Positions 1-64,000 of a stretch of 64,000 nucleotides of DNA are shown here, piece after piece. This stretch comes from Blasia pusilla (Eukaryota). The DNA is taken from assembly GCA_050084515.1 (NCBI GenBank), contig CM114271.1:24242001-24306000 (forward strand), written 5' to 3'. Below the pieces are notes generated by a model that saw only the letters and a program-made list of their open reading frames with translations, was not told the DNA's origin and did not search any database. The position numbers and the translations under genes were made by a program. The number at the start of each line of letters is the position of its first letter. The first letter of the stretch is position 1.

Positions 1-2104
1 GATACTCCAGTCCATCAAGAGTTTTTGACTATTTTTTGATTTACTAATATTATGTCGACCTATGTGGAGATGAGTGATCCGCATGGACAATTCGTGCCAA
101 CGTGATAGAGGTGGTGATACCAACCTGATGCCCACTCGTAGTCTACATTTGCACGCGGGAGGGTCAACTTGATATTTTAGGAGGTTTTGTCGACCATATA
201 GAGGAATGATGACGGGCATGTCAATATTACCCATTTAGGTCTTATTCCTGCATTTGGCTCTTGTCATTAAGGATGTTGGGTATCGCGAACAACTTTTGTT
301 AGATGGGTGTAGCTAGGACATCGAGTGTAGAATCCTTTTGCGTATAACATGTTTGTGGGTATAGGGCGATTATTTGAGTAGGGATCTTGTGTATGAACCG
401 ACATGATTGTTTAGGTGAGTTAGGATGTGAGGCTCAAGGTGAGCCCGAGTGTCTGAGTGCGTGAGGCGAGGTTGTTGTTGATTCGTCATGGGATTATTAT
501 TAGTATAGATGAGTTGGTGATGAATGTAGGAGACTCATGATGAGTCTAAAGTGCTTGAGTTTGTTAGAAAGGTTTGTCATCACAACATTCTTCCAAGGTT
601 CATAAGAATGAGGTAGCTTGAGTAGTAGGGGAGGAATTATGCATAGTGGAGTGAGGTATAGAGCATTTTTAAATGAGGAACCATCCATGCTTCCATTTGT
701 GGCTAGATTTTCATCCCGAGACATTAATTCGAATGATAAGATCGTATACAAAGATAATGTAGTGTGGAGAGACATGGACTACATAAGCCATAGAGACATG
801 TGAGATTTCTCAAGTGCAATAGGCACCATCAACTTCCATGATTTCAGCCATGATTTTGACACATGGTGTGATTTCCGTAAGATATAAGTCTTGACGTCGT
901 TTAGGCCATTTATAGCGTAAAAGGGTTTGTTCCAATATTTGGAGGGACTTGTTATGGATGACAATTGTGAGTTTAGATCTTTACACATTGTAGAGATTAA
1001 CACATGGAGAGGATATTGGGTTCTAGGGTTTGTCTCCTCTAGTGGTTGTGAGGCAATGAGGCGTATGATGAGTTAGTAAGAGCGCTGCTACCCACACCAT
1101 CAAACCAAGGACTAGATGGAGATGATGTTACAGATGATACTGAAGTGGCAAAGACCACTAGTAGTAGAAGGCCACCTAGTTTCAATGGGACTGTGGAGTT
1201 TTTCTCAAAGTTGGGGAGGAACTACTATGATTTGCAGATCGATTAGTTGAGGATTTTTAGCGGAGATTGGGTGAGAGATTATTGGAAACATTCACTCTTA
1301 TGAAATGGCCGATCATTGCTACTCATGGAATGATAGAGGCACAAGAAATTTATTATTGGTACGAGATTTTGGATTGAGAGTTACAGAGGAGAGTTTGGGA
1401 TGTGATATTGTTGCAGACCATGAAGCCTACATTGAATGTGGTCTTTGAGTTATGACAATGGACTGAGCTACACATAAATGAGGAGGATGAGGATGAAGTT
1501 GTGATCAGAAGATTCCCATTAAGTCTGACAAATCCATAAATGCCAATAGCCTCACAAGTGCCCTACTGTGCATAAGTACCACAAGAGAGAGTTGGTGTGC
1601 CGAGACAATAGATTCGGTATCATGAGCCCAGGTCCCATGAGGCAATGCCATATAAAGACATATATTGGCCATGTTTTATCTATTGGACAAAGGGTGGATC
1701 TCACAGACACAAGGACTGTAGATAGCATGTTGGAGTGGAAAGACGGCCTCAAATTGCTCATGAGCCACCTCAAATGGCATCACCACAGTGCGATCATTAT
1801 TATAGGTATGGTTATACAAAAGATAAATGTTTTGCGCCTCAATATGAGATATGCCTAGAGGTAGTCCAAGGGCCAAGGGGAGGTAGAGTTGATGAAGGTA
1901 GAGGAGGTTTTGCTCCTTGATGATGAAGCTCCACCAAGTGCCAGAGGGGAATGGGGATGTTGTGTGGACTTGGTGTATACATATGAGTATCTTTTTATGT
2001 GTGTATAGATCTAGACATGTGTTCAAAAGACTGAGAGTGTTTGTTAGCAATGTGTGGATGTGAACAATAATATAGATTGTATAGCAATGTGTATGTGCAT
2101 AATA
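1..2104 (+). mobile_element. Degenerate, internally deleted family-A retroelement (5' UTR part, gag, 3' terminus); 5' end lies outside the window
   Basis: 1-1900 aligns by eye with A1 ~14290-16250 (e.g. ggcaccatcaacttccatgatttc vs ggcaccatcgacttagatgatttt). 1960-2104 resembles the A1 3' terminal segment and ends gtatgtgcataata, a decayed gtatgcgcacgaca. Confidence 0.75.
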
Positions 2105-2139
2105 AACGTAGATTGAAGGCCTTATCCCTAAGTGCATGG

Positions 2140-2461
2140 CATGAATTTACGTGGGGACTCCACATGAGCTGATCCCAATGGTGTCCATAAGAGCTAATCC
2201 CAAGATCAGCCTATGTGAGCCTGTGCGGGCGTGAGCGAATGGGGGCCCAACTCGCCTTGCGGGCCCGACGTGGGCCACGTGCACGCTTTATGCAAGCTAC
2301 AAAATGGGTGTAGGCTGGCCGAGGCCGGGTCTACGTGATGAGCTTCGTGCGCTTAGAGGCAGGCTCAAGTGCGGGCTGCGAGTACACGGGCCACACAGAC
2401 GTGTCTGTCCTAGGGACGGACATAAGTCTGCGGGCACGTACTTTGTCCATGCGCAACCTTG
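2140..2461 (-). mobile_element. Fragment of GC-rich hAT-type MITE relative (one TIR at 2461)
   Basis: Reverse complement starts caaggttgcgcatggacaaagt...gacttatgtccgtcc, the same end as the MITE family. The other end was not located. Confidence 0.55.
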
Positions 2462-2487
2462 TTGCCAGACCCATCTCGCATCTAGGA

Positions 2488-2783
2488 CAAGGTTGCATGT
2501 TGGAAAAGTCCGTGTCCATGGACATATCCATATCCATGGACTTATGTCCGTCCTATGGAAGGACTTTTCGTATGGGCCCCACCTTTCCCTTCTTTCTCAT
2601 TGTGCTTACTTGCCTTCGTGTTCCATACTCCCCCATTTCTTCCTCCCTCCACCTCCACTCCCTCCTCCCTCATTGCTCCTCTCATCCTTGCCTTGCCTTC
2701 CATCATGGACTAAAAGTGTGGGTCCCACCTCTTGAACCCATGTCCGTCCTAAGGAAGGAATTGTCCGTTTTTGTGCAACCATG
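2488..2783 (+). mobile_element. hAT-type MITE (~300 bp family)
   Basis: TIR CAAGGTTGCA...TGCAACCATG. Flanks atctagga/atctgggg (6/8 match, decayed 8-bp TSD). Body matches the other copies. Confidence 0.85.
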
Positions 2784-5744
2784 ATCTGGGGGGGATGCAA
2801 ACGGGAGTTGCGGGATCCGATGCGATTGGCGCAACTGCAGATATCTCTATCTTTCCACACAAAGTGAGGGGACCTCCTATGCTATGTATTTTCCTCTCAA
2901 ATTGAAAAAAAGAAATCCCTCATGAATCCCTTCCCTATAAAAACTTAGATATTTATTTCTTCCCACATAAGATAGAATCTTCCCCTAAGAAGATGTTTGA
3001 GCTAATTCCTACTCTAGTGGATGCGTGTGCCATGCACGGGCTAATGAATAGTAATGATGAGCACCATCGGTACACTCCTTTAGACATACTATGACATGAT
3101 TAACTAATTAGATGGGATATGTGTCACAATAAGAGCCACCCGAACGTCATGCGTCGAACAGGAAGATGTTTGTTGCTAAGAGACACGTCTCTAATAATAA
3201 CATTGATTGCAGAAGGTTTTGCCATGAAGAAATCCTCCATTGAGGGCTTGTTACAACATAGTGCTTAATGTACCCGTCCTCATAAACTCATACTTTAAGT
3301 TTGAATCCATGAGTGAGCTCATTAAAAAATACATAAAGACGCCAAAAAATAGAGGAGGCGATAAATATCAACTTGCGGTCAAATTTTTCTTTACATGAGG
3401 AATGAGAAACCATGTCTAAAATGTAAGGGGGAATGCCCCCTTTTTCTTTTAGGGGCGGTTGTGATCTTTGGGTACTTGACTCTTGGAGTCTCCCTCTTTT
3501 GTTTTTCGATTGGTTTTCCATCATGCATTTTTATTGAGGTACATCAATTCTCTCTAAAAACTATTTACGCCCTCCCTATTTTTAAGTGGGGTCATAAATA
3601 GAAAAAAGAAACTATAGTTCTTTGGATATGTTCTACTCAAGGACCCGATTGCTGTATAGTAGCTCTTACACTGTACGTTATAATGGACGCAGTATGCGGA
3701 GCGCGGGAGTGCCATGCACTGGACTATCATATCCCTATATTCCTGGACCACAGTCGATGCGCGGTCTGTCAGGTTTGACCGAGGTAGGATGGCAATATAT
3801 TCGATATTTAAATTCTCTTTTTAGATCTGAATATAAAAGTTCCTCTTTATTACTTTTTAAATACCAGAAACTCTTTTAAAAGAAAGTCATGAATATCGAG
3901 GGTGAAAGCGAGAAATGTTATCTCAATCCGAGGCACTAGGTTACTTTTGGGTTTAATACGGAGAATTTTTGGCCCGAAGATATGTGGTCATTGGGTGTCC
4001 CATATGGGTGGGTTTAATGCCAGTAAAATACGTAGGACTTTCTCATAAATGAAATGGAATTTCCTTCAAATTTTTAAAAAAGATAAATCTTCAAAATTTG
4101 GAACGTTCCTCTCAAGAAAACAACATATAATCCGGTGTGCGACCTTTTCCTTGAGAAGGGTAGCGGGGAGAAGAAAGTAATACGTGTAGAGGACAGGTGG
4201 ATACTCTACATGGTCGAGGAAAAAAAAGCAATGAGAATTTGTAGGGCGATAAAAATGGAAAAAAGGAAACTTTGCCCAAATCAATCATGTTGGATTAGGG
4301 ATAGTAAACTTTGGTGACTTTCCCTACAGATTTTTATGGATTATAGTCCTAGGTAATGTCAACTATTTTATGCATTTTATTTATTTTAAGGTGGAAATTT
4401 TTGCTCATGGAAATCCACTTTATTTTCCTTTTGTACTGAAATTTAACCCTACATTTTTTTCTTGCAATTAATTTTTTTCCAAAAGAGGACAAAGAAAGTC
4501 AATGGCCCAAAGCAAGAATGAGTTCGAAATTTCAAGAAAAGAATTTAAAATAATTTTACTTCCATGAATCTCTAAAAAATTATGCTATACTATACTCACT
4601 CTTTTCACTCTTTATTTATGACATATTTTATTTCCTAAAAGAAATAAAAATATTTCACAAATATTTTGAATGGAAATACCAAACAGCCTACCTCTTCCCG
4701 ATGTCACACGCTCTTATATTAAAAAGCAGGGAGGGGACATACGTGGAGCATGTCACACGACACGACTATGATTGTGTCGCATGACATTTTAACCCCCAAA
4801 GTCCGAACTCGTTTTGGGCATTTTTCAGAGGATGACGAGGGATATCACCAGCAAGGTGTTGGTTACAAGAACAACCCAGCCACCGCCGATTTCCAGCCGC
4901 GCGAACGCACCTGTTGCTACAGTAGTTACTCTTCTGTATGACATTTCCAGCGCGCCTGGAGCGGTGGACGGCGCTAGAATCGGCGGATCTAACGATATTT
5001 TTTAAATATTTTTTTAAATGATTTAAATAATGAAATGGTGCAGTTGTACCGCTGCTGCTGTAGGGAATACGACCAGGAGTCTGGAGAGCCCTAGAGAGAG
5101 TCTGGGGACAGAGAGAGTTTGACCAGAGTTAGGGAAATGGACCGTCGTTGGTTGGTCGTGCACAACTCTGTACTACTGCCTGCAGCGATCGAAGGGGATG
5201 CAGATTCCGTTCGGTGACATCTGGCTTACAGAGTACCTTAGTCGCGGTGTCATAAGCGGACTGAGCACACTACTTTTAGCGTATTTTTTACTAGCGATTA
5301 ACATAAGATCATTAACGGTCTAGCACAATTTTATTAACGGTTAAGATTTTTTTTCATGTCAAAGCAAAGTAGAAAGTATGAGAAAAATAATGGTGGGAAC
5401 CCATCGGAAATACAAAGGAGGGGATTCCAAGAATAGAGTACACAAAGTCATAATCGACCCGAAAAAAAAGGGGCATCTAATATGCGAAACTCATAATTGG
5501 TGCGGAAAAAGAAAAGGGGCCTCCCTTGCGGGCTAAAAAACATAGACAATACTCGCTATGCTTAGAGAGACATGACTACCACTAAGAGGGTCTCTAACGT
5601 CGGGGTCTCCCACAACTTTAGCCCGCCGCAAAACCCAATAGCTTGGGAACGCACCGTGATGCAATATAGGGTTAGATAATCTTAATAACGCTACTCCATA
5701 AACCACCTACGTCATATTATTATGACTCCTTCCACATCTAAGTC

Positions 5745-5928
5745 GGAACCATCAATCTTCAATGAGGAGAACCGTATGCCGATAAGATTAATCTACGGTT
5801 CTCCTCAGCAATTTTCAATGAGGAGAACCGTAGATTGATGGTTCCGTAAAATGATGAATTTTCAATGAGGAGAACCGTAGAATGATGAACCCCATCAATC
5901 TACGGTTCTCCTCAGCAATTTTCAACTC
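5745..5928. repeat. Cluster of alternating direct and inverted copies of a ~25-30 bp segment
   Basis: tgaggagaaccgta occurs at ~5763, ~5819 and ~5866. Its reverse complement tacggttctcctca occurs at ~5794 and ~5901. Confidence 0.85.
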
Positions 5929-5949
5929 AAAAAAATATGTTTTGTTCAA

Positions 5950-6900
5950 ATGAAAAGTAGGGTATTTCTTTTTTCATACCAAGGTTCTATCTCGTGGGGC
6001 TCAAAACAACTTTGTGATGGTGCTCCAATTTTCAAATGAAAAATGTAAATTTTCAAATGATTTCTCATATCAAGGCCTTAACATTCGAGCTCAAAACCAG
6101 TTTATGACTTTTTGGCTTTAGGTTATAACTCCATTTTCATCAAAAAATTTTAGGAAGAGAAAAATCACTACAATAAATTAGTGTACCAAGTTCCATTTGA
6201 AAATCATTTTCTTTTCTCAAATAAAAAATATTTAACTGATTTATCATAAGATCTAGAAGTTCTTATCACGCGAGTTCAAAATAACCTTCTTGTAAATGAG
6301 TATACCAAGTTTTAGCTCAAGATTGTAGTTTTGGTCAAAAAAATGGACATCACCTTTTTCTTTACATGATTTTATGGTGCGGGTCCCAAAAATCCCCTTT
6401 TGATTTTAGAACTTTGGGTCATAGCTCCATTTTGATTGAAAGTCTATAGGGAGGTAACATACAACACCATCAAGTAGTGTACTAAGTTTCACATCAAGAT
6501 CATATTTTGGAAAATGAAAAATGAACACCACCTCTTTTTGAACTTAGCATGTCTTATAAAACAAGTCTCAAATTAAAATAATCTTGTGATTTTTGGGTTT
6601 TGGATAGTGCCATAGAGGTACTATACACTCCCATAAAAAACTCTATCAAGTTTCAAGTCAAGATCATATTTGGGGTTAAAATGAAAACTAGACACCATCT
6701 TTTTCTTTACTAGGTCTTATGGTGCGGGTCTCAAAATGACATTGTGATTTTTGAGCCTTGCATTGAAGCCCCATTTTCCTTGAAACTTGTTGGGAAGTAC
6801 CATACACCCCTATAAAGTAGTGACTAAGTTTTGGTTCAAGATCATATTTGGGGTTAAAATGAAAATTGGACATTTGTTTTCTCATGAGTTCTTATCTCAC
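5950..6900. repeat. Degenerate AT-rich tandem repeat, period roughly 170-180 bp
   Basis: Motif (t)ac(c/t)aagttt...caagatcatattt(g)ggg...aaaatgaaaa recurs at ~6184, 6303, 6481, 6646 and 6823. ttatggtgcgggtc occurs at ~6372 and ~6717. Confidence 0.7.
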
Positions 6901-7289
6901 AGGTCAAAAGGTGATGTATGTAAATCTTGCTCTTGGCACTTGTAGGGAGGGGTATGGGTGGGGAGTGGACGGGAGGGGGGCGTTAGAGTGGAAGGGGTTT
7001 GGACTATTGTAAGGTTTGGAGCAGTGGGGGTACACAGGTGTAAGGAAGGAGGAAGATGAAAGGGTACAGGAATGGGTTGGCGGGGTGTGAGAAGTGTGCG
7101 AGAGAGTGTGTAGGTGTGCACGTTGGGTGTTCATGGATCTAAGATTGGAGCTTAGGGTGAGATGTGTGAAAATTTTCCCACATGGCCAAGTTCATCCCTA
7201 AGACAAACATAAGCGTGCAGACACAAATGTTTTTTACGTGCAACCTTATTTGAGATGGATTAAATGAGCCCGAGATAGCAAGGAGTGTT

Positions 7290-7950
7290 ACGTTATCACC
7301 CTTGGATATCATGCTGATTATGTGAAATTTTTTGGAGGAGAGTGTGAGACTCTTGGATCTTTCTAGAGGGATTAACAATGGGTTAGCTATTGTGTTGTAA
7401 GTATACCTTCACATACATAAGTACTTGTATGTGAAGCAAGATAAGAGTGAGAGGTGACTGTCACTTTGACATGTAGCTAGCTCAATCAAGGCTAAAAATT
7501 CCAAATAACTTATTAGTAGTATTATTTCAAGGTTATATTAACATATATCCTTTCCTAAGGACATCTCATTACTTAGAGTGTGGGATCTAAAGAAGATGGA
7601 TGCCATTCATTTAGTATTTGCAAGGTGGCCATGTTAGGATCAATCAAATGCTAGATGAGGGGATGCCTTGGGAGATCCCAAATGTAGGTTACTTTGGGAG
7701 ATGGTGCATATCTTGCAAGATTTTTAGGAACATAAGGCTTTTTCTCCAACATAAATTTTGGAAAAACGTATCATTTTTGGATGACTCTTGGACACAAGTG
7801 CTAATACGTGCACACTAGATTTGCGTGTGGATCAGATCGGAAATATTTTTGGATGTAGCAAGTGTGGGCTAGGAAACTTGATGCTACATGATATGTTAAG
7901 GAGGTCATATGTGAGAGTGCAATAAACTTGCCAATTATTAACGAAGTCTA
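7290..7950 (+). pseudogene. Decayed DNMT3-like methyltransferase domain of A0
   Basis: Motif I remnant LLDLSRGINNGLAIVL*..HKYLYVKQD, motif IV remnant FARWPC*, and a ttggaaaaacgta LENV-like remnant. Collinear with the A2 domain. Confidence 0.7.
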
Positions 7951-8541
7951 CTCTAGTTTCTAGGTGTTAATCATTGGAAATACAACACGATGAATGACCT
8001 TCTTTAAAAAGGTTGCATAGAAAATAGTATTATCCATCCATGGGACGGAAATTACCCACAAGACCCGTGCCCATTTTTTTCAATACCCGAGTCGCCCGCG
8101 CATCCTTGGACTAGTGGAGGTGGGAAAGGATCAAAAAAGTGTGTGTGCTATGGATCCGCACTTGGCCCGCACCAAGCCTATGTGTAGCCCGCACGAAGCT
8201 TGCCTCATGCAGGCTTGATGTAGGCCTCTACAATCGAGCTACAAAATGATTGGCACAAACGAGTGGCGGATCGTTGGATTAGGGTGTAGGTGAGCCAAGC
8301 CCAAATCTATATTATAGGCATGACGTGCCTAGATGTGGGTGGTGGGAACTCGTGCTTATTTTTTCCTAGGGATAGACATACGTCCGTAGACACAAACTTT
8401 ATTTTTGTGTAACCTTTCCCTTCAACAATGGCCAATGGGATAGGTACGTCGTAGGCAACGCTACCCATGTTGATGAGTTTCCTACCTCTCATTTGTACAA
8501 GGAAGGCAAACCATGCTTGATTTGGGTTGATCATGCACAAT

Positions 8542-8832
8542 AAAGGTTGCATATGGAAAATTTTCATGTCCACATCCATGTCTGTGGACTTACATCCGTC
8601 CTATAGAAGGACTTATCCATATAGACCCCACCTTCCCCTTCGTTCTTATTCCTACTCTTGCCCAAATGTTCCATACTTTCCCATTTCTTCCTCCCTGCAC
8701 CCCCACTTTCTTCTCCCTCATTATCCCACTGGCCCTTGCCCTACCTTCCATCATGAACTATAAGTGTGGGCCTCACATCTTGCAATCCATGTTTATCCTA
8801 GGGAAGGATTTTTTTGTTTTTTTGCAACCATG
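8542..8832 (+). mobile_element. hAT-type MITE
   Basis: (a)aaggttgca...tgcaaccatg; flanks tgcacaat/cgcataat (6/8). Confidence 0.8.
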
Positions 8833-10383
8833 CGCATAATGGTTGGTGGATCTGAACACCAATTAGTGTGAGTGTGAAATAGGATTTTATACAAGTATGA
8901 CAATTTTCCCATGAGTATCTAAGGCATCTTGAGATCACTCTTTAGAGACTCTTTAGGTAAGAAAATGATCATGAAATGCTTGAAAAGTTGACATGGATTT
9001 TAAGTCCGCATAGTTTGGCAATTTTGGATGCAATCCATACATATCATTGCTCAAGCACTTATTTTGGGAATCTATCTTCACATGAAGGAATTTTTGTACT
9101 AATGGTGGTTCTTACCGCTTGGATTTAAAGAAAATTTTGAAGAGTTTTGGATATATAAGATCTTACTAGGTTTGGATTTTGCTAAGTGTTCCATGGATAA
9201 CATCATACTCTTCAATACCATGATTAAGGAGCATGAGCAAAATTGAACAAAATTGTTTTCAAAATTTTCAATTACATAAGTACGTTGAAGATGCATTTAG
9301 AAAAGTGCAAGTTCTTCCATGATTAGATTGAATACTTTGATCACATTATCCTCCCAAGTTGACTAGTTTGGTGTTTAGCAGATGAAGGTATAGGCTATCT
9401 CAAGCATTCCAAGCAATATGGATACGAATCGAGTTTGTGCATTTATGGGATAGGTTAAATTTTATCGACCGTATATTAAGGGATTCAACACAATTGTAAA
9501 ATAATCTCAACTTTTCCACAGTTTTTTGAAGGAGGAAAAAATTTGGGAATGTCCTTTCCAACTACACATAGATTAAAGTGTATTGGGATGTTGGAGTAGT
9601 GCTTACTTGGCATGATGATGAGGATAGAGAGTTTGTATTGGCTTATAAGCTAGCCACTCAACAAATATTACATAGAAAAATTACAACTCATATGAGAGAT
9701 AAAGCTTAGTTGTAGTGTGGATCGATCATGGCATATTTAAGGTGTAACTTGTTCAACATCCCCTTTGCTCTCATTAATGGTCACCGACCACTAAATTAGT
9801 TGATGTAGAAAAGCTCCAAGGAATCTTTCCATATAGGCTCTATTATTAAAAGATTATGATTTATAGATGGTATATTGACTTAAAATACTTAACCAAAATG
9901 CGTTTGGTTTGAGTCATAACCCATGCCCCAATCAACAAGATGCAATTGGAGCTTGTCAACATGATGAGAGGTACCAGGATATAGTGCTTTGATAACATGC
10001 ATCTTCATGTTTTAGGTTTTTGGCCATAGAGGGCCATGTAGCATTGACCTCAACATCGAGATCAAATGGAGAGTCCTTCAATCTGTAGGCGGATGAGGAG
10101 GCACCATATGGCCAAGATATCCATGAGGATGGGGATGATCTTTGAGTACCTACACACTTGCAACATAGTTAGTATAAAGGATATAAAAGGGTGGGATTGG
10201 ATATTATAGCATCTATATAGATGAGGTGGGAGGGGAGTCAGAGATATGTATTCTACAAGTTTGGCAGGATGACACGGTACTAGTGGTGATTCATCCTTTG
10301 CAAAGAGCATGATTGGTTTAATATGCCCACAACTCCCAAAATAAGTTGGGGAATTGTGGAGTCAAGTGGACATATATTTTGCT

Positions 10384-10695
10384 CAAGGTTGCATGTGGAC
10401 AAAGTCCGTGTCCATGGACTTATGTCCGTCCTATGGAAGGATTTGTCCATATGGGCCCCACCTTTCCCTTCTTTCTCATTCTGCTTACTTGCCTTCGTGT
10501 TCCATACTCCCCCATTTCTTCCTCCCTCCACCTCCACTCCCTCCTCCCTTATTTCTCCTCTCACCCTTGCCTTGCCTTCCACCATGGACTAAAAGTGTGG
10601 GTCCCACCTCTTGGAATCCATGTCCGTGGACGTGTCTAGACTTGTTCGTCCATATCCGTCCTAAAGAAGGACTTGTCCATTTTTTTGCAACCATG
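10384..10695 (+). mobile_element. hAT-type MITE
   Basis: CAAGGTTGCA...TGCAACCATG with perfect 8-bp TSD ATTTTGCT. Confidence 0.92.
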
Positions 10696-10713
10696 ATTTT
10701 GCTCCATGTACAA

Positions 10714-10896
10714 TCTATATTATTATTAGAGTTCTTGGTTTGCAGACACCTCTCTATCTGACATGTGGCAACTAGGCAATAAGAAAATGTTTCCCATATT
10801 ACGGGTAGCAAGAAAAATATTTGAATTTGCATGCAGCATTATTAGTCACTTCAAACACCTTTTTATTTCCCGTGCATAGCACGGACACCTTACTAC
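10714..10896 (+). mobile_element. Short non-autonomous Helitron-like element
   Basis: 5' end A|TCTATATTATTA; subterminal hairpin CCGTGC-ATA-GCACGG; ends CTAC|T (expected CTRR|T). A related inverted end lies at ~63820-63868. Confidence 0.55.
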
Positions 10897-11424
10897 TATT
10901 GATGATGGGGCATGCATACAGACATGAATTAATTTTTCACCAAGTGCATGGTATGTGATGGAGTATAATTATCTTTAAATGCTTTGACTCCATGGTTGCA
11001 TCCATTAACAATCATAGGTTAGGCTATTAATGGAGCTTGGATTTTACAAGACCTTTAACATTCACAGAATATCACAATCGATATGTGTTAGTGATGATCA
11101 AAAAATTTGTTGAAATGAATGGAGTTGGTTTCTTTGCCAACTAAAGCAAGTGACAAAGGAGTGTATGAATTCTTAGCTAGATTGAGTGTTGAGTCAATGT
11201 GATACACCAATAGAGATGTGGATGAACTAGGGAATTGAGTTTCATACCTTGTGTGGTCAAGCACTGACTAATCACCACATGACGTCGAAAATTCATCTTG
11301 AGGTGAATGGTCTAGCAGAGCAAGTTTTCCAAATGATGAATAGTGATTTTCTTAAGTATGGCTTGTAGAGAGGTCACCTAGGAGAATAGGACATGTTATT
11401 TTCATGCTTTGGGATGGGCTATAG

Positions 11425-12162
11425 TGTCATGGTAAATGAGGTGTAGGGCGAGATAGTATCGAGGCCTTAGAGGGGTCTTGTACTTCCCTATTTTGAGAGG
11501 TCATATGTGACTTGCTCTTATGATATGACCTACAAGTGTAGATCATCCTTCCCTTTATGTGGAGTAACAACCTTGGAGAGGTTAAACCTCTCAGCCATGT
11601 ATGGCTCATCTTGGACCTATAGAGTCATGTAGTTGGTATTTGGTCTCATGAGGGGACCACATGTGTAGTCGTTAGGGAGTTAGTACTTGTGTATTACAGG
11701 CTGGTAGTGACTTGCTAGGAGGGAGGTGACTTGTGTGTATAGATCATCCATGGAGGTTCCCGGAGGGGTATACCTCAGATGAGGCTCAATTAGAGCTCAT
11801 TTTACTTAGGATATAAAGTTGAATTTAAATAGTAAGCTCTGATGAAATATGCAATCAACCATGCTTCATCTAAAAACCATATCCATAAATGAGATACACT
11901 ATGTTGTAGTAGTAGGAGAAAGTTTACAAAGGACTCCCAAAATGGTGTGATCTTCGATCTATCATAGCCCAATCTTCAAGAGAGAATCAAGGCTCAAATC
12001 ATGCCAACTTCATTGTATCATGGATCCCAACATGGGTCTGATCTAGTGGAGTTTTCCAGTCGTTCATGTGTAGAGATGTTAGGATTCATAGGTAGATGGA
12101 TCTTGGACATGTGTGTGGATGACAACTGATGTATGTTGGCAGCAATGCGTATTCGCACAAAA
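11425..12162 (+). mobile_element. Non-autonomous family-A derivative inserted in A0 integrase
   Basis: Starts TGTCATGG, ends ATTCGCACAAAA (cf. ATTCGCACGACA), 4-bp TSD ATAG. Removing it rejoins MGY-SF...FFLYG of the integrase. Confidence 0.8.
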
Positions 12163-12870
12163 ATAGCTTTGATAAGCTTACATCCTTTTCATCTTCCTTT
12201 TTTCTCTATGGGTGAATCAAGGTGATAACTCCGTTTACATATTTTCATTCATGAAGATATTGATGAGGTATTAAAGATTTACGTGTAGGTATGAACATGC
12301 ATGTTTGTACCCATATATGGAGAGTCATGCCCAGGGCGCTTGAGAACTTGGTCATTCCAAAATATCAAGACATATTGAGGTATGTCACAATTCATAGAGG
12401 CTATTGATTGAAGATCCAAAGGGTCCATTAGGAAAATAAGATCTATTTATTTGCATCATACAACATCAATGACATTGGATGTCACAATAGGGCACAAAAT
12501 TTTAAGAGTGCATGAGGTTTTTTCATCCAACGTTCTTTTATTAGAGATATGTGATGATACAGTTTGGAAGGATCATGTTCATAACTACATGCCATGTGTC
12601 ACATCTGAGTAGCCGATAGGCCGAGATCTATCGTGGATAGGGCGTAGGAGCCAACGGACTATATTGAGTGTAACTTTGTCCCACTGTGTTGGATGAGGTT
12701 GAGGATAGGTCCATTGTGTCAGGAAAGTCGTTTCTCGAAACCTTCATGTTGAGGTCTTTCACAGTCGGGTGACTTGTTGACCAGGTCACCCGCCCTTGGT
12801 AACTGTGCGCGCAGGTTACCAAGAGGAGGGCTATTTTTAGAGGAAGAGCCTTTTGGCTCTTTCCCACCCC

Positions 12871-12877
12871 TATATAA
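12871..12877 (+). promoter_or_regulatory. Candidate TATA box of A1
   Basis: CCCC-TATATAA-GAGAGG about 275 bp inside the 5' terminus. Motif match only. Confidence 0.4.
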
Positions 12878-14949
12878 GAGAGGAAGATGGCTTTCCTAAG
12901 CCATCTTTCTCATGTTGGGCTGTTGGAGCACCTCTCTTGTATGTGTGTGAGATAGGACTAGGGTGCTAGCGTCCGGATTCCTTGATAGCACAGGGTGGAC
13001 GAGACTCGATATGTCGATGTGGATTGAGGAGTGGAGTTTTAGGCCGGGTGTGCCATTTTTACTACTCTTTATTTTTACATGAGAAAGATGTCAGGGGGCT
13101 GGTGGAAATTCATTGTTTGTAGGTAGGCAAGCGAGATGCCTCAGTGGGGAGCCCCTGGAGACGCGTGTGTGGCATTTTGGGTGTTGTTTTCTGTTTGGAA
13201 GATTGTGCGTAGGAGTGCTGCTCATTTTTTTCAGAATTTTGGGGTAGTGGATTAGAGTAGAGTAGCATCAGAGTGGCGGACAGGGTGCTCGAGTGTAGCA
13301 CAGAGTGTAGCATTGACGGGAGAACGGCCCATGTCGAGAAAGGAGGGCTTTGCCTTGCAGTCGCCGGGGGGTTGTTAAGTAAAGATGGCTAGCTAGGTCG
13401 CGGCCGGTCTAGGGTTAGGTCACGGGCGAGGGACCGGAGGACCACGGAGTCGGGAGCCAAGGGTCGCGAGGTAGCAAACAGGCAGACGAGATGAGAGAAG
13501 AAGCCGTGTGGCAATAAGGGGGGGCAGCGCACTGGGTCGCGTGCCCACATGCTGATGGTCAAGATCCAGCAGCAAGGCAAAGTATGCCGAAGCCGGGCAG
13601 CTGCATAGGGCAGCGGGCCTGAACGGGGTCCGAAGGAGTTGAGGACGCACAAGGGAATCCACAAGCTAGGGCGCCGGGCTACGGGAGTAGTAGCCGGAAG
13701 CTAAGAGTGTGAAGCTGGGGTTAGGGGCACAACCGCACAGGACTACGTGCCCTCCACGGGCCCCGTAGGCCCAAGGCCGCGGTAGAGAGAGGGTCGCGGG
13801 AGTTGAGGAGCTCCTAAGGTTGAGGAAGGAGGGGGTGGAAGGAGTCATTATGACTCCAAAGATAGAGGAAGAGGCATGGGCAGGTATGCCCGCATAGGGC
13901 TCCGTGCCCTAGAGCCAAGCTGTAGGCGCGCAGGGTTCCGGAAGGAGTGAAGTAGGAAGGTTGTGCCATAGGGACGCGAGCTATCCCAGTCAAGCAGAAG
14001 GACGCAGTTGGGGAGGCCACAGGCCCTGCATTTAGGCCCCTCCCTTGCATTTAAGTCTGGGAAGGAGAAGGAAGGGTCACGGCTCCATAGGGAGCCGCGC
14101 TAGGCAAGTGTAGTAGGGACGGGGTTAGTCGGAGGCAGAAGCCACATCGTGCGTACGTGGACACGGTTGACTCGCATGCGTGGTAGCCAGGATAACTACA
14201 TAGAGATCAGATGTGGTTGGTGGCATACATGGTTGAGCCACTTACTATGTTGAAGTTTGGACGTAGTTGATTCGGGTAACATGGTCTCAGGTCATGGGGT
14301 TGTGAGTCATCACGTGATTTGAGGATACTTTATCGACTAGTGATGAGATTGTGATCCCTGCCGAGAGTGTTTCAACGGAGTGGTAGTGCTGGAGACACAT
14401 GCACTAATGCCGATGGGTAGTCTGCATCTGTTGACACGTAGGATCGACGTGTTGGTCGAGGAGAGTGTCCTGTTGCGGAGGTTGTCATAACACATGGAAG
14501 AGTGCATGTTGAAGATGCGAGTTGGAGGGCGTGATGAGGTTACCCATTCGAGTCCCTTTTCCCGCACTTGTCGTATGTGATTGAGAGTGTTGGGTATCGG
14601 TTAGTAGCTGGTGCTGGGTGGGTGTAGTGATGGTGATGAGTGTAGATTCTGTTCATGTGTAGCATGTTGGTGGATATACGGCGGTTGCCGCGTAGGGGTC
14701 GCATGTATGAACCGAGAGTGTCGCTAGGTTAGGTGAGTCATTTGGGAGGCTCATGGTGAGCCCAAGTGTTGAGTGTGCGTGAGGCCGGGTATGTCATCAC
14801 GGGATTGATGTTAGCATAGGTGAGCTAGTGAGGAGTGTGGGAGACTCTCGATGAGTCTGAGTGCTTGAGTGGATGAGACAGGGTTTTCATCACCGCGTTC
14901 TTCCAGGGTTTGGAAGAATGGGGTAGTGCTAGCAGTGGTAGTGGTGTGA

Positions 14950-17282
14950 CACGGAGTGGAGTGAGATACCGAGGGCTTACCAGTGAGGAGCTACCTCGAC
15001 ATCCATCCGTGGCTGGATCGTCATCACTAGACACTGGGTTTGGTGATGAGATCGCAGATAGAGATAGTAGTACTTGGTAGGAGATGGACAACATGGGCCA
15101 TCGGGGCATGAGTCGTTTCTCGGGTGCAATGGGCACCATCGACTTAGATGATTTTATCCAAGAGTTTGACACGTGGTGCGACTTCCAGGAGATACAGACC
15201 CCGACACGATTCAACCCTTTCATGGCATGGAAGGGGTTGTTCCAACACTTGGAGGGTCCTCCGATGGATGACTACATGGAGTTTTGATCACTATATTCAG
15301 TAGAGATCAATGCTTGGAGGATGTATTGGGCTCTAGGGTATGTGTCCACTAGTGGTCGCGAGGCATATGATGGGATTGTGAGAGGAAAGAGACCCACACC
15401 ATCATCCCGACGACTAGATGGAGAGAAGAGCAGTGAGACATGCGATGTGGCAAAGACCTCTAGTGGTAGAAGGCCACCCAGCTTCAGCCCCACAGTGGAG
15501 TTCTTCCGACAGTTGGGGAAGAGCTACCACGGCGTACCCACCGACAAGCTGAAGAGTCTACAGTATTTTCAGCAATGATCAGGTGAGAGTCTGAGAGAGG
15601 CATTCACACGCATGAGGAGGCTGATCATTGCTACGTATGGAGTGATCGAGGCGCGGTCGATCGACCCAAAAGATTGGTCTGACGGGTTACGGACCAAGAA
15701 CTCTGAGAGGAGAGTCCGAGATGCTATGCTGATTCACACAGCGAAGCCCACATTGAAGGTGGTCTTTGAGTTGTATGAGCGTATTGAGCTCAACATGAGT
15801 GAGGAGCAGGTAGTGACCGCTAGATTTTCTCGAGAGTCGACGGGTCCACGAGCGACGGTGATCCCACAGGTGCCATAGCAAGCACCAGTACCACGGGAGC
15901 GGGCCGGTGTGCCTAGAGAGCAGGGCGGATACCGTGAGCCTATGAGGCAACGACCCGTACCTACATATGTTGCCCAGCAGGGACCGATGTGGTCTTGTCG
16001 GACGTGTGGAGGGGCCCATAGGCAGAGAGACTGCCCACAGCATGGGAGAGGACCACCAATGCCTCCGATTGCTCAGGAGCCATAGAGGATGGCCCCACCA
16101 CATCACCAGTGTGAATATTGCCACAGATATGGTCACACTAGGGATAGATGTTTTGACCTTCGCCGAGGGGCACGTCCGAAGGTAGGCCGAGGGCCTGGGG
16201 GTGGTCGTCTTGGAGGAGGTCGGGTAGTCCTTCCTGGACGTGGTGGTAGAGGACCACCACTAGCCACAAGAGATGGAACAGGAGCACTAGAGCTGGCACT
16301 TCTCTCACGCAGCGATCAGTTGGAGCAGAGGATTGTTGCCATGACGATGATGCAGCTTAGGGAAGGCACGGAGCTGCGAGCAGCTAGTGTGACTCCACCT
16401 TCTACCTCTTACCCTGGCCTAGGTGAGGATATCGCCAGTATGGGGTTTATGTGTAGTGTATCCCAGGTTGAGGTAGCTGCAGTGGTGACTCGGGGCGCTG
16501 CGAGAGGCACCGAGCTACCGAGAGGTGGAGTTGAGATTGACCCACCAGAGGGGACCAATGGGTGGCAAGCCAGGGTTCCACAGTCATTCACATTGTCGGA
16601 GGCACTACACACACCATCGATGGTGCCTCGACGACCAACGGTGCCTACAACTCAGGAACCTACATCGACGTCACGAGGAGTTGGAGTGACAACTCCTATG
16701 CCGGCTCGAGCGGAGTCAGTGTCGACCATAGTGTTGGAGGTGGCCACCAGAGTGAGTCAGACTCCACTATTTTCTGCCATAGAGTTGGCGATGTTGGGAG
16801 TTGGACCAAATGAGGTGTTCCGGCTGGCCGCCATGTTGTGTGAGCGTGGAGAGATGACTGCTTCTTGTTCAGAGGTAGTTGAGGAGGTGGTGGACTTGCC
16901 CTCAGAGCCGGTGCTCGGGACGTTCCCCACAGAGTCATGGCATGTGGCGGTGGCAAAGTTGGTAGATATGCCAGCTCGACCGGCCATAGAGCGAGCAGTG
17001 GTGACACATGGAATAGTGTAACTGGATAACCGAGCTGGAGTATTTTCTTGGTTAGTCTGATGAGGATAGTATACCACCCGCAGCACGTCCTTCTTGATTC
17101 GGGAGCGCAACCCTTGATGTTAGGGAAGGCGGCGTGTTTAGCGTTGGGGTTACGGAAGGTTGATATTGAGCCTTGTCCCTTCCAGATACAGACCTTGATT
17201 GGGGGCGTGTCACCCACGAAGTATATGGCTCGACATGAGATAGTTTCAGAGTCCAACCAGAGCATGAGACGGATAGTGCTAT
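14950..17282 (+). pseudogene. gag: A1 gag (two CCHC knuckles, RGG-rich tract) and aspartic protease, disrupted
   Basis: ORFs 15084-15287, 15612-15878 and 16089-17021. Knuckles CRTCGGAHRQRDC and CEYCHRYGHTRDRC; protease VLLDSGAQPL at ~17088. Confidence 0.85.
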
Positions 17283-18284
17283 TGTCGCGACCCTCATGAC
17301 CAAACAAGTGCCAAGCGGAACATCGGAACATTAGCGGGCTCACGCTAAGATGGTTTGCGCGTTGGAGTTGTCTCAAAGAGGAGACAAGATACGAGACGTG
17401 AACGAGGAGTCGCGTTTCAGGTGTTATGGTCATGACTGAGAAACCTGGACCAAACGAGGAATGAGACTTGAAAGAAGTCGAGTCTAGGAAGTGGGTTGCC
17501 AAAGGAAGATCCGGATTTGGAACGCCACTAGCGTTTGAGAGTTTCCGACTGTATTTATGGCCATAACTTTTAGCGCCAAGATGCATTTGGAGTAAATAAG
17601 GGTGCGTTGGAAAGCTTATGGAGAGCCGGTCCAAACGCACCAAAGATCGCTGCAAACGCATAAGCAGAGGCCGAGATACGACCCAAAAACGACTGTAAGT
17701 GGAGGCGGGTTGAGGGCCACAATGAAGGGCCCGACCCTCTTTTCCCAAAGGGGAGGGGTTATTGGAGAACCCCAGAAGTACTAGTAAGGGGGAAGGTCTC
17801 CGAGAGGGCTTGGAACCCAAACCCCACTTTGGGCGCCGCGGGGCGGCTCAAGGGCATGGAACGGAACGCGAGTTTGGGTGTTGGGTTGGAAAACCCGCAC
17901 CAAGTCCATTGAGGCGATTTTAGACGTCCCTCTTGGATTTCACGCTGCGACTCAATTACTTGGGTCTCGGTTCGGAACTCACACGAGGACCGTTGAACAA
18001 TTGGGATTGCTAGGCGTGCAAGTGCCGTTTCAGATCCCTGGACTAACCAGGAAGTCTGTTCCAAGTCTTGAAGGACTTGCCATGTTTTGGAAGCTAGGAA
18101 CTAAGAAAGGTTGAGCTTGATGAGACGCCGAGTCGAGGACTCGGTGGGTTAGAACGCCGGTTGGCCCAGAACCGACTAACGAGAGTGCGTGTTTGGATGC
18201 AGATCGGTGATGAGTTCGTGACTCCTCGAACGCACGCGCTTCGCAACACTAAAGATTGACGTTCAACGAGAGTAGGGCGCGACA
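17283..18284 (+). repeat. 5' LTR of chromovirus B1 (~1 kb)
   Basis: TGTCGCG...CGCGACA ends, followed by a PBS. Inverted homolog at 27981-28981. Confidence 0.92.
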
Positions 18285-18286
18285 AG

Positions 18287-18297
18287 TGGTATCGAGC
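18287..18297 (+). other. Primer-binding site (tRNA-iMet), B1
   Basis: TGGTATC-GAGC 2 nt after the LTR (canonical TGGTATCAGAGC with 1 nt missing). Confidence 0.85.
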
Positions 18298-18433
18298 TAA
18301 TCCTTGGTGGCGAGAACTTGGGGTCGTGGGATCAGCCGGACGCTTGGGAAATTTCAAGGTAGCGGCTAGACTCGGGCGCTTTCGAGGAGGGACGCAAGAA
18401 ACGAGGAGGAGATCTGAGTGAGTTGACTTGGAA

Positions 18434-21400
18434 ATGGCGATCGAGGGAGAACAACCCAAGAAGCGCCAAATCAAGCGGCGAGAACCAAGAGAGGAACCAA
18501 TGCCGGACCGTGAAGCTATGGTGGAGACGGAGACACCCGAAGAAGAGTGAACGCCATTCGTGAGGCGTTCGAAGCGCAACTCCTTCGCGGGGCGGTGGAC
18601 CCAAACTCGGGAAAGGGCGGAGTCGAGCCAGGCGTTGGACTTGTTGAAGGTGTTGGTGGAGCAGATGTCCCAAAGCAAAGCAAGCGGATTGCGAGTTAGA
18701 GGCCACTCGAAACCGGGTGGGGGCAAAAGCTGCAAGGCAACCGCCACGCCATTCATGGGAGTGGGGTGCTCATGAAAGTGAAGGATTTTTACGGAATCGA
18801 ATCTGATTTTCGAGCGCGCAGAGGGTCGCGAAAGCGAGGACAAGGTGACGGTAGTCGTTACTTTCTGAAGGATCATGCTCTACAATGGTGGACAGCTCAA
18901 CGAGAGGAATATCTGGGCGGCGAGTCACCTCTGAGTTGGGAGGAGTTCAAGGAGTTCAAGGAGGTGATTGGGGATCGGTTCACTCCGGAGTACCAAGGGT
19001 TGCGCGACACGGTGGAATGCGTGCGGATGCGGCAGAGTGGTTCCTTAAGCGCGTATGTGAGGGAGTTTAGTGCGAAACTGACTTCTAGTCCGAAGATGGA
19101 TGAGCACGCAAAGAAGGCTATCTTCATTAGCGGACTCAAGCCGAGCGCTGAGAAGGCCCTTTACCGAATGCCGATGTTACCAGAGACCTACGCGGATCTC
19201 CTGAGGCTAGCGGAGCGGATTGGGGACGATGAGGTCCAAACCCAAAAACCCTTTGAGTCAAATTTTTTTTCAAAGAAGTCGAAAAATAAGGAGGCGTTCA
19301 AAAGAGGCTGGAGTGGGGGTCAGCACAAACTAGGAGAGTCGTCTGCCCTGGCAGCAAAACGAGTGGAACTTCATGCGAAGCCGAAAGGAGGACAACACTC
19401 AAAGACAGGAAACGGCAAGGTCGTATGCTACAACTGTGGCGAACCGGGGCACCTGTCGAAAGGGTGTTGGAAACCGAAGGTTAGTAATGGGAGTATGATT
19501 GCGTTTGCTGCTAAACATCTGTTGGCGGGCGATATCGAGACGTCCCTTCAAGTCACCAAGAGGACGCACAATTTGGTGTACCTAAGATTCAAGATTGCTG
19601 GTCGCGATGTGTTGTTGCTCGTGGATACAGGTGCTTCGCACTCCTTCCTAAGCCCAAGAATCGTGAAGGAACTGGGGCTGTCTACCTCTAAGGCGGACGA
19701 GCCCATTCGAGTGGGATTTGCAGGAGGCAAGTCTCATCGGACTTCTGATTTGGTCTTGGGTTTGACAGTAGGATGCGGGGTATTCGAGTTGTAGGAGAAT
19801 TTCAATGTATGCGAAATGGACGGCATTGACGGAGTTTTGGGGAATACATTCCTAGATGCGTATGAGGTGGAGTTAAGATGTAGACCATTGAGGTTGAGCG
19901 TCTTGCTAAAAGGCAAACGATTCTGAGTGCGGTTGGTCCGTGAGGTTCAGCGAAATGGAGTTGGTGAACTCGATCACAAGGAGGAGCATGGCGAGTTGGA
20001 GGATGGATTTCTCTGCTTGATGAGACAAGTGGAGGAGGCTACAAGCGATATGCAGAGATCATGACACCGCTTCAAGGGAGTCCCAGAACCACTCGGAAGT
20101 GGTCAAGGAGTTTGAGGATGTCTTGACAAATGAGCTTCGATTGAATTTCCGCCGCAGAGAGCCGTAGATCATAAGATAGAGATCATACCGGTTCCCAACC
20201 GCCTTCAAAAGCACCATATAGGTTGAATCGGGAGGAACTTCTTGAGTTGAAAAAGCGATTAAGTGAGCTCTTGGAAAAGGGTTACATTAGGACTAGCAAG
20301 TCACCTTATGGAGCACTGTTCTCTTTGTAAAGAAGAAGGATGGAAAGATGAGGTGTGTGTTGATTACCGTGCCTTGAACAAAGTGACGGTTCGAACAATT
20401 ATCCTCTTCCGAGGATAGATGATCTCTTTGATAGTGGCGGCAGCGCAAGATATTTCAGTAGGATTGACTTGAAGTCGAGGATATTGATTCGGATTGCCGA
20501 GGCGGATGTGGAGAAGATTGCGTGCGTGGGGCGAGATACGGTTCCTTTGAGTTTGTAGTGATGCCTTTCGGTCTATGTAACGCGCCTCCAACGTTCACCA
20601 CATTGATGAACTCCATTTTTCACAAGGAAATGGATGAGTATGTTATCATCTATATCGATGACATACTTATCTATTCGAAGTCACTAGAGGAGCACGTTCG
20701 ACATGTGAGAGCGGTCTTGTCTAAGATAAGGGCAAATCAGTTGTATGCGAATGTAGAGAAGAGCGAATTAGGTTTGAGTAAGATCAAATTCTTGGGTCAC
20801 GTGGTCAGTGCAGATGGTGTCAGTCCAGACATGGAAAAGGTAAAGGCGATTTCCGAGTGGGAACCCCCATCCATTGTAAAGGGGATGAGGAGGTTCATAG
20901 GTGCGGTGCAATTTTATCGTACTTATGTGAAAAACTTTTGGGAATTGTGAGACCTCTCACGGATTGGACAACAAAGTTTGCCAACATGACTTGGACCCAG
21001 GAAGTTAATGAGGCATTCAACCGAGTGAAGCAGATTCTATCGTAGGAACCAGTGTTAAAGCTGCCGGAGTTTGACAAACCGTTCGAAGTGCATACCGATG
21101 CTAGTGATTTCGCGGTTGCAGGAATGCAAGAAGGGAGACCGGTGGCATATGAGAGCAAGAAGCTTAGCGACACTGAAAGGAGATGGCCTACTCACGAGAA
21201 AGAGTTGTTCGCGGTGGTACATTGCTTGAGGAAGTGGCGGCATTATCTAGGGCTCCACAGGACTCGAGTATTCACCGATAATATATCACTCAAGTATTTT
21301 GAGACCCAGGATCGAGTGACACCGAAACAACTGCGGTGGCATGATACCTTGGCGCTAATGGATGTTGAGTTGATTCATAAGCCAGGTAAAGATAATGTGA

Positions 21401-23190
21401 TTCCAAATGCGTTAAGTCGCAAGGAGGAACACATGTCGTCGACGACACAGGTCTTGAGAGCAATGTCCCCTAAGGAAACAGATCTGGAAAGAAGGATTCG
21501 TGAAGGATATATGAAGGATGCTCAAGCGAGGGAATACGAGGAAGTTGAAGCGGGGTGAGAAGGTGGCCAACATAAGTTTGAGGCACGGTCTACTAAGGTT
21601 CAAACAGTAGGATCTATGTAGGGCGAGGCGGGATGCGAACCAAGGTGTTAGCGGAATGTCACGACGGACCCTTGGCGAGGACATAAAGGAGAGAAATCTA
21701 TGCTATTTGTTATGTAAAGCGGTTCTTTTGGCCCAACATGAAAGAGGATGTTGCTCAATATGTGAAGACTGTGTGACCTGCCAAGCAAATAGAGTCTCTT
21801 ATGGTAAGCAGGGCTTTTTGCATCCCTTGCCGATCCCGAAGGACCCTTGCAAAGTGTGAGTATGGATTTCATCACGAGTCTTCGGAATCTGAGGGATACA
21901 ACGCTATACTTGTGATTGTTGATCGGTTTAGCAAGTTGGCGAGATTCGTGCGCGACGGTGGATTCAGAACGGCGTATCTGACAGCGCAACTATTCCTCGA
22001 TAGCTGGTGGCGTGCTCATGGTTTGCCGAGGAGCATTGTTTCAGATCGGGATCAAAGTTTATCGGTGCATTCAGGAAGCACTTGTTGAGAAGGTTTAAGA
22101 CCAAGCTGAGTTTGATGACGGCTTTCCACCTGACGGATGGATGGCCGGCCTGGCGGATGTCTCTTCCCATGTTGGCAAGACCTCTTCATTCGAGAGCTAC
22201 AGAGGAATGCCGACAACCTCGTAAGTCATCTTTTATCCCGGAGCAGCGAGAGTCATCGGGCGTGAATCGATGGATACCACACCCGTTGTGTGGGAATTAG
22301 GGTGTTCGGGTGTTAGATCTCTTTGGAGGATTAGCACGATTGGATTGGGTGCATCAAGTACCTTTATGTGGAGAGAGTGGGCGACGAGTATCATTATGTC
22401 ATGGCAAGATTGGGAGGTATCTGAGTTGTTGCGGTATCAACCTGATGTACACTCGTCATCCAAGCAACTAACCTATCAAATAAGCGGTGAGCATGGCGGA
22501 ATCTTTGCGCTTCGACAACTCGAATTTGCGAATCGGAGAATCTCCGTTTCTCCTGGCAAATGGACGAGAGCCATAAGGGCCTCTTGATCTAGCCCTTCGA
22601 AGGGTACTACATTGGCACGAACCACGACAAGCAACGGCGAAGGTTTGTTGGTAGAGATGCGAGAACGGAAAGAGCGCGCGAGGCGAAGTCTTGCAAAGGC
22701 TCAAATGAGGTACGTTAAGCATGCTAACAAGAGTCGGCGCCAAGTACGATTCCAAGTTGGAGAACAAGTGTGGTTGAGTGTAAAGAATCTCACTCTTCCG
22801 AAAGAGTTGTCTGCGAAGGTATGCCCGCCAAGTATCTTTGGACCCTATGTGGTTGTGGCAAACCCGTTTGAGGATGTGTATACGTTGAGTCTGCCGGACG
22901 AGTTCAAGATTCACCCGACCTTTCATGTGTCATTGTTGAAGAAATATCTTCAAGATAATGGACGTTCGAACGGAGACAGTGGTGAGACCGCACCGGTCAT
23001 CGTAAATGAAGAGCCGGAGTTTGAGGTGGAGACCATCTTACGTTCGGCGTCGGGCCAACAAGTATGAATACTTGGTAAAATGGAAGGCTACCATGTGAAG
23101 GAGGCGACTTGGATTATGGAGGCGGATTTGGAACACGCGCAAGAGTTGTTGCGTGACTTCAAGCGAACACAAGCGAAGCACATACGTTAG
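18434..23190 (+). pseudogene. pol: B1 chromovirus (Ty3/Gypsy) gag-pol with chromodomain; many frameshifts, no 3' LTR
   Basis: [68 protein letters not shown]; chromodomain EFEVETIL..EYLVKW..EATW at ~23015-23160. Confidence 0.92.
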
Positions 23191-23199
23191 TACGAGGAG

Positions 23200-23711
23200 A
23201 AGCTAGAGACATGACTTGTAATCAGTGGAATCTTGGGCCGAAGGCCGTTGTAACTAGAATATGTTAGTGTTGCAATAAAGGAGTGTATGGATTTGGAGAT
23301 TCGATACCAGTGTTGATTGCAATTTGTATGTGGTTGTGCATGGCTATGAGTCGTTCATCATAGACTTAGAATGTACGACAAGAGGACATACAAGGAGTAT
23401 TTGAGGTGAGAGCTCGTATGTGGATAAGCACCTAGAACAGGACCTTATGTTGGATTACACTCGGGCTCGCCCTAGCGTCGACGGGGCAGATGAAGTCTGT
23501 CTTGGGGCTTGGGGTGATCTTACTTGTGGCCACATAAGTAAACTTAGTGACGCGCCTAAGTCGAATACGAGAGCGACCCAATAGTAGTACGATTTGTGGA
23601 CCAGGTAAACAGGTGTGATGTTTACAGTAATGAGTCGAAAGAGTCTAAGGTTGCACACTTAGTTAGCTTATTTGATAGGTTAGTTGCACGTGTGATGACG
23701 AGTGTACATCA
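23200..23711. mobile_element. Unidentified non-coding, LTR-like fragment abutting the inverted DNMT piece
   Basis: Sharp boundary ...GTGTACATCA|ggttgatacc cuts the DNMT frame at YPELLPVST. No second copy or other end found. Confidence 0.35.
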
Positions 23712-24108
23712 GGTTGATACCGGCAACAACTCAGGATACCTCTGGACCAATCTTGCCACGTGACATAATGATACTCGTCGCGCGGTCTCATCTCTCTCTA
23801 CATAAAGGTACTGATGCACCCGTATGCCTGCCTGCAATAGTGCAGCCAATCCGGTGCTAATCCCTCCAAAGAGATCTAACACCCGAACACCCTCCTCTAG
23901 GCACTGCCACACAACGGGTGTGGTATCCACTGGCGTCAATGTCTCCACTCCAAAGCCCGATCGCCATGTGACTCTCGCTGTTCCGGGATAAAAGCATGAC
24001 TCCACGCCTGCCTCACGAGGTTGTCGGCATTCCTCTGTAGCTCTCGAGTCGTACCCCACAATGATGAAGAGGTCTTGCCAACATGGGAAGAGACATCCGC
24101 CATGGCCT
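23712..24108 (-). pseudogene. Inverted N-terminal part of a family-A DNMT3-like domain (motifs I-II), probably from A1
   Basis: ORF 23709-24059: DTTPVVWQCLEEGVRVLDLFGGISTGLAALLQAGIRVHQYLYVERDETARR..YPELLP. This falls within the part missing from A1 between 17282 and 28982. Confidence 0.85.
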
Positions 24109-27100
24109 GTCCATCCGTCTGTGGGTGGAAAGCCGTACTGAAACTCAGCTTGGTCTTAAACCTTCTCAACAAGTGCTTCCAGAAAGCACTGGTAAACTTT
24201 GGATCCCGATCTGAAACAATGCTCCTCGGCAAACCATGAGCACGCCACCAGCTATCCAGAAATAGTTGCGCCATCGTATACGCCATTGCGGAATCCACCG
24301 TCGGCACGAATCGCGCCAACTTGCTAAACCGATCAACAATCACAAGTATAGCGTTGTATCCCTCAGATTCCGGAAGACTCGTGATGAAATCCATACTCAC
24401 ACTTTGCAAGGGTCCTTCTGGGATCGGCAAGGGATGCAGCAAGCCCTGTTTCTTATCATAAGAGACTCTATTTGCTTGGCAGGTCACATAGGTCTTCACA
24501 TATTGAGCAACATCCTCTTTCATGTTGGGCCAAAAGAACCGCTTTGACAAAACAGCTAGCGTAGATTTCTCTCCTTTATGTCCTGCCAAGGGCCCGTCGT
24601 GACATTCCGCTAACACCTTGGTTCGCATCCGCCGCCGCCTACATAGATCCTACTGTTTGAACCTTAGTAGACCGTGCCTCAAACTTATGTTGGCCACCTT
24701 CTCACCCTACTTCAACTTCCTCGGGTATTCCCTGCTTGAGCATCCTTCATATATCCTTCACGAATCCTTCTTTCCAGATTTGTTTCCTTAGGGGACATTG
24801 CTCTCAAGAGACTGTCGTTTCGGCGACATGTGTTCCTCCTTGCGACTTAACGATATGGAATCACATTATCTTTACCGGCTTATGAATCAACTCAATATCC
24901 ATCAGCGCTTAAGGTATCATGCCACCGCAATTGTTTGGTGTCACTCGATCCTGGTCTCAAAATACTTGAGTGATATATTATCGGTGAATACTCGAGTCTG
25001 TGGAGCCCTAGATAATGCCGCCACTTCCTCAAGCAATGTACCACCGCGAACAACTCTTTCTCGTGAGTAGGCCATCTCCTTTCAGTATCGCTAAGCTTCT
25101 TGCTCTCATATGCCACCGGTCTCCTTCTTGCACCAACATTCCGCAACCGCGAAATCACTAGCATCGGTATGCACTTGAACGGTTTGTCAAACTCCGGCAG
25201 CTTTAACTTGGTTCTGCGATAGAATCGGCTTCACTCGGTTGAATGCCTCATTAACTTCCTGGGTCCAAGTCGTGTTGGCAAACTTTGTTGTCCAATCCGT
25301 GAGAGGTCTCACATTCCGAAAAGTTTTTCACATAAGTACGATAAAATTGCACCGCACCTATGAACCTCCTCATCCCTTTACAATGGATGGGGTCCCCTTT
25401 CTGAAATCGCCTTTACCTTTTCCATGTCCGGATCGACGCCATCTGCCTTGACCGACCACGTGACCCAAGAATTTGATCTTACTCAAACCTAATTCGCTCT
25501 TCTCTACATTCGATACTGGTGATTTGCCCTTATCTTAGACAAGACCGCTCTCACATGTCGAACGTGCTCCTCTAGTGACTTGAATAGATAAGTATGTCAT
25601 CGATATAGATGATAACATACTCATCCATTTCCTTGTGAAAAATGGAGTTCATCAATGTGGTGAACGTTGGGGCGCGTTACATAGATCGAAAGGCATCACT
25701 ACAAACTCAAAGGAACCGTATCTCGTCCGCACGCAATCTTCTCCACATCCGCCTCGGCAATCCGACTGGTAATATCCCGACTTCAAGTCAATCCTACTGA
25801 AATATCTTGCGCCTACCGCCTATCAAAGAGATCATCTATCCTCGGAAGAGGATAATTGTTCGAACCGTCACTTTGTTCGGTGCACGGTAATCAACACACA
25901 ACCTCATCTTTCCATCCTTCTTCTTTACAAAGAGAACAGGTGCTCCATAAGGTGACTTGCTAGTCCTAATGTAACCCTTTTCCAAGAGCTCACTTAACTG
26001 CTTTTTCAACTCAAGAAGTTCCTCCTGATTCAACCTATATGGTGCTTTTGAAGGCGGTTGGGAACCGGGTATGATCTCTATCTTATGATCTACGGCTCTA
26101 TGCGGCGGAAATTCAATCGGAAGCTCATTTGTCAAGACATCCTCAAACTCCTTGACCACTTCCTGGAGTGGTTCTGGGACTCCCCTTGAAGCAGTGTCAT
26201 GATCTCTGCGTATACTGCTTGTAGCCTCCTCCACTTGTCTCATCAAGCAGAGAAATCCATCCTCCAACTCAGTCATGCTCCTCCTTGTGATCGAGTTCAC
26301 CAACTCCATTTTCGCTGGAACCTCACGGACCAACCGCACCTGTAACCGTTTGCCTTTTAGCAAGACGCTCAACCTCAAGGGTCTACATCTTAACTCCACC
26401 TCGTACGCATCTAGGAATGTATTCCCCAAGACTCCGTCAATGCCATCCATTTCGCACACCGTGAAATTCTCCTTCAACTCGAATACCCCGCATCCTACTG
26501 TCAAACCCAAGACCAAATCAGAAGTCCGATGAGACTTGCCTCGTGCAAATCCCACTCGAATGGGCTCGTCCGCCTTAGAGGTAGACAGCCCCAGTTCCTT
26601 CACGATTCTTGGGCTTAGGAAGGAGTGCGAAGCACCTGTATCCACGAGCAACAACACATCGCGACCAGCAATCTTGAATCTTAGGTACACCAAATTGTGC
26701 GTCCTCTTGGTGACTTGAAGGGACGTCTTGAGATCGCCCGCCAACAGATGTTTAGCAGCAAACGCAATCATACTCCCATTACTAACCTTCGGTTTCGAAC
26801 ACCCTTTTGACAGGTGCCCAGGTTCGCCACAGTTGTAGCATACAACCTTGCCGTTTCCTGACTTTGAGTGTTGTCCTCCTTTTGGTTTTGCATGAAGTTC
26901 CACTCGTTTTCTTTGCAGCCGGGCGACTCTCTAGTTCGTGCTGGCCCCCACTCCAGCCTCTTTTGAACGCCTCCTTATTTTTCGACTTCTTTGAAAAAAA
27001 ATTTGACTCGAAGGGTTTCTGGGTTTGGACCTCATCGTCCCCAATCCGCTCCGCTAGCCTCAGGAGATCCGCGTAGGTCTCTGGTAACATCGGCATTCGG

Positions 27101-27831
27101 TAAAGGGCCTTCTCAGCGCTCGGCTTGAGTCCGCTAATGAAGATAGCCTTCTTCGCGTGCTCATCCATCTTCGGACTAGAAGTCAGTTTTGCACTAAACT
27201 CCCTCACATACGCGCTTAAGGAACCACTCTGCCGCATCCGCACGCATTCCACCGTGTCGCGCAACCCTTGGTACTCCGGATTGAACCGATCCCCAATCAA
27301 CTCCTTGAACTCCTCCCAACTCAGAGGTGACTCGCCGCCCAGATATTCCTCTCGTTGAGCTGTCCACCATTGTAGAGCATGATCCTTCAGGAAAGTAACG
27401 ACTACCGTCACCTTGTCCTGCTCAGCAGCCCTCTGCGCCTCGAAGTACAGTTCCAGTTCCGTAAGGAAATCCTTCACTTTCCGCGAGCGCCCCACTCTCG
27501 TGAATGGCGTGGGCAGGTTCGTCTTGCAGAGCTTTTTGCCCCCACCCGGGTTTCGAGTGGCCTCTAACTCTGCAATCCGCTTGCTTTGCTGGGACATCTG
27601 CTCCACCAACACCTTCAACAAGTCCAACGTCTGGCTCGACTCCGTCCTTTCCCCTGAGTTTGGGCCCACCGGCCCCGCGGAAGGAGTTGCTTCTGGAACG
27701 TCCTCACGAATGGCGTTCAGCTCTTCGGGTGTCTCCGTCTCCACCATAGCTTCACGGTCCGGCATTGGTTCCTCTCTTGGTTCTCGTCGCTTGATTCGGC
27801 GCTTCTTGGGTTGTTCTCCCTCGATCGCCAT
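24109..27831 (-). pseudogene. pol: B2 chromovirus gag-pol, truncated in integrase after HPQTDGQ
   Basis: ORFs 26782-27837 (gag), 25836-26903 (CCHC, LVDTGAS, RT N-terminus) and 23936-24628 (integrase). Near-identical to B1 in inverse orientation. Confidence 0.92.
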
Positions 27832-27966
27832 TTCCAAGTCAACTCACTCAGATCTCCTCCTCGTTTCTTGCGTCCCTCCTCGAGCGCCCGAGTCTAGCCG
27901 CTACCTTGAAATTTCCCAAGCGTCCGGCTGATCCCACGACCCCAAGTTCTCGCTCACCAAGGATTA

Positions 27967-27978
27967 GCTCTGATACCA
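27967..27978 (-). other. Primer-binding site (tRNA-iMet), B2
   Basis: gctctgatacca is the reverse complement of TGGTATCAGAGC, 2 nt from the LTR. Confidence 0.92.
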
Positions 27979-27980
27979 CT

Positions 27981-28981
27981 TGTCGCGCCCCTACTCTCGT
28001 TGAACGTCAATCTTTAGTGTTGCGGAAGCGTGCGTTTAGTAGGTCACGAACTCATCGCCGATCTGCACCCAAACACGCACTCTCGTTAGTCGGGTTTGGC
28101 CAACCGGCGTTCCAACCCACCGAGTCCTCAACTCGGCGTCTCATCAAGCTCAAACTTCCTTAGTTCCTAGCTTCCAACACATGGCAAGTCCTTCAAGACT
28201 TGGAACAGACTTTCTGGTTAGTCCAAGGATCTGAAACGGCACTTGCACGCCTAGCGATCCCAACTGTTCAACGGTCCTCGGGTGAGTTCTGAACGAGACC
28301 CAAGTAATTGAGTCGCGAGGTGGAATCCAAGAGGGATGTCTAAAATCGCCTCACTGGACTTGGTGCAGGTTTTCCAACCCAACCCCCAAACTCGCGTTCC
28401 GTTCCATGCCCTTGAGCCGCCTCGTGGCGCCCAAAGTGGGGTTTGGGTTCCAAGCACTCTCGGAGACCTTCCCCCTAACTAGTACTTCTGGGGTTCTCCA
28501 ATAACCCCTCCCCTTTGGGAAAAGAGGTTCGGGCCCTTCATTGTGGCCCTCAACAAGACTCCACTTACAGTCGTTTTCGGGTTGTATCTCGGCCGTTGCT
28601 TATGCGTTTGCAATGATCTTTGGTGCGTTTGGACCGGCTCTCCATAAGCTTTCCAACTCACTCTTATTTGCTCCTAACGCATCTTGGCGCTAAAAGTTAT
28701 GTCCATAAATACAGTCGGAAACTCTCAAACGCTAGTGGCGTTCCAAATCCGGATCTTCCCTTTGGCAACCCACTTCCTAGACTCGACTTCTTTCAAGTCT
28801 CATTCCGCGTTTGGTCCAGGTTTCACAATTGCGACCATAACACCTAAAACGCGACTCCTTGTTCGCGTCTCGTCTCTTGTCTCCTCTTTGAGACAACTCC
28901 AACGCGCAAACCATCTTAGCGTGAGCCTACTAATGTTCCGATGTTCCGCTTGGCACTTGTTTGGTCATGAGGGTCGCGACA
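27981..28981 (-). repeat. 5' LTR of chromovirus B2
   Basis: Reverse complement of 17283-18284 with scattered substitutions; TGTCGCG/CGCGACA ends. Confidence 0.92.
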
Positions 28982-29500
28982 GTCCTGGTTGGGACCTGCT
29001 GTGTTATTAGATGCGGCGAGAGTTGGATCACGTGCTCATCATCCATGATTGTGGTGGACGAACTTGATACCATCAGAGGTACTGAGTTGAGCTTACGATG
29101 GAGTCCAAAGAGCACCACATCTCACAATGGATGCTATTTTGGGCTTAGGGCGTCGATCTCAGGTAGTGACACGGGATGATAGACCATCGTTGGCCATGGC
29201 CGATAGGGTGGGGGAGTTGAGGACAGCCTTACCTACGTTGGTGAGCTTACCAGCATCCCATGCCTTTCGTCAAGGAGGGCAAGGCATGATTTGGGATGAG
29301 GTGACCGACGCAATGGAGGAGCGTACAGCAAATGAGCGCGAGCGCGCCATGGGGCTTGCTACCTGTACTACGGCAGTGCCAGGGATGACTGAGGCATCCC
29401 AGAGACAAGTGTTGGGGAAGGAAATGGACCTCAACTGTCTCACATGGATAGTGAGGCTAGGTATGGCTGAGCAGAGACGGATGCGAGTGTCATCCATGCC
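28982..29500 (+). pseudogene. A1 DNMT3-like domain, C-terminal half
   Basis: SWLGPAVLLDAARVGSRAH, then ERERAMGL (motif IX-like) and QRQVLGKEMDLNCLTWIV (motif X-like) in ORF 29127-29513. Confidence 0.85.
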
Positions 29501-29759
29501 GTCACATCCATGAGTTGGACCATTGCCTACAGGGTCTGTACATGCATTGGCTGGGGGCAAGACGAGGAGAAATAGGCACCCATGGACTTCCTGGGACGTC
29601 ATTCGAGCAAAGAGTGTGAAGGAGGCTAGAGTAGCACATGTTCATTTTTTGGATGTAGAGCATGGTGTAGGAGGTCAGAGTGGAGTGGTTATTGCGGAGG
29701 TGGCTAGGGTTTCTACATAGCAACCAAAGCCAAAGGTTGCGTCCTCTCCGAGTGAGGTC

Positions 29760-32537
29760 ACGATGGAGACTTGGGAGCATGTGATAGGTCTCAAGTTGAT
29801 AGGAGGAGAGCAACGGCGAGTTCATAGGTTTCTGAGAGGGCGTGTCAATTGTTTTTCCTTCAGTATGAGAGACTTGGGTACGTTGAAGGGTCTCGGGATA
29901 TGGATTGAGTTGGCTAGTGATACGCCGATCTTTCGTCGACCCTACAGGTATTCTAATATGGAGCGAGCCTTGATTCAAAGTGGGAGTCACAACTTGTTGG
30001 AGGCATGACTTGTGGAGTTATCACATGGGGAGTATGCATCTGCCACAATCATGTGGACGAAGAAGGATATGTATGGCAATTGGACGGATAGGTGGATGTG
30101 TGGAGATTACCGTCCTATCAACCGACAGACGAGGTCAGATCGGTACGTTATGCCTATTCTTGAGGAGATCTTTGATGCAGTAGGACATGCGAAGATCTTC
30201 AGTACTTTAGATCTCGGTGGTGGTTATCATCAGCTTCCTATCAAGTTGGAGGACAGGGAGAAGACAACATTCTGGGGTATAGATCGATTCGGGAAAGATT
30301 GCTTGTATCAATGGCGGTTCTTACCATTTGGGTTGAAGAACGCGTCTGCAGAGTTTTAGAGAGTAATGGATAGGATTCTGGCTGGCTTGGAGTTTGTACG
30401 ATGTTACATAGATGATATTCTTATCTTCAGTTCCACGATTGAGGAGCATGAGCGACACCTGGAGGAGGTGTTTCGGAAATTGCAGTTACATAGACTGAAG
30501 TTACATCCAGGCAAGTGCAGATTCTTTCACGAGTAGATTGAGTATTTGGGACACACCATATACCCGAGTGGGTTAGGCGTTCAACAGACGAAGGTAGAGG
30601 CTATTGCGCAGATTCCACGCCCTACAGATGTGAGTCGAGTCCGAGGATTTCTTGGACTGACAAACTTCTATCAATCGTATGTCAAGGGTTTTAGTGCGAT
30701 CGCAAAGTCTTTGACCTTGTTGACGAGACTTGATCAGGTTTGGTTGTGGGGAGATGATTAGGAGCGAGCATTTCAGGAGCTCAAGGACAGGTTGACGTCC
30801 TCACCCATTTTACAGAGACCGGTTAAGGGTGGACCATTCCAGTTACATACGGATTGGAGCATGTTGGGTCTAGGAGCAGTGCTTACTGAGAGGGATGATG
30901 AGGAGAGGGAGTTCGTTGTGGTTTACGCGAGCCGATCGAGCAACATTGTAGAGGCAAAGTACAGCTCCTACGAGGGAGAGTGCTTGGCTGCAGTGTGGGC
31001 CGTGGCACATTTCAGGTGCTATTTATTCGACAACCCTTTCACACTTATCACTGATCATCATCCGTTGAGTGGTTGATGGAGTCCGACAAGCTTACAGGAA
31101 AGCTTGCCAAGTGGGCTCTATTACTACAGGAGTATGAGTTTGAGGTGGTTCATAGGCCAGGTTGGCTAAACCAGGATGCGGATGGGTTGAGTCGTAACCC
31201 ATGTCCGAGTCAGAGAGACGACACTGGAGCTTGATGGCACAGAGAGAGTGATGAGGAGATGGTGCCCGGTTGGCATGCATCTGCCTATCTTTGTTGGTTG
31301 ACTATGGCACGTCAGCCACAGGTGATGACTCCGGTGGTGGGGTTGGATAATGAGTCTTTCGATCTGGAGATTAGTGAGGAGGCGACAAGTGGTCGTGATA
31401 TCCATGACAACGTGGAGAGTGTGGAGTTCTTGCGCACTGGCGTCATAGCGAGTACAGTGAGTGCTAGGGAGCGGGATCGGATCCTACAGAGAGCCAAGAG
31501 GTTCAGGTGGGAGGAGACTCACATTTTGCAGGTATGGGGAGATGGTAGGATACGAGTGGTACCTCATCCTTCCCAGCGAGCACGTGTAGTGCAACATGCC
31601 CATGAGGAGTTGGGAAATTTTAGAGTAAAGCGTACTTACAGCTTACTCCATGTTCAATATTGGTGGCGCGGCATGCATATTGGGGTACAGCAGTTTGTGG
31701 CCAGATGTATGGTATGTGACAAAGTGCGAGCATCCTTCAATGCTCCCACTCCGTAGTTACATCCTTTGCCGATTATGGGTTTAGGTTATCGGTGGAGTTT
31801 AGACTTTGCGGGACCTTTGCCATTGACGGGGCGTCATCATAGGTACGTGTTGGTCATGGTGGAGCATTTCTCCAAGTGGATAGAGTTGGTGGCACTACCA
31901 GACAAGGCGAGCGAGGGAACAGCTTATGCGTTTCTAGATCGTGTGCTTAGTCACTTTGGTGCACCGGCGGAGGTGTTGAATGACCAGGGTATCGAGTTTA
32001 GGGGAGAGTTTCAGGCCTTGTGTGATCAGGCGCTGATAGATCACCCCACCACATCCAGAGATCATCCTGAGGCGGATGGGTTGGCGGAGAGAGTGGTACA
32101 GACGGTGAAGAGAGGATTGCGCAAGTATGGCTTGCAACGGGGACAGTTGAGGGAGTGGGACCTACAATTGCCATGGTTGGCTATGGATTATTGCTTGAGT
32201 GGGCAGGCATCCTTGGCATCATTTTCATTGTACTTTTTGCTCTTTGGGAGAGAGCCAGATTTACCTGCAGCAATTCGACGTGACATGGCGGAGGTGTTAG
32301 ATCTTGATGATCAAGATGTGTGGGTACAAACATGTTCTCAGAGGGCGGAGATTTTTCGTAGAGTTATGCCTATGGCCTTTGAGAACTTAGCTATTGCCCA
32401 ACATAGAGATACATTGAGGTACGCGACCATTCGTGAAGGAGGTTATCGTCCAGGGATTAGGAGGCTTCATCCTGGAGATTACGTGTATTTACAGCATGCG
32501 GCACCCACGACGCTAGATGTCACTGCAGGGCGCATGA
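29760..32537 (+). pseudogene. pol: A1 RT - RNase H - integrase
   Basis: MCGDYRPIN, STLDLGGGYHQ, LPFGLKNA, CYIDDILIFS (~30405); LHTDWS, YEGECLAAVWAV, ADGLSR; HEELG..CMVC, SLDFAGP, DQGIEF, ADGLAERVV. Confidence 0.92.
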
Positions 32538-32819
32538 TGTCGTGCGAATCCACATCGTCATACAACATACATCGCTGACATACCATACTCACATACACAC
32601 ATAACATAGACGAGAGCATCCACAAACACAAGTGTACCACAACTCGCCCCCCTAACTGGCGGTTAGGTCCCTCTAACTCCCAGATAGCCCTATACATCTA
32701 CTACATGCTATACACCTTCTTGGGTGCACGAATCAGAAGGCCGGGTGCTAGGCTGCCCCATCGTTAGTCGCACATCTGTAATCCATATCATGCAAAGATC
32801 AAGTCATCTACCTCTCCTA

Positions 32820-32957
32820 AGTACATCAAGGAAAAACCCACCTTCCAGTAGGAACAACATCCATACGTGGAGTTAAACACATCATGTGCCCACCCCTAGA
32901 ATACCGATCACACACCAACATACAGGCTGTGTTACCAACACACCCACACAACATGCA
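32820..32957 (-). pseudogene. A2 C-terminal PHD finger
   Basis: CMLCGCVGNTACMLVCDRYSRGGHMMCLTPRMDVVPTGRWVFP*C; C4HC3 spacing with a few decayed ligands. Confidence 0.85.
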
Positions 32958-35900
32958 CCTCAAGCTAGCACGTATCATGGCTAAGCTTGGGTCAACAGTA
33001 CCATCCACATTTGGAAGATGACATGGCGCACAATTACGCACATGGTCCTTTCAAACAACTCCATCACGACCCTCCAACATGAGAACTCCATAAGCGAACA
33101 CCTCGCGCACTCATAAAATAGTGCGGCCTGCCGTCACATCCAACGTTATCGGTGCAATCTTCTGCAAATAGACATAGTCCCCCACATGGAACCTACGAAT
33201 CGATGGTTGATAACCTCCACCCCGAATGGTTGCATACCGCAACGTATCCCTGTGTTGAGCAATGGCAAGATTCTCAAAGGCTGTTGGCATAACTCTCTGA
33301 AAGAGCTCTGCCCGTTGAGAACACACTCTCATCCACATCTCTTCCTCATCAAGGTTCACCACCTCACTAGACTCCCGACGAATTGCTGTTGGCAAGTCTC
33401 GATCTCGGCCGTATAAAAGAAAATAAGGTGAGAAGGAAGCCAAGGATGCTTGGCGATTGAACCTATACCCCATGGCAACTGAATATCCCAGTCTCCAAGA
33501 TATCCCTTCTGTAGGCCATACTTGCGCAATGCCCTCTTCACCGTCTGAACCACACGCTCAGCCAAACCATCCGCCTCTGGATGATCTCGAGACATGGTCC
33601 GATGATCAATCAACGCCTTGTCACACAAGACCTGAAACTCACCCTGAAACTATGTACCTTGGCCGGTCAGCACTTCAGCTGGTGCACCAAAATGACTAAG
33701 CACTCTATCAAGAAACGCATACGCCCATCCCTCATTTGCCTTTTCAGGTAATGCCACCAACTCAATCCACTTGGAGAAGTGCTCCACCATCACCAACACT
33801 AAACGGTAACGATCCCGCAAAGTCCACACTCCAATGGTAACCCAACCCCATAATAGGCAAGGGGTATAACTGTGGTGTATGGGCATTGAATGATGCCCTC
33901 ACCTGGTCACAAACCATACAACATGACACCAACTGTTGCACCTGAGTATGCATGCCACGCCACCAATACTGACCAAGGAGTAAGCTATACGTACGCTTTA
34001 CCCCAAAATGTCCCAACTCCTCATGGGCATGTCGCACAATGCGCTCTCTCTGAGCCAAATACGCCACCACTCGTACTCTATTATTCTCCCACACATGGAG
34101 AATATGTGTTCCCTCCAATCGATACCTCTTAGCACGTTGAAGAACACGGTCTCGCTCCTTGGTACTCACTATGCCTGGCACCCTACTGGTCCGTAGGAAC
34201 TCCAACACCAACGCATCATCATGAATATCACGCTGATCCGTACCACCATCTCCAACCTTAGGATCGAAGGTGGCCATCTACCCCTCGACTAGAGTAAGAT
34301 ATCATGTGGTCCTCCATACTAGAGTCCATCCCTAACCAACATAAAAAGGCGGATGCATGCCAACTTGGCACCATCTCCTCATCAACCTCGCCATGCCATC
34401 TAGCCCCAATTGTATCCTCTTGGCTAATACATTGATTCCTACTCAAACCATCAGCATCAAGGTTGGCAACTCCAGGTCTATGTACCACCTGGAAGTCATA
34501 CTCCTGTAAGATAAGAGCCCACCGTGCAAGCTTCCATGTAAGCTTGTCAGACTCCATCAACCACTTGAGCGGCTGGTGATCAGTAACAAGGGTAAATTGT
34601 GTGCCAAACAAGTAACACCTAAAGTGTGCCCCCACCCACACTCTTGCCAAGCACTCTCCCCTCATATGAACTATAGCGCAACTCCATTTGCATTATTCGA
34701 ACGACTTGCATAGGCCACCAAAAACTCCATGTGCTCATCATCATGTTGTGTCAACACCGCTCCAAGTCCCAACCTACTCCAATCGTGTGTAATCTGAAAT
34801 GGGCGCCCTCGATAGGTCTCCTCTAGATAGGCGCCGCCACCAAGCTGGGCCTTAAGCTCCACAAAAGCTCTCTCTGATCATCTCCCAAAGTGCCACTCTT
34901 GATCTGATTTCAGAAATTGGTTCAAAGGCTTTGCCATAGCACTAAATCCCTTCACATACCTCCGATAGTAGTTCGCCAATCCCATGAATGCTCGAACTCT
35001 ACTCACATCTACGGACGCGGAATAAGTGCAATAGCCTCCACCTTTGCTTGCTGAACTCCCAAACCACTTGGATAGATCACGTGACCCAAGTACTCAACAT
35101 CCTCATGGAAGAACTTACACTTTCCTCGATGCAAACGTAGACCATGAGCTTTCAACCGCTCAAACACCATCTGCAAATGTATCGATGCTCCTCCACCCAT
35201 TCTTGAACACCAAGATATCATCAATGTAACACCGAACAAAATTCAACCCTGCTAGGATCCTGTCCATCACTTTCTGAAACTCGGCAAGTGCATTCTTCAA
35301 CCCAAAGGGTAAGAATTTCCACTGGTACAAACAATCCTTGCCATGAGAGTTGACACCCCAAAATGTTGTCTTGGCCTTGTCACTCTCCGAATCGGCAATT
35401 GATGGTATCTCGCCCGAAGATCCAAAACTGAAAATCTTTGCCTGTCCCACCACATCAAAGATCTCTCAGTGTAGGCATGGCATACCTATCGGCCTTGGTT
35501 TGCCGATTGATAGGACGGTAATCTCCACACATCCGCCTATCCGTGTAGTTGATATGCATATCCTTTTTAGTAGGCATGACAGTGGTTGATGCATACTCTC
35601 CATGCGACAACTCCACTAATCCAGCCTCCAAAAGGTCCAACGTCCTACTCTGAATCAAGTCCCTCTCCATATCACTATATCGGTAGGGACGAGGGAAGAT
35701 TGGCGTATCACTAGCCAAATCAATTCGTATACCGGGTCCAACCAGAGCACCCAACTCCTTCATGCTAAAGGCAAAAAAACTCCTATAAGCACGTAGGAAC
35801 TGTGTCAAGCGTCGTTTCTCACCTCCCGTAAGCTTGGGCCCAAGTAATGGCTCCCAAGTCTCCTCCACTGGCACACTAGAGGGAGAGGACAATGCCATTG
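32958..35900 (-). pseudogene. pol: A2 RT - RNase H - integrase
   Basis: RRMCGDYRPIN, LPFGLKNA..VRCYIDDILVF, TDHQPLKWL..ADGLSR, HEELGHFG..CMVC, SVDFAG, ADGLAERVV. Confidence 0.92.
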
Positions 35901-36139
35901 GCTGCTACGCAACCCCCTCACAAGATGGTACACCCTTAGCTACACCATCATCTGAGCAAATAACTCCTCCACCAACATGAGCAACCAACTCCACATGCCC
36001 AGCCATTACATCCCATTTACTCCAAGGATGCAAAATACTACTCTCCTCGCCCCCAGCTGATGCCTCTACCGTCCCGGTAGCCATCAAGCTCTTTACAAGG
36101 GGTGGAAGACCCACAGACATAGTCCGAAGTCGACGCTGC

Positions 36140-37100
36140 TCAGCCATACCAAGACTCAAAATCCAAGTCAAACAATTCAGGTCCATGGCCTGACCCAACA
36201 CAAGACGTCGTGAAGCCTCAGAAATAGAAGCAACCGCTGTCACACCATTAGCAAATCACATCGCAAGCTCTCTCTCATCAACGTTAGGCTCCACCAATTG
36301 TCGCACATGAGAATCCCATACAAGCCCAGGACCATCTTCCCTGTATGCATGTGAAGAGGGAAAACTCACAAATGTGGATAGTGCCATCTTAGGCTGGCCC
36401 ACACAGTTCACCACTTCCATGGGTGACCGATCAATAACCTCACCACCTGAGAAAGTCGCCCAGTATCCAAGATACTATCCACAGTAAGGCAAGGATCCCA
36501 CTGCACTACATCATATGCTCGACGTAGAACCTCCCTAGGCAACAAGTTTGTCCACAACAAGCGTGGACGATGTGCATGCGAGCCAACTCACGCTGCATCC
36601 AACAACACCGCTGGTCCAATCCAAGACCGCACCTCATGAACACTCGCGATCATCCGGGTCCGAGTGTCACCCAATAATGGAACATTCTCTAGAATGTAAG
36701 CTAGAGCACGTGCTTGATGAACCTGAAGATGTCGTAACACCCGTAACATCTCCCAAAACAATCGAGACCTAGGGTTGTGTAATCCCTCACCACAACCAGC
36801 ATGTGTATGACCCTGACATGGCCATCCAGCAATCACCAAATCCACAAGACCAACCCTCTCAAGGTCCTGTGCCCCCAACAATGCAATGTGTGACGGCAAA
36901 GCACGTTGGTACCCACGAATAGCTGATGGCGGCAACAACTCAGGATATCTCCGCATCAACTGACCAATATGTTGGGATGAGACTCTTTGGGCCGTCTCAT
37001 CTCGCTCCACATACACGTATCTCCGCACAGGAATACCGGCCTGCAACACTGCAGCCAAACCAATGCTAATCCCACCAAAGAGATCTAACACACAAATGCC
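36140..37100 (-). pseudogene. A2 DNMT3-like C5 cytosine methyltransferase domain (full motif set, with stops and frameshifts downstream of motif VI)
   Basis: I VLDLFGGISIG; II YVERD; IV DLVIAGWPCQ (36810-36840); RLFWEMLRVL; VI ILENV (36681-36695); VIII DAA*VGSHAHRPRLLWTNL; X RRLVLGQAMDLNCLTWIL. Confidence 0.93.
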
Positions 37101-37689
37101 CTCCGGCGGATACTGCCATACAATGGGTGTAGTATCCAAAGGGGATAACCCAACTGGACCAAAAGTAGGAGTCCTCCGTGGGGCCTCCTCTTCCTCGTGA
37201 GGTATAACAGCCTCACACCAAGCCTCCTGCACTAGGCGATCAACCTCATGCCATAGTGCACCACCTGAACTCCAAAGTGGCACATCCAACGATGAGGATG
37301 CCACTGCTGTAAAAATAGGGACCTCCTTTACCTCCTCATGCACAGGAGAATCCATAACATAAACATTACCCTAAAAAAAGTCTCATGGCCAAGTGACTAC
37401 TCCACTAAAACCAGCCACAGATGCTAACACTGTTGGGGAAGACCCTCCTGGTCGAGCCCCATAAATAAATCTCACATGAACTTGGCTCATACGTCCATCC
37501 CCGGACTGCCAACCAGGTCTAAAAGATGTTGTCTCAGTCCAGTAATCCATCTGAAAACCCATCGAGTACAATACTGCTCCTCCAACTAGTACATCATACG
37601 TCTCGGCTGATGTGACTACCGCAGATACTCCCAACCGGGAGCTATCAATCGCATGATCTGGTCTCAACTGTACAAAAAACTTCTCCCGT

Positions 37690-38263
37690 TGTCGTATAGT
37701 AAAATCAACCAATGTGTAAACTCCTTCGTCATTAAGTGTTAGATAGAGTTTCATTAGTATTAAGTATATTGGCTTAGAAAAAGGAGATTCTTATGTTTAA
37801 ACCTCTTTATGATGCCTCTTTTATGCGGGCCCAACTTTAGGAAAAGGAGGTAATAAATAAAAGATGACTTTGTAAAAGTAAAGTAGTTGCTTTAATGAAA
37901 AACAAAAGTAGTCTTGGTTGGTGGCTAGGTTAGTTGGGATAATTTGGAAAATATCATGTGGGTAAAAGAGGATATTTTGGAAGAGATAAGAGGAAATCTA
38001 CTTGTGTCAAAATGTGATTGGCTAAGCCTTGAGAGGAAGCCATGTGGCACAAGATAAGATAAGCTCTATTTCGTACTCTTGTGGATCCCTTGTGAGTATA
38101 TAAAGAGGAGGGACCTTCAAGGGTTCATCACCTTCTATTCCACATTTTGAGTCTCTCGCGTCTCTCTTGAGTGTATGGCTTTGGGATTGCTTGCTCTTCC
38201 AATGAGAGTGGATCACCCCTCTTGGGAGAGTAACTTGACCATAGTCTAACCTTGAGAGAGATT

Positions 38264-38306
<43 letters not shown>

Positions 38307-38997
38307 TGTGTGTGTGGAGATGAGAGGTTTGTCACCTTAGAGGAGTTTAGTCATACTGAAATAGAAATAGCGGATGTTTTGGCTTGTTACTTTCCCAATG
38401 AGAGTGGATTACCCTCTTGGGAGAATAACTCCGCCAAAACCCATTCTTGAGGAGAGTAGAGAATGTCTGGCAAGCATGGATAGGGGCGGAGCACGAGTTG
38501 TGCCCGACTTTCCTTTCCTCAATCCATACCATGTCAAGGTACTCTTTGTAGATAGGCACTGGTTCACTCGGTATTTAGTTTATCACTTTGGGGAGGCGTT
38601 CATGAACCGAGTCATGCAATCTCCAACTCCGGTAATCCTTCCTATCGTCACATATGGAAGGACATGGGATTGTACTTTGTATGTCCTTATATAGTGATCC
38701 ATGGATGTCAATAGGCCTGCTCAAGTAGGGTTTAACACTAGTTGTGCTATCTTCCTCGTGTACAAGCGTAAAATAGTCTATAGGGATTTTATAGTTAGGA
38801 ATTTCGGGGTCCGATGTTACGAAGAAGTGATCGCCTCGGCACTTCCATTTGTGATACCTGTCGTGAGAGAATGGAGAGTGTACATCATAATTTTGTATTG
38901 AAAAAGGAGAACTTGTTAGAGAGTTCACCTTGCATCGACCGTATCTACCGCAGCTAGAAGGCCCGCCCTTGCTCGAAGAAAGGCTCTCGACACAACA
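37690..38997 (+). mobile_element. 1.3-kb solo-LTR-like insertion
   Basis: TGTCGTA...CACAACA ends and a 4-bp TSD CCGT. Removal restores A2 FMTR-EKFFVQL. Internal TATATAAA at ~38097. Confidence 0.8.
38266..38315. repeat. (GT)n microsatellite
   Basis: About 25 GT units with one interruption. Confidence 0.97.
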
Positions 38998-41900
38998 CCG
39001 TGTCATGAATTGAGACCTATCATTGGCTCCTCCAAGTGATTTTTTAATATGGAATGGGCAAGGCTCAAGCTCTGACCTCCGAATACCCAAACCAATACAT
39101 GCCGCCTTTCCCAACATCAAAGGTTGGGCACCAGAGTCTAACAAGACTCTATCTGGTCTATACACCTGTCTTGTAGGACTCACCAATTGGAATACCCCAC
39201 TCCGATTGTCTAACATATATACACCAGGTGTAAGCCTCTCACGATCAATGGCTGGCCGGGCTGGTAATGCATCCATCTTCGCCGGTGTTGCCTGCCAAAT
39301 AGGACTGGTACTCAATGCTACACCTGACATAGAGGGTCGCTCCACCGCAACACCCTCATCCACCTCAGCACGTGTAGCACTAACACCCCCATGTTCATAC
39401 AATGTGGCTGATAGCTAAAATACAGGAGCTAAGTCAGCTCTTAAAGCCATCAGCTCCATGGCCGAAAACAATGGGGATCCCAACACTGAAGTTGCCATCC
39501 GCAATACTGCACTAGATGCTGCATCCGTGTCTACTACACACAATGTAGATGCCTCAATCCCCACTGTCGGCTCAATAGGCTGCGTAGGAACCATGGATGG
39601 AGTCCTAAGCACCTCAGACAACAAGAATGACTTGGGAAGCCTAGCCTGCCTCCCGGCCTCACCCCTCTGTGGGTCCAACTCCACAGTAGCACCACGTGGC
39701 TCTGACGCTCGAGTGGCTCCTCTCATAACTGCAGCCGATGCCTCAACCTGTGTTGCACTCGCCATATAAGAGAGATCATCCCCTCCATAAGAGGTGGAAG
39801 CCCCTGCTCCCGAACCTGATCTATGTTGAATACTAGCCATAGTAGCCAACTTCTGCTCCAACTGCTCAATCCTGGCAGCCATAGCTGACTCTGTCGTAGT
39901 GGTAGGGGTAGCCACCGTAGGCTCTCCAACCATTGGTCCACCTCTACCATCTCTACCACCTCGGCCTCTCAGAGCTACTCCACCACGGCCGCGGCCTGAT
40001 CTCAACTCTGGATGAAGATGAAAGCAACGCTCTCGAGGATGACCTGGTCTACCGCAATGATCACACTGAGTTGGGGCCGACTGAGGCCCATCCTCCAAAG
40101 TCCGTTTCCCATCCTCTTGGGAACAAAACTTCCTAACATGATCACCTCCATATGTCCAACATGATTGTCCTTGTTGCGGGGTAGCAAATGAAGGCAATGG
40201 TCTTTGCGCAAGTGTCCCTCTAGGACCTGACTGAGGTCGTGTGTACCCCCCACGACTCCCACTACTACGAGACTGTGAGGTGGGTTGCTGAACACGAGAA
40301 GTAGTAGTTGTATCCCTACTGAATGCGGATGTCACCACTCTCTCCTTCACCATGTTAAGCTCAATCTTCTCAGATAGAGCAAACACATGGGTCAATGTGG
40401 GTGAATTATCACTCATAAGAGTAGCATCACGTACCCTGCGGCGCAACTCTCTGTCCAAGATCCCATACCAAAATTGGACTGCCTGAGCCTCAATCACACC
40501 CTGGGTAACTGAAATCAAGCGTCGCATATGAGTGTATGCCTCACGAAGACTCTCACCAGTCTTTCACTCAAATTCTTGAAGACTCCTTAACTTCTCTGTC
40601 TTCACTCCCTGATAGTTCTTCTTCAACCTCTTGAAGAACTCGCAATCAAGGCTAACGATGGTGGGGCACTAGTACCTCCACTAGTACCCCCACTGGTCCC
40701 TCCATGGGTACCTCCACTGGTACCCCCACTCCGGCTCGTACTCGTACCACTCAACGTCGGGCTGGCTGGCATAGTAGGAGCACTACTACCAATACCACCA
40801 TGGGTGATAGACACATAGCCTGGAGACCAATATTGCCTCCACGCCTCAATCTCAGCAACATGGTCCTTCCTAAACTCATGGTAATCATCCATGGGTGGTC
40901 CCTCCAAGTGCTAAAACAACCCCTTCCAAGCCAAGAAGGGTGTAAACAACGTGGCGTTCCGCAACATCTGCATATCACACCATGTATCAAACTCCTACAT
41001 GAAGTCCTCCAACTCAATGGTGCCCACTGCACCCGAGTATCGTCGTGGGCCCTTCATGGCCCCATATATCATGTCCATGTCCCAAATCAATGGAGCTGCA
41101 ACACTCGATAACAACGTAGAAGACTCGGTGTTTGGAACACCCTCGTCCTCCTCTTCATCAACCGTTGGAAGTGGAAAAGGTAGCTGATACCTAAATCCAC
41201 TCTGTGTGAAACCACCACTGTCCGCACCACGGTCCCCAACCAGACCACCAGACAGCTCCGTGATGACCAACGCCGATGCCGCACCACCACCAAATTATCA
41301 CCACTAAGTAACCAAGTGATGTCGATGTCGCTATACTATTCTAGCTCTACTAGCTATGGGTGTAGGCAACCTAACCTGTCATCACCACAAGAAGCCTCCC
41401 ACGGTCTACTGGTCATCACTCCAGCCTCACTACCGGTAGCACACACGAGTAACACTACTCTGGAAATCAGCGTCAACCCTAACAATGGGCGCGCAAGCAA
41501 GAAGCAACGATGGAGGGGATCCAAACACAGGAAGTCCAACAACAACCCTCCAATCGCAAATGGAAATCAAGGTAACACAATCCACCAAACGTGGCGCCCC
41601 CTGAATCCACAGAACCCATCACACAATTCTAACGCAATAGCTACTCCGCCGCGGGTCGATGACGTGCTAGTCGGACTCACAGCACTTGAAAATATCCCCT
41701 GCATGGAGAGGCTACACCGTACTATGCGCTAGAGGTACATCAACCAAAAACCTGAGATGCATAAAGCGCCTAACACATCTCCGAACAGCACCAAATGAGC
41801 TACAACAGTGTGTACACCGGCATAGTTAAGAACTCACCAATTAAGCGTCTTCCAGGCAGAATAGCCCAAAGATGGATGACCAGTTATGCAACACTCAAAT

Positions 41901-42750
41901 CACAAATCCTGCAAAAACTGCCTCACGCCCAAGCAAGCAAGCTTGCTTGCTTGCTCCTTGCTCCTTACTCCGCCTCTCACGCCCACTCGCCCCGAGCTAC
42001 CACGAGTTGCCTCGAAACCTCAAAACGCCGAGACATGCCCCTATCGCCATGCTTCGCTATGGAGAGAGGCCCAACCAGGGCGCCCCCAATGGGATAGGCG
42101 TCTCCAACAATGAACGAGTCACCAACCAACCATCCCCTCCGATCCGCTGTCCACCATAGCCCAGACCTTGAGCTAGTCCGCAAAATTTTGATCAGCAATT
42201 ACTTCACAAATCCTTGACCAAAATTGAATCTGTTACGACCAGAATTCAATTGACCACCATAGCTATCTCTCCACAAAAAAAGCTACAACCGAGCTCTGCA
42301 CTCTGAGCTAAAAATCAGACAAACTTGATGTCCATACACCTCCAGAATCGCAAACCGACAAAGGGTTCGCCCGATTTCATGCACGATAATCCGCAACGCT
42401 CCACACACTCGAGCAGATAGCTTCACATGAGATCACAATACAAGTAGCAACAAGAACCTCTCACCCGATCTGGATGAACTTCAACAGAGTTTCCGCACTC
42501 CAAGCTCTCCACATCAGAAAACCGTCGAACACGAACCAAAATCTTCAATCCTTGATAACTTCCAAATCCCTTGACGAAATCTTCCAACCTCCAACCTAAG
42601 AGCGGGCCCTACTAGAAAAGTCACCCTCAACTCAGTAACCCCCAACCCTATGTATGAAATCTCATCTCTACCTAGACACTGCGGCCCTACATAAGGTATG
42701 GCCTCTACTAGCACACTATACTCTACGACATAATCCGTATAGTCATGACA

Positions 42751-43056
42751 ACGATCGTACGTAAGCGCGAGGTATTATCGACCGGAGTCCTCATGTTGGA
42801 GGGACGGGATGGTATGGTTTGGAAGGATAATGTGTGCAATTGTGCGCCATGTCATTTTCGGAACGTAGATGGGACGGTGGATCCGAGCTTGGCAGTGGTA
42901 CCTGCAGGCTTGCGATATATGTTGTGTGGATCTGCGAGGGGTGCAGCCACCATGTTGGTATGCGATGGTTGTTCTCGAGGGTGGCATATGTCACGTATGA
43001 CCTCCCCTCTTTATGTGGTTCCTATGGGACGATGGATGTGTCCGAGATATGTATAG
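42751..43056 (+). pseudogene. A1 integrase C-terminus and PHD finger
   Basis: TIVRKREV..WKDNVCNCAPCH..YMLCGSARGAATMLVCDGCSRGWHMSRMTSPLYVVPMGRWMCPRY. Confidence 0.88.
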
Positions 43057-43270
43057 GGTATTAGGTCATGTCAGAGAGATGTGATATTTTCTATCTGGAG
43101 TTGGAGGAATCCAACTGCCAGCTAGGGGAGCCGTTGTGTGATCTCCATGTATATGTATGAGTTGATTTTTGTACATGCATGGATCGACCCGTGTGTGGGG
43201 AAGATCGGTGTTGTGTGGTGTAGATGTGACCAGCAATGTATGTTGTGTAGCGATATGTATGCGCACGACA

Positions 43271-43506
43271 CATGTCACCTTCCCAAAATTTATGCATGGG
43301 ACCATTGACGTAAGCTTGGTAGTGGTAACTTTAGGCTTGCATTGTATTTTTGTGGATTTTTAAGGGTTAAAACCTCCATGATAGTATCTGATGGGTATTC
43401 AAGAGTGTAGCACATGGCATGTTTCACCCTACCTCTCACTAGCATAGTGAGACGGGGAGGGGGTTCCTTGGGGATGATAGATGTGGCGATATGCATGCAT
43501 GTAACA
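43271..43506 (+). mobile_element. A0 3' remainder (decayed PHD and 3' terminus)
   Basis: HGTIDVSLVVVTLGLHCIF matches DGTVDPSLAVVPAGLRCML; ends gcgatatgcatgcatgtaaca. Confidence 0.7.
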
Positions 43507-43508
43507 AT

Positions 43509-44132
43509 TATCACATTTTTTTGGATTGGAGCATAGAGTATCCATAGGGCATATTTGAGGAGGTTAGATATTTTCCTAGTAGGTCAAGGATGACTTGATG
43601 AGAAGGAGGCTGATATGAGTATGTAGGTTCCTCCCCTATTTGGAGCCATTTTGAGGAACGTGTAATTTTGTAGTAAGATCCGTATGCTTTCCATTTGGGA
43701 AGGCTCCCCTTGATCCACTATCATATATGTAGATTAGGGTGGAGGAGGTGACATATATGCATATTTTACCAAGGAGAAGGCTTGGGGAAGGGAGGGAGAA
43801 TACACCACAAGGAGAGAGAGCTCCAAAACTCATTCTCTTGTTGTTGGACCTCCTTCCATGCATGAGGTGGCAAAGCTTTGCTTCACCTTGGCTTTTGACT
43901 CTTTGATCGAGTAGCCAGAGCCTATCACTTTGAGATTCGGTTTGGTTTGACATTAGAAATAGCTATGACGTGTAAGTGTGCAAGTGCTTGTTGAATTTAT
44001 ATTTTTTTGAGATCTTTTTGGTACATGATCATTAGTATGTGGGGACTTCATGATTGAGTATGATGTCTCATTTTATGACTGTATGTATGGTGATAAAGAT
44101 GTATGTTCTAAAATATTTTTCATATGCATGAC
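43509..44132 (+). mobile_element. Probable decayed family-A short derivative
   Basis: Body resembles 44530-45174 (atttggagccat..tgaggaac; gtttggtttgacatt). Ends tatcaca.. and ..tgcatgaca. TSD not recognisable. Confidence 0.5.
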
Positions 44133-44529
44133 ACCTTACAACACAAATCGTATAAAAAAACTAAATTAAAATGAATTATTATGATAAAAATATTTGTCTT
44201 CAATTCTAACCTCAAGGCCTAGACCATTGATATGCTAAAATGAAATGAGGATATGCAAGGAAGAAGAATACAACCGATTAAGATAAGTCATATCCAAAGA
44301 TAATTACTCAATTAAAGAACAAGAATGTGTGACTCAAGCAACCAAACTAGAGTAAGGGTTGCGATTACTAAAGAGTAAAAGGAAGTTAGGACTTGTACAT
44401 ATTGAAAAACACGAAGATGGATCTAAGTGTGGACATATAAAATATGCAAGAAACGTTGGATACTATGGATTGTTGAAATTGGAGAAACTTGAATGATGAG
44501 CACCACATGTATTTTGATAAAGAGGCATC

Positions 44530-45174
44530 TGTCACGTCTTTTAAGATAGATTGGTGATATCTAGTAAAGCGCCTTCGTGAGTAGTGAAGAACAGACTCAT
44601 TAGGTCGAGGATGACCTCGTGAGGCCCCGAGAAACTTGAGAGAGAAGGTTTTCCCTTTGTTTCAGCTCATTTGGAGCCATATTGAGGAACTTATTATTTT
44701 AGGTAAGTACCATTTTGAGTATATGATCAAATTTCTATTTTTGGTAATTGGCCTTTGACCTCCTACATCAGGTCAAGAGCCAAGGAGATGACTTGGGAGC
44801 ATAGGTTACCATGAAGAGAGTTTGGAAGAGGGGAGGGGTATACCTCAAGGAGAGAGAGCTTGAGAGCTCATTCTCTCTTTGTTGAACCTCTTGGCACGAG
44901 GTGGTGGAGCTATGGTCCCTTGCCTTGTGAGTGTAATCCAAGCCTCTCATTAGGAGAGTGGGTTTGGTTTGACATTGAGAGATAGACATGTGAGAATGCA
45001 CACATGTGAGAACTATGGTATTGTGAGAGAGATTGGATCTTATTTTATTGGAGATATTTTGGTATTTCTTGTCTCATTGTTTGGATGCCATGAGTTAGCA
45101 TGGGATCGTGTGTGTTTGTGTGTGTGTTCGATGACAACGATGTATGTTGTGTAGCGATGTGTATACGCACGACA
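44530..45174 (+). mobile_element. Non-autonomous family-A derivative
   Basis: TGTCACGTC...GTATACGCACGACA; TSD CATC/CACC. Confidence 0.8.
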
Positions 45175-45398
45175 CACCAAAACCGATGGCTATCAAGGAT
45201 CCAGAGGGATTTTGTGAGAAAGACCACAAGATTTGATCAGGTGTAAAGAAACACCAAAATTAGTGAATATTGGAAAAAGGAAATATCCTTGTTATATTAT
45301 ACCTTGTAGTGAAATAGATTAGATCTTCAATGATAGAATGGAAAAATGACTTAAATTCATGATTATTTTTTTATCTTGGATCAAGATGGGTGCAAATC

Positions 45399-45702
45399 CA
45401 AGGTTGCATATGAAGAAAGTCCATGTCCGTGGACATAGGTCCATCCTATGAAAGGACGTATTCATGTGGGCCTGACCTTTTCCTTCTTTCTCATCTCCCC
45501 CCATTTGCCTATATATATTCCATACTTTCCTGTTTCTTCCTCCCTCCCCCCCCTCTTATTGCTCTACTCGGCCTTGCCCTACTTTCCATCATGAACTATA
45601 AGTGTGAGTCCCACCTCTTATAATCGATGTCCCTAGACATGTCCAAACTTGTCCGTCCATGTCCGTCATAAGAACATACTTGTCCATTTTTGTAAAAGCA
45701 TG
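45399..45702 (+). mobile_element. hAT-type MITE
   Basis: CAAGGTTGCA start; perfect 8-bp TSD TGCAAATC. Confidence 0.9.
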
Positions 45703-46653
45703 TGCAAATCATATGTTAAATCTATTATACACTTATCAATAACATTTCTTCAAAACACATGACTATATAAGGCCAATGCTCAAATTTAATAGATTCGATA
45801 GAGATCTAAATAATACATTGAAACTATTAACTTCAATTCACTAATCATAGAGAGATTGGTAGGAATAAACTTAGCATTGGAAAAAAGTAAATAGAAAGAG
45901 ATCAAAATAAGAACTTGAGTTAAAATTCAATAATTTTTGGGTGCAAAAACTACATGGCGAAATTTTTTCAAAAACTCTAGATTTGGAGAAAATATTTAAT
46001 TTGTAATATAGAAATTGGGAGGGGAGTATATTGATGATTAGACTCTTATCCCCTAGTTATAGTGGCTTGTCATTTTTGGAAATACTCGTGGGGGGAGGGC
46101 CTTTGATGTCTTTATTTACTCCTTGATATCCCCTTCATAAGATATTTAACCAAACCTCACAAGCATGGATTCAAAATATTCATATGGACTTAATTGGAAG
46201 AGATTTCTTCAATAGGTCTTTATCTCCTCAAACTCATGCGGGTGAAACTTTTGATAATCCATATCAAAGGACTTTAATTCCATTATTACTTACTTCCTCA
46301 TACTAATTTTAAACCACTTTCTTGAACTTGTGGAACGTGTAGCCTTTGAAATAAAATCAGAGATTTTCCCAAATGAATAGTCCCATGCACTCAACTTTAT
46401 CTCTTCCAAATTCATTCATTGAAGACAAGTAGTGTAAATTCATTTCAACACATGGTATTAGAAATCAAGGCTTGAGACCAAAAGCTCTCTAATCAATCCT
46501 AGATTCCTAAGGCATTCAACTACTATTATCAAAAAAATCACGTGTCTATATGCTTACAATGTAAACTTGGTAGCCCCCTCATTCATGTGGAGCTTATTCT
46601 AAGTTGAGAAAATTGGAAATATCTGAAATACAAATTTAAACTTAAAACACAAA

Positions 46654-47281
46654 TATCGTGCGTGCACACATCGCTACACAATCCATATTGTTGGTCACAT
46701 CTACACACCACACAACACCGATCTTCCCCAACATACGTGTAGATCCACACATAAAAGAAATATACTCATGCATATACAAGGGGACCCCACAACAAAATCA
46801 CGAGTAGTAAAAACGGCTCACCCGGCCTAAAACTCCACTCCTCAATCTACATTGGCATATCGAACCACATCCACCCTCTATTATGAGGGAATCTGAAGGC
46901 TAGCACCCTAACTCCTACACACCCACACACGTCTATGCAAGAGAGGCGCTCCTAAGGCTCGACATGAGAAAGATGGCTTGAGAAAGCCATCTCTCTCACT
47001 CTTATACCCTTGGGACGAGCCAAAATTATCTTCCCCCAAAAATAGCCCTACCAACGGTAACCTACGTGCATAGGTCACCAAATGACCGTTTACTCGGTCA
47101 ACAAGTCACGTGACGGACTAAAACCAAAATAGGGAAATTTCCAGAAATGACGTTCCTGACACAACAGACCTGTCGCCAACCTCATCCGACATCTTGGGAC
47201 GAAGTTACACCCAAATAGCCCGCTGACTCACTATGCCGTCGACGCGATAGAACTCTACCTCGGTTGAAATAAGATGTGACA
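46654..47281 (-). mobile_element. Non-autonomous family-A derivative: first ~470 bp of A1 fused to its last ~140 bp
   Basis: 46800-47281 is the diverged reverse complement of 12597-13067. 46654-46795 is the diverged reverse complement of 43135-43270. Perfect TSD CAAA. Confidence 0.9.
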
Positions 47282-50200
47282 CAAATCCTAGGATCATGAA
47301 GTGAAATTGTGAAAATAACTCAGATTCCATTGAAACACAAGACTATTTTTCTCTTTCTAACAAAAGAGTTCCTCTATATCTACATTGTTGTTTTTGTCTT
47401 AGATATCCCTAAAATCTATTAAATCCTCCATCTTGAAAACAACTTTGATCCTAGCATGATCTGAACGGTCGAGATCCTCCATGGTTTTCAATTAGTATCT
47501 CCAACATCTAATTCAAAAGAAGTAAAACATATATTCTCCGTGATAGATTTATACCTAATGCAATGTCCTAGTTGAAGTTGTAGAAAAAGATATTTAAAAA
47601 TTCCCATCATTGATCTTCTTAATGCTTTTTTCATTTTCAAGGATGTTTTAATGAGGGATCGATTCCTAGATGCAACTTCTCGAAGATAGCATAGAATAGA
47701 TATTAACTACTACAAATTCTTGAAGAAAGAAATGTGGAAAACCAATCCTTCACTTTCTATGAGTGTCTTTTGTAGCCTCCAATATTTACTAGTAGATATG
47801 GTAATTTGAGACTCTTAACACTTTTTTAGAACTAGGCAATGGCTGTTGCAATGGATCCCATATTATAAAGTGCCAAGTTAGTAATATGATTTAGCATGGT
47901 TTGTTTTCCTCAATCATAAAATTTTGAACTAGATAAAATCTCCTTTATATTAGGGGTTAATCTATGGGTGTCACAAATTACAAATATTTTTTCAAATGAA
48001 AAATTGATTTTGCCAATTTTTTCAATAGGAATTCTACATGAATAAATTTTAAAAAGTTTTATCACCAAGATTTGTTTAAGAGATTTTTTTAATTTATTTT
48101 TCTTCCTATTTTAGAATATTTCCTTGAAAATTTGCAACCATATTAAGAATTTTTGCTTTACGAGTGGTTGTGAACTAGTCCTTGCTAAAGTTTGTAGTAA
48201 GAGCCCAAAAACCTTAATATTCTAGAAAATGATATATTTCTACTACAAGGAATTCTCAACCACTTGCTCTACACATTCAAATTTTATCTTTTTTCAAGAA
48301 ACACTAGTAAGGACCTTACTGAGTTCCACGAATCCCAATCCCAGTTGATTATTTTATGTTTCAATATCATTTTTTATTACCCTCAATTAACATGAAAAAA
48401 TTATTTTTGAGAAAAACCTACTGTCATGCGTCAAAAAAGGAAAATATATTTCTTTTTTGGAGCTTTTCTTGTAAAAAAAAGGAAGAAATGCGTAAAAAAG
48501 GTAAAAACAATTTTGACTTGTTTGATTTCACTTTCATAGTGGGGAATGCCATCTATATTATACGTAAGGAGGTAATCCCCACTATGAAATTGAACTTTCG
48601 TCTTCGGACCGAGAGGTCGGAAATGACTTTACGATTCTCACACTTTACATAGCACGAATCAACTATTTTGCATTTATAGAATTAACATGATAAAATATGT
48701 AACGCAAAATTTATTAAAAATCACACCTGAAAGTAATGAAATTCCAATGAAGAATGATGAGAAAAAGTAAAGTCGCTCTACTTTGCATGAACAAGTCATA
48801 AGTAAAGGGGCATTTATGGGGGCCTTTCTAGCTATTAAATTTCTCATAGAAAAAGTAGAACTCCTTTGTCTCCTCTTGGCTCACCCGGAAGTGCGAAAAT
48901 AAAATCACGTCTGAAAAGAAATAAGGTACTCCCTCCACAAGTTATTAGACAAATTTATGAGCCTACACGCCAAGATTTGATCTCCATGAAGCCTCGATCG
49001 ATCCATAAAGGAAAAGTTAAAGCTGACAAGCATAAGTGATAAATAAGTCACAAGCATAAGTGGTTCTTTCACACGTCCTTCGCATTCGACCATTAACTAA
49101 CTGAACTGAAGATTCTACTCTGCGCTGCCGGCTAAAATGGACCAACCAACTGCGTTGGGAGTTCTGACTGGGAGCTCCTATGGCGAGCGTGGCCGGTAAC
49201 CGGTTAAAGGCCAACTTTGGGTTGAGTAGACGTAGTTCACGGCATTATTGACGAGGAAGTTGAGGAACTGCACTTATACGATGCCATTAAGTGCGACCTG
49301 CAAAGTGAGAAAACCGGGAGACGGTCCTTGAGCGGTAACCTGAACGTCAAGTGGTCAAAGTGGGAAGGCGGAACGGGAAGCAGCCGCACGACGTCATGCG
49401 TAAGAGGGGTATTAGTTGACTGAGCAGTGCATTTTACTGCATAATCATGCAGAATCGCGGATTAGAAGGCGGATAATCGTGGATTAGGGGAGGTTTGATT
49501 AGTGGAATGATCGAATTAGTCTCGTGATGATACTAATGACGAGGACAGAGGACTTATTATGTGTCAGAGTCGCTAGAATCAGCACCCGAGATCGAGAAAC
49601 CGGGACCGCCGGGTTCCGGGCTGTTGGAAGCTTCCGTGCAAGGTTGTAGCCGGTCATCTGCCCAACGGCTCCGATCAGCCTAATTGTGGTTGGGTATGAC
49701 CAACCCGAGTCCACATTACGACACGATCAACTTTTTGGGAAAAGAAATATTCACACGTAATCCTTTTCTAAACGAATTTGTTTGCCACGTCTTTCTTTTC
49801 TAGCGCGTTTTTTTTTTCATTTATTTTTTATTAGTAGAGTGAATGTGCAATGCACGAAAATATATAAGTGATCTTGGAGTTTTTGCTACTATATAATTCG
49901 TGAATAGACTAATAATGTTGAATATAAATTCTTTTTTTTAATCTTTAGTGTACGAAGTATTTCTTTTATTTAGTAATCAAGAAGAAATTTTCCAATAATA
50001 ATATATATTTGATGATTTACTTGTTCTAAAGATAAAATTTATCAAACTAAAAAATAGAATATATCATGCAAGAATCTTTGCTACTTTGATGGTTATTTGA
50101 TTAAGGAGATGGAATTATCTATTGCATCATAGGTGATAGATGGATGGATAGAGTTGTATTTTTTCACCATTGTATGCATTTGAAAAAAAATTATATTGTA

Positions 50201-51579
50201 ACCTTTTACTGAGTGGTTCAATGAGGTTAGTTCCAATGACATAAAACTAGGATCAAATTTTTGACCTAGTTTAATTGATCCTTTGATTTCCTCATGATCC
50301 CCTAGTAACCTATGTATAATGATTACTTGTTTGTGACAATCTTCGGAAAGTGGGCAATATGCAGATTTCCCAAGGGTATAAAGGTAAAATAACATACTTG
50401 CTCAAAGTCATATTTTCATGTTGAAGTTAGAAATCATTAATTTTATTAAGGTTGGATGGAATCTAGTATAGTGCAATGTTGATTTCGTCATAGAATAGGA
50501 TGGAAGTGGCTTGATAATGTACACATATGATTGCCAATAGAGTTGTCGCTTTGTGCCATTTTCTTTGATTTTTACATGAGAAAAATAAGAGTGGGGAAAT
50601 GGTTAATTGTTGTGTGCACACGACTCGTCAAATTTTCTCACCGAGAGCTTGGTGGAGACATTATCATTTAGTGAGATCACTATTTTCTAATAAAGGCACT
50701 ACATGGAAAGCAATATCCGATTTTCTACATAATTCACCAATAATGAAACCTAACATACTAGCGAGAGCATAGTATGAAGGGAAAAGGTGTCCTTGTGTAG
50801 TGTACAAGCAATTGGAAAATGGAAAAAAAAAACAAAGAAATAGTGCAAAACCCAAAATTTAAATTGGGGGAAAACCACTTTTTTAGGTGGGGTTCAACTA
50901 AGACTTGCGGGATATGTCTGGACCAAACCATATAGGGGCTTGGTCCATATCACCAAAAAGTGGCTTATGGAATATAGCCACTAGGTTGCATTTATTGGCA
51001 AAGGGACTAATTGTGTATCCTCAACACATGGTTGCAATTGCACCATGCCATCATAGTAGTCGCACGGTCCAACTCAATCTTGACCAAGGCTAATTTGCAA
51101 TCTTTGTGTCAGCTTGCCAATTCGATATGTTAGTAAGACTTTGTGATTTTTGGGCATAATATTTCCATGAGATTTTTTATGACTCATAAGAGCTATCAAA
51201 CTATCACAAAATATCTTCCAATCTGCTTTAAGTCATCAAAGATTTAGGACTATTGCCATGCCAAAGCATGCCGACTCACATCAAACTATGTTGACAACAA
51301 GAAAATCATAGTTAATTGATGTCAACATATCAACATGGTAGTGTGGGAAGCTCATGATGAGCCTCGATGCTTGAATGTGTGAGGTGAGGTTTTCATAAAT
51401 GACATTATTTTTAGGTACTCAAGGAGAGGAGGTAGTTTAATTAGTAGAGGAGTAAGGTACCCTATGAGGTACTAAGGGTCTAGGAAGCATTGTCGATCCC
51501 AACTATAGTACCATTTCCTTTATTGAACAATGAGTCTCTTGATGTAATTGAGAGTGTTGCTAGTATTTTGTAGGGATAT

Positions 51580-51850
51580 TCCTAGGGATATATAGAAAAT
51601 ATCGTCAATATGGTCTAGATGGGTGAAATGGAACCGTTGATTTGGATGATTTCGTCCAAAATTTTAACACGAGGTTATGATTTCCAAGAGATGGGATCCT
51701 TGCAATAGTTTAAGCCTTTCATGGCATGGAAGGATTTTTTGGGCATGTGGAGGAGGTCCGAGGAGATTCCTGTGGATGACTCTCATAAGTTCTAACTTTT
51801 ATCTGGAGTAGAGATGTAGGCTATATTGGGATCTAGGTTATGTGTCCAAT
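51580..51850 (+). pseudogene. Decayed family-A gag fragment
   Basis: ggaaccgttgatttggatgatttcgtccaa..cctttcatggcatggaagg matches A1 15130-15240. Confidence 0.65.
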
Positions 51851-51882
51851 TCAAGGTTGCACAGAAACGGACATGCCCGGCC

Positions 51883-52194
51883 TATTGAGGACTGAGTTAC
51901 AGTCAAGCTCATGAGACACCTGAACTGCTATATTAGTTACTCACACAAACTATGGAAGCTTAATCTTGGTTAGTCAGTTAAGCACAATTATCTTAACTAG
52001 GGTTAGTTAATCACAGTTAGTCTAACTCGAGACTATGGTTAAGATTAGGGTTATGGTTGCTTGTACATACCCTATATAATTGAGAAGAGGACCATCCTAC
52101 ACTCATTCTCTCATTGCAAATTTTTTTCTCCATGGTGGTGTGTGTGTGAGAGAGCCGTTTTCCACCAGTTATGCTTGTTTAGCAGTTTTCCATA
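51883..52194 (+). repeat. 5' LTR of Ty1/Copia element, followed by decayed iMet PBS (52195-52206)
   Basis: Starts tattgagg (decayed TGTTG) right after a hAT TIR fragment at 51852. Internal CCTATATAA. PBS TAGTATCAAAGC. Confidence 0.65.
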
Positions 52195-52708
52195 TAGTAT
52201 CAAAGCAATAGGAGAACATCACTTGAAATTCTTGGAGTTTGAGGAGAGAAGAGAGGCAAGAGAAGGCACAACTTCACTTTGGGAGAAGGAAGTTTTATTT
52301 AGAGCTCAGTGGGTGCAGATTTCAGATGGAGCTTTAACGGTGATAAAACATTGGAGGCATATTTTAAGGCTTTTCCGGTCGATTTAGCCGTCTAGGTCCG
52401 CAACGGCTAGGAAAAAAGAAGGCTAGTTCTAGCCGTCTTGTAGAGCTCGTTAAGAGCTATCGAACGCATCCAAAATTGCTCGAATCTGTCACTCTGAGCT
52501 CCTGCAGTAGCAATTTCAGTGTAGGAAAGTGCAATTAAAGAAGAAAAGTTATGCGGTTTGCTCTCTACAGGCCAATTTCGACTAGTTCTTTCATATAGTT
52601 CATCAATTTTGGCAAATTTCAGGTCGATTTCTGTGTAGGAGTGGTCTATGCTTCAATTAGAGTAGTAGAAAGCCTGAAATTATGTTTTTGTGAGTAAAAT
52701 CGTTCATC

Positions 52709-55700
52709 ATGGAGTAGTCCTTAGCAGCAATCACAGGCGAAAAGCTAGATAAGCAGAATTACAATGTTTGGAAGTTTCGCATGAAATAATTTCTCATAGT
52801 TCAAGAACTATCGGAGCTTGTCACAGGTGATGAGACCAAGCCAGAAGGTGACTCAACAGACTTGATTGTACAAGCCTGGAACAAACGCGCAAGGCAAGTA
52901 ATCCACTACATTTCAATAACGATCAGTTCTCCAATGATAGGTCACATCCAAGATGTTGATATTCTGAAGGAGGCTTGGGATGCATTGGAAAAGCTGTTCC
53001 AAACATCTATAAAGGCCAGAAAGCTTCAATTGAAACGAAAATTGAACAAAGTGAGGAAAGGATCGCAGAGCATCAATCATTATATTTTGAGTATCATTTA
53101 TATTGTTGATCAGTTGAATAGCATTGGACTGACAATAGAAGATGATGATCTGATTTTATTCACTCTTCAAGGCAATCCAAAGGATTTCAAGTCCTTTGAG
53201 ACCTCTATCTTTCTGAGAGAGAAATATCCAACCTTTCAAGAGTTAGTTCCTCTATTGATCGGTGAAGAGATACGCCTAGTAGGCAGCGGTAGCTCGTCTA
53301 GTCTGCAAGAGAGTGCGCTATTTGCAGGTTATGGATCAAACAGAGGCAGGGGTCGTGGTAAAAGCTTCCGTGGTCGCGGTGGATATCAAGCATATGGAGG
53401 AAGAGGCACTCAATATAACGTCACTCAATCAACTACGAACCAGTACAAGACATTATCACAAGATGGCGATGGTGGAAACCGTTGGGATCGAGGTCAAAAG
53501 CAGAGGGTCCTTGGATCTTGCAAGTACTGTAGGATAAAAGGTCACTATGCAAAGTTTTGCTTCAAGAAGAAGGCAGATATGAGAACAAGAGCCTTACAAC
53601 AACAAAACTATGTGGAACAACAACACCAAGAGCAGTACCAAGAACAACAACATTAAAAAATGGAGCATCTCTTGGTCATGATTTATCATATGGGAGCAAC
53701 GGTCAAGAAAGACTCGACAACGGATTGGTATATTGACTCTGGTGCATCAAATCATATGACCTCACAAGCTAAATGTTTTAGTAGTTTGGAGTCGGTGAAA
53801 GATACTGCAATTGTGCTCACATGAGATGACACTCAACATCACATCACGCATACCGATAGAGTTCCAATAACATCAAATGGTCTTTGTGCTCTTGGAAATG
53901 TTCTCTATCTTCTTACCATTGCAAGAAATCTGATCTCTATAGGACAGATAGTAGAACAAGGTTATCAAGTGAAGTTCAACGCAGATGGTTATTTCATTGA
54001 AACAATGGATGACCAGACTACGATAGTCAAAGGAACTAGATCTGGCAAAATGTCCAAATTAGAAGTTTCTATGCCAGAGATTCAAACAGCAATGTATGGT
54101 CAAACCGACCAACAAGTCATACATCTAAATATGTGGCATAAAATAATTGGACATATGAATCTTCAAAGATTACAGAGTCTTTCATCATCCAATATAGTCA
54201 TAGGACTCCCTAAATTAGCAAGTCCTGCTACGTTAGAGGTATGTCCTGCTTGCCAATTTGGAAAACAAGCTAGATTTCCTTTTCCAAAGCAAGGTAGAAG
54301 AGCATCCAGGATATTGGAGTTGATCCACAGTGATGTGTGGATAACATCACAACATAACCTTAATTAGGGGTTTCCATTACTTTGTTTCATTTATTGATGA
54401 CTTCTCTAGGTATATATGGGTATACTTTCTTAAACCCAAGTTAGAGGTATTCTCAGTGTTCCAAACATTCAAAGTTCTAGTAGAGAATCAGATTGGAAAA
54501 CGCATTCTGAAATTACGTTGTAATGGAGGAGGAGAGTATCTTTCAACAGAGTTTGATGACTATTTACGTCAGAATAGCATCCAACGTCAAGTGACTTGCC
54601 GTTACACTCCACAACAAAATGGAGTGGCTAAGAGGAAGAATCGACATATTGTTGAAGCGGCACAAGCTATGCTGAATGAGAAGAACATGCCTAAGGTATA
54701 TTGGGCAGAGGCTATAGCATGTGTAGTCTTCTTAATCAACCGAATTCCAACAACAAGAGTTCATGATAAAACTCCATTTGAAGTCTTCACACGAAGTAAA
54801 CATGATTTTTCCTTCTTGAAAGTATTTGGTTGTATTTGTTATGCTCATTTTCCTTCTGAGAGATGTCAAAAATTAGACCCCAAGTCTGAAAGATGTATCT
54901 TCATTGGCTATGCTGATGAAACTAAGGGATATAAGTGCTACATTCCATCCTCTAGGCAGCTTATTATTAGTCGAGATGTTGTCTTTGATGAGCTAAGTCA
55001 TGGTATGTTTCATCTGAGCCTATTCCACCTCTAAAATCATTTGTTGAGGGGAAGAATATGAATATAAACCAAAAGATATTGTCTTTAACTTCCCCAAGTA
55101 CTAGTGCAGGATTAGGAGAGGTCCTAGATTCATCAGTTAAATTTGTGAGTCCATGGATGGGAAGAGTACGTATTTTGTCTGTTGACACTAGTCAGAGCTC
55201 GAGTCAGACGTTCGAGGCATCTACCTCTGAACAACAACTTTGTAGATGAAGTAGAGTTACATATCCAATTCATAGATTCATAAATGAAGATTTCCTTGCA
55301 ACACATCATGCATATATGATGACTACCCTTCAAGAACAGAAGCTGAGTTATTTTGAAGAAGTTGCAAGTAAAGTGGAACGGATTGAAGCTATAGAGGAAG
55401 AGCTTGCTGCATTAAGATATCAACAAACATGGGAGCTAGTTGATGTACCTTCCAGTAAGGAAGCTATTGGTTGCAAATGGGTTTCAAAAATCAAGTGCAA
55501 TCAAGATGGTACAATTAACAGATACAAAGCGAGATTGGTGGCTAAGGGCTATGCACAACAATATGGTATCGATTATAAGGAAAAATTTAGCCATGTTGCA
55601 AAGATGGGGACTACGAGAATAGTGGTTGCAGTTGCAGTAAGTAAGAAGTGGAGATTAGATCATATGGACATCAAGAATGCCTTCTTGAATGGCGATCCTC
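52709..55700 (+). pseudogene. pol: Ty1/Copia gag-PR-INT-RT, truncated within RT
   Basis: CKYCRIKGHYAKFC; WYIDSGASNHMT; WHKIIGH..CPACQFGKQ; LIHSDVW; YTPQQNGVAKRKNR; KVFGCICY; YKARLVAKGYAQQYGIDY; ends at DIKNAFLNGD. Confidence 0.93.
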
Positions 55701-56162
55701 TTCTCTTCGAGGTACATCCGATGACGACAGTATGAAGATCCCTCGGAATCTCTACCAACCACCTATTCAAACATCTCTTCTCTATTGAATAGACATGTTA
55801 CGAATGCTAGATGTTCAAGATCCCTCAAGATCTTATAAACAACCACCAATTTGTGTAATATCCATTTTTTTTCAAACTCACACCCGATGCTAGATATTTA
55901 GGATCCTTCAAGATCTTTCCAAGAGTCTTTGGTTGTTGTGTCTCTTTCTTTTTGCAACGGATACATAGCTTAAATTCCAATTAACATTTAAATATGCTAC
56001 AAGAGAAAGTCCTTCCTAAGCAACACTTCCCCAAGTATCTTTGATTTCTGCGTACTCTTCGCCTTTGAATCCAAAGCTTCATCAAGTTTGAAAATGTCTC
56101 TACACCTAAAACAAAAATTTCTTAAAGCACATGAACAAGCACAAACTTTACACTCTCTCATA

Positions 56163-56325
56163 CATGGTTGCCCAAAAACGGACAAGTCCTTCCTTAGGAT
56201 GGACATGGACGAACAACTCTGCACATATCCACTCACATGGATTCCAAGAGATGGGACCCATAATTTTAATCCATGATGGAAGGCAAGGCAAGGATGAGAG
56301 GAGCAATGAGGGAGGACGGAGTGGA
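56163..56325 (-). mobile_element. Truncated hAT-type MITE
   Basis: Reverse complement of the MITE 3' half starting catggttgc; breaks at the (CT)n tract. Confidence 0.85.
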
Positions 56326-56329
56326 TATG

Positions 56330-56477
<148 letters not shown>

Positions 56478-56696
56478 ATGGCTACTCCCACCCTTTCTTG
56501 ACTCACCAAGATCACCTTGGCCTCTTGTCTCATGCTCCCTATCTCCATCTTAAGTATTCATCCCATACCACTACTTTTAGCCTTTAACCCAAACGTGAAT
56601 CGAGAATCCATGTTTGGTTAGTTGGACCCCAAGATGATTTGGATAATTCTAGTTGCTATTCCTACCCTTTCTTCACTCACCAAGGCTACCTTGGAC

Positions 56697-57027
56697 CAAG
56701 GTTGCGTGTGAACAAAGTCCGTGTCTGTGGACATGTCCATGTCCGTGGACTTATGTCCGTCATATGGAAAGACTTGTTCGTATGGGCCCTACCTTTCCCT
56801 TCTTTTGCATTCCTCTTACTTGCCTTCGTGTTCCATACTCCCCCAATTTCTTCCTCCCTCCATCTCCACTCCCTCCTCGCTCAATGCTTCTCTTATCCTT
56901 ACATTGACTTCCATCATGGACTAAAAGTGTGGGTCCCACCTCTTGGAACCCATGTCCGTGGACATGTCTAGACTTGTCTATCCATGTCCATCATAAGGAA
57001 GGATTTGTCCATTTTTGTGTAACCATG
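56697..57027 (+). mobile_element. hAT-type MITE
   Basis: CAAGGTTGCG...TGTAACCATG; perfect 8-bp TSD CCTTGGAC. Confidence 0.92.
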
Positions 57028-59193
57028 CCTTGGACTCTTGCCTCATATTTTGTGCATCTCATGATCGATTAATCGTCCATTTTGACATCGCGCAATTGGT
57101 TTTGCCACCATTTGTATTTCATGACTAGTCTCATGGTACCAACGTACGTATTGACTTCACCAATATCCAAGCCACTTATCCTCAACTAGGATTGACCTAA
57201 AGCCCCACATTCCTTCTTGGTTCGTCCCTAGTTCTCATCAAAATTTCTGCTCATTTCACCTAAGACTTGTTTTAAGGTGCGCACTTGTCTTGATTAATCG
57301 TGGCTTGTGGCTTGATTTTTTGCAATTCTATTGGGTCTGCGGGTCTGATCCCATATTTCTTGCCCATCTCTTGACCTTCCTATGGTGAATCACTCTCCTA
57401 GTATAGGTTTTCTTTAGTGTTCTCACTAAGGGATATCTTCTTTTGACCTACAATCATGACTCACCTTCTAGTTCCCGGCTTGTTTGCATATCTAGGAATC
57501 ATCTATTTGCAAAAATTCCTAATTTTTCTAAAATAACTCATTAAAAAAATAAATCTTATAGATGACATACAAGTGTCAATACTAAAAATCATCATGTTAT
57601 TCATATTCTTAGCCTTACAAACCCTCTATAGGAACAATCATCATGTTGAACGCACCTTTAGCCTTACACCATTGGTGAACTTTGAATTGCAAACTATATC
57701 ATTCCCCCATTCAACATCTTTTCCCACTTAATTGGTTGCGGTTGAGTACAAATGGGCTAAACGTCCAAACTCAAGATGTATCAATTCTTCTATTAAGTAC
57801 TTCAATATCTTGTATTGTAACAATTTTCCTACCATCTTAAGCAAAGTTGGTTGGTGATCCATTTTCTAAGTAATTGTGTGGAATTTCTTTTCACAACTCA
57901 CAAGATGGTTTTTATTTTTAATGAAAGATATGTGATCAATTTTGAGTTCAACAAAGGTAACCATCATCCAATTTTAAGTGTGGTTCAAAGATGGGAGGAG
58001 GAAGAAACTTAGTAAGAGCAAGGGAGAACCGTTACTTTGATGGATGAATTTTAGTTTCGTAAACATCGGCTAAAAAATGTATATGCGTGGTCTTCTTTGT
58101 ATTACTATTGAAAAAGCATGCCGGGATTTTAAAAACTTCAAAAGATATCACCTTGGTTAATATAGATTGGAAATGTACCGGTTCTCTAAAAATACTACCC
58201 GTATCTTGAGCGAGAGCCTTTGATATTCTAGTCTGGGAAAAGAAAATATTTTTACGATCAAATAATAAAGAAGAATCATTAAGTTAGTAGTATCACAAAA
58301 CTAGTACCAAAACCGAGTTTAGTAATCAACACGAACTAATGATATTCCTTGGATAGCATATGTTTGGCCATTACAAGTGGTTAGTGGTGGGTCAAATTTC
58401 CTTGGAGTTCAAGGGTCCGGGTAGTTTTTGGCGAGAATCGATACATTTCTGATCTCTACATACGAGAACGATAAATTTTCAAATTTTCTTGATTCCGACC
58501 GGCTAACGAGATATAAAAACAAAGGAGAATGCGTGAATTCCAGCGTTTTTTAACATAAGACTGGAAAATCATATCTGCCATTCTAAAATTCTCCCGGCAA
58601 GCTCAACACATAACCCCGATTTTCCCCGTCTTTGCTCCTAAATCATGAAAGAACGCTTTAGATGTTTCCAGATAAGAAAATATCTGAACTTAATTGATTA
58701 AGTTGGGAATCGAATCCTAATATAAATGATGACTAACGCATCATGAGAGGAGAATATCTATTACTAGAAAGTTGCACAAGAACATCTCGGAGGTGGGCCC
58801 CAGTCACAAGCGATTGTGGGGTCATGATCGGCGATCTAGTAACACCACCGCAAGTTTTCATGTCAGGTCAAAACGGTCTGAAAGCGACCTTTTCAGCTGC
58901 TGCCCGCCCTACCGCCCTCCGCTCATTATGGAACGATTACGTTCGCGATCCATATTCCGGTCTCTGGCCGAGCGAGGTAAACGTGTTCTACTACTGTAAG
59001 GAAAAAGAAATGACCTGCAAGAGGACGTCTCCATTTTGTATTCTGCCTGTCATCACAGGTGGTTACACGTATTCTTCCAGCACGTGTCCTCCCCCAGCAC
59101 CGGCGCACACCGGAAGCTGCTCGAAGCCGCGAACGCGGAATGCATACCGACGAAACTCGACAAAGGAATTCAGCGGGTTCGTGGTTTCCGGAC

Positions 59194-59224
59194 GTCCGTC
59201 CGTCCGTCCGTCCGTCCGTCCGTC
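59194..59224. repeat. (GTCC)n microsatellite
   Basis: About 7-8 units of gtcc. Confidence 0.9.
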
Positions 59225-60247
59225 TTTCCGTCAATCTCACAGATCTGACATGTCGCCATATCACGCACACCTGCCATATCCAAGTGCATGGATGATGGTG
59301 GCGCTGATTCGTTCGATCGGAGTTGCTGTGACTATGACCATGACCGTCTGCCTCCGTCTCCCCGGTTTCCGGTTGACTAGGGTTTGGAGACTAGCTGCTA
59401 GCAGTGCACCAGAGTCCAGACTCCAGAGTTGAACGAGTTACTGACTGGACGCCTGGACCCGACCGCACTCATCATGAGCCTCACCAATCATGGCTTCATC
59501 CACCTGGACGCGCTTCAGGAATCATAAAGCTCTTCTACCACTCACGTCTCTTCCATCTACCCTCGGTAATTAATATTTACTCTCGATATGCTCGCATTCC
59601 TAACTACTCATTCACCTACGATCTTCCATAGACTCCTGTTTCACTGAGATCAAATTTTGAAATAGATAAGGAAAAATAGATCGCCATTAATATGATATTA
59701 TTCGCTTCTCTAAACTTTAAGACTGTTTTCTTGTAGTCTTCCAGTTTGCAAGTGGTCATCATAACATTCTTTTCATACCATCTGTATTTTTAGGGATTAT
59801 GTGAATTATTTGTTTTTGATAATTGGGATTAGATATTGAATGAAAAGGATAGTCCGAAATATATTCATTAAAGAATTTCCTCCCTTTCAATTGTATATTA
59901 TCTATTCTATTCTAGCATTTCAGACATTGAGTGCTAGTGCTGCCATGGACCACTACCAAAGTTGTTGATCATAGCATGATGGTCTCAATCTACTAACTAT
60001 TTGGTGGTCTCTAAAATACTAAAATACCATTTAGGGTTGGATCCCGCTCACATCGTGACAATCGCATTCAACATTTTTCCAACGGATAATAGACAAAAGT
60101 CTAACGGATACTTTCATTTTCCTTCTATCCAATATCACCAGGATGCTAGACATTTTTGTACCGAAAACTTTCGGGAAAAAAATCGTTGACCCCCCATGGT
60201 TACAAGGATGCTAGAATTTCAGATGCCCATGGGATCCGGCTCTTAAC

Positions 60248-61417
60248 CAAGATTGCACATGGACAAAGTCCTTGTCCGCGGACTTATGTCCGTCCTATGG
60301 ACGGCCATGTCCATGAGGGCTCGGGTACTCGGGCATGGGGCCCGCACCCGAGCCCACACCTGTTGCTGGTCCGCAGCCCGGCCTAGAGCGGGCTGGCTCG
60401 GTGTGGGCGAGAGCGGGCTCGCTCCTGGGGACTAAATTTTAGTCCGTAGGACCAAAATTTTGCGGGGCCTGAGTTTACGCCTGCCGGCTAGGAACCCTCA
60501 CCTGCCCGCGTCTCCCCGCCCTAGCCCACACGTGCCCTCTTGGAGCCCGCACCCAATCAACCGAGAGCCCACACCTGCCCGCACCTACCCGCCCTAGCCC
60601 GCGCCCAATTAGCCACACCCGCCCGCCTTAGCCCTAGCATGCTTGCGTTGAGCTCGCACGTGCCTGCCCGGAGCTCGCACGTGCCCGCCTAGAGCCCGCA
60701 CCCAATCAACCGAGAGCCCGCGCCTGCCCGCTTGGAGCCCGCAACCAATCAACCAAGAGCCCGCGCCTGCCCACCTCGAGCCCACACCTGCCTGCCCAGA
60801 GCCCGCAGTTGCCCGACTTGAGCCTGCACCTGCCCGTCTCGAGCCCACACCTGCGGGCCATGCAACGAGTGCGGGCTACGTGAGCCCGCACCGGCCCGCT
60901 CGAGCCCGCGCCTGCCCGCCCGGAGCCTGCGCCCAATCAGCCCTGAGCCTGCACCTGCCGCCCTAGCCCGTGCCTGCTCGCTTGGAGCCCACACCTGCCC
61001 GCCTAGAGCCCGCGCCTGCCCGCTTGGAGCCCGCATCCAATCAACCAAGAGCCTGCGCTTGCCCGCACCTACCTGCCCTAGCCCGCTGGCGCGCCTCGAG
61101 CCCGCACCTGCCCGCCCGGAGCTTGCACCTGCCCGCTTGAAGCCCACACCCAATCAACCGAGAGCCTGCGCATGTCCGCCTGCGCCTGCCCGCTTGGAGC
61201 CCGCACCCAATAAACCAAGAGCATGCGCATACCCGCCCGAGCCCGCACCTGCCCGTCTCAAGCCCACACCTGCGCGCCCAGAGCCTGCCCGCGGGCCATG
61301 CAACGAGTGCGGGCTCCGTGAGCCTGGGTCTACGTGGCGGGCTTGGGGCGGGCTTGGGTTCGGGCCCGGGTGCGGTCTAGGCATGTCCGAGGACATGTCC
61401 GTTTCCGTGCAACCTTG
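60248..61417 (+). mobile_element. 1.17-kb non-autonomous hAT-type element filled with GC-rich ~20-bp repeats
   Basis: CAAGATTGCAC...GTGCAACCTTG; perfect 8-bp TSD CTCTTAAC; internal array of gagcccgc(a/g)cctgcccgc and cccaatcaacc units. Confidence 0.92.
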
Positions 61418-63600
61418 CTCTTAACTTCATGGTCCATTACTTATCATAGTGGTCTCAACCCCCTTTTCCTACTTTATGTCAAATTTGATTCTATGTGGAA
61501 AATATGCTTAGCTTAGATAGTAAATACAAAATGAGAGGATTTTTAAAGAAGATTTACTATTTATTCATTTAGGAACAAGATAGGTTTCCTATAGTAGTAT
61601 AAATGTATGTAATTATTTGAATAACACATGTCAAAATAAAAATAAAAATTTCCTATGTAGTCTATCAATATTTTTTAATTTTTCTATAAAAATAAAAGAA
61701 TAAAAAAGGAAACAAAGTGATTTATAAAAAATGAAATTTTTTTCTATGGATTTGATTTTATATGTGATGGAGAAAATTAGAAAGATTCTTTTTGAAAAGT
61801 AAGGATTTTTTTGAAGAAAATAAAAAGTGCTTTATTTTGAATTTACGAGATAAAATTGAATTTTAAGTCAACAGAGTAAAGTATGATGGACTTAAGTTCA
61901 CAAACTTGGATATTTCCGCAAGCAACCTTGTCTCCCCTTTGTGATCTCCAGGGAACCTACTTCTTTCTTTTCTTTTCTCTCAATGTGATCCCTTACCCCT
62001 CCATCTACATCTTAGAGATTTGGCTTATGGTCCTTTCATAGATCCATCATATTCCACGAACTATGGAGATGCATAGCTAATCCCCTCTCCTCCCTTCAAG
62101 TCCCTTGATCCTTGAGATGTGTGTTCTTGGATAAAGTTTTATTCTTTCTCATGAAGAGTAGCTCATTCATTTTTTTCATGACTCCGTGATAGTTAGATAA
62201 ATAAATTTTAGCACATATCAAAAAAAGATTAATGTGACGTAAATTTATGTTAATCAAATTTTCAAATTTTTTTTTCAAATACAGGTGGTATTCTGAAATC
62301 TATGTCATTTTCTTAGGACACTTTCTTGATTTATTATGCTTGACACATGGCACTTGGGGAACAAGGAATTTTCTTTTTGAATGGGACATAGAGTATTAGA
62401 CAATACTAAACTATTTCACACATGAGTGTAATAAAAAATAAATTGTAATATCTTGTGTATGGTATAGGTCATATACTATTATAGTAATATAAAGTAGAAT
62501 AGAGTGGTCCTATTGGTATATCAATTTTATCATTACTTTGAAAATATCTCATCTAAAGGGGTGTAAAGTCATAGAACTAAGTTAAAAAATTGAGACAGAA
62601 CGGTCAACAAAATGTAAGAGAGAAGTCTTGCAAGCACATTCAAATAGAGGAGTGAAAAAAACTACTTGCGTCCACAAATATTTGAATTCATTAATTCCAA
62701 AACAAATCTATTGCAAGAATAATGTGTGAAATTTCCTTGGACGAAATCCCATTGAAGAAACAAAGATTTTCTCATAGTTAAAATTCATACTCCCCAAAGT
62801 ACATGGTTTCCCTCTATCAAGTGATTGTGATTTTGTTTCATTTAAAAACAAATCTTTGTCTTTTTGGTGCTCCTTTCTTGATGGATCTTAGATCTTGATT
62901 GACTTCTCATGAAGTTCTAAGCTCCCACACCCTTATGAATTTTTAATGTAATATGACTTTGGAGTTAAGATCTGATTGAAATTTTTTTCAAGAGGCTCCA
63001 ATTGACACAATCTATAAATGAAGAATGATGATGAAAAGCTAGGTAGGAGCAGCATGTCAAGAGTTAGGTTGATGTCTTGTCAAGGTAGGATTTTACGCTT
63101 TGTAATTAATTGATAAAGATTTGCCTTGTAGTCCCATCTTGTTAATACAATGTCTAAGGGGTTGTAATTTCACGTTTAGTTAGAGCTCAAATACTTCCGT
63201 ACATGGTCCAATGCCAATCCATTTCTCGCCAAAACCTACACACTAGAAGACGATTTAAGAAGAAGTTGGATGTTTCCTATATCATGTATTCATATAGATA
63301 TCTCCTCCATTCTACAAGTGTCTTCCATTTTGTAATTTTGAACTTTACTCACTCATGGTATTTATTTGTAACACGTTGAATTGGGATCTTGAATCAATGA
63401 CTTCTTAATCCCCTTACTTCCCGACCTTACTTCACTCAAAGAGTTTTTCCTACTATTTGATTTGGGATTTTGAAAGTTGCCAAACGTGGCCTTGAATTTC
63501 AATGACTTTTTGAATCCCTGTGGAATTGAGTGTTCTTCCATACCTTTATTAAAGTATTACCATAATGTTTCATCTTCACCAACTATAATGTATCTAATTA

Positions 63601-63870
63601 CTAGTATAATACCCTTGCATAGCACCCGTTTCTTAATTTAAATTCTCTTCTGTTATATTAATTTGAAATTTTTTTCTACACATGTCATCACCGGAGCAAA
63701 CCACAATATATACTTATCATCCCCGGAGAACGGGGACCTCAAACCCCGTCCTCTTTTAAGTCTATAGATATACTAATTGGAAGATACACCTTTCTAAAAC
63801 TGCTCCTCTATTTAACAAACTAATAAGGTACATGTGCGATGCACGGAAAATAAAAAAGTGTTTGAAGAAC
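63601..63870 (-). mobile_element. Two Helitron-like 3' ends on the minus strand
   Basis: Reverse complements cgggtgctatgcaagggtattataCTAG (63601-63628) and ccgtgcatcgcacatgtaccttattag (~63820-63846). The latter's flank matches 10850-10890. Confidence 0.45.
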
Positions 63871-64000
63871 TTTTGTTAGTGAAGGGATTTATGATGCTGG
63901 ACACAAAGTCAAACTTTTCTCTTCGTGCCCATTTCACGTGAAACATTTTTTTCTTGTCCAATTATCACATGTCAATAGGGCCTTAAAAAATAGGTGTCAA

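Follow-up and report, generated by a model that had tools for sequence, protein, structure and literature searches.

A bryophyte Ty3/Gypsy lineage with a DNMT3-like domain carries its long terminal repeat divided between the two ends of the element

The window, i.e. the whole stretch of 64000 nucleotides from Blasia pusilla that was analysed (assembly GCA_050084515.1, contig CM114271.1, positions 24,242,001 to 24,306,000), holds nested copies of one retrotransposon family. A1 lies on the forward strand at 12597–43270, with two large nested blocks inside it, and A2 (10213 bp) lies on the reverse strand at 32538–42750 within the A1 integrase; both have the form A-coding-B, A and B being the repeat segments described below. 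A1 begins with TGTCACATCT at 12597 and ends with GCGCACGACA at 43270, and its host is D, another copy of the same family, the sequence of which is continuous across A1 (12320–12597 matches 33297–33021, and 43271–43432 matches 33025–32867). On the forward strand, the edges of A2 read GCGCATGA|TGTCGTGC at 32538 and GTCATGACA|ACGA at 42750, and the A1 integrase reading frame restarts beyond A2 at 42751. The exact boundaries and 4-bp TSDs (target-site duplications) claimed for both insertions in an earlier note on this DNA are borne out, as host sequence resumes past each. Flanks of 4 bp were found in all five elements with both ends known, all of which run TGTCA...GACA, the pairs being exact for A1 (CATG at 12593–12596 and again at 43271–43274), for a short unit at 46654–47281 (TTTG/TTTG) and for the metagenome locus L018 (AAGG/AAGG), and differing for A2 (ATGA/ACGA, forward strand) and a second unit at 44530–45174 (CATC/CACC).

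The coding content of A1 is distributed over three forward-strand segments, namely gag with two CCHC knuckles and the protease start (LLDSGA) at 15102–17279, the C-terminal half of the DNMT domain followed by RT (reverse transcriptase), RNase H and integrase (H2C2 plus DDE core) at 28982–32537, and the integrase C-terminus with a PHD finger (about 42922–43047) at 42751–43120. A2 contributes a DNMT3-like C5 methyltransferase ORF on the reverse strand (36588–37370) with the motifs DLFGGISIG, GWPCQG and ENV, together with a 1.3-kb insertion (37686–38997) that is missing from other copies, in which A2 coordinate 3753 is joined to 5062 (read joint 37685→38998). A Pfam search of six-frame stretches, with stop codons read as X, gave matches to DNMT (PF00145), RVT_1, RNase H, H2C2, rve and PHD in A2, A1 and L018, and no tyrosine recombinase (Phage_integrase) in the six frames of L018 or the forward frames of A2 and A1. 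No Pfam family was matched for gag or protease in the scanned A1 and A2 frames, and these were assigned from translations by eye, by conserved motifs and by homology to A2 and P0005, a protein of Marchantia. The best PDB matches were Ty3 RT for RT-RNase H (8e-62) and Ty3 Gag-Pol for the integrase (1.5e-19), and all 25 PDB matches of P0005 were to DNMT3A, 3B or 3C. Marchantia, Calypogeia and Sphagnum supply the closest named proteins. A1 and A2 are old, dead copies of a bryophyte Ty3/Gypsy lineage of the order gag-PR-DNMT3-RT-RH-INT-PHD; every inspected copy is degenerate, and the two A copies of L018 differ by 8%. Judged by the usual marks of Ty3/Gypsy elements, the family has the domain order PR-RT-RNase H-integrase and TG...CA ends with a TSD within 4–6 bp, and two identical terminal LTRs are absent from A1, A2 and L018, the last of which is arranged A...B-A-B.

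The termini of A1 and A2 are TGTCA...GCACGACA. Self-comparison of A2 found no terminal direct repeat of at least 18 nt, the first 480 bp of A1 showed no match to its last 140 bp among the matches listed, and inverted identity between element ends is confined to TGTC(A/G)/GACA (4–5 bp); as they stand, both elements are therefore without LTRs and share only TGTC/GACA between their ends, as had been reported. It had also been claimed that the 3′ end is conserved whereas the 5′ regions differ. The first part stands, since GCACGACA occurs at three sites in the window, at 43263 (+), 32538 (−) and 45167 (+), each a family 3′ end; at least three matches also occurred in nine of 100 shuffles, so that the bare count is weak evidence and the value of the motif lies in its location at element ends. 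The second part needs correcting, the 5′ regions being not wholly unrelated: all copies share the start TGTCA(C/T), the first ~170 nt of A2 can be aligned with relatives (poorly beyond ~170), and the first 480 bp of A1 are present again in the unit at 46654–47281.

This reverse-strand unit (628 bp) consists of the first 480 bp plus the last ~140 bp of A1, and the forward-strand unit at 44530–45174 (645 bp) runs TGTCACGTCT...GCACGACA; both are stand-alone A.B units. Two readings of these ~620-bp units, as solo LTRs with a 30-kb insertion and as plain internal-deletion derivatives, were rejected given the A-coding-B-A-B layout of L018. A further copy, A0, is cut by the window start (214–2104, +) and passes from gag through a purine-rich tract into B, i.e. 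an internal-deletion form ending in B only. The block at 17280–28981 is foreign to the family and is made up of two inverted chromovirus copies (+, 17280–23665; −, 28981–23666) that are 92% alike and have the outer ends TGTCGCGACC, with an A-type DNMT N-terminal fragment inside the integrase of each. The inverted 92% pair (17283–22485/28981–23666) was considered as A1/A2 and rejected, since it belongs to this chromovirus block, which sits within A1 and is unrelated to the family.

A1 and A2 look repeat-less because the long terminal repeat is split across their two ends; the family is not repeat-less, and its LTR is divided between them. The fullest genomic form is A-PBS-coding-PPT-B-GC-A-B (PBS, primer-binding site; PPT, polypurine tract), i.e. 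split direct repeats, and its better-preserved carriers are L018 (complete, with its TSD), L007 and D in the window, loci numbered with L being metagenome loci. Within L018, 1676–2017 matches 10350–10691 (92%) and 10238–10350 matches 10693–10805 (94%), and in L007 6132–6438 matches 14879–15185 (94%), where the contig ends after B-GC-A. These two independent sites carry the identical junction GACA|GC|TGTCATGACC; the A|B junction has one or two additional nucleotides in L018 and zero in the A1 type. D is older and heavily decayed, with its left part at 7282–12596 (+) and its right part at 43271–44133 (+), the latter comprising a PHD remnant, a G-rich tract and a B-nn-A-B end, in which a short B (about 43465–43506) and AT (43507–43508) are followed by an A copy starting TATCACATT at 43509 and a B ending GCATGACA at 44133. 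The 5′ end of D was not found, and 2104–7282 gave no Pfam or tblastx signal. Among nine 3′ ends surveyed, five are B-only, three are full and one is rearranged, the B-only end thus being commoner than the full one, and B upstream of A was seen at none of eight independent 5′ ends (A1, A2 and six metagenome sites, L017 and L018 being taken as one site). When 14 of the more distant DNMT-bearing loci (from L022–L043) were compared with themselves, neither an LTR nor a split-repeat pattern was clear; only assembly-type overlaps or tandem repeats were present in L033, L036 and L043.

Reads from the same species contain these junctions. The joint of 42750/1/2 to 32538 with GC between (B|GC|A) was present in 96 and 123 reads of the RNA runs X22 and X23 respectively, and DNA run X1 gave one contig each for 42750 and 42751. 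For a second subfamily, the B|A junction (45174→44529/44530) was recovered in DNA contigs from both X1 and X2, as well as in 13 and 12 RNA reads. The RNA of the family is sense-strand, and nearly all RNA reads at the end of B run on into GC-A. RNA reads span the A|B junction too, with read-through or stand-alone A.B units as their possible source.

Segment A of A1 measures 480 bp (12597–13076, +), its end being set by the A|B junction, i.e. by 57 contig ends at 43133. The TATA candidate previously placed ~275 bp inside the 5′ end was found there (TATATA at 12871, position 275 of A1), inside A, and a promoter so placed requires that the 5′ end be regenerated. Directly after A lies a putative self-priming PBS, ACATGAGAAAGATG (13077–13090, +), a perfect complement of the arm CATCTTTCTCATGT at 12902–12915, so that A ends exactly where a stretch of 14–17 nt begins that is complementary to sequence ~27–31 nt after the TATA box. 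This complementarity extends over 14 nt in A1, 17 nt in L018 and L013 and 10 nt in L007, and none of 500 shuffles reached 14 or 17 nt. The 17-nt arms of L018 and L013 are unlike those of A1 in sequence and hold the same relative positions, i.e. the putative site co-varies between subfamilies. In A2 no complementary arms were found and the primer site is not recognizable. The absence of a tRNA-iMet PBS, as noted earlier, was confirmed; no tRNA-type PBS was seen, and the self-complementary putative primer site stands in its place.

The opposite edge of the repeat is marked by polypurine tracts. Segment B of A1 (138 bp, 43133–43270, +), with GCACGACA as its 3′ letters, is preceded by GCTAGGGGAG at 43121–43130 (+), a tract at the same position in L018, L007, L012 and L011, and in all four of these PPT-adjacent B copies AGGGGGGCGAG stands immediately before B. 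Segment B of A2 (32538–32642, −) is preceded, in element orientation, by TTAGGGGGGCGAG at 32643–32655, and B likewise follows a polypurine tract in A0. With the PPT and the putative self-primer at the repeat edges, reverse transcription would define an ordinary LTR (B+A), and priming and strand transfer look canonical, in the manner of Tf1. The Tf1/sushi/Tcn1 chromoviruses have a stretch beside U5 complementary to the predicted RNA 5′ end and no tRNA-type PBS (Neumann et al. 2019, PMC6317226). To judge by the arms described above, the A1/A2 family may prime itself in a like manner. Those chromoviruses are described as having ordinary LTRs and a chromodomain (PMC6317226), whereas permuted repeats, a PHD finger and a DNMT domain mark the present family.

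A layout of this kind was already noted in 2018, and the family therefore belongs to a known kind. KnitGypsy-Dnmt3 of Klebsormidium nitens is described as having DIRS-type repeats, A-coding-B-A-B, together with Gypsy-typical domains (de Mendoza et al. 2018, PMC5890265), and thus resembles the A1/A2 family in both its Gypsy-type polyprotein with a DNMT3-like domain and its DIRS-like repeats. By this published description, the A1/A2 family is a Gypsy-DNMT3 of the KnitGypsy-Dnmt3 type, although from bryophytes rather than a charophyte alga; its text gives no TSD, termini, PBS/PPT placement or mechanism (PMC5890265). Our literature search found no description of the A1/A2 family in bryophytes, nor of its ends. 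A similar A1-B1-A2-B2 layout of split direct repeats, with internal repeats 3′ of the coding region, is described for PAT, Ngaro and VIPER of the DIRS order, which carry a tyrosine recombinase (Szitenberg et al. 2014, PMC4157794). The A1/A2 family differs from these in having a DDE integrase, 4-bp TSDs and TG..CA-type ends, and no tyrosine recombinase in the frames scanned. PAT, Ngaro and VIPER elements are not known to make a TSD.

We consider it fairly probable that the best explanation overall is an ordinary LTR, B-GC-A, made by self-primed reverse transcription, with the genomic copies as circular permutations. RNA would start in the 5′ A, prime itself as in Tf1 and be transcribed through B-GC-A; two-jump reverse transcription would then give a cDNA bounded on each side by the LTR B-GC-A, and the genomic copy would be a circular permutation of this cDNA, opened at the palindrome GACA-GC-TGTC. 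The further step, in which the cDNA is circularized and the integrase cuts this palindrome inside the LTR, we hold to be plausible, at slightly less than an even chance. Ligation of the cDNA ends would produce a circle, and cleavage by the DDE integrase after CA on both strands of GACA-GC-TGTC would leave two recessed CA-3′OH ends that have 2-nt overhangs and can be integrated. A single cut in a 2-LTR circle would generate A-coding-B-GC-A-B, the sole form able to replicate again; A-coding-B, as in A1 and A2, would come from a 1-LTR circle or from two cuts, and two cuts would also set A.B units free. Both of these derived forms would likewise result from later B×B or A×A recombination. Forms of the type A-B-GC-A-coding-B are also to be expected from a 2-LTR circle cut once, and the extra repeat unit is found on the 3′ side in three copies as against none of eight 5′ ends with that arrangement, which counts against this step, although such small numbers do not decide the matter. 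The integrases of foamy virus and HIV-1 reportedly cut the palindromic LTR–LTR junction of 2-LTR circles, a route said to be debated or minor. The proposed step is alike in that a CA...TG palindrome in circular DNA would be cut into integration-ready ends; there, however, the palindrome is the circle junction, whereas here it would be internal to the LTR and the route the usual one. Only tentatively, and with rather more doubt, do we extend this to the streptophyte Gypsy-DNMT3 lineage as one that normally integrates from circular cDNA opened at a CA-NN-TG palindrome inside the LTR. If true, one reaction would account for the A-coding-B-A-B replicators, the LTR-less-looking A-coding-B copies and the mini A.B units, and the split direct repeats would be convergent with those of tyrosine-recombinase retroelements.

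Alternatively, the split-repeat copy might be rebuilt within reverse transcription, as proposed for PAT and Ngaro of the DIRS order, with no integrase-cut circle; the RNA would lack the A start and the B end, and the internal B-GC-A would template both ends. We regard this as unlikely, although the layout equals that of PAT/Ngaro and that given for KnitGypsy-Dnmt3, the RNA reads cross both B|A and A|B, with some transcripts reaching the second B, and the extra units occur on the 3′ side only (three versus none). Against these points, a PPT and a co-varying putative self-primer at the repeat edges are expected from standard two-jump synthesis, the products of which are B-A LTRs rather than A...B ends, so that a trimming step at TGTC/GACA would still be required. 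Every A-coding-B and A.B insertion with a TSD would, moreover, have to be a secondary deletion.

The earlier note had proposed a truly LTR-less Gypsy-like family with non-canonical priming and end regeneration. A1 and A2 do lack terminal repeats, and five of the nine 3′ ends are B-only, but this reading is very improbable, since complete relatives have the form A-coding-B-GC-A-B, B-nn-A-B is present in them and in D, and nearly all RNA reads at the B end enter GC-A and so carry the B|GC|A junction. The repeat edges bear a PPT and a putative self-primer site, and the oddity lies not in priming or end copying but in where the integrated copy is opened. Troyka, which had been offered as an LTR-less parallel, is described as a group of animal LTR retrotransposons related to Gypsy, with 3-bp TSDs and CG..CG termini (Kojima 2025, PMC12440569); it is alike as a divergent Gypsy relative with unusual ends and differs from the present 4-bp TSDs and TG...CA ends.

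Ginger DNA transposons have a Gypsy-like integrase, TGT termini and 4-bp TSDs; their terminal inverted repeats are long (tens of bp), and they are not known to carry gag or RT. A Ginger-like cut-and-paste mobilization of a DNA copy by the integrase through the TGTC/GACA ends, also suggested previously, would suit the 4-bp TSDs, the TGT...ACA ends and the short A.B units with TSDs of their own, but the family encodes gag, protease, RT and RNase H, its terminal inverted identity is 4–5 bp only, and its sense-strand RNA has the junction expected of genomic RNA, with a PPT and putative PBS present; DNA mobilization is not needed, nothing was found in its support beyond these likenesses of the ends, and we consider it extremely unlikely. 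Equally unlikely is an origin of A1 and A2 from elements of the form LTR-coding-LTR by loss of complementary LTR parts from each. The A.B units do resemble solo LTRs and carry TSDs, but A1, A2 and L018 would each have had to undergo a pair of deletions matching exactly, and to have kept the TSDs directly at the start of A and the end of B. The earlier note named younger copies with two full LTRs as evidence against its own reading, and such copies are matched by half only: the 3′ end carries B-A-B, whereas B lies after or before A at none of the eight 5′ ends.

Split or inverted repeats are by textbook account tied to tyrosine-recombinase retroelements (DIRS), and plain LTRs with TSDs to DDE-integrase elements; in the A1/A2 family, split repeats go together with a DDE integrase and TSDs of 4 bp, and LTR finders will therefore overlook it or label it LTR-less, as the earlier note did. 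Where the PPT and the putative self-primer lie separates the ordinary from the unusual steps of the life cycle. For retroviruses, the usability of circles for integration has long been debated, and the puzzle of end regeneration here becomes a testable one, namely whether circular cDNA may be the normal substrate of a retroelement integrase. Finally, a 2019 review gives methylase-encoding transposons as absent from land plants such as tracheophytes; the window and the RNA reads together reveal transcribed DNMT3-carrying retrotransposons in a land plant.

The layout of the window was resolved by self-comparison together with translated comparison, which showed that the region is a nest of one Gypsy-type, DNMT3-carrying family (the A family) plus foreign insertions. 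The copy A1 (12597-43270, + strand), which starts with TGTCACATCT and ends with GCGCACGACA, has CATG on either side and is inserted into D, an older and strongly decayed copy of the same family, the sequence of which resumes beyond the insertion, its two parts overlapping by 4 bp in the self-comparison. The copy A2 (32538-42750, - strand; 10,213 bp) lies inside the integrase of A1, between ATGA and ACGA, and its ends in element orientation are TGTCATGACTATACGG...GATTCGCACGACA. No terminal direct repeat of at least 18 nt was found in A2, and none of the listed self-comparison matches joined the two ends of A1, which bears out the earlier note in that neither copy has terminal repeats. Its description of an element with no LTRs is true of A1 and A2, which are two derived copies, but is incomplete for the family, since D and two loci on metagenome contigs, L018 and L007, carry split repeats.

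A DNMT alignment was used to scan metagenome contigs, which yielded 80 loci, and all 80, together with the window, were probed with A and B, the two repeat segments of the family. These data show that the A family is not repeat-less. L018, a complete relative with AAGG on both sides, consists of A (1676-2017), the coding region, AGGGGGGCGAG, B (10238-10350), GC, a second A (10350-10691), one nucleotide and a second B (10693-10805), the second A and B matching the first at 92 and 94% respectively. The same B|GC|A junction was present at L007, an independent site where the second A is cut by the contig end, and D is the decayed equivalent in the window, with a G-rich tract, a short B, AT, an A copy from 43509 and B to 44133. 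Nine 3' ends could be classified: three have B-nn-A-B (L018, L007 and D), five have B only (A1, A2, L012, L011 and A0, a copy cut by the window start) and one is rearranged (L010). At the 5' side, B adjoined A in none of eight independent ends (A1, A2 and six metagenome sites, with L017 and L018 counted as one site). In addition, stand-alone A joined to B (the A.B unit) was found at 46654-47281 (-), with the target-site duplication TTTG, and at 44530-45174 (+), flanked by CATC and CACC. Flanks of 4 bp were seen in all five elements for which both ends are present; three of these pairs are perfect, and the other two show one transition each.

The edges of these repeats carry further signals. 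A polypurine tract directly precedes B in all four PPT-adjacent copies in the metagenome loci, and also in A2, A1 and A0. A TATA box lies inside A, and the end of A is the exact start of a stretch perfectly complementary to sequence 27-31 nt downstream of the TATA box. In A1 the complementary arms are 14 nt long (12902-12915 and 13077-13090), and in L018 and L013 they are 17 nt long, of a different sequence and at the same relative positions; none of 500 shuffles reached 14- or 17-nt complementarity. This arrangement is that of a putative Tf1-like self-primer, as known for Tcn1/Tf1/sushi elements, those of mosses included (PMC6317226), and would account for the missing tRNA site. With the polypurine tract and the putative self-primer placed in this way, the edges match canonical two-jump reverse transcription with an LTR of the form B-GC-A. 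Judged from the order of its segments, the genomic A-coding-B-GC-A-B would thus be LTR-coding-LTR in circularly permuted form, with GACA-GC-TGTC as the palindrome at which it is opened and with LTR end joined to LTR start.

Both junctions were found in nucleic acids of the host species when contigs of two DNA runs (X1 and X2) and raw reads of two RNA runs (X22 and X23) were mapped to 32400-47400. The B end of A2 (32538) was joined to its A start (42750-42752) in 96 reads of X22 and 123 of X23, with many start points and with GC lying between B end and A start in the 42750 joint; DNA run X1 has one contig for the 42750 joint and one for the 42751 joint. As RNA depth over the pol region is approximately 50-170 in X22/X23, most RNA reaching the B end continues into GC-A. 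The B|A junction of a second subfamily (45174 to 44529/44530) was present in DNA contigs of both X1 and X2 and in 13 and 12 RNA reads, and 80 further X23 reads extend beyond 45174 into GT followed by TGTCACGTCC. The junction of A end and B start was represented by 57 contig ends at 43133, with the consensus ...TACTACTCTTTATTTTT, and by cross-mapped joints (32644-32648 / 45047-45048) in both DNA and RNA. Mate orientation was opposite between A2 (-) and the unit at 44530 (+), which, for a stranded library of the usual kind, is consistent with sense transcription. A separate joint at 33289-34271 (15 reads in X22 and 26 in X23) skips 981 nt of the A2 integrase region, its two sides being separated by 14 other nucleotides; it was absent among the DNA contigs shown, and either a variant copy or a processed transcript may be its source.

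We infer a route in which the cDNA would become circular and integrase would cut the palindrome after CA on both strands. The two resulting CA-3'OH ends would be recessed, with overhangs of 2 nt, the form on which strand transfer normally acts, and their integration would give the 4-bp duplication. Cutting a 2-LTR circle once would yield the full form; A-coding-B would come from a 1-LTR circle or from two cuts, and two cuts would additionally release the A.B unit. In foamy virus and HIV-1, integrase has been reported to cleave palindromic circle junctions (PMC1180852, PMC1905944). Alternatively, A-coding-B and A.B may have formed later, through B x B and A x A recombination, and our data cannot separate the two sources of these forms. 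The main rival is that the ends are rebuilt in the DIRS manner while reverse transcription proceeds; it is rated lower because it leaves the polypurine tract and self-primer at the repeat edges without a role.

The coding content of A2, and of A1 in pieces, follows the Pfam order DNA_methylase, RVT_1, RNase H, Integrase_H2C2, rve and PHD, with frames read through stops. Within the scanned frames of A1 and A2, gag and protease had no Pfam match; translations read by eye and matched to P0005, a Marchantia protein of 1278 aa running gag-PR-DNMT, indicate that the Pfam-detected domains are preceded by gag, which has two CCHC knuckles, and by a protease containing LLDSGA. Among solved structures, Ty3 was closest for both RT-RNase H (8e-62) and integrase (1.5e-19, foamy-virus integrase being next), and all 25 PDB matches of P0005 were to DNMT3A, 3B or 3C. 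In L018 the integrase is of the DDE type, and no tyrosine recombinase was found in any of its six frames. Named proteins come closest at 65-69% identity, and their sources (Marchantia polymorpha, Calypogeia fissa and Sphagnum) make a bryophyte origin of the window probable. Here a land-plant retrotransposon carries the DNMT3-like methyltransferase (36588-37370, -; 28982-29400, +; 7287-7873, +), with coverage by RNA reads on what appears to be the sense strand; in a 2019 review, land plants such as tracheophytes are described as being without methylase-encoding transposons. More distant relatives (P0044, P0049, P0051, L033, L036 and L043; 28-32% identity in DNMT) have the DNMT between RNase H and integrase, not before RT, and also a PHD finger at the end. 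Some of their contigs have end overlaps or exact tandem repeats (L033, period 6556 bp; L043, 127-bp end overlap), which may be assembly cycles through repeats.

KnitGypsy-Dnmt3 was described in Klebsormidium nitens by de Mendoza et al. 2018 (PMC5890265), where the legend to Fig. 4 assigns it the repeat structure of a DIRS element and the domains of Gypsy; the main text, in the portions available, gives no termini, target-site duplication, PBS or PPT placement, or mechanism. A 2026 preprint mentions "streptophytes (Gypsy-DNMT3)", and we file the present element as a further member of this kind. In the literature searched, no description of the A family in bryophytes, or of its ends, was found. 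The comparison with Troyka drawn in the earlier note does not apply, as Troyka has LTRs (PMC12440569).

Among the foreign insertions, A1 is interrupted by an inverted, tail-to-tail pair of chromovirus copies (17280-28981), which are 92% alike, carry gag, PR, RT, RNase H and INT, have TGTCGCGACC at both outer ends and have no LTRs in either copy. Each holds an approximately 400-bp fragment of the A-family DNMT N-terminus within its integrase, directly after HPQTDGQ, and only the + copy has kept the integrase C-terminus and chromodomain (22486-23200). Approximately 1 kb is missing from A1 at this site relative to A2, and the flanks (CTAT and GTCC) form no target-site duplication; the pair may have arisen through foldback rearrangement or auto-integration, or may be a recombinant element. 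A2 contains a 1.3-kb insertion (37686-38997), including a (CA)n run, which is absent from relatives and from other copies in the same species and has RNA reads on the strand opposite to A2. MITE-like interspersed repeats of approximately 300 bp, 72-93% alike, occur at 2482-2783, 8543-8832, 10384-10695, 45372-45702 and 56687-57027 (inverted 56163-56329), one of which interrupts the pol of D at 10384-10895. A degenerate, GC-rich tandem-repeat array with units of approximately 40-110 bp lies at 60496-61290 and overlaps a 200-aa open frame.

Follow-up and report, generated by a model that had tools for sequence, protein, structure and literature searches.

The stretch of 64,000 nucleotides of Blasia pusilla contig CM114271.1 that was analysed here (the window) was found to carry three dead copies, designated A0, A1 and A2, of a bryophyte lineage of Ty3/Gypsy LTR retrotransposons. 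The features of the three copies are the following.

807-12597, + strand: A0, an old copy of the family, with gag (807-1962), DNMT (7290-7955), RT/RNase H (9094-9980) and integrase (10971-12597)
7290-7955, + strand: N-terminal half of the A0 DNMT, decayed, with many stops and recognisable remnants of motifs I, IV and VI
15084-17248, + strand: gag-protease of A1
17283-28981: internal block of A1, with inverted arms 17283-22485 and 23666-28981 that are 91.9% alike over 5.4 kb
28932-29717, + strand: C-terminal half of the A1 DNMT, motifs VI (NV) to X, three stops
29718-29720, + strand: conserved TAG of A1, context TAG CAA CCA
29721-32534, + strand: RT-RNase H-integrase of A1
32533-33108, + strand: LTR-like 3' flank of A1
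33111-35904, - strand: ORF2 of A2, RT-RNase H-integrase, with several frameshifts
35905-35907, - strand: conserved in-frame TAG ending ORF1 (gag-protease-DNMT) of A2; its context TAG CAG CCA fits UAG-CARYYA
35908-37370, - strand: conserved linker (~95 aa) and DNMT3-like C5 cytosine methyltransferase domain of A2, the C-terminal part of ORF1
37383-41078, - strand: gag (two CCHC knuckles) and protease (LLDSGAQ) of A2
42765-43274, - strand: LTR-like piece lying 5' of A2, with 70-82% similarity to the A1 3' flank in the opposite-strand reading

The domain encoded at 35908-37370 displays motifs I (FxGxG), IV (PC), VI (ENV), VIII (RxR), IX and X of the C5 cytosine methyltransferases, all in the canonical order. 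Seven such motifs in non-permuted order had been listed in a preliminary description of this DNA, and all seven were recovered in the minus-strand translation. VLDLFGGISIG lies at 37059-37091, the catalytic Cys codon of DLVIAGWPCQ at 36816-36818, the E-N-V codons of ILENV at 36681-36689, AHRPRLLWTNL at 36543-36575 and RRLVLGQAMDLNCL at 36169-36210, each on the minus strand. The PF00145 profile, which had been proposed as a check, matched one of the seven ORFs scanned with Pfam, namely the 260-aa A2 ORF at 36588-37370 (E 5.1e-9, 36.5 bits, gathering cut-off 22 bits), in a match that spans motifs IV-VI only (profile positions ~50-160 of 324); relatives scored 26-53 bits. The same ORF is 64-69% identical to proteins of Marchantia, Sphagnum and Calypogeia, with E-values down to 5.6e-115. 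The DNMT reading frame of A2 is broken by TGA codons at 36588-36590 and 36256-36258 and by a frameshift near 36440, and natural relatives (P0001, P0002, L039 and L012) were used for the analyses of intact sequence in place of a frameshift-corrected A1/A2 consensus.

Two further stops of A2 (37383-37385 and 37371-37373) stand directly ahead of the linker, and its gag-protease region is split by an unrelated insert of ~1.3 kb (37689-38997) containing a (CA)n run. Loose ends of RNA-seq reads were seen at 37689/37690, the edge of this insert. The internal block of A1 contains a foreign Gypsy RT/RNase H (20546-21426) and two copies of the N-terminal half of the A1 DNMT, one inverted (23712-24109) and one on the plus strand near 22100-22440 that is riddled with small deletions. 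In A0, ~5 kb of other sequence separates gag from the DNMT, the N-terminal half of which is 34% identical to the reference. The domain is placed between protease and RT in all three copies; the parts that had been noticed earlier at this place in A1 (a C-terminal half and an inverted N-terminal half) and in A0 correspond to 28932-29717, 23712-24109 and 7290-7955. A1 and A2 are arranged tail to tail, the 3' flank of the former directly adjoining the 3' end of the latter, which is truncated. A repeat search of the window and blastn at word sizes 11 and 7 found single LTR-like pieces only, with no direct LTR pair for A1 or A2 and no 3' LTR matching the 5' LTR-like piece of A2.

Among solved proteins the domain is nearer to DNMT3 than to DNMT1, CMT, DRM, DNMT2 or the bacterial enzymes. 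In a phmmer search, which gives a ranking of solved proteins and no phylogenetic placement, the best 29 PDB sequences were DNMT3A, 3B and 3C (E 2e-7 to 2e-4), while M.HhaI was at 0.012, DRM at 0.013 and DNMT2 at 0.042. An AlphaFold model of the domain (pLDDT 73.9, pTM 0.78) gave DNMT3A (6brr_A) as its top Foldseek match, with E 2.2e-17 and a TM-score of 0.80 on the target, and every one of ranks 1-49 among the matches listed was a DNMT3 chain. The DRM enzymes, permuted plant DNMT3s with motifs VI-X ahead of I-V, were ruled out by the I-X order of the motifs. Thus the assignment to DNMT3 rather than DRM made in the preliminary description agrees with motif order, sequence and fold alike. The domain aligns motif by motif with the host enzymes DNMT3A, 3B and 3C, which are its best matches, although the identity is only ~21% and the element domain is fused to Gag-protease and carries neither PWWP nor ADD. 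No PWWP or ADD reader domain was found by Pfam in the relatives P0002, P0011 and P0025, where Gag-protease stands in their place; these readers are described as missing from many non-animal DNMT3s as well (PMC12344493).

The gag-protease-DNMT-RT-RNase H-integrase layout also occurs in Marchantia, Riccia, Calypogeia and Sphagnum. A protein search returned 20 Marchantia, two Sphagnum and two Calypogeia proteins among 51 matches, a further one added Riccia and two additional Sphagnum species with relatives, and a relative of the domain is encoded in 184 of the 410 pattern-matched stretches of a metagenome collection. The order gag (CCHC), protease, RT, RNase H, integrase is that of Ty3/Gypsy elements, and direct LTR pairs were identified in two relatives, L067 (342 nt, 92% alike, TG..CA ends) and L012 (307 nt, 94.5% alike, starting with TG, the 3' copy cut by the contig end), with the LTRs ~8.7 kb apart in both. 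Most copies are decayed: only two of the 68 well-covered copies of the whole set, L012 and L039, have a DNMT free of stops and frameshifts. Marchantia polymorpha has a recorded 1278-aa gag-protease-DNMT protein that runs from Met to stop and belongs to an 18-sequence cluster. The domain had been called a fixed trait of the family, and the shared protease-DNMT-RT order of the three window copies, the liverwort and Sphagnum proteins and the metagenome loci bears this out, the domain being present in most copies. The identity of the element and its architecture, with a gag-protease-DNMT3-like ORF1 and an RT-RNase H-integrase ORF2, can be regarded as very likely.

ORF1 has the DNMT as its C-terminal domain, a point absent from the preliminary description. 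The latter had the position right, between protease and RT, whereas the implied status of a simple internal pol domain did not hold, as the DNMT ends the gag-protease ORF upstream of a conserved stop. This stop is found at the junction of DNMT and RT in 37 of the 45 aligned copies (TAG in 29, TAA in eight), A1 and A2 included, and six of the other eight have a stop-Gln pair a few alignment residues away. Twelve of 18 predicted proteins with the protease-DNMT-RT order (type A) terminate 70-128 aa past motif X. ORF2 follows in the same frame behind the conserved UAG or UAA; in the near-intact L039, gag-protease, DNMT and RT-integrase share a single frame broken only by two stop codons.

The junction context, compared in 32 copies, is an exact UAG-CARYYA in three (A1, A2 and L039), CAACCC follows the stop in 20 and CAACTC in one, and eight have TAA; the main metagenome subfamily has CAACCC (20) or TAA (8) and not the perfect UAG-CARYYA. 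Given the context in A1 and A2, RT-RNase H-integrase is probably made by readthrough of the stop codon, a reading that on sequence grounds we favour to some degree. Many copies have an ATG two codons past the stop, and re-initiation there may be an alternative to readthrough. For the RNA after the stop, RNAalifold predicted a structure of -17.35 kcal/mol over ten copies, in which the inner hairpin is invariant and the covariation term amounts to only -0.97; with almost no covariation, this predicted structure is counted as no evidence.

In three stranded RNA-seq runs under the same species label, 1437, 1465 and 1530 reads aligned to 33100-37800; the identity to the window was 95-99% for almost all of them. 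These reads stem from sibling copies and not from A2. First mates fell on the plus strand in 29 of 30 bins of this interval; if the usual library type applies, the transcripts are minus-strand RNA in sense orientation.

A second Gypsy lineage, here termed type B, has the order RT-RNase H-DNMT-integrase-PHD and is abundant in the metagenome and among EukProt proteins. Its DNMT is homologous to that of type A (33-48% identity, E 1e-41 to 1e-88). The two share their motifs and both belong to a Gypsy polyprotein, but the type-B domain is located between RNase H and integrase, with a PHD finger after the integrase. An unrooted tree restricted to element-borne domains placed all 89 type-B domains in one part of 113 rows, together with 24 unclassed rows and no type-A row (SH-aLRT 89). 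The Gypsy group with the domain at the other position amounts to 242 clusters at 50% identity, with E-values up to 1e-30, and is largely undescribed.

Selection was assessed by the NG86 method, with medians taken over pairs with dS >0.5. Between subfamilies the median dN/dS was 0.20-0.25 for the DNMT, 0.23-0.29 for RT/RNase H and 0.26-0.31 for gag-protease, ratios that are rough in the deepest pairs since dS is saturated there. The DNMTs of A1 and A2 gave 0.20 over 175 codons, and pairs with dS <0.1 gave values near 0.9, as expected of dead copies. A dN/dS near 1 across subfamilies had been named in the preliminary description as a result that would speak against its reading; the value obtained was about 0.2. 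The two other results named there, lack of a C5-MTase profile match and absence of the domain from most copies, were not observed either. The catalytic Cys of motif IV is kept in 174 of 179 domains, the Glu of motif VI in all 179 and the first Arg of motif VIII in 164, and the RxR arginines and the F-G-G of the SAM-binding motif are conserved nearly without exception in the family. Because of this motif conservation and the dN/dS values, the DNMT is a selected and probably catalytic component of the element rather than a passenger. Identity, architecture and selection of a DNMT-carrying Gypsy family, taken jointly, seem likely.

It could be argued that what is seen here is a host DNMT3 gene lying beside or interrupted by retrotransposons, and so a neutral passenger or an artefact of annotation. 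In favour of this, every copy in the window is broken and nested with other repeats, and chimeric eukaryotic gene models occur in databases (P0011, for instance, skips the junction). Yet the domain keeps its position and frame throughout the three copies described here, dozens of metagenome copies and four bryophyte genera, with a low dN/dS at depth; this together with the frame of L039 and the junction alignments already refutes such an origin unless the alignments are wrong, and we consider it extremely improbable. A role without catalysis, in which the domain would for instance bind chromatin or host DNMTs and thereby direct integration in the manner of DNMT3L, would fit the replacement of the motif IV Pro by Glu in 42 of 89 type-B and nine of 52 type-A domains; binding alone, however, does not require a near-invariant catalytic Cys, ENV Glu, RxR arginines and F-G-G, and such a role appears quite unlikely.

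Somewhat less unlikely, though still improbable, is an enzyme that makes m5C in RNA or acts on RNA/DNA hybrids, its target being the genomic RNA or the primer tRNA in the particle. Being made with Gag and protease in ORF1, the domain would be abundant in the particle beside RNA, and the RNA enzyme DNMT2 has the same motifs. Moreover, KnitGypsy-Dnmt3, a DNMT3 within a Gypsy element of the charophyte alga Klebsormidium nitens, gave no detectable DNA methylation in yeast, a result that its authors call inconclusive, and RNA methylation is raised in the same paper for a LINE-borne DNMT (de Mendoza et al. 2018, Nat Commun 9:1341, PMC5890265). On the other hand, the nearest enzymes by sequence and fold are the DNMT3 DNA methyltransferases, with E-values five orders of magnitude below that of DNMT2, and the region of motifs VIII, IX and X falls, in the alignment, on the portion of DNMT3A that contacts DNA.

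Self-methylation of the element DNA is put forward only tentatively as the function of the domain. Most ribosomes would halt at the UAG and yield Gag-protease-DNMT in Gag-like amounts, while a minority would read through UAG-CARYYA, a leaky context of type I, and so extend the product by RT-RNase H-integrase. The protease of the element would then release the methyltransferase, which could methylate CG sites on the new cDNA or around the new insertion, and such methylation may shape how the host silencing machinery sees the copy. Release from the polyprotein and methylation of the element's cDNA or insertion site had already been suggested in the preliminary description, and they keep the standing of a suggestion here.

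The paradox of such elements is that they encode the very enzyme by which retrotransposons are normally silenced. The sole printed case from the plant lineage concerns an alga in which manipulation is difficult, with an enzyme that gave no signal in yeast. The liverwort and peat-moss elements make the use of the enzyme to the element a testable question, as Marchantia polymorpha is genetically tractable and has the gag-protease-DNMT protein on record. A position upstream of a leaky stop predicts that the enzyme is made in the amounts of a structural protein, which constrains models of its role. In its fullest form, the reading would be of a still-transcribed land-plant Gypsy lineage, with an intact ORF1 in Marchantia polymorpha, that expresses a Gag-protease-DNMT3 fusion at a Gag-like level but RT-integrase only via UAG readthrough, and that marks its cDNA or landing site with its own methyltransferase and so sets its own epigenetic state. 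Its DNMT would have a common ancestry with that of the far larger Gypsy group with the domain at the other position which, if true, implies that the domain was captured once, long ago, and was later shuffled to another place in the polyprotein. This combination as a whole is conceivable, though rather unlikely to hold in every part.

The layout at the stop invites comparison with viral leaky stops. In gammaretroviruses the arrangement is gag-UAG-pol. The type I leaky stop of tobamoviruses is UAG-CARYYA (reviewed in PMC5382211). An in-frame UAG parts an abundant upstream product from the polymerase in these viruses as in the bryophyte family, and the six-base tobamovirus context is identical in A1, A2 and L039. 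In the elements, by contrast, readthrough is putative, protease and DNMT lie upstream of the stop, the hexamer of most metagenome copies has C as its last base, and eight copies have TAA.

Among retrotransposons, KnitGypsy-Dnmt3 is what we take to be the only Gypsy-borne DNMT3 that has been assayed for activity. By its description in PMC5890265, it resembles the present family in having an intronless, non-permuted DNMT3-like domain in a Gypsy coding region, with the key catalytic residues kept, a streptophyte host and similar purifying selection (Ka/Ks <0.2; here 0.20-0.25). It differs in that its repeats are arranged as in DIRS elements according to a figure legend of that paper, whereas the relatives analysed here have plain direct LTRs; the domain of the bryophyte family ends a gag-protease ORF at a conserved leaky-type stop, and its hosts are land plants (liverworts and Sphagnum). 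No K. nitens sequence was among the matches of the domain protein searches. The dinoflagellate Symbiodinium likewise has retrotransposon-borne DNMTs, SymbioDIRS-Dnmt3 and SymbioLINE-Dnmt, which belong to tyrosine-recombinase DIRS and LINE elements; the former is DNMT3-like and is reported to carry out de novo CG methylation in yeast, and the case is made there for independent capture (PMC5890265). The charophyte and dinoflagellate elements had been correctly named in the preliminary description. No report of such elements in land plants was found in the main texts consulted, while the supplements of PMC5890265, PMC12344493 and a 2026 preprint may list bryophyte elements. A Gypsy element carrying a DNMT is a kind already known from Klebsormidium, which is here extended into land plants.

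The preliminary description had reported a C5 cytosine methyltransferase (DNMT) domain between the protease (PR) and reverse transcriptase (RT) of A2, one of three dead copies (A0, A1 and A2) of a Ty3/Gypsy LTR retrotransposon family in the window, and this observation was confirmed at 36140-37100. The structure of A2 was deduced from stop-to-stop ORFs and from tblastn with Marchantia and Sphagnum proteins, and its order on the minus strand is gag, protease, methyltransferase, RT, RNase H (RH) and integrase (INT).

Features of A2, A1 and A0 in the window
41078 down to 33111, minus strand, A2 from gag to the integrase end
from 41078, minus strand, A2 gag with two CCHC knuckles
after gag, minus strand, A2 protease with LLDSGAQ
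37370-35908, minus strand, A2 methyltransferase region
35905-35907, minus strand, A2 stop codon at the DNMT-RT junction
ending at 33111, minus strand, A2 RT, RNase H and integrase
15084-17248, plus strand, A1 gag-PR
23712-24109, inverted, A1 DNMT N-half
28932-29717, plus strand, A1 DNMT C-half
29718-29720, plus strand, A1 stop codon at the DNMT-RT junction
ending at 32534, plus strand, A1 RT-INT
807-12597, plus strand, A0 whole
7290-7955, plus strand, A0 DNMT N-half, badly decayed, 34% identical, many stops

All seven motifs quoted previously were found in A2, in the canonical order I, II, IV, V/VI, VIII, X, and the 260-aa ORF at 36588-37370 alone matched PF00145 (36.5 bits, E 5.1e-9, cut-off 22); six other ORFs scanned with Pfam had no match at E 0.01. 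The A2 domain is dead: TGA codons break it at 36588-36590 and 36256-36258, its frame shifts near 36440, and two more stops lie directly upstream (37383-37385 and 37371-37373). The A2 protease is split by some 1.3 kb of unrelated inserted sequence (37689-38997), and the RT has several frameshifts. LTR-like pieces lie beside A2 (42765-43274) and after A1 (32533-33108), though repeat and similarity searches within the window found only such single pieces and no LTR pair.

A1 is interrupted by a near-palindrome of 11.7 kb (17283-28981). Its two arms (17283-22485 and 23666-28981) are inverted relative to each other on either side of a 1.2-kb spacer and match at 91.9% over 5.4 kb; a foreign Gypsy RT/RH and one copy of the A1 DNMT N-half occur in each. 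This structure arose by inverted duplication or else is an assembly artefact. In a third copy, 75-80% alike and located on the minus strand at 47283-46656, the flanks of the block containing A1 and A2 (12595-13075 and 43133-43268) adjoin each other. The 30-kb block 13076-43132 therefore seems to have inserted into an older repeat, which may be the 3' end of A0. Also present are a Ty1/Copia-type element (52790-55735, plus strand), fragmented into several ORFs, in which a zinc-knuckle gag, integrase and RT start were recognized by eye from translations; a repeat only some 300 nt long, possibly a MITE or solo LTR, with at least six occurrences in both orientations, 73-94% alike (2488-2783, 8543-8832, 10384-10695, 45399-45702, 56163-57027); and a G+C-rich segment (60479-61324) made up of tandem repeats that have diverged, with 67-70% self-similarity when offset by about 150-500 nt.

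When all PDB chains were searched by sequence, the 29 best were DNMT3A, 3B or 3C (E 2e-7 to 2e-4), followed by M.HhaI (0.012), tobacco DRM (0.013) and DNMT2 (0.042), and the alignment matched motifs I, IV, VI, VIII, IX and X to those of DNMT3A. The natural relative P0001 was modelled with AlphaFold (12-row alignment, pLDDT 73.9, pTM 0.78); among the Foldseek matches listed, DNMT3A/B/C chains occupied all of ranks 1-49, the top match being 6brr_A (E 2.2e-17, TM 0.80 on target, 21% identity). The earlier DNMT3-like assignment thus agrees with the nearest solved neighbours by both sequence and fold. Identity with DRM was rejected, as the element motifs are not in the permuted order of that type. 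Pfam detected neither PWWP nor ADD domains in full-length relatives. The 2018 study of Klebsormidium nitens elements places these in a divergent DNMT3 clade (PMC5890265), and the domain is termed DNMT3-like on the basis of this placement and of neighbour ranking among solved proteins.

When proteins were searched with the A2 ORF, 51 matches were obtained, including 20 from Marchantia polymorpha, 2 from Sphagnum and 2 from Calypogeia fissa, the best being 64-69% identical along the full length of the query. Matches from Riccia sorocarpa, Sphagnum troendelagicum and S. tenellum came from a second search, as did P0238, a 455-aa relative (52% identical) that NCBI assigns to a 'Candidatus Obscuribacterales' metagenome-assembled genome and that is most likely mis-binned bryophyte DNA. 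The proposal that the domain is a fixed trait of the family was borne out by the Pfam order PR, DNMT, RVT_1, RNase H, rve in full-length relatives. A scan of metagenome contigs gave 410 pattern matches, 184 of which encode a DNMT relative, and the best 80 were taken as loci (L-numbers). Ordinary direct LTRs were found in L067 (342 nt, 92% alike, TG..CA ends, 8674 nt apart) and L012 (307 nt, 94.5% alike, 8747 nt apart), and full elements are therefore about 9 kb.

With the L039 domain as query, a full HMMER search through 1.84 billion representatives gave 4050, 806 and 242 proteins at E-value limits of 1e-3, 1e-10 and 1e-30, respectively. Two architectures were disclosed by mapping 219 related proteins: type A, (gag)-PR-DNMT(-RT-RH-INT), among which were 27 gag-PR-DNMT and 14 PR-DNMT proteins; and type B, RT-RH-DNMT-INT-PHD, with 41 complete proteins and many fragments. 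An unrooted maximum-likelihood tree was built from 179 domains. One 113-row part of it (SH-aLRT 89) contained all 89 type-B rows, and 50 of the 52 type-A rows fell in the remainder, A2 belonging to a 44-row clade (SH-aLRT 99) with Marchantia, Sphagnum and Calypogeia sequences. When one protein of each type was compared, identity was 36% in RT-RH (492 columns) and 37% in DNMT (324 columns). These sequence comparisons are compatible with a single old DNMT capture followed by relocation.

Copies were aligned codon by codon to natural reference proteins, and Nei-Gojobori ratios were computed.

Median dN/dS by dS bin
dS 0.5-1: DNMT 0.25 (n=65), RT/RH 0.29, gag-PR 0.31
dS 1-3: DNMT 0.20 (n=198), RT/RH 0.23, gag-PR 0.26
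dS below 0.1: DNMT 0.91 (n=64)

The dN/dS check suggested in the preliminary description thus gave about 0.20-0.25 in diverged DNMT pairs, and the value of about 0.9 in the closest pairs is that expected of dead copies drifting after insertion. For A1 against A2 the ratio was 0.20 in DNMT (175 codons) and 0.16 in RT/RH (396 codons), and for A0 against A2 0.24 in DNMT, figures that are rough because dS is saturated in these deep window pairs, where pN (0.33) is far lower than pS (0.71). Across the 179 domains, comprising both architectures and unclassed fragments, the motif IV Cys is kept in 174, the motif VI Glu in 179, the first motif VIII Arg in 164 and the second motif I Gly in 170. The approximately 90 residues preceding motif I are likewise constrained, part being modelled as a confident helix. 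Stops or frameshifts interrupt all but two (L012 and L039) of 68 well-covered DNMT copies; wherever they occur, most copies are badly damaged, in keeping with what such families generally show. In 42 of 89 type-B domains and 9 of 52 type-A domains, P0043 and many of type B among them, the Pro of the catalytic Pro-Cys dipeptide of motif IV is replaced by Glu (GWECQ) with the Cys retained, a substitution unusual among C5 methyltransferases.

The near-intact L039 carries gag-PR (321-3194), DNMT (3195-4511) and RT-RH-INT (4512-6809) in one frame, interrupted by two single stop codons. The first, a TAG about 25 codons ahead of motif I, is private to a few copies (TAG in 3 of 71). The second, at the DNMT-RT junction, is conserved: the 45 copies whose alignment spans it comprise 29 with TAG and 8 with TAA; of the rest, six (L026, L061, L062, L065, L066, L077) have the stop-Gln pair shifted by a few residues in the alignment, L059 has GAG, and L074 has neither form, with two stop codons further on in the displayed stretch. 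Twelve of 18 predicted type-A proteins containing motif X terminate 70-128 residues past it, among them P0002, a 1278-aa Marchantia protein running from Met to stop and representing a cluster of 18 sequences; four others continue into RT via gene models that splice across the junction. The conserved stop and these protein ends make DNMT the C-terminal domain of ORF1 (gag-PR-DNMT), and RT-RH-INT, judged from sequence, is a same-frame ORF2 behind the stop, features absent from the preliminary description. The more distant type-A proteins P0085 and P0094 are PR-DNMT-RT without a stop, so that the junction stop is derived in the clade with the bryophyte elements.

The hexamer after the stop was read in 32 copies found by pattern, and is CAA CCA in A1 and L039, CAG CCA in A2, CAA CCC in 20 copies and CAA CTC in one; TAA CAA CCC occurs in 8 copies. 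UAG-CARYYA is described as the type I leaky-stop signal of tobamoviruses (PMC5382211), and it is matched exactly in A1, A2 and L039, one from each of three deep subfamilies. Given this fit, readthrough seems the likeliest route to RT-INT; an ATG two codons downstream of the stop in many copies makes re-initiation possible. Predicted RNA structure downstream of the stop had almost no covariation.

Relatives of A2 are transcribed. Of 24 sequencing runs listed, 20 contain part of the query stretch, and none of these 20 is recorded as RNA. Three raw RNA-seq runs with the same species label as the best DNA run placed 1437, 1465 and 1530 reads on 33100-37800, with coverage extending over the DNMT region; 23, 19 and 28 reads, respectively, were at least 99% alike and the remainder 95-99%, and the reads therefore derive from sibling copies, not from A2. 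From the DNA run, 73,097 contig pieces matched at no less than 95%, indicating many close copies. The first mate lay on the plus strand in 29 of 30 bins (ratio about 10 to 100), hence the libraries are stranded; if they follow the usual design, the RNA has minus-strand polarity, which is the sense orientation of the element. The last bin, within the foreign insert, had the reverse polarity, and loose read ends cluster at the insert boundary (37689/37690).

Gag-PR-DNMT would be the main product, with RT-INT supplied by readthrough; PR may then release DNMT, which could methylate the cDNA or the insertion site, an idea put forward for DIRS elements by de Mendoza et al. (PMC5890265). That DNMT is a passenger or an artefact is excluded by the dN/dS values, the single frame of L039 and the conserved junction stop. 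An RNA substrate or a non-catalytic role is possible, since KnitGypsy-Dnmt3, the Klebsormidium enzyme that is the closest tested, produced no methylation in yeast, a result its authors called inconclusive as human DNMT3B failed too (PMC5890265).

Published accounts of DNMT-carrying retrotransposons cover Symbiodinium and Klebsormidium (2018, PMC5890265), and later texts mention 'streptophytes (Gypsy-DNMT3)' (PMC12344493; preprint 10.64898/2026.05.21.726589). Full-text literature searches gave no main-text description for liverworts, mosses or any other land plant, though supplements may say more, and the word Marchantia is absent from the main text of the 2018 paper. Compared with these systems, the land-plant hosts, including a model species, are new and, as far as could be seen, so is the placement of DNMT in ORF1 ahead of a conserved leaky-type stop.
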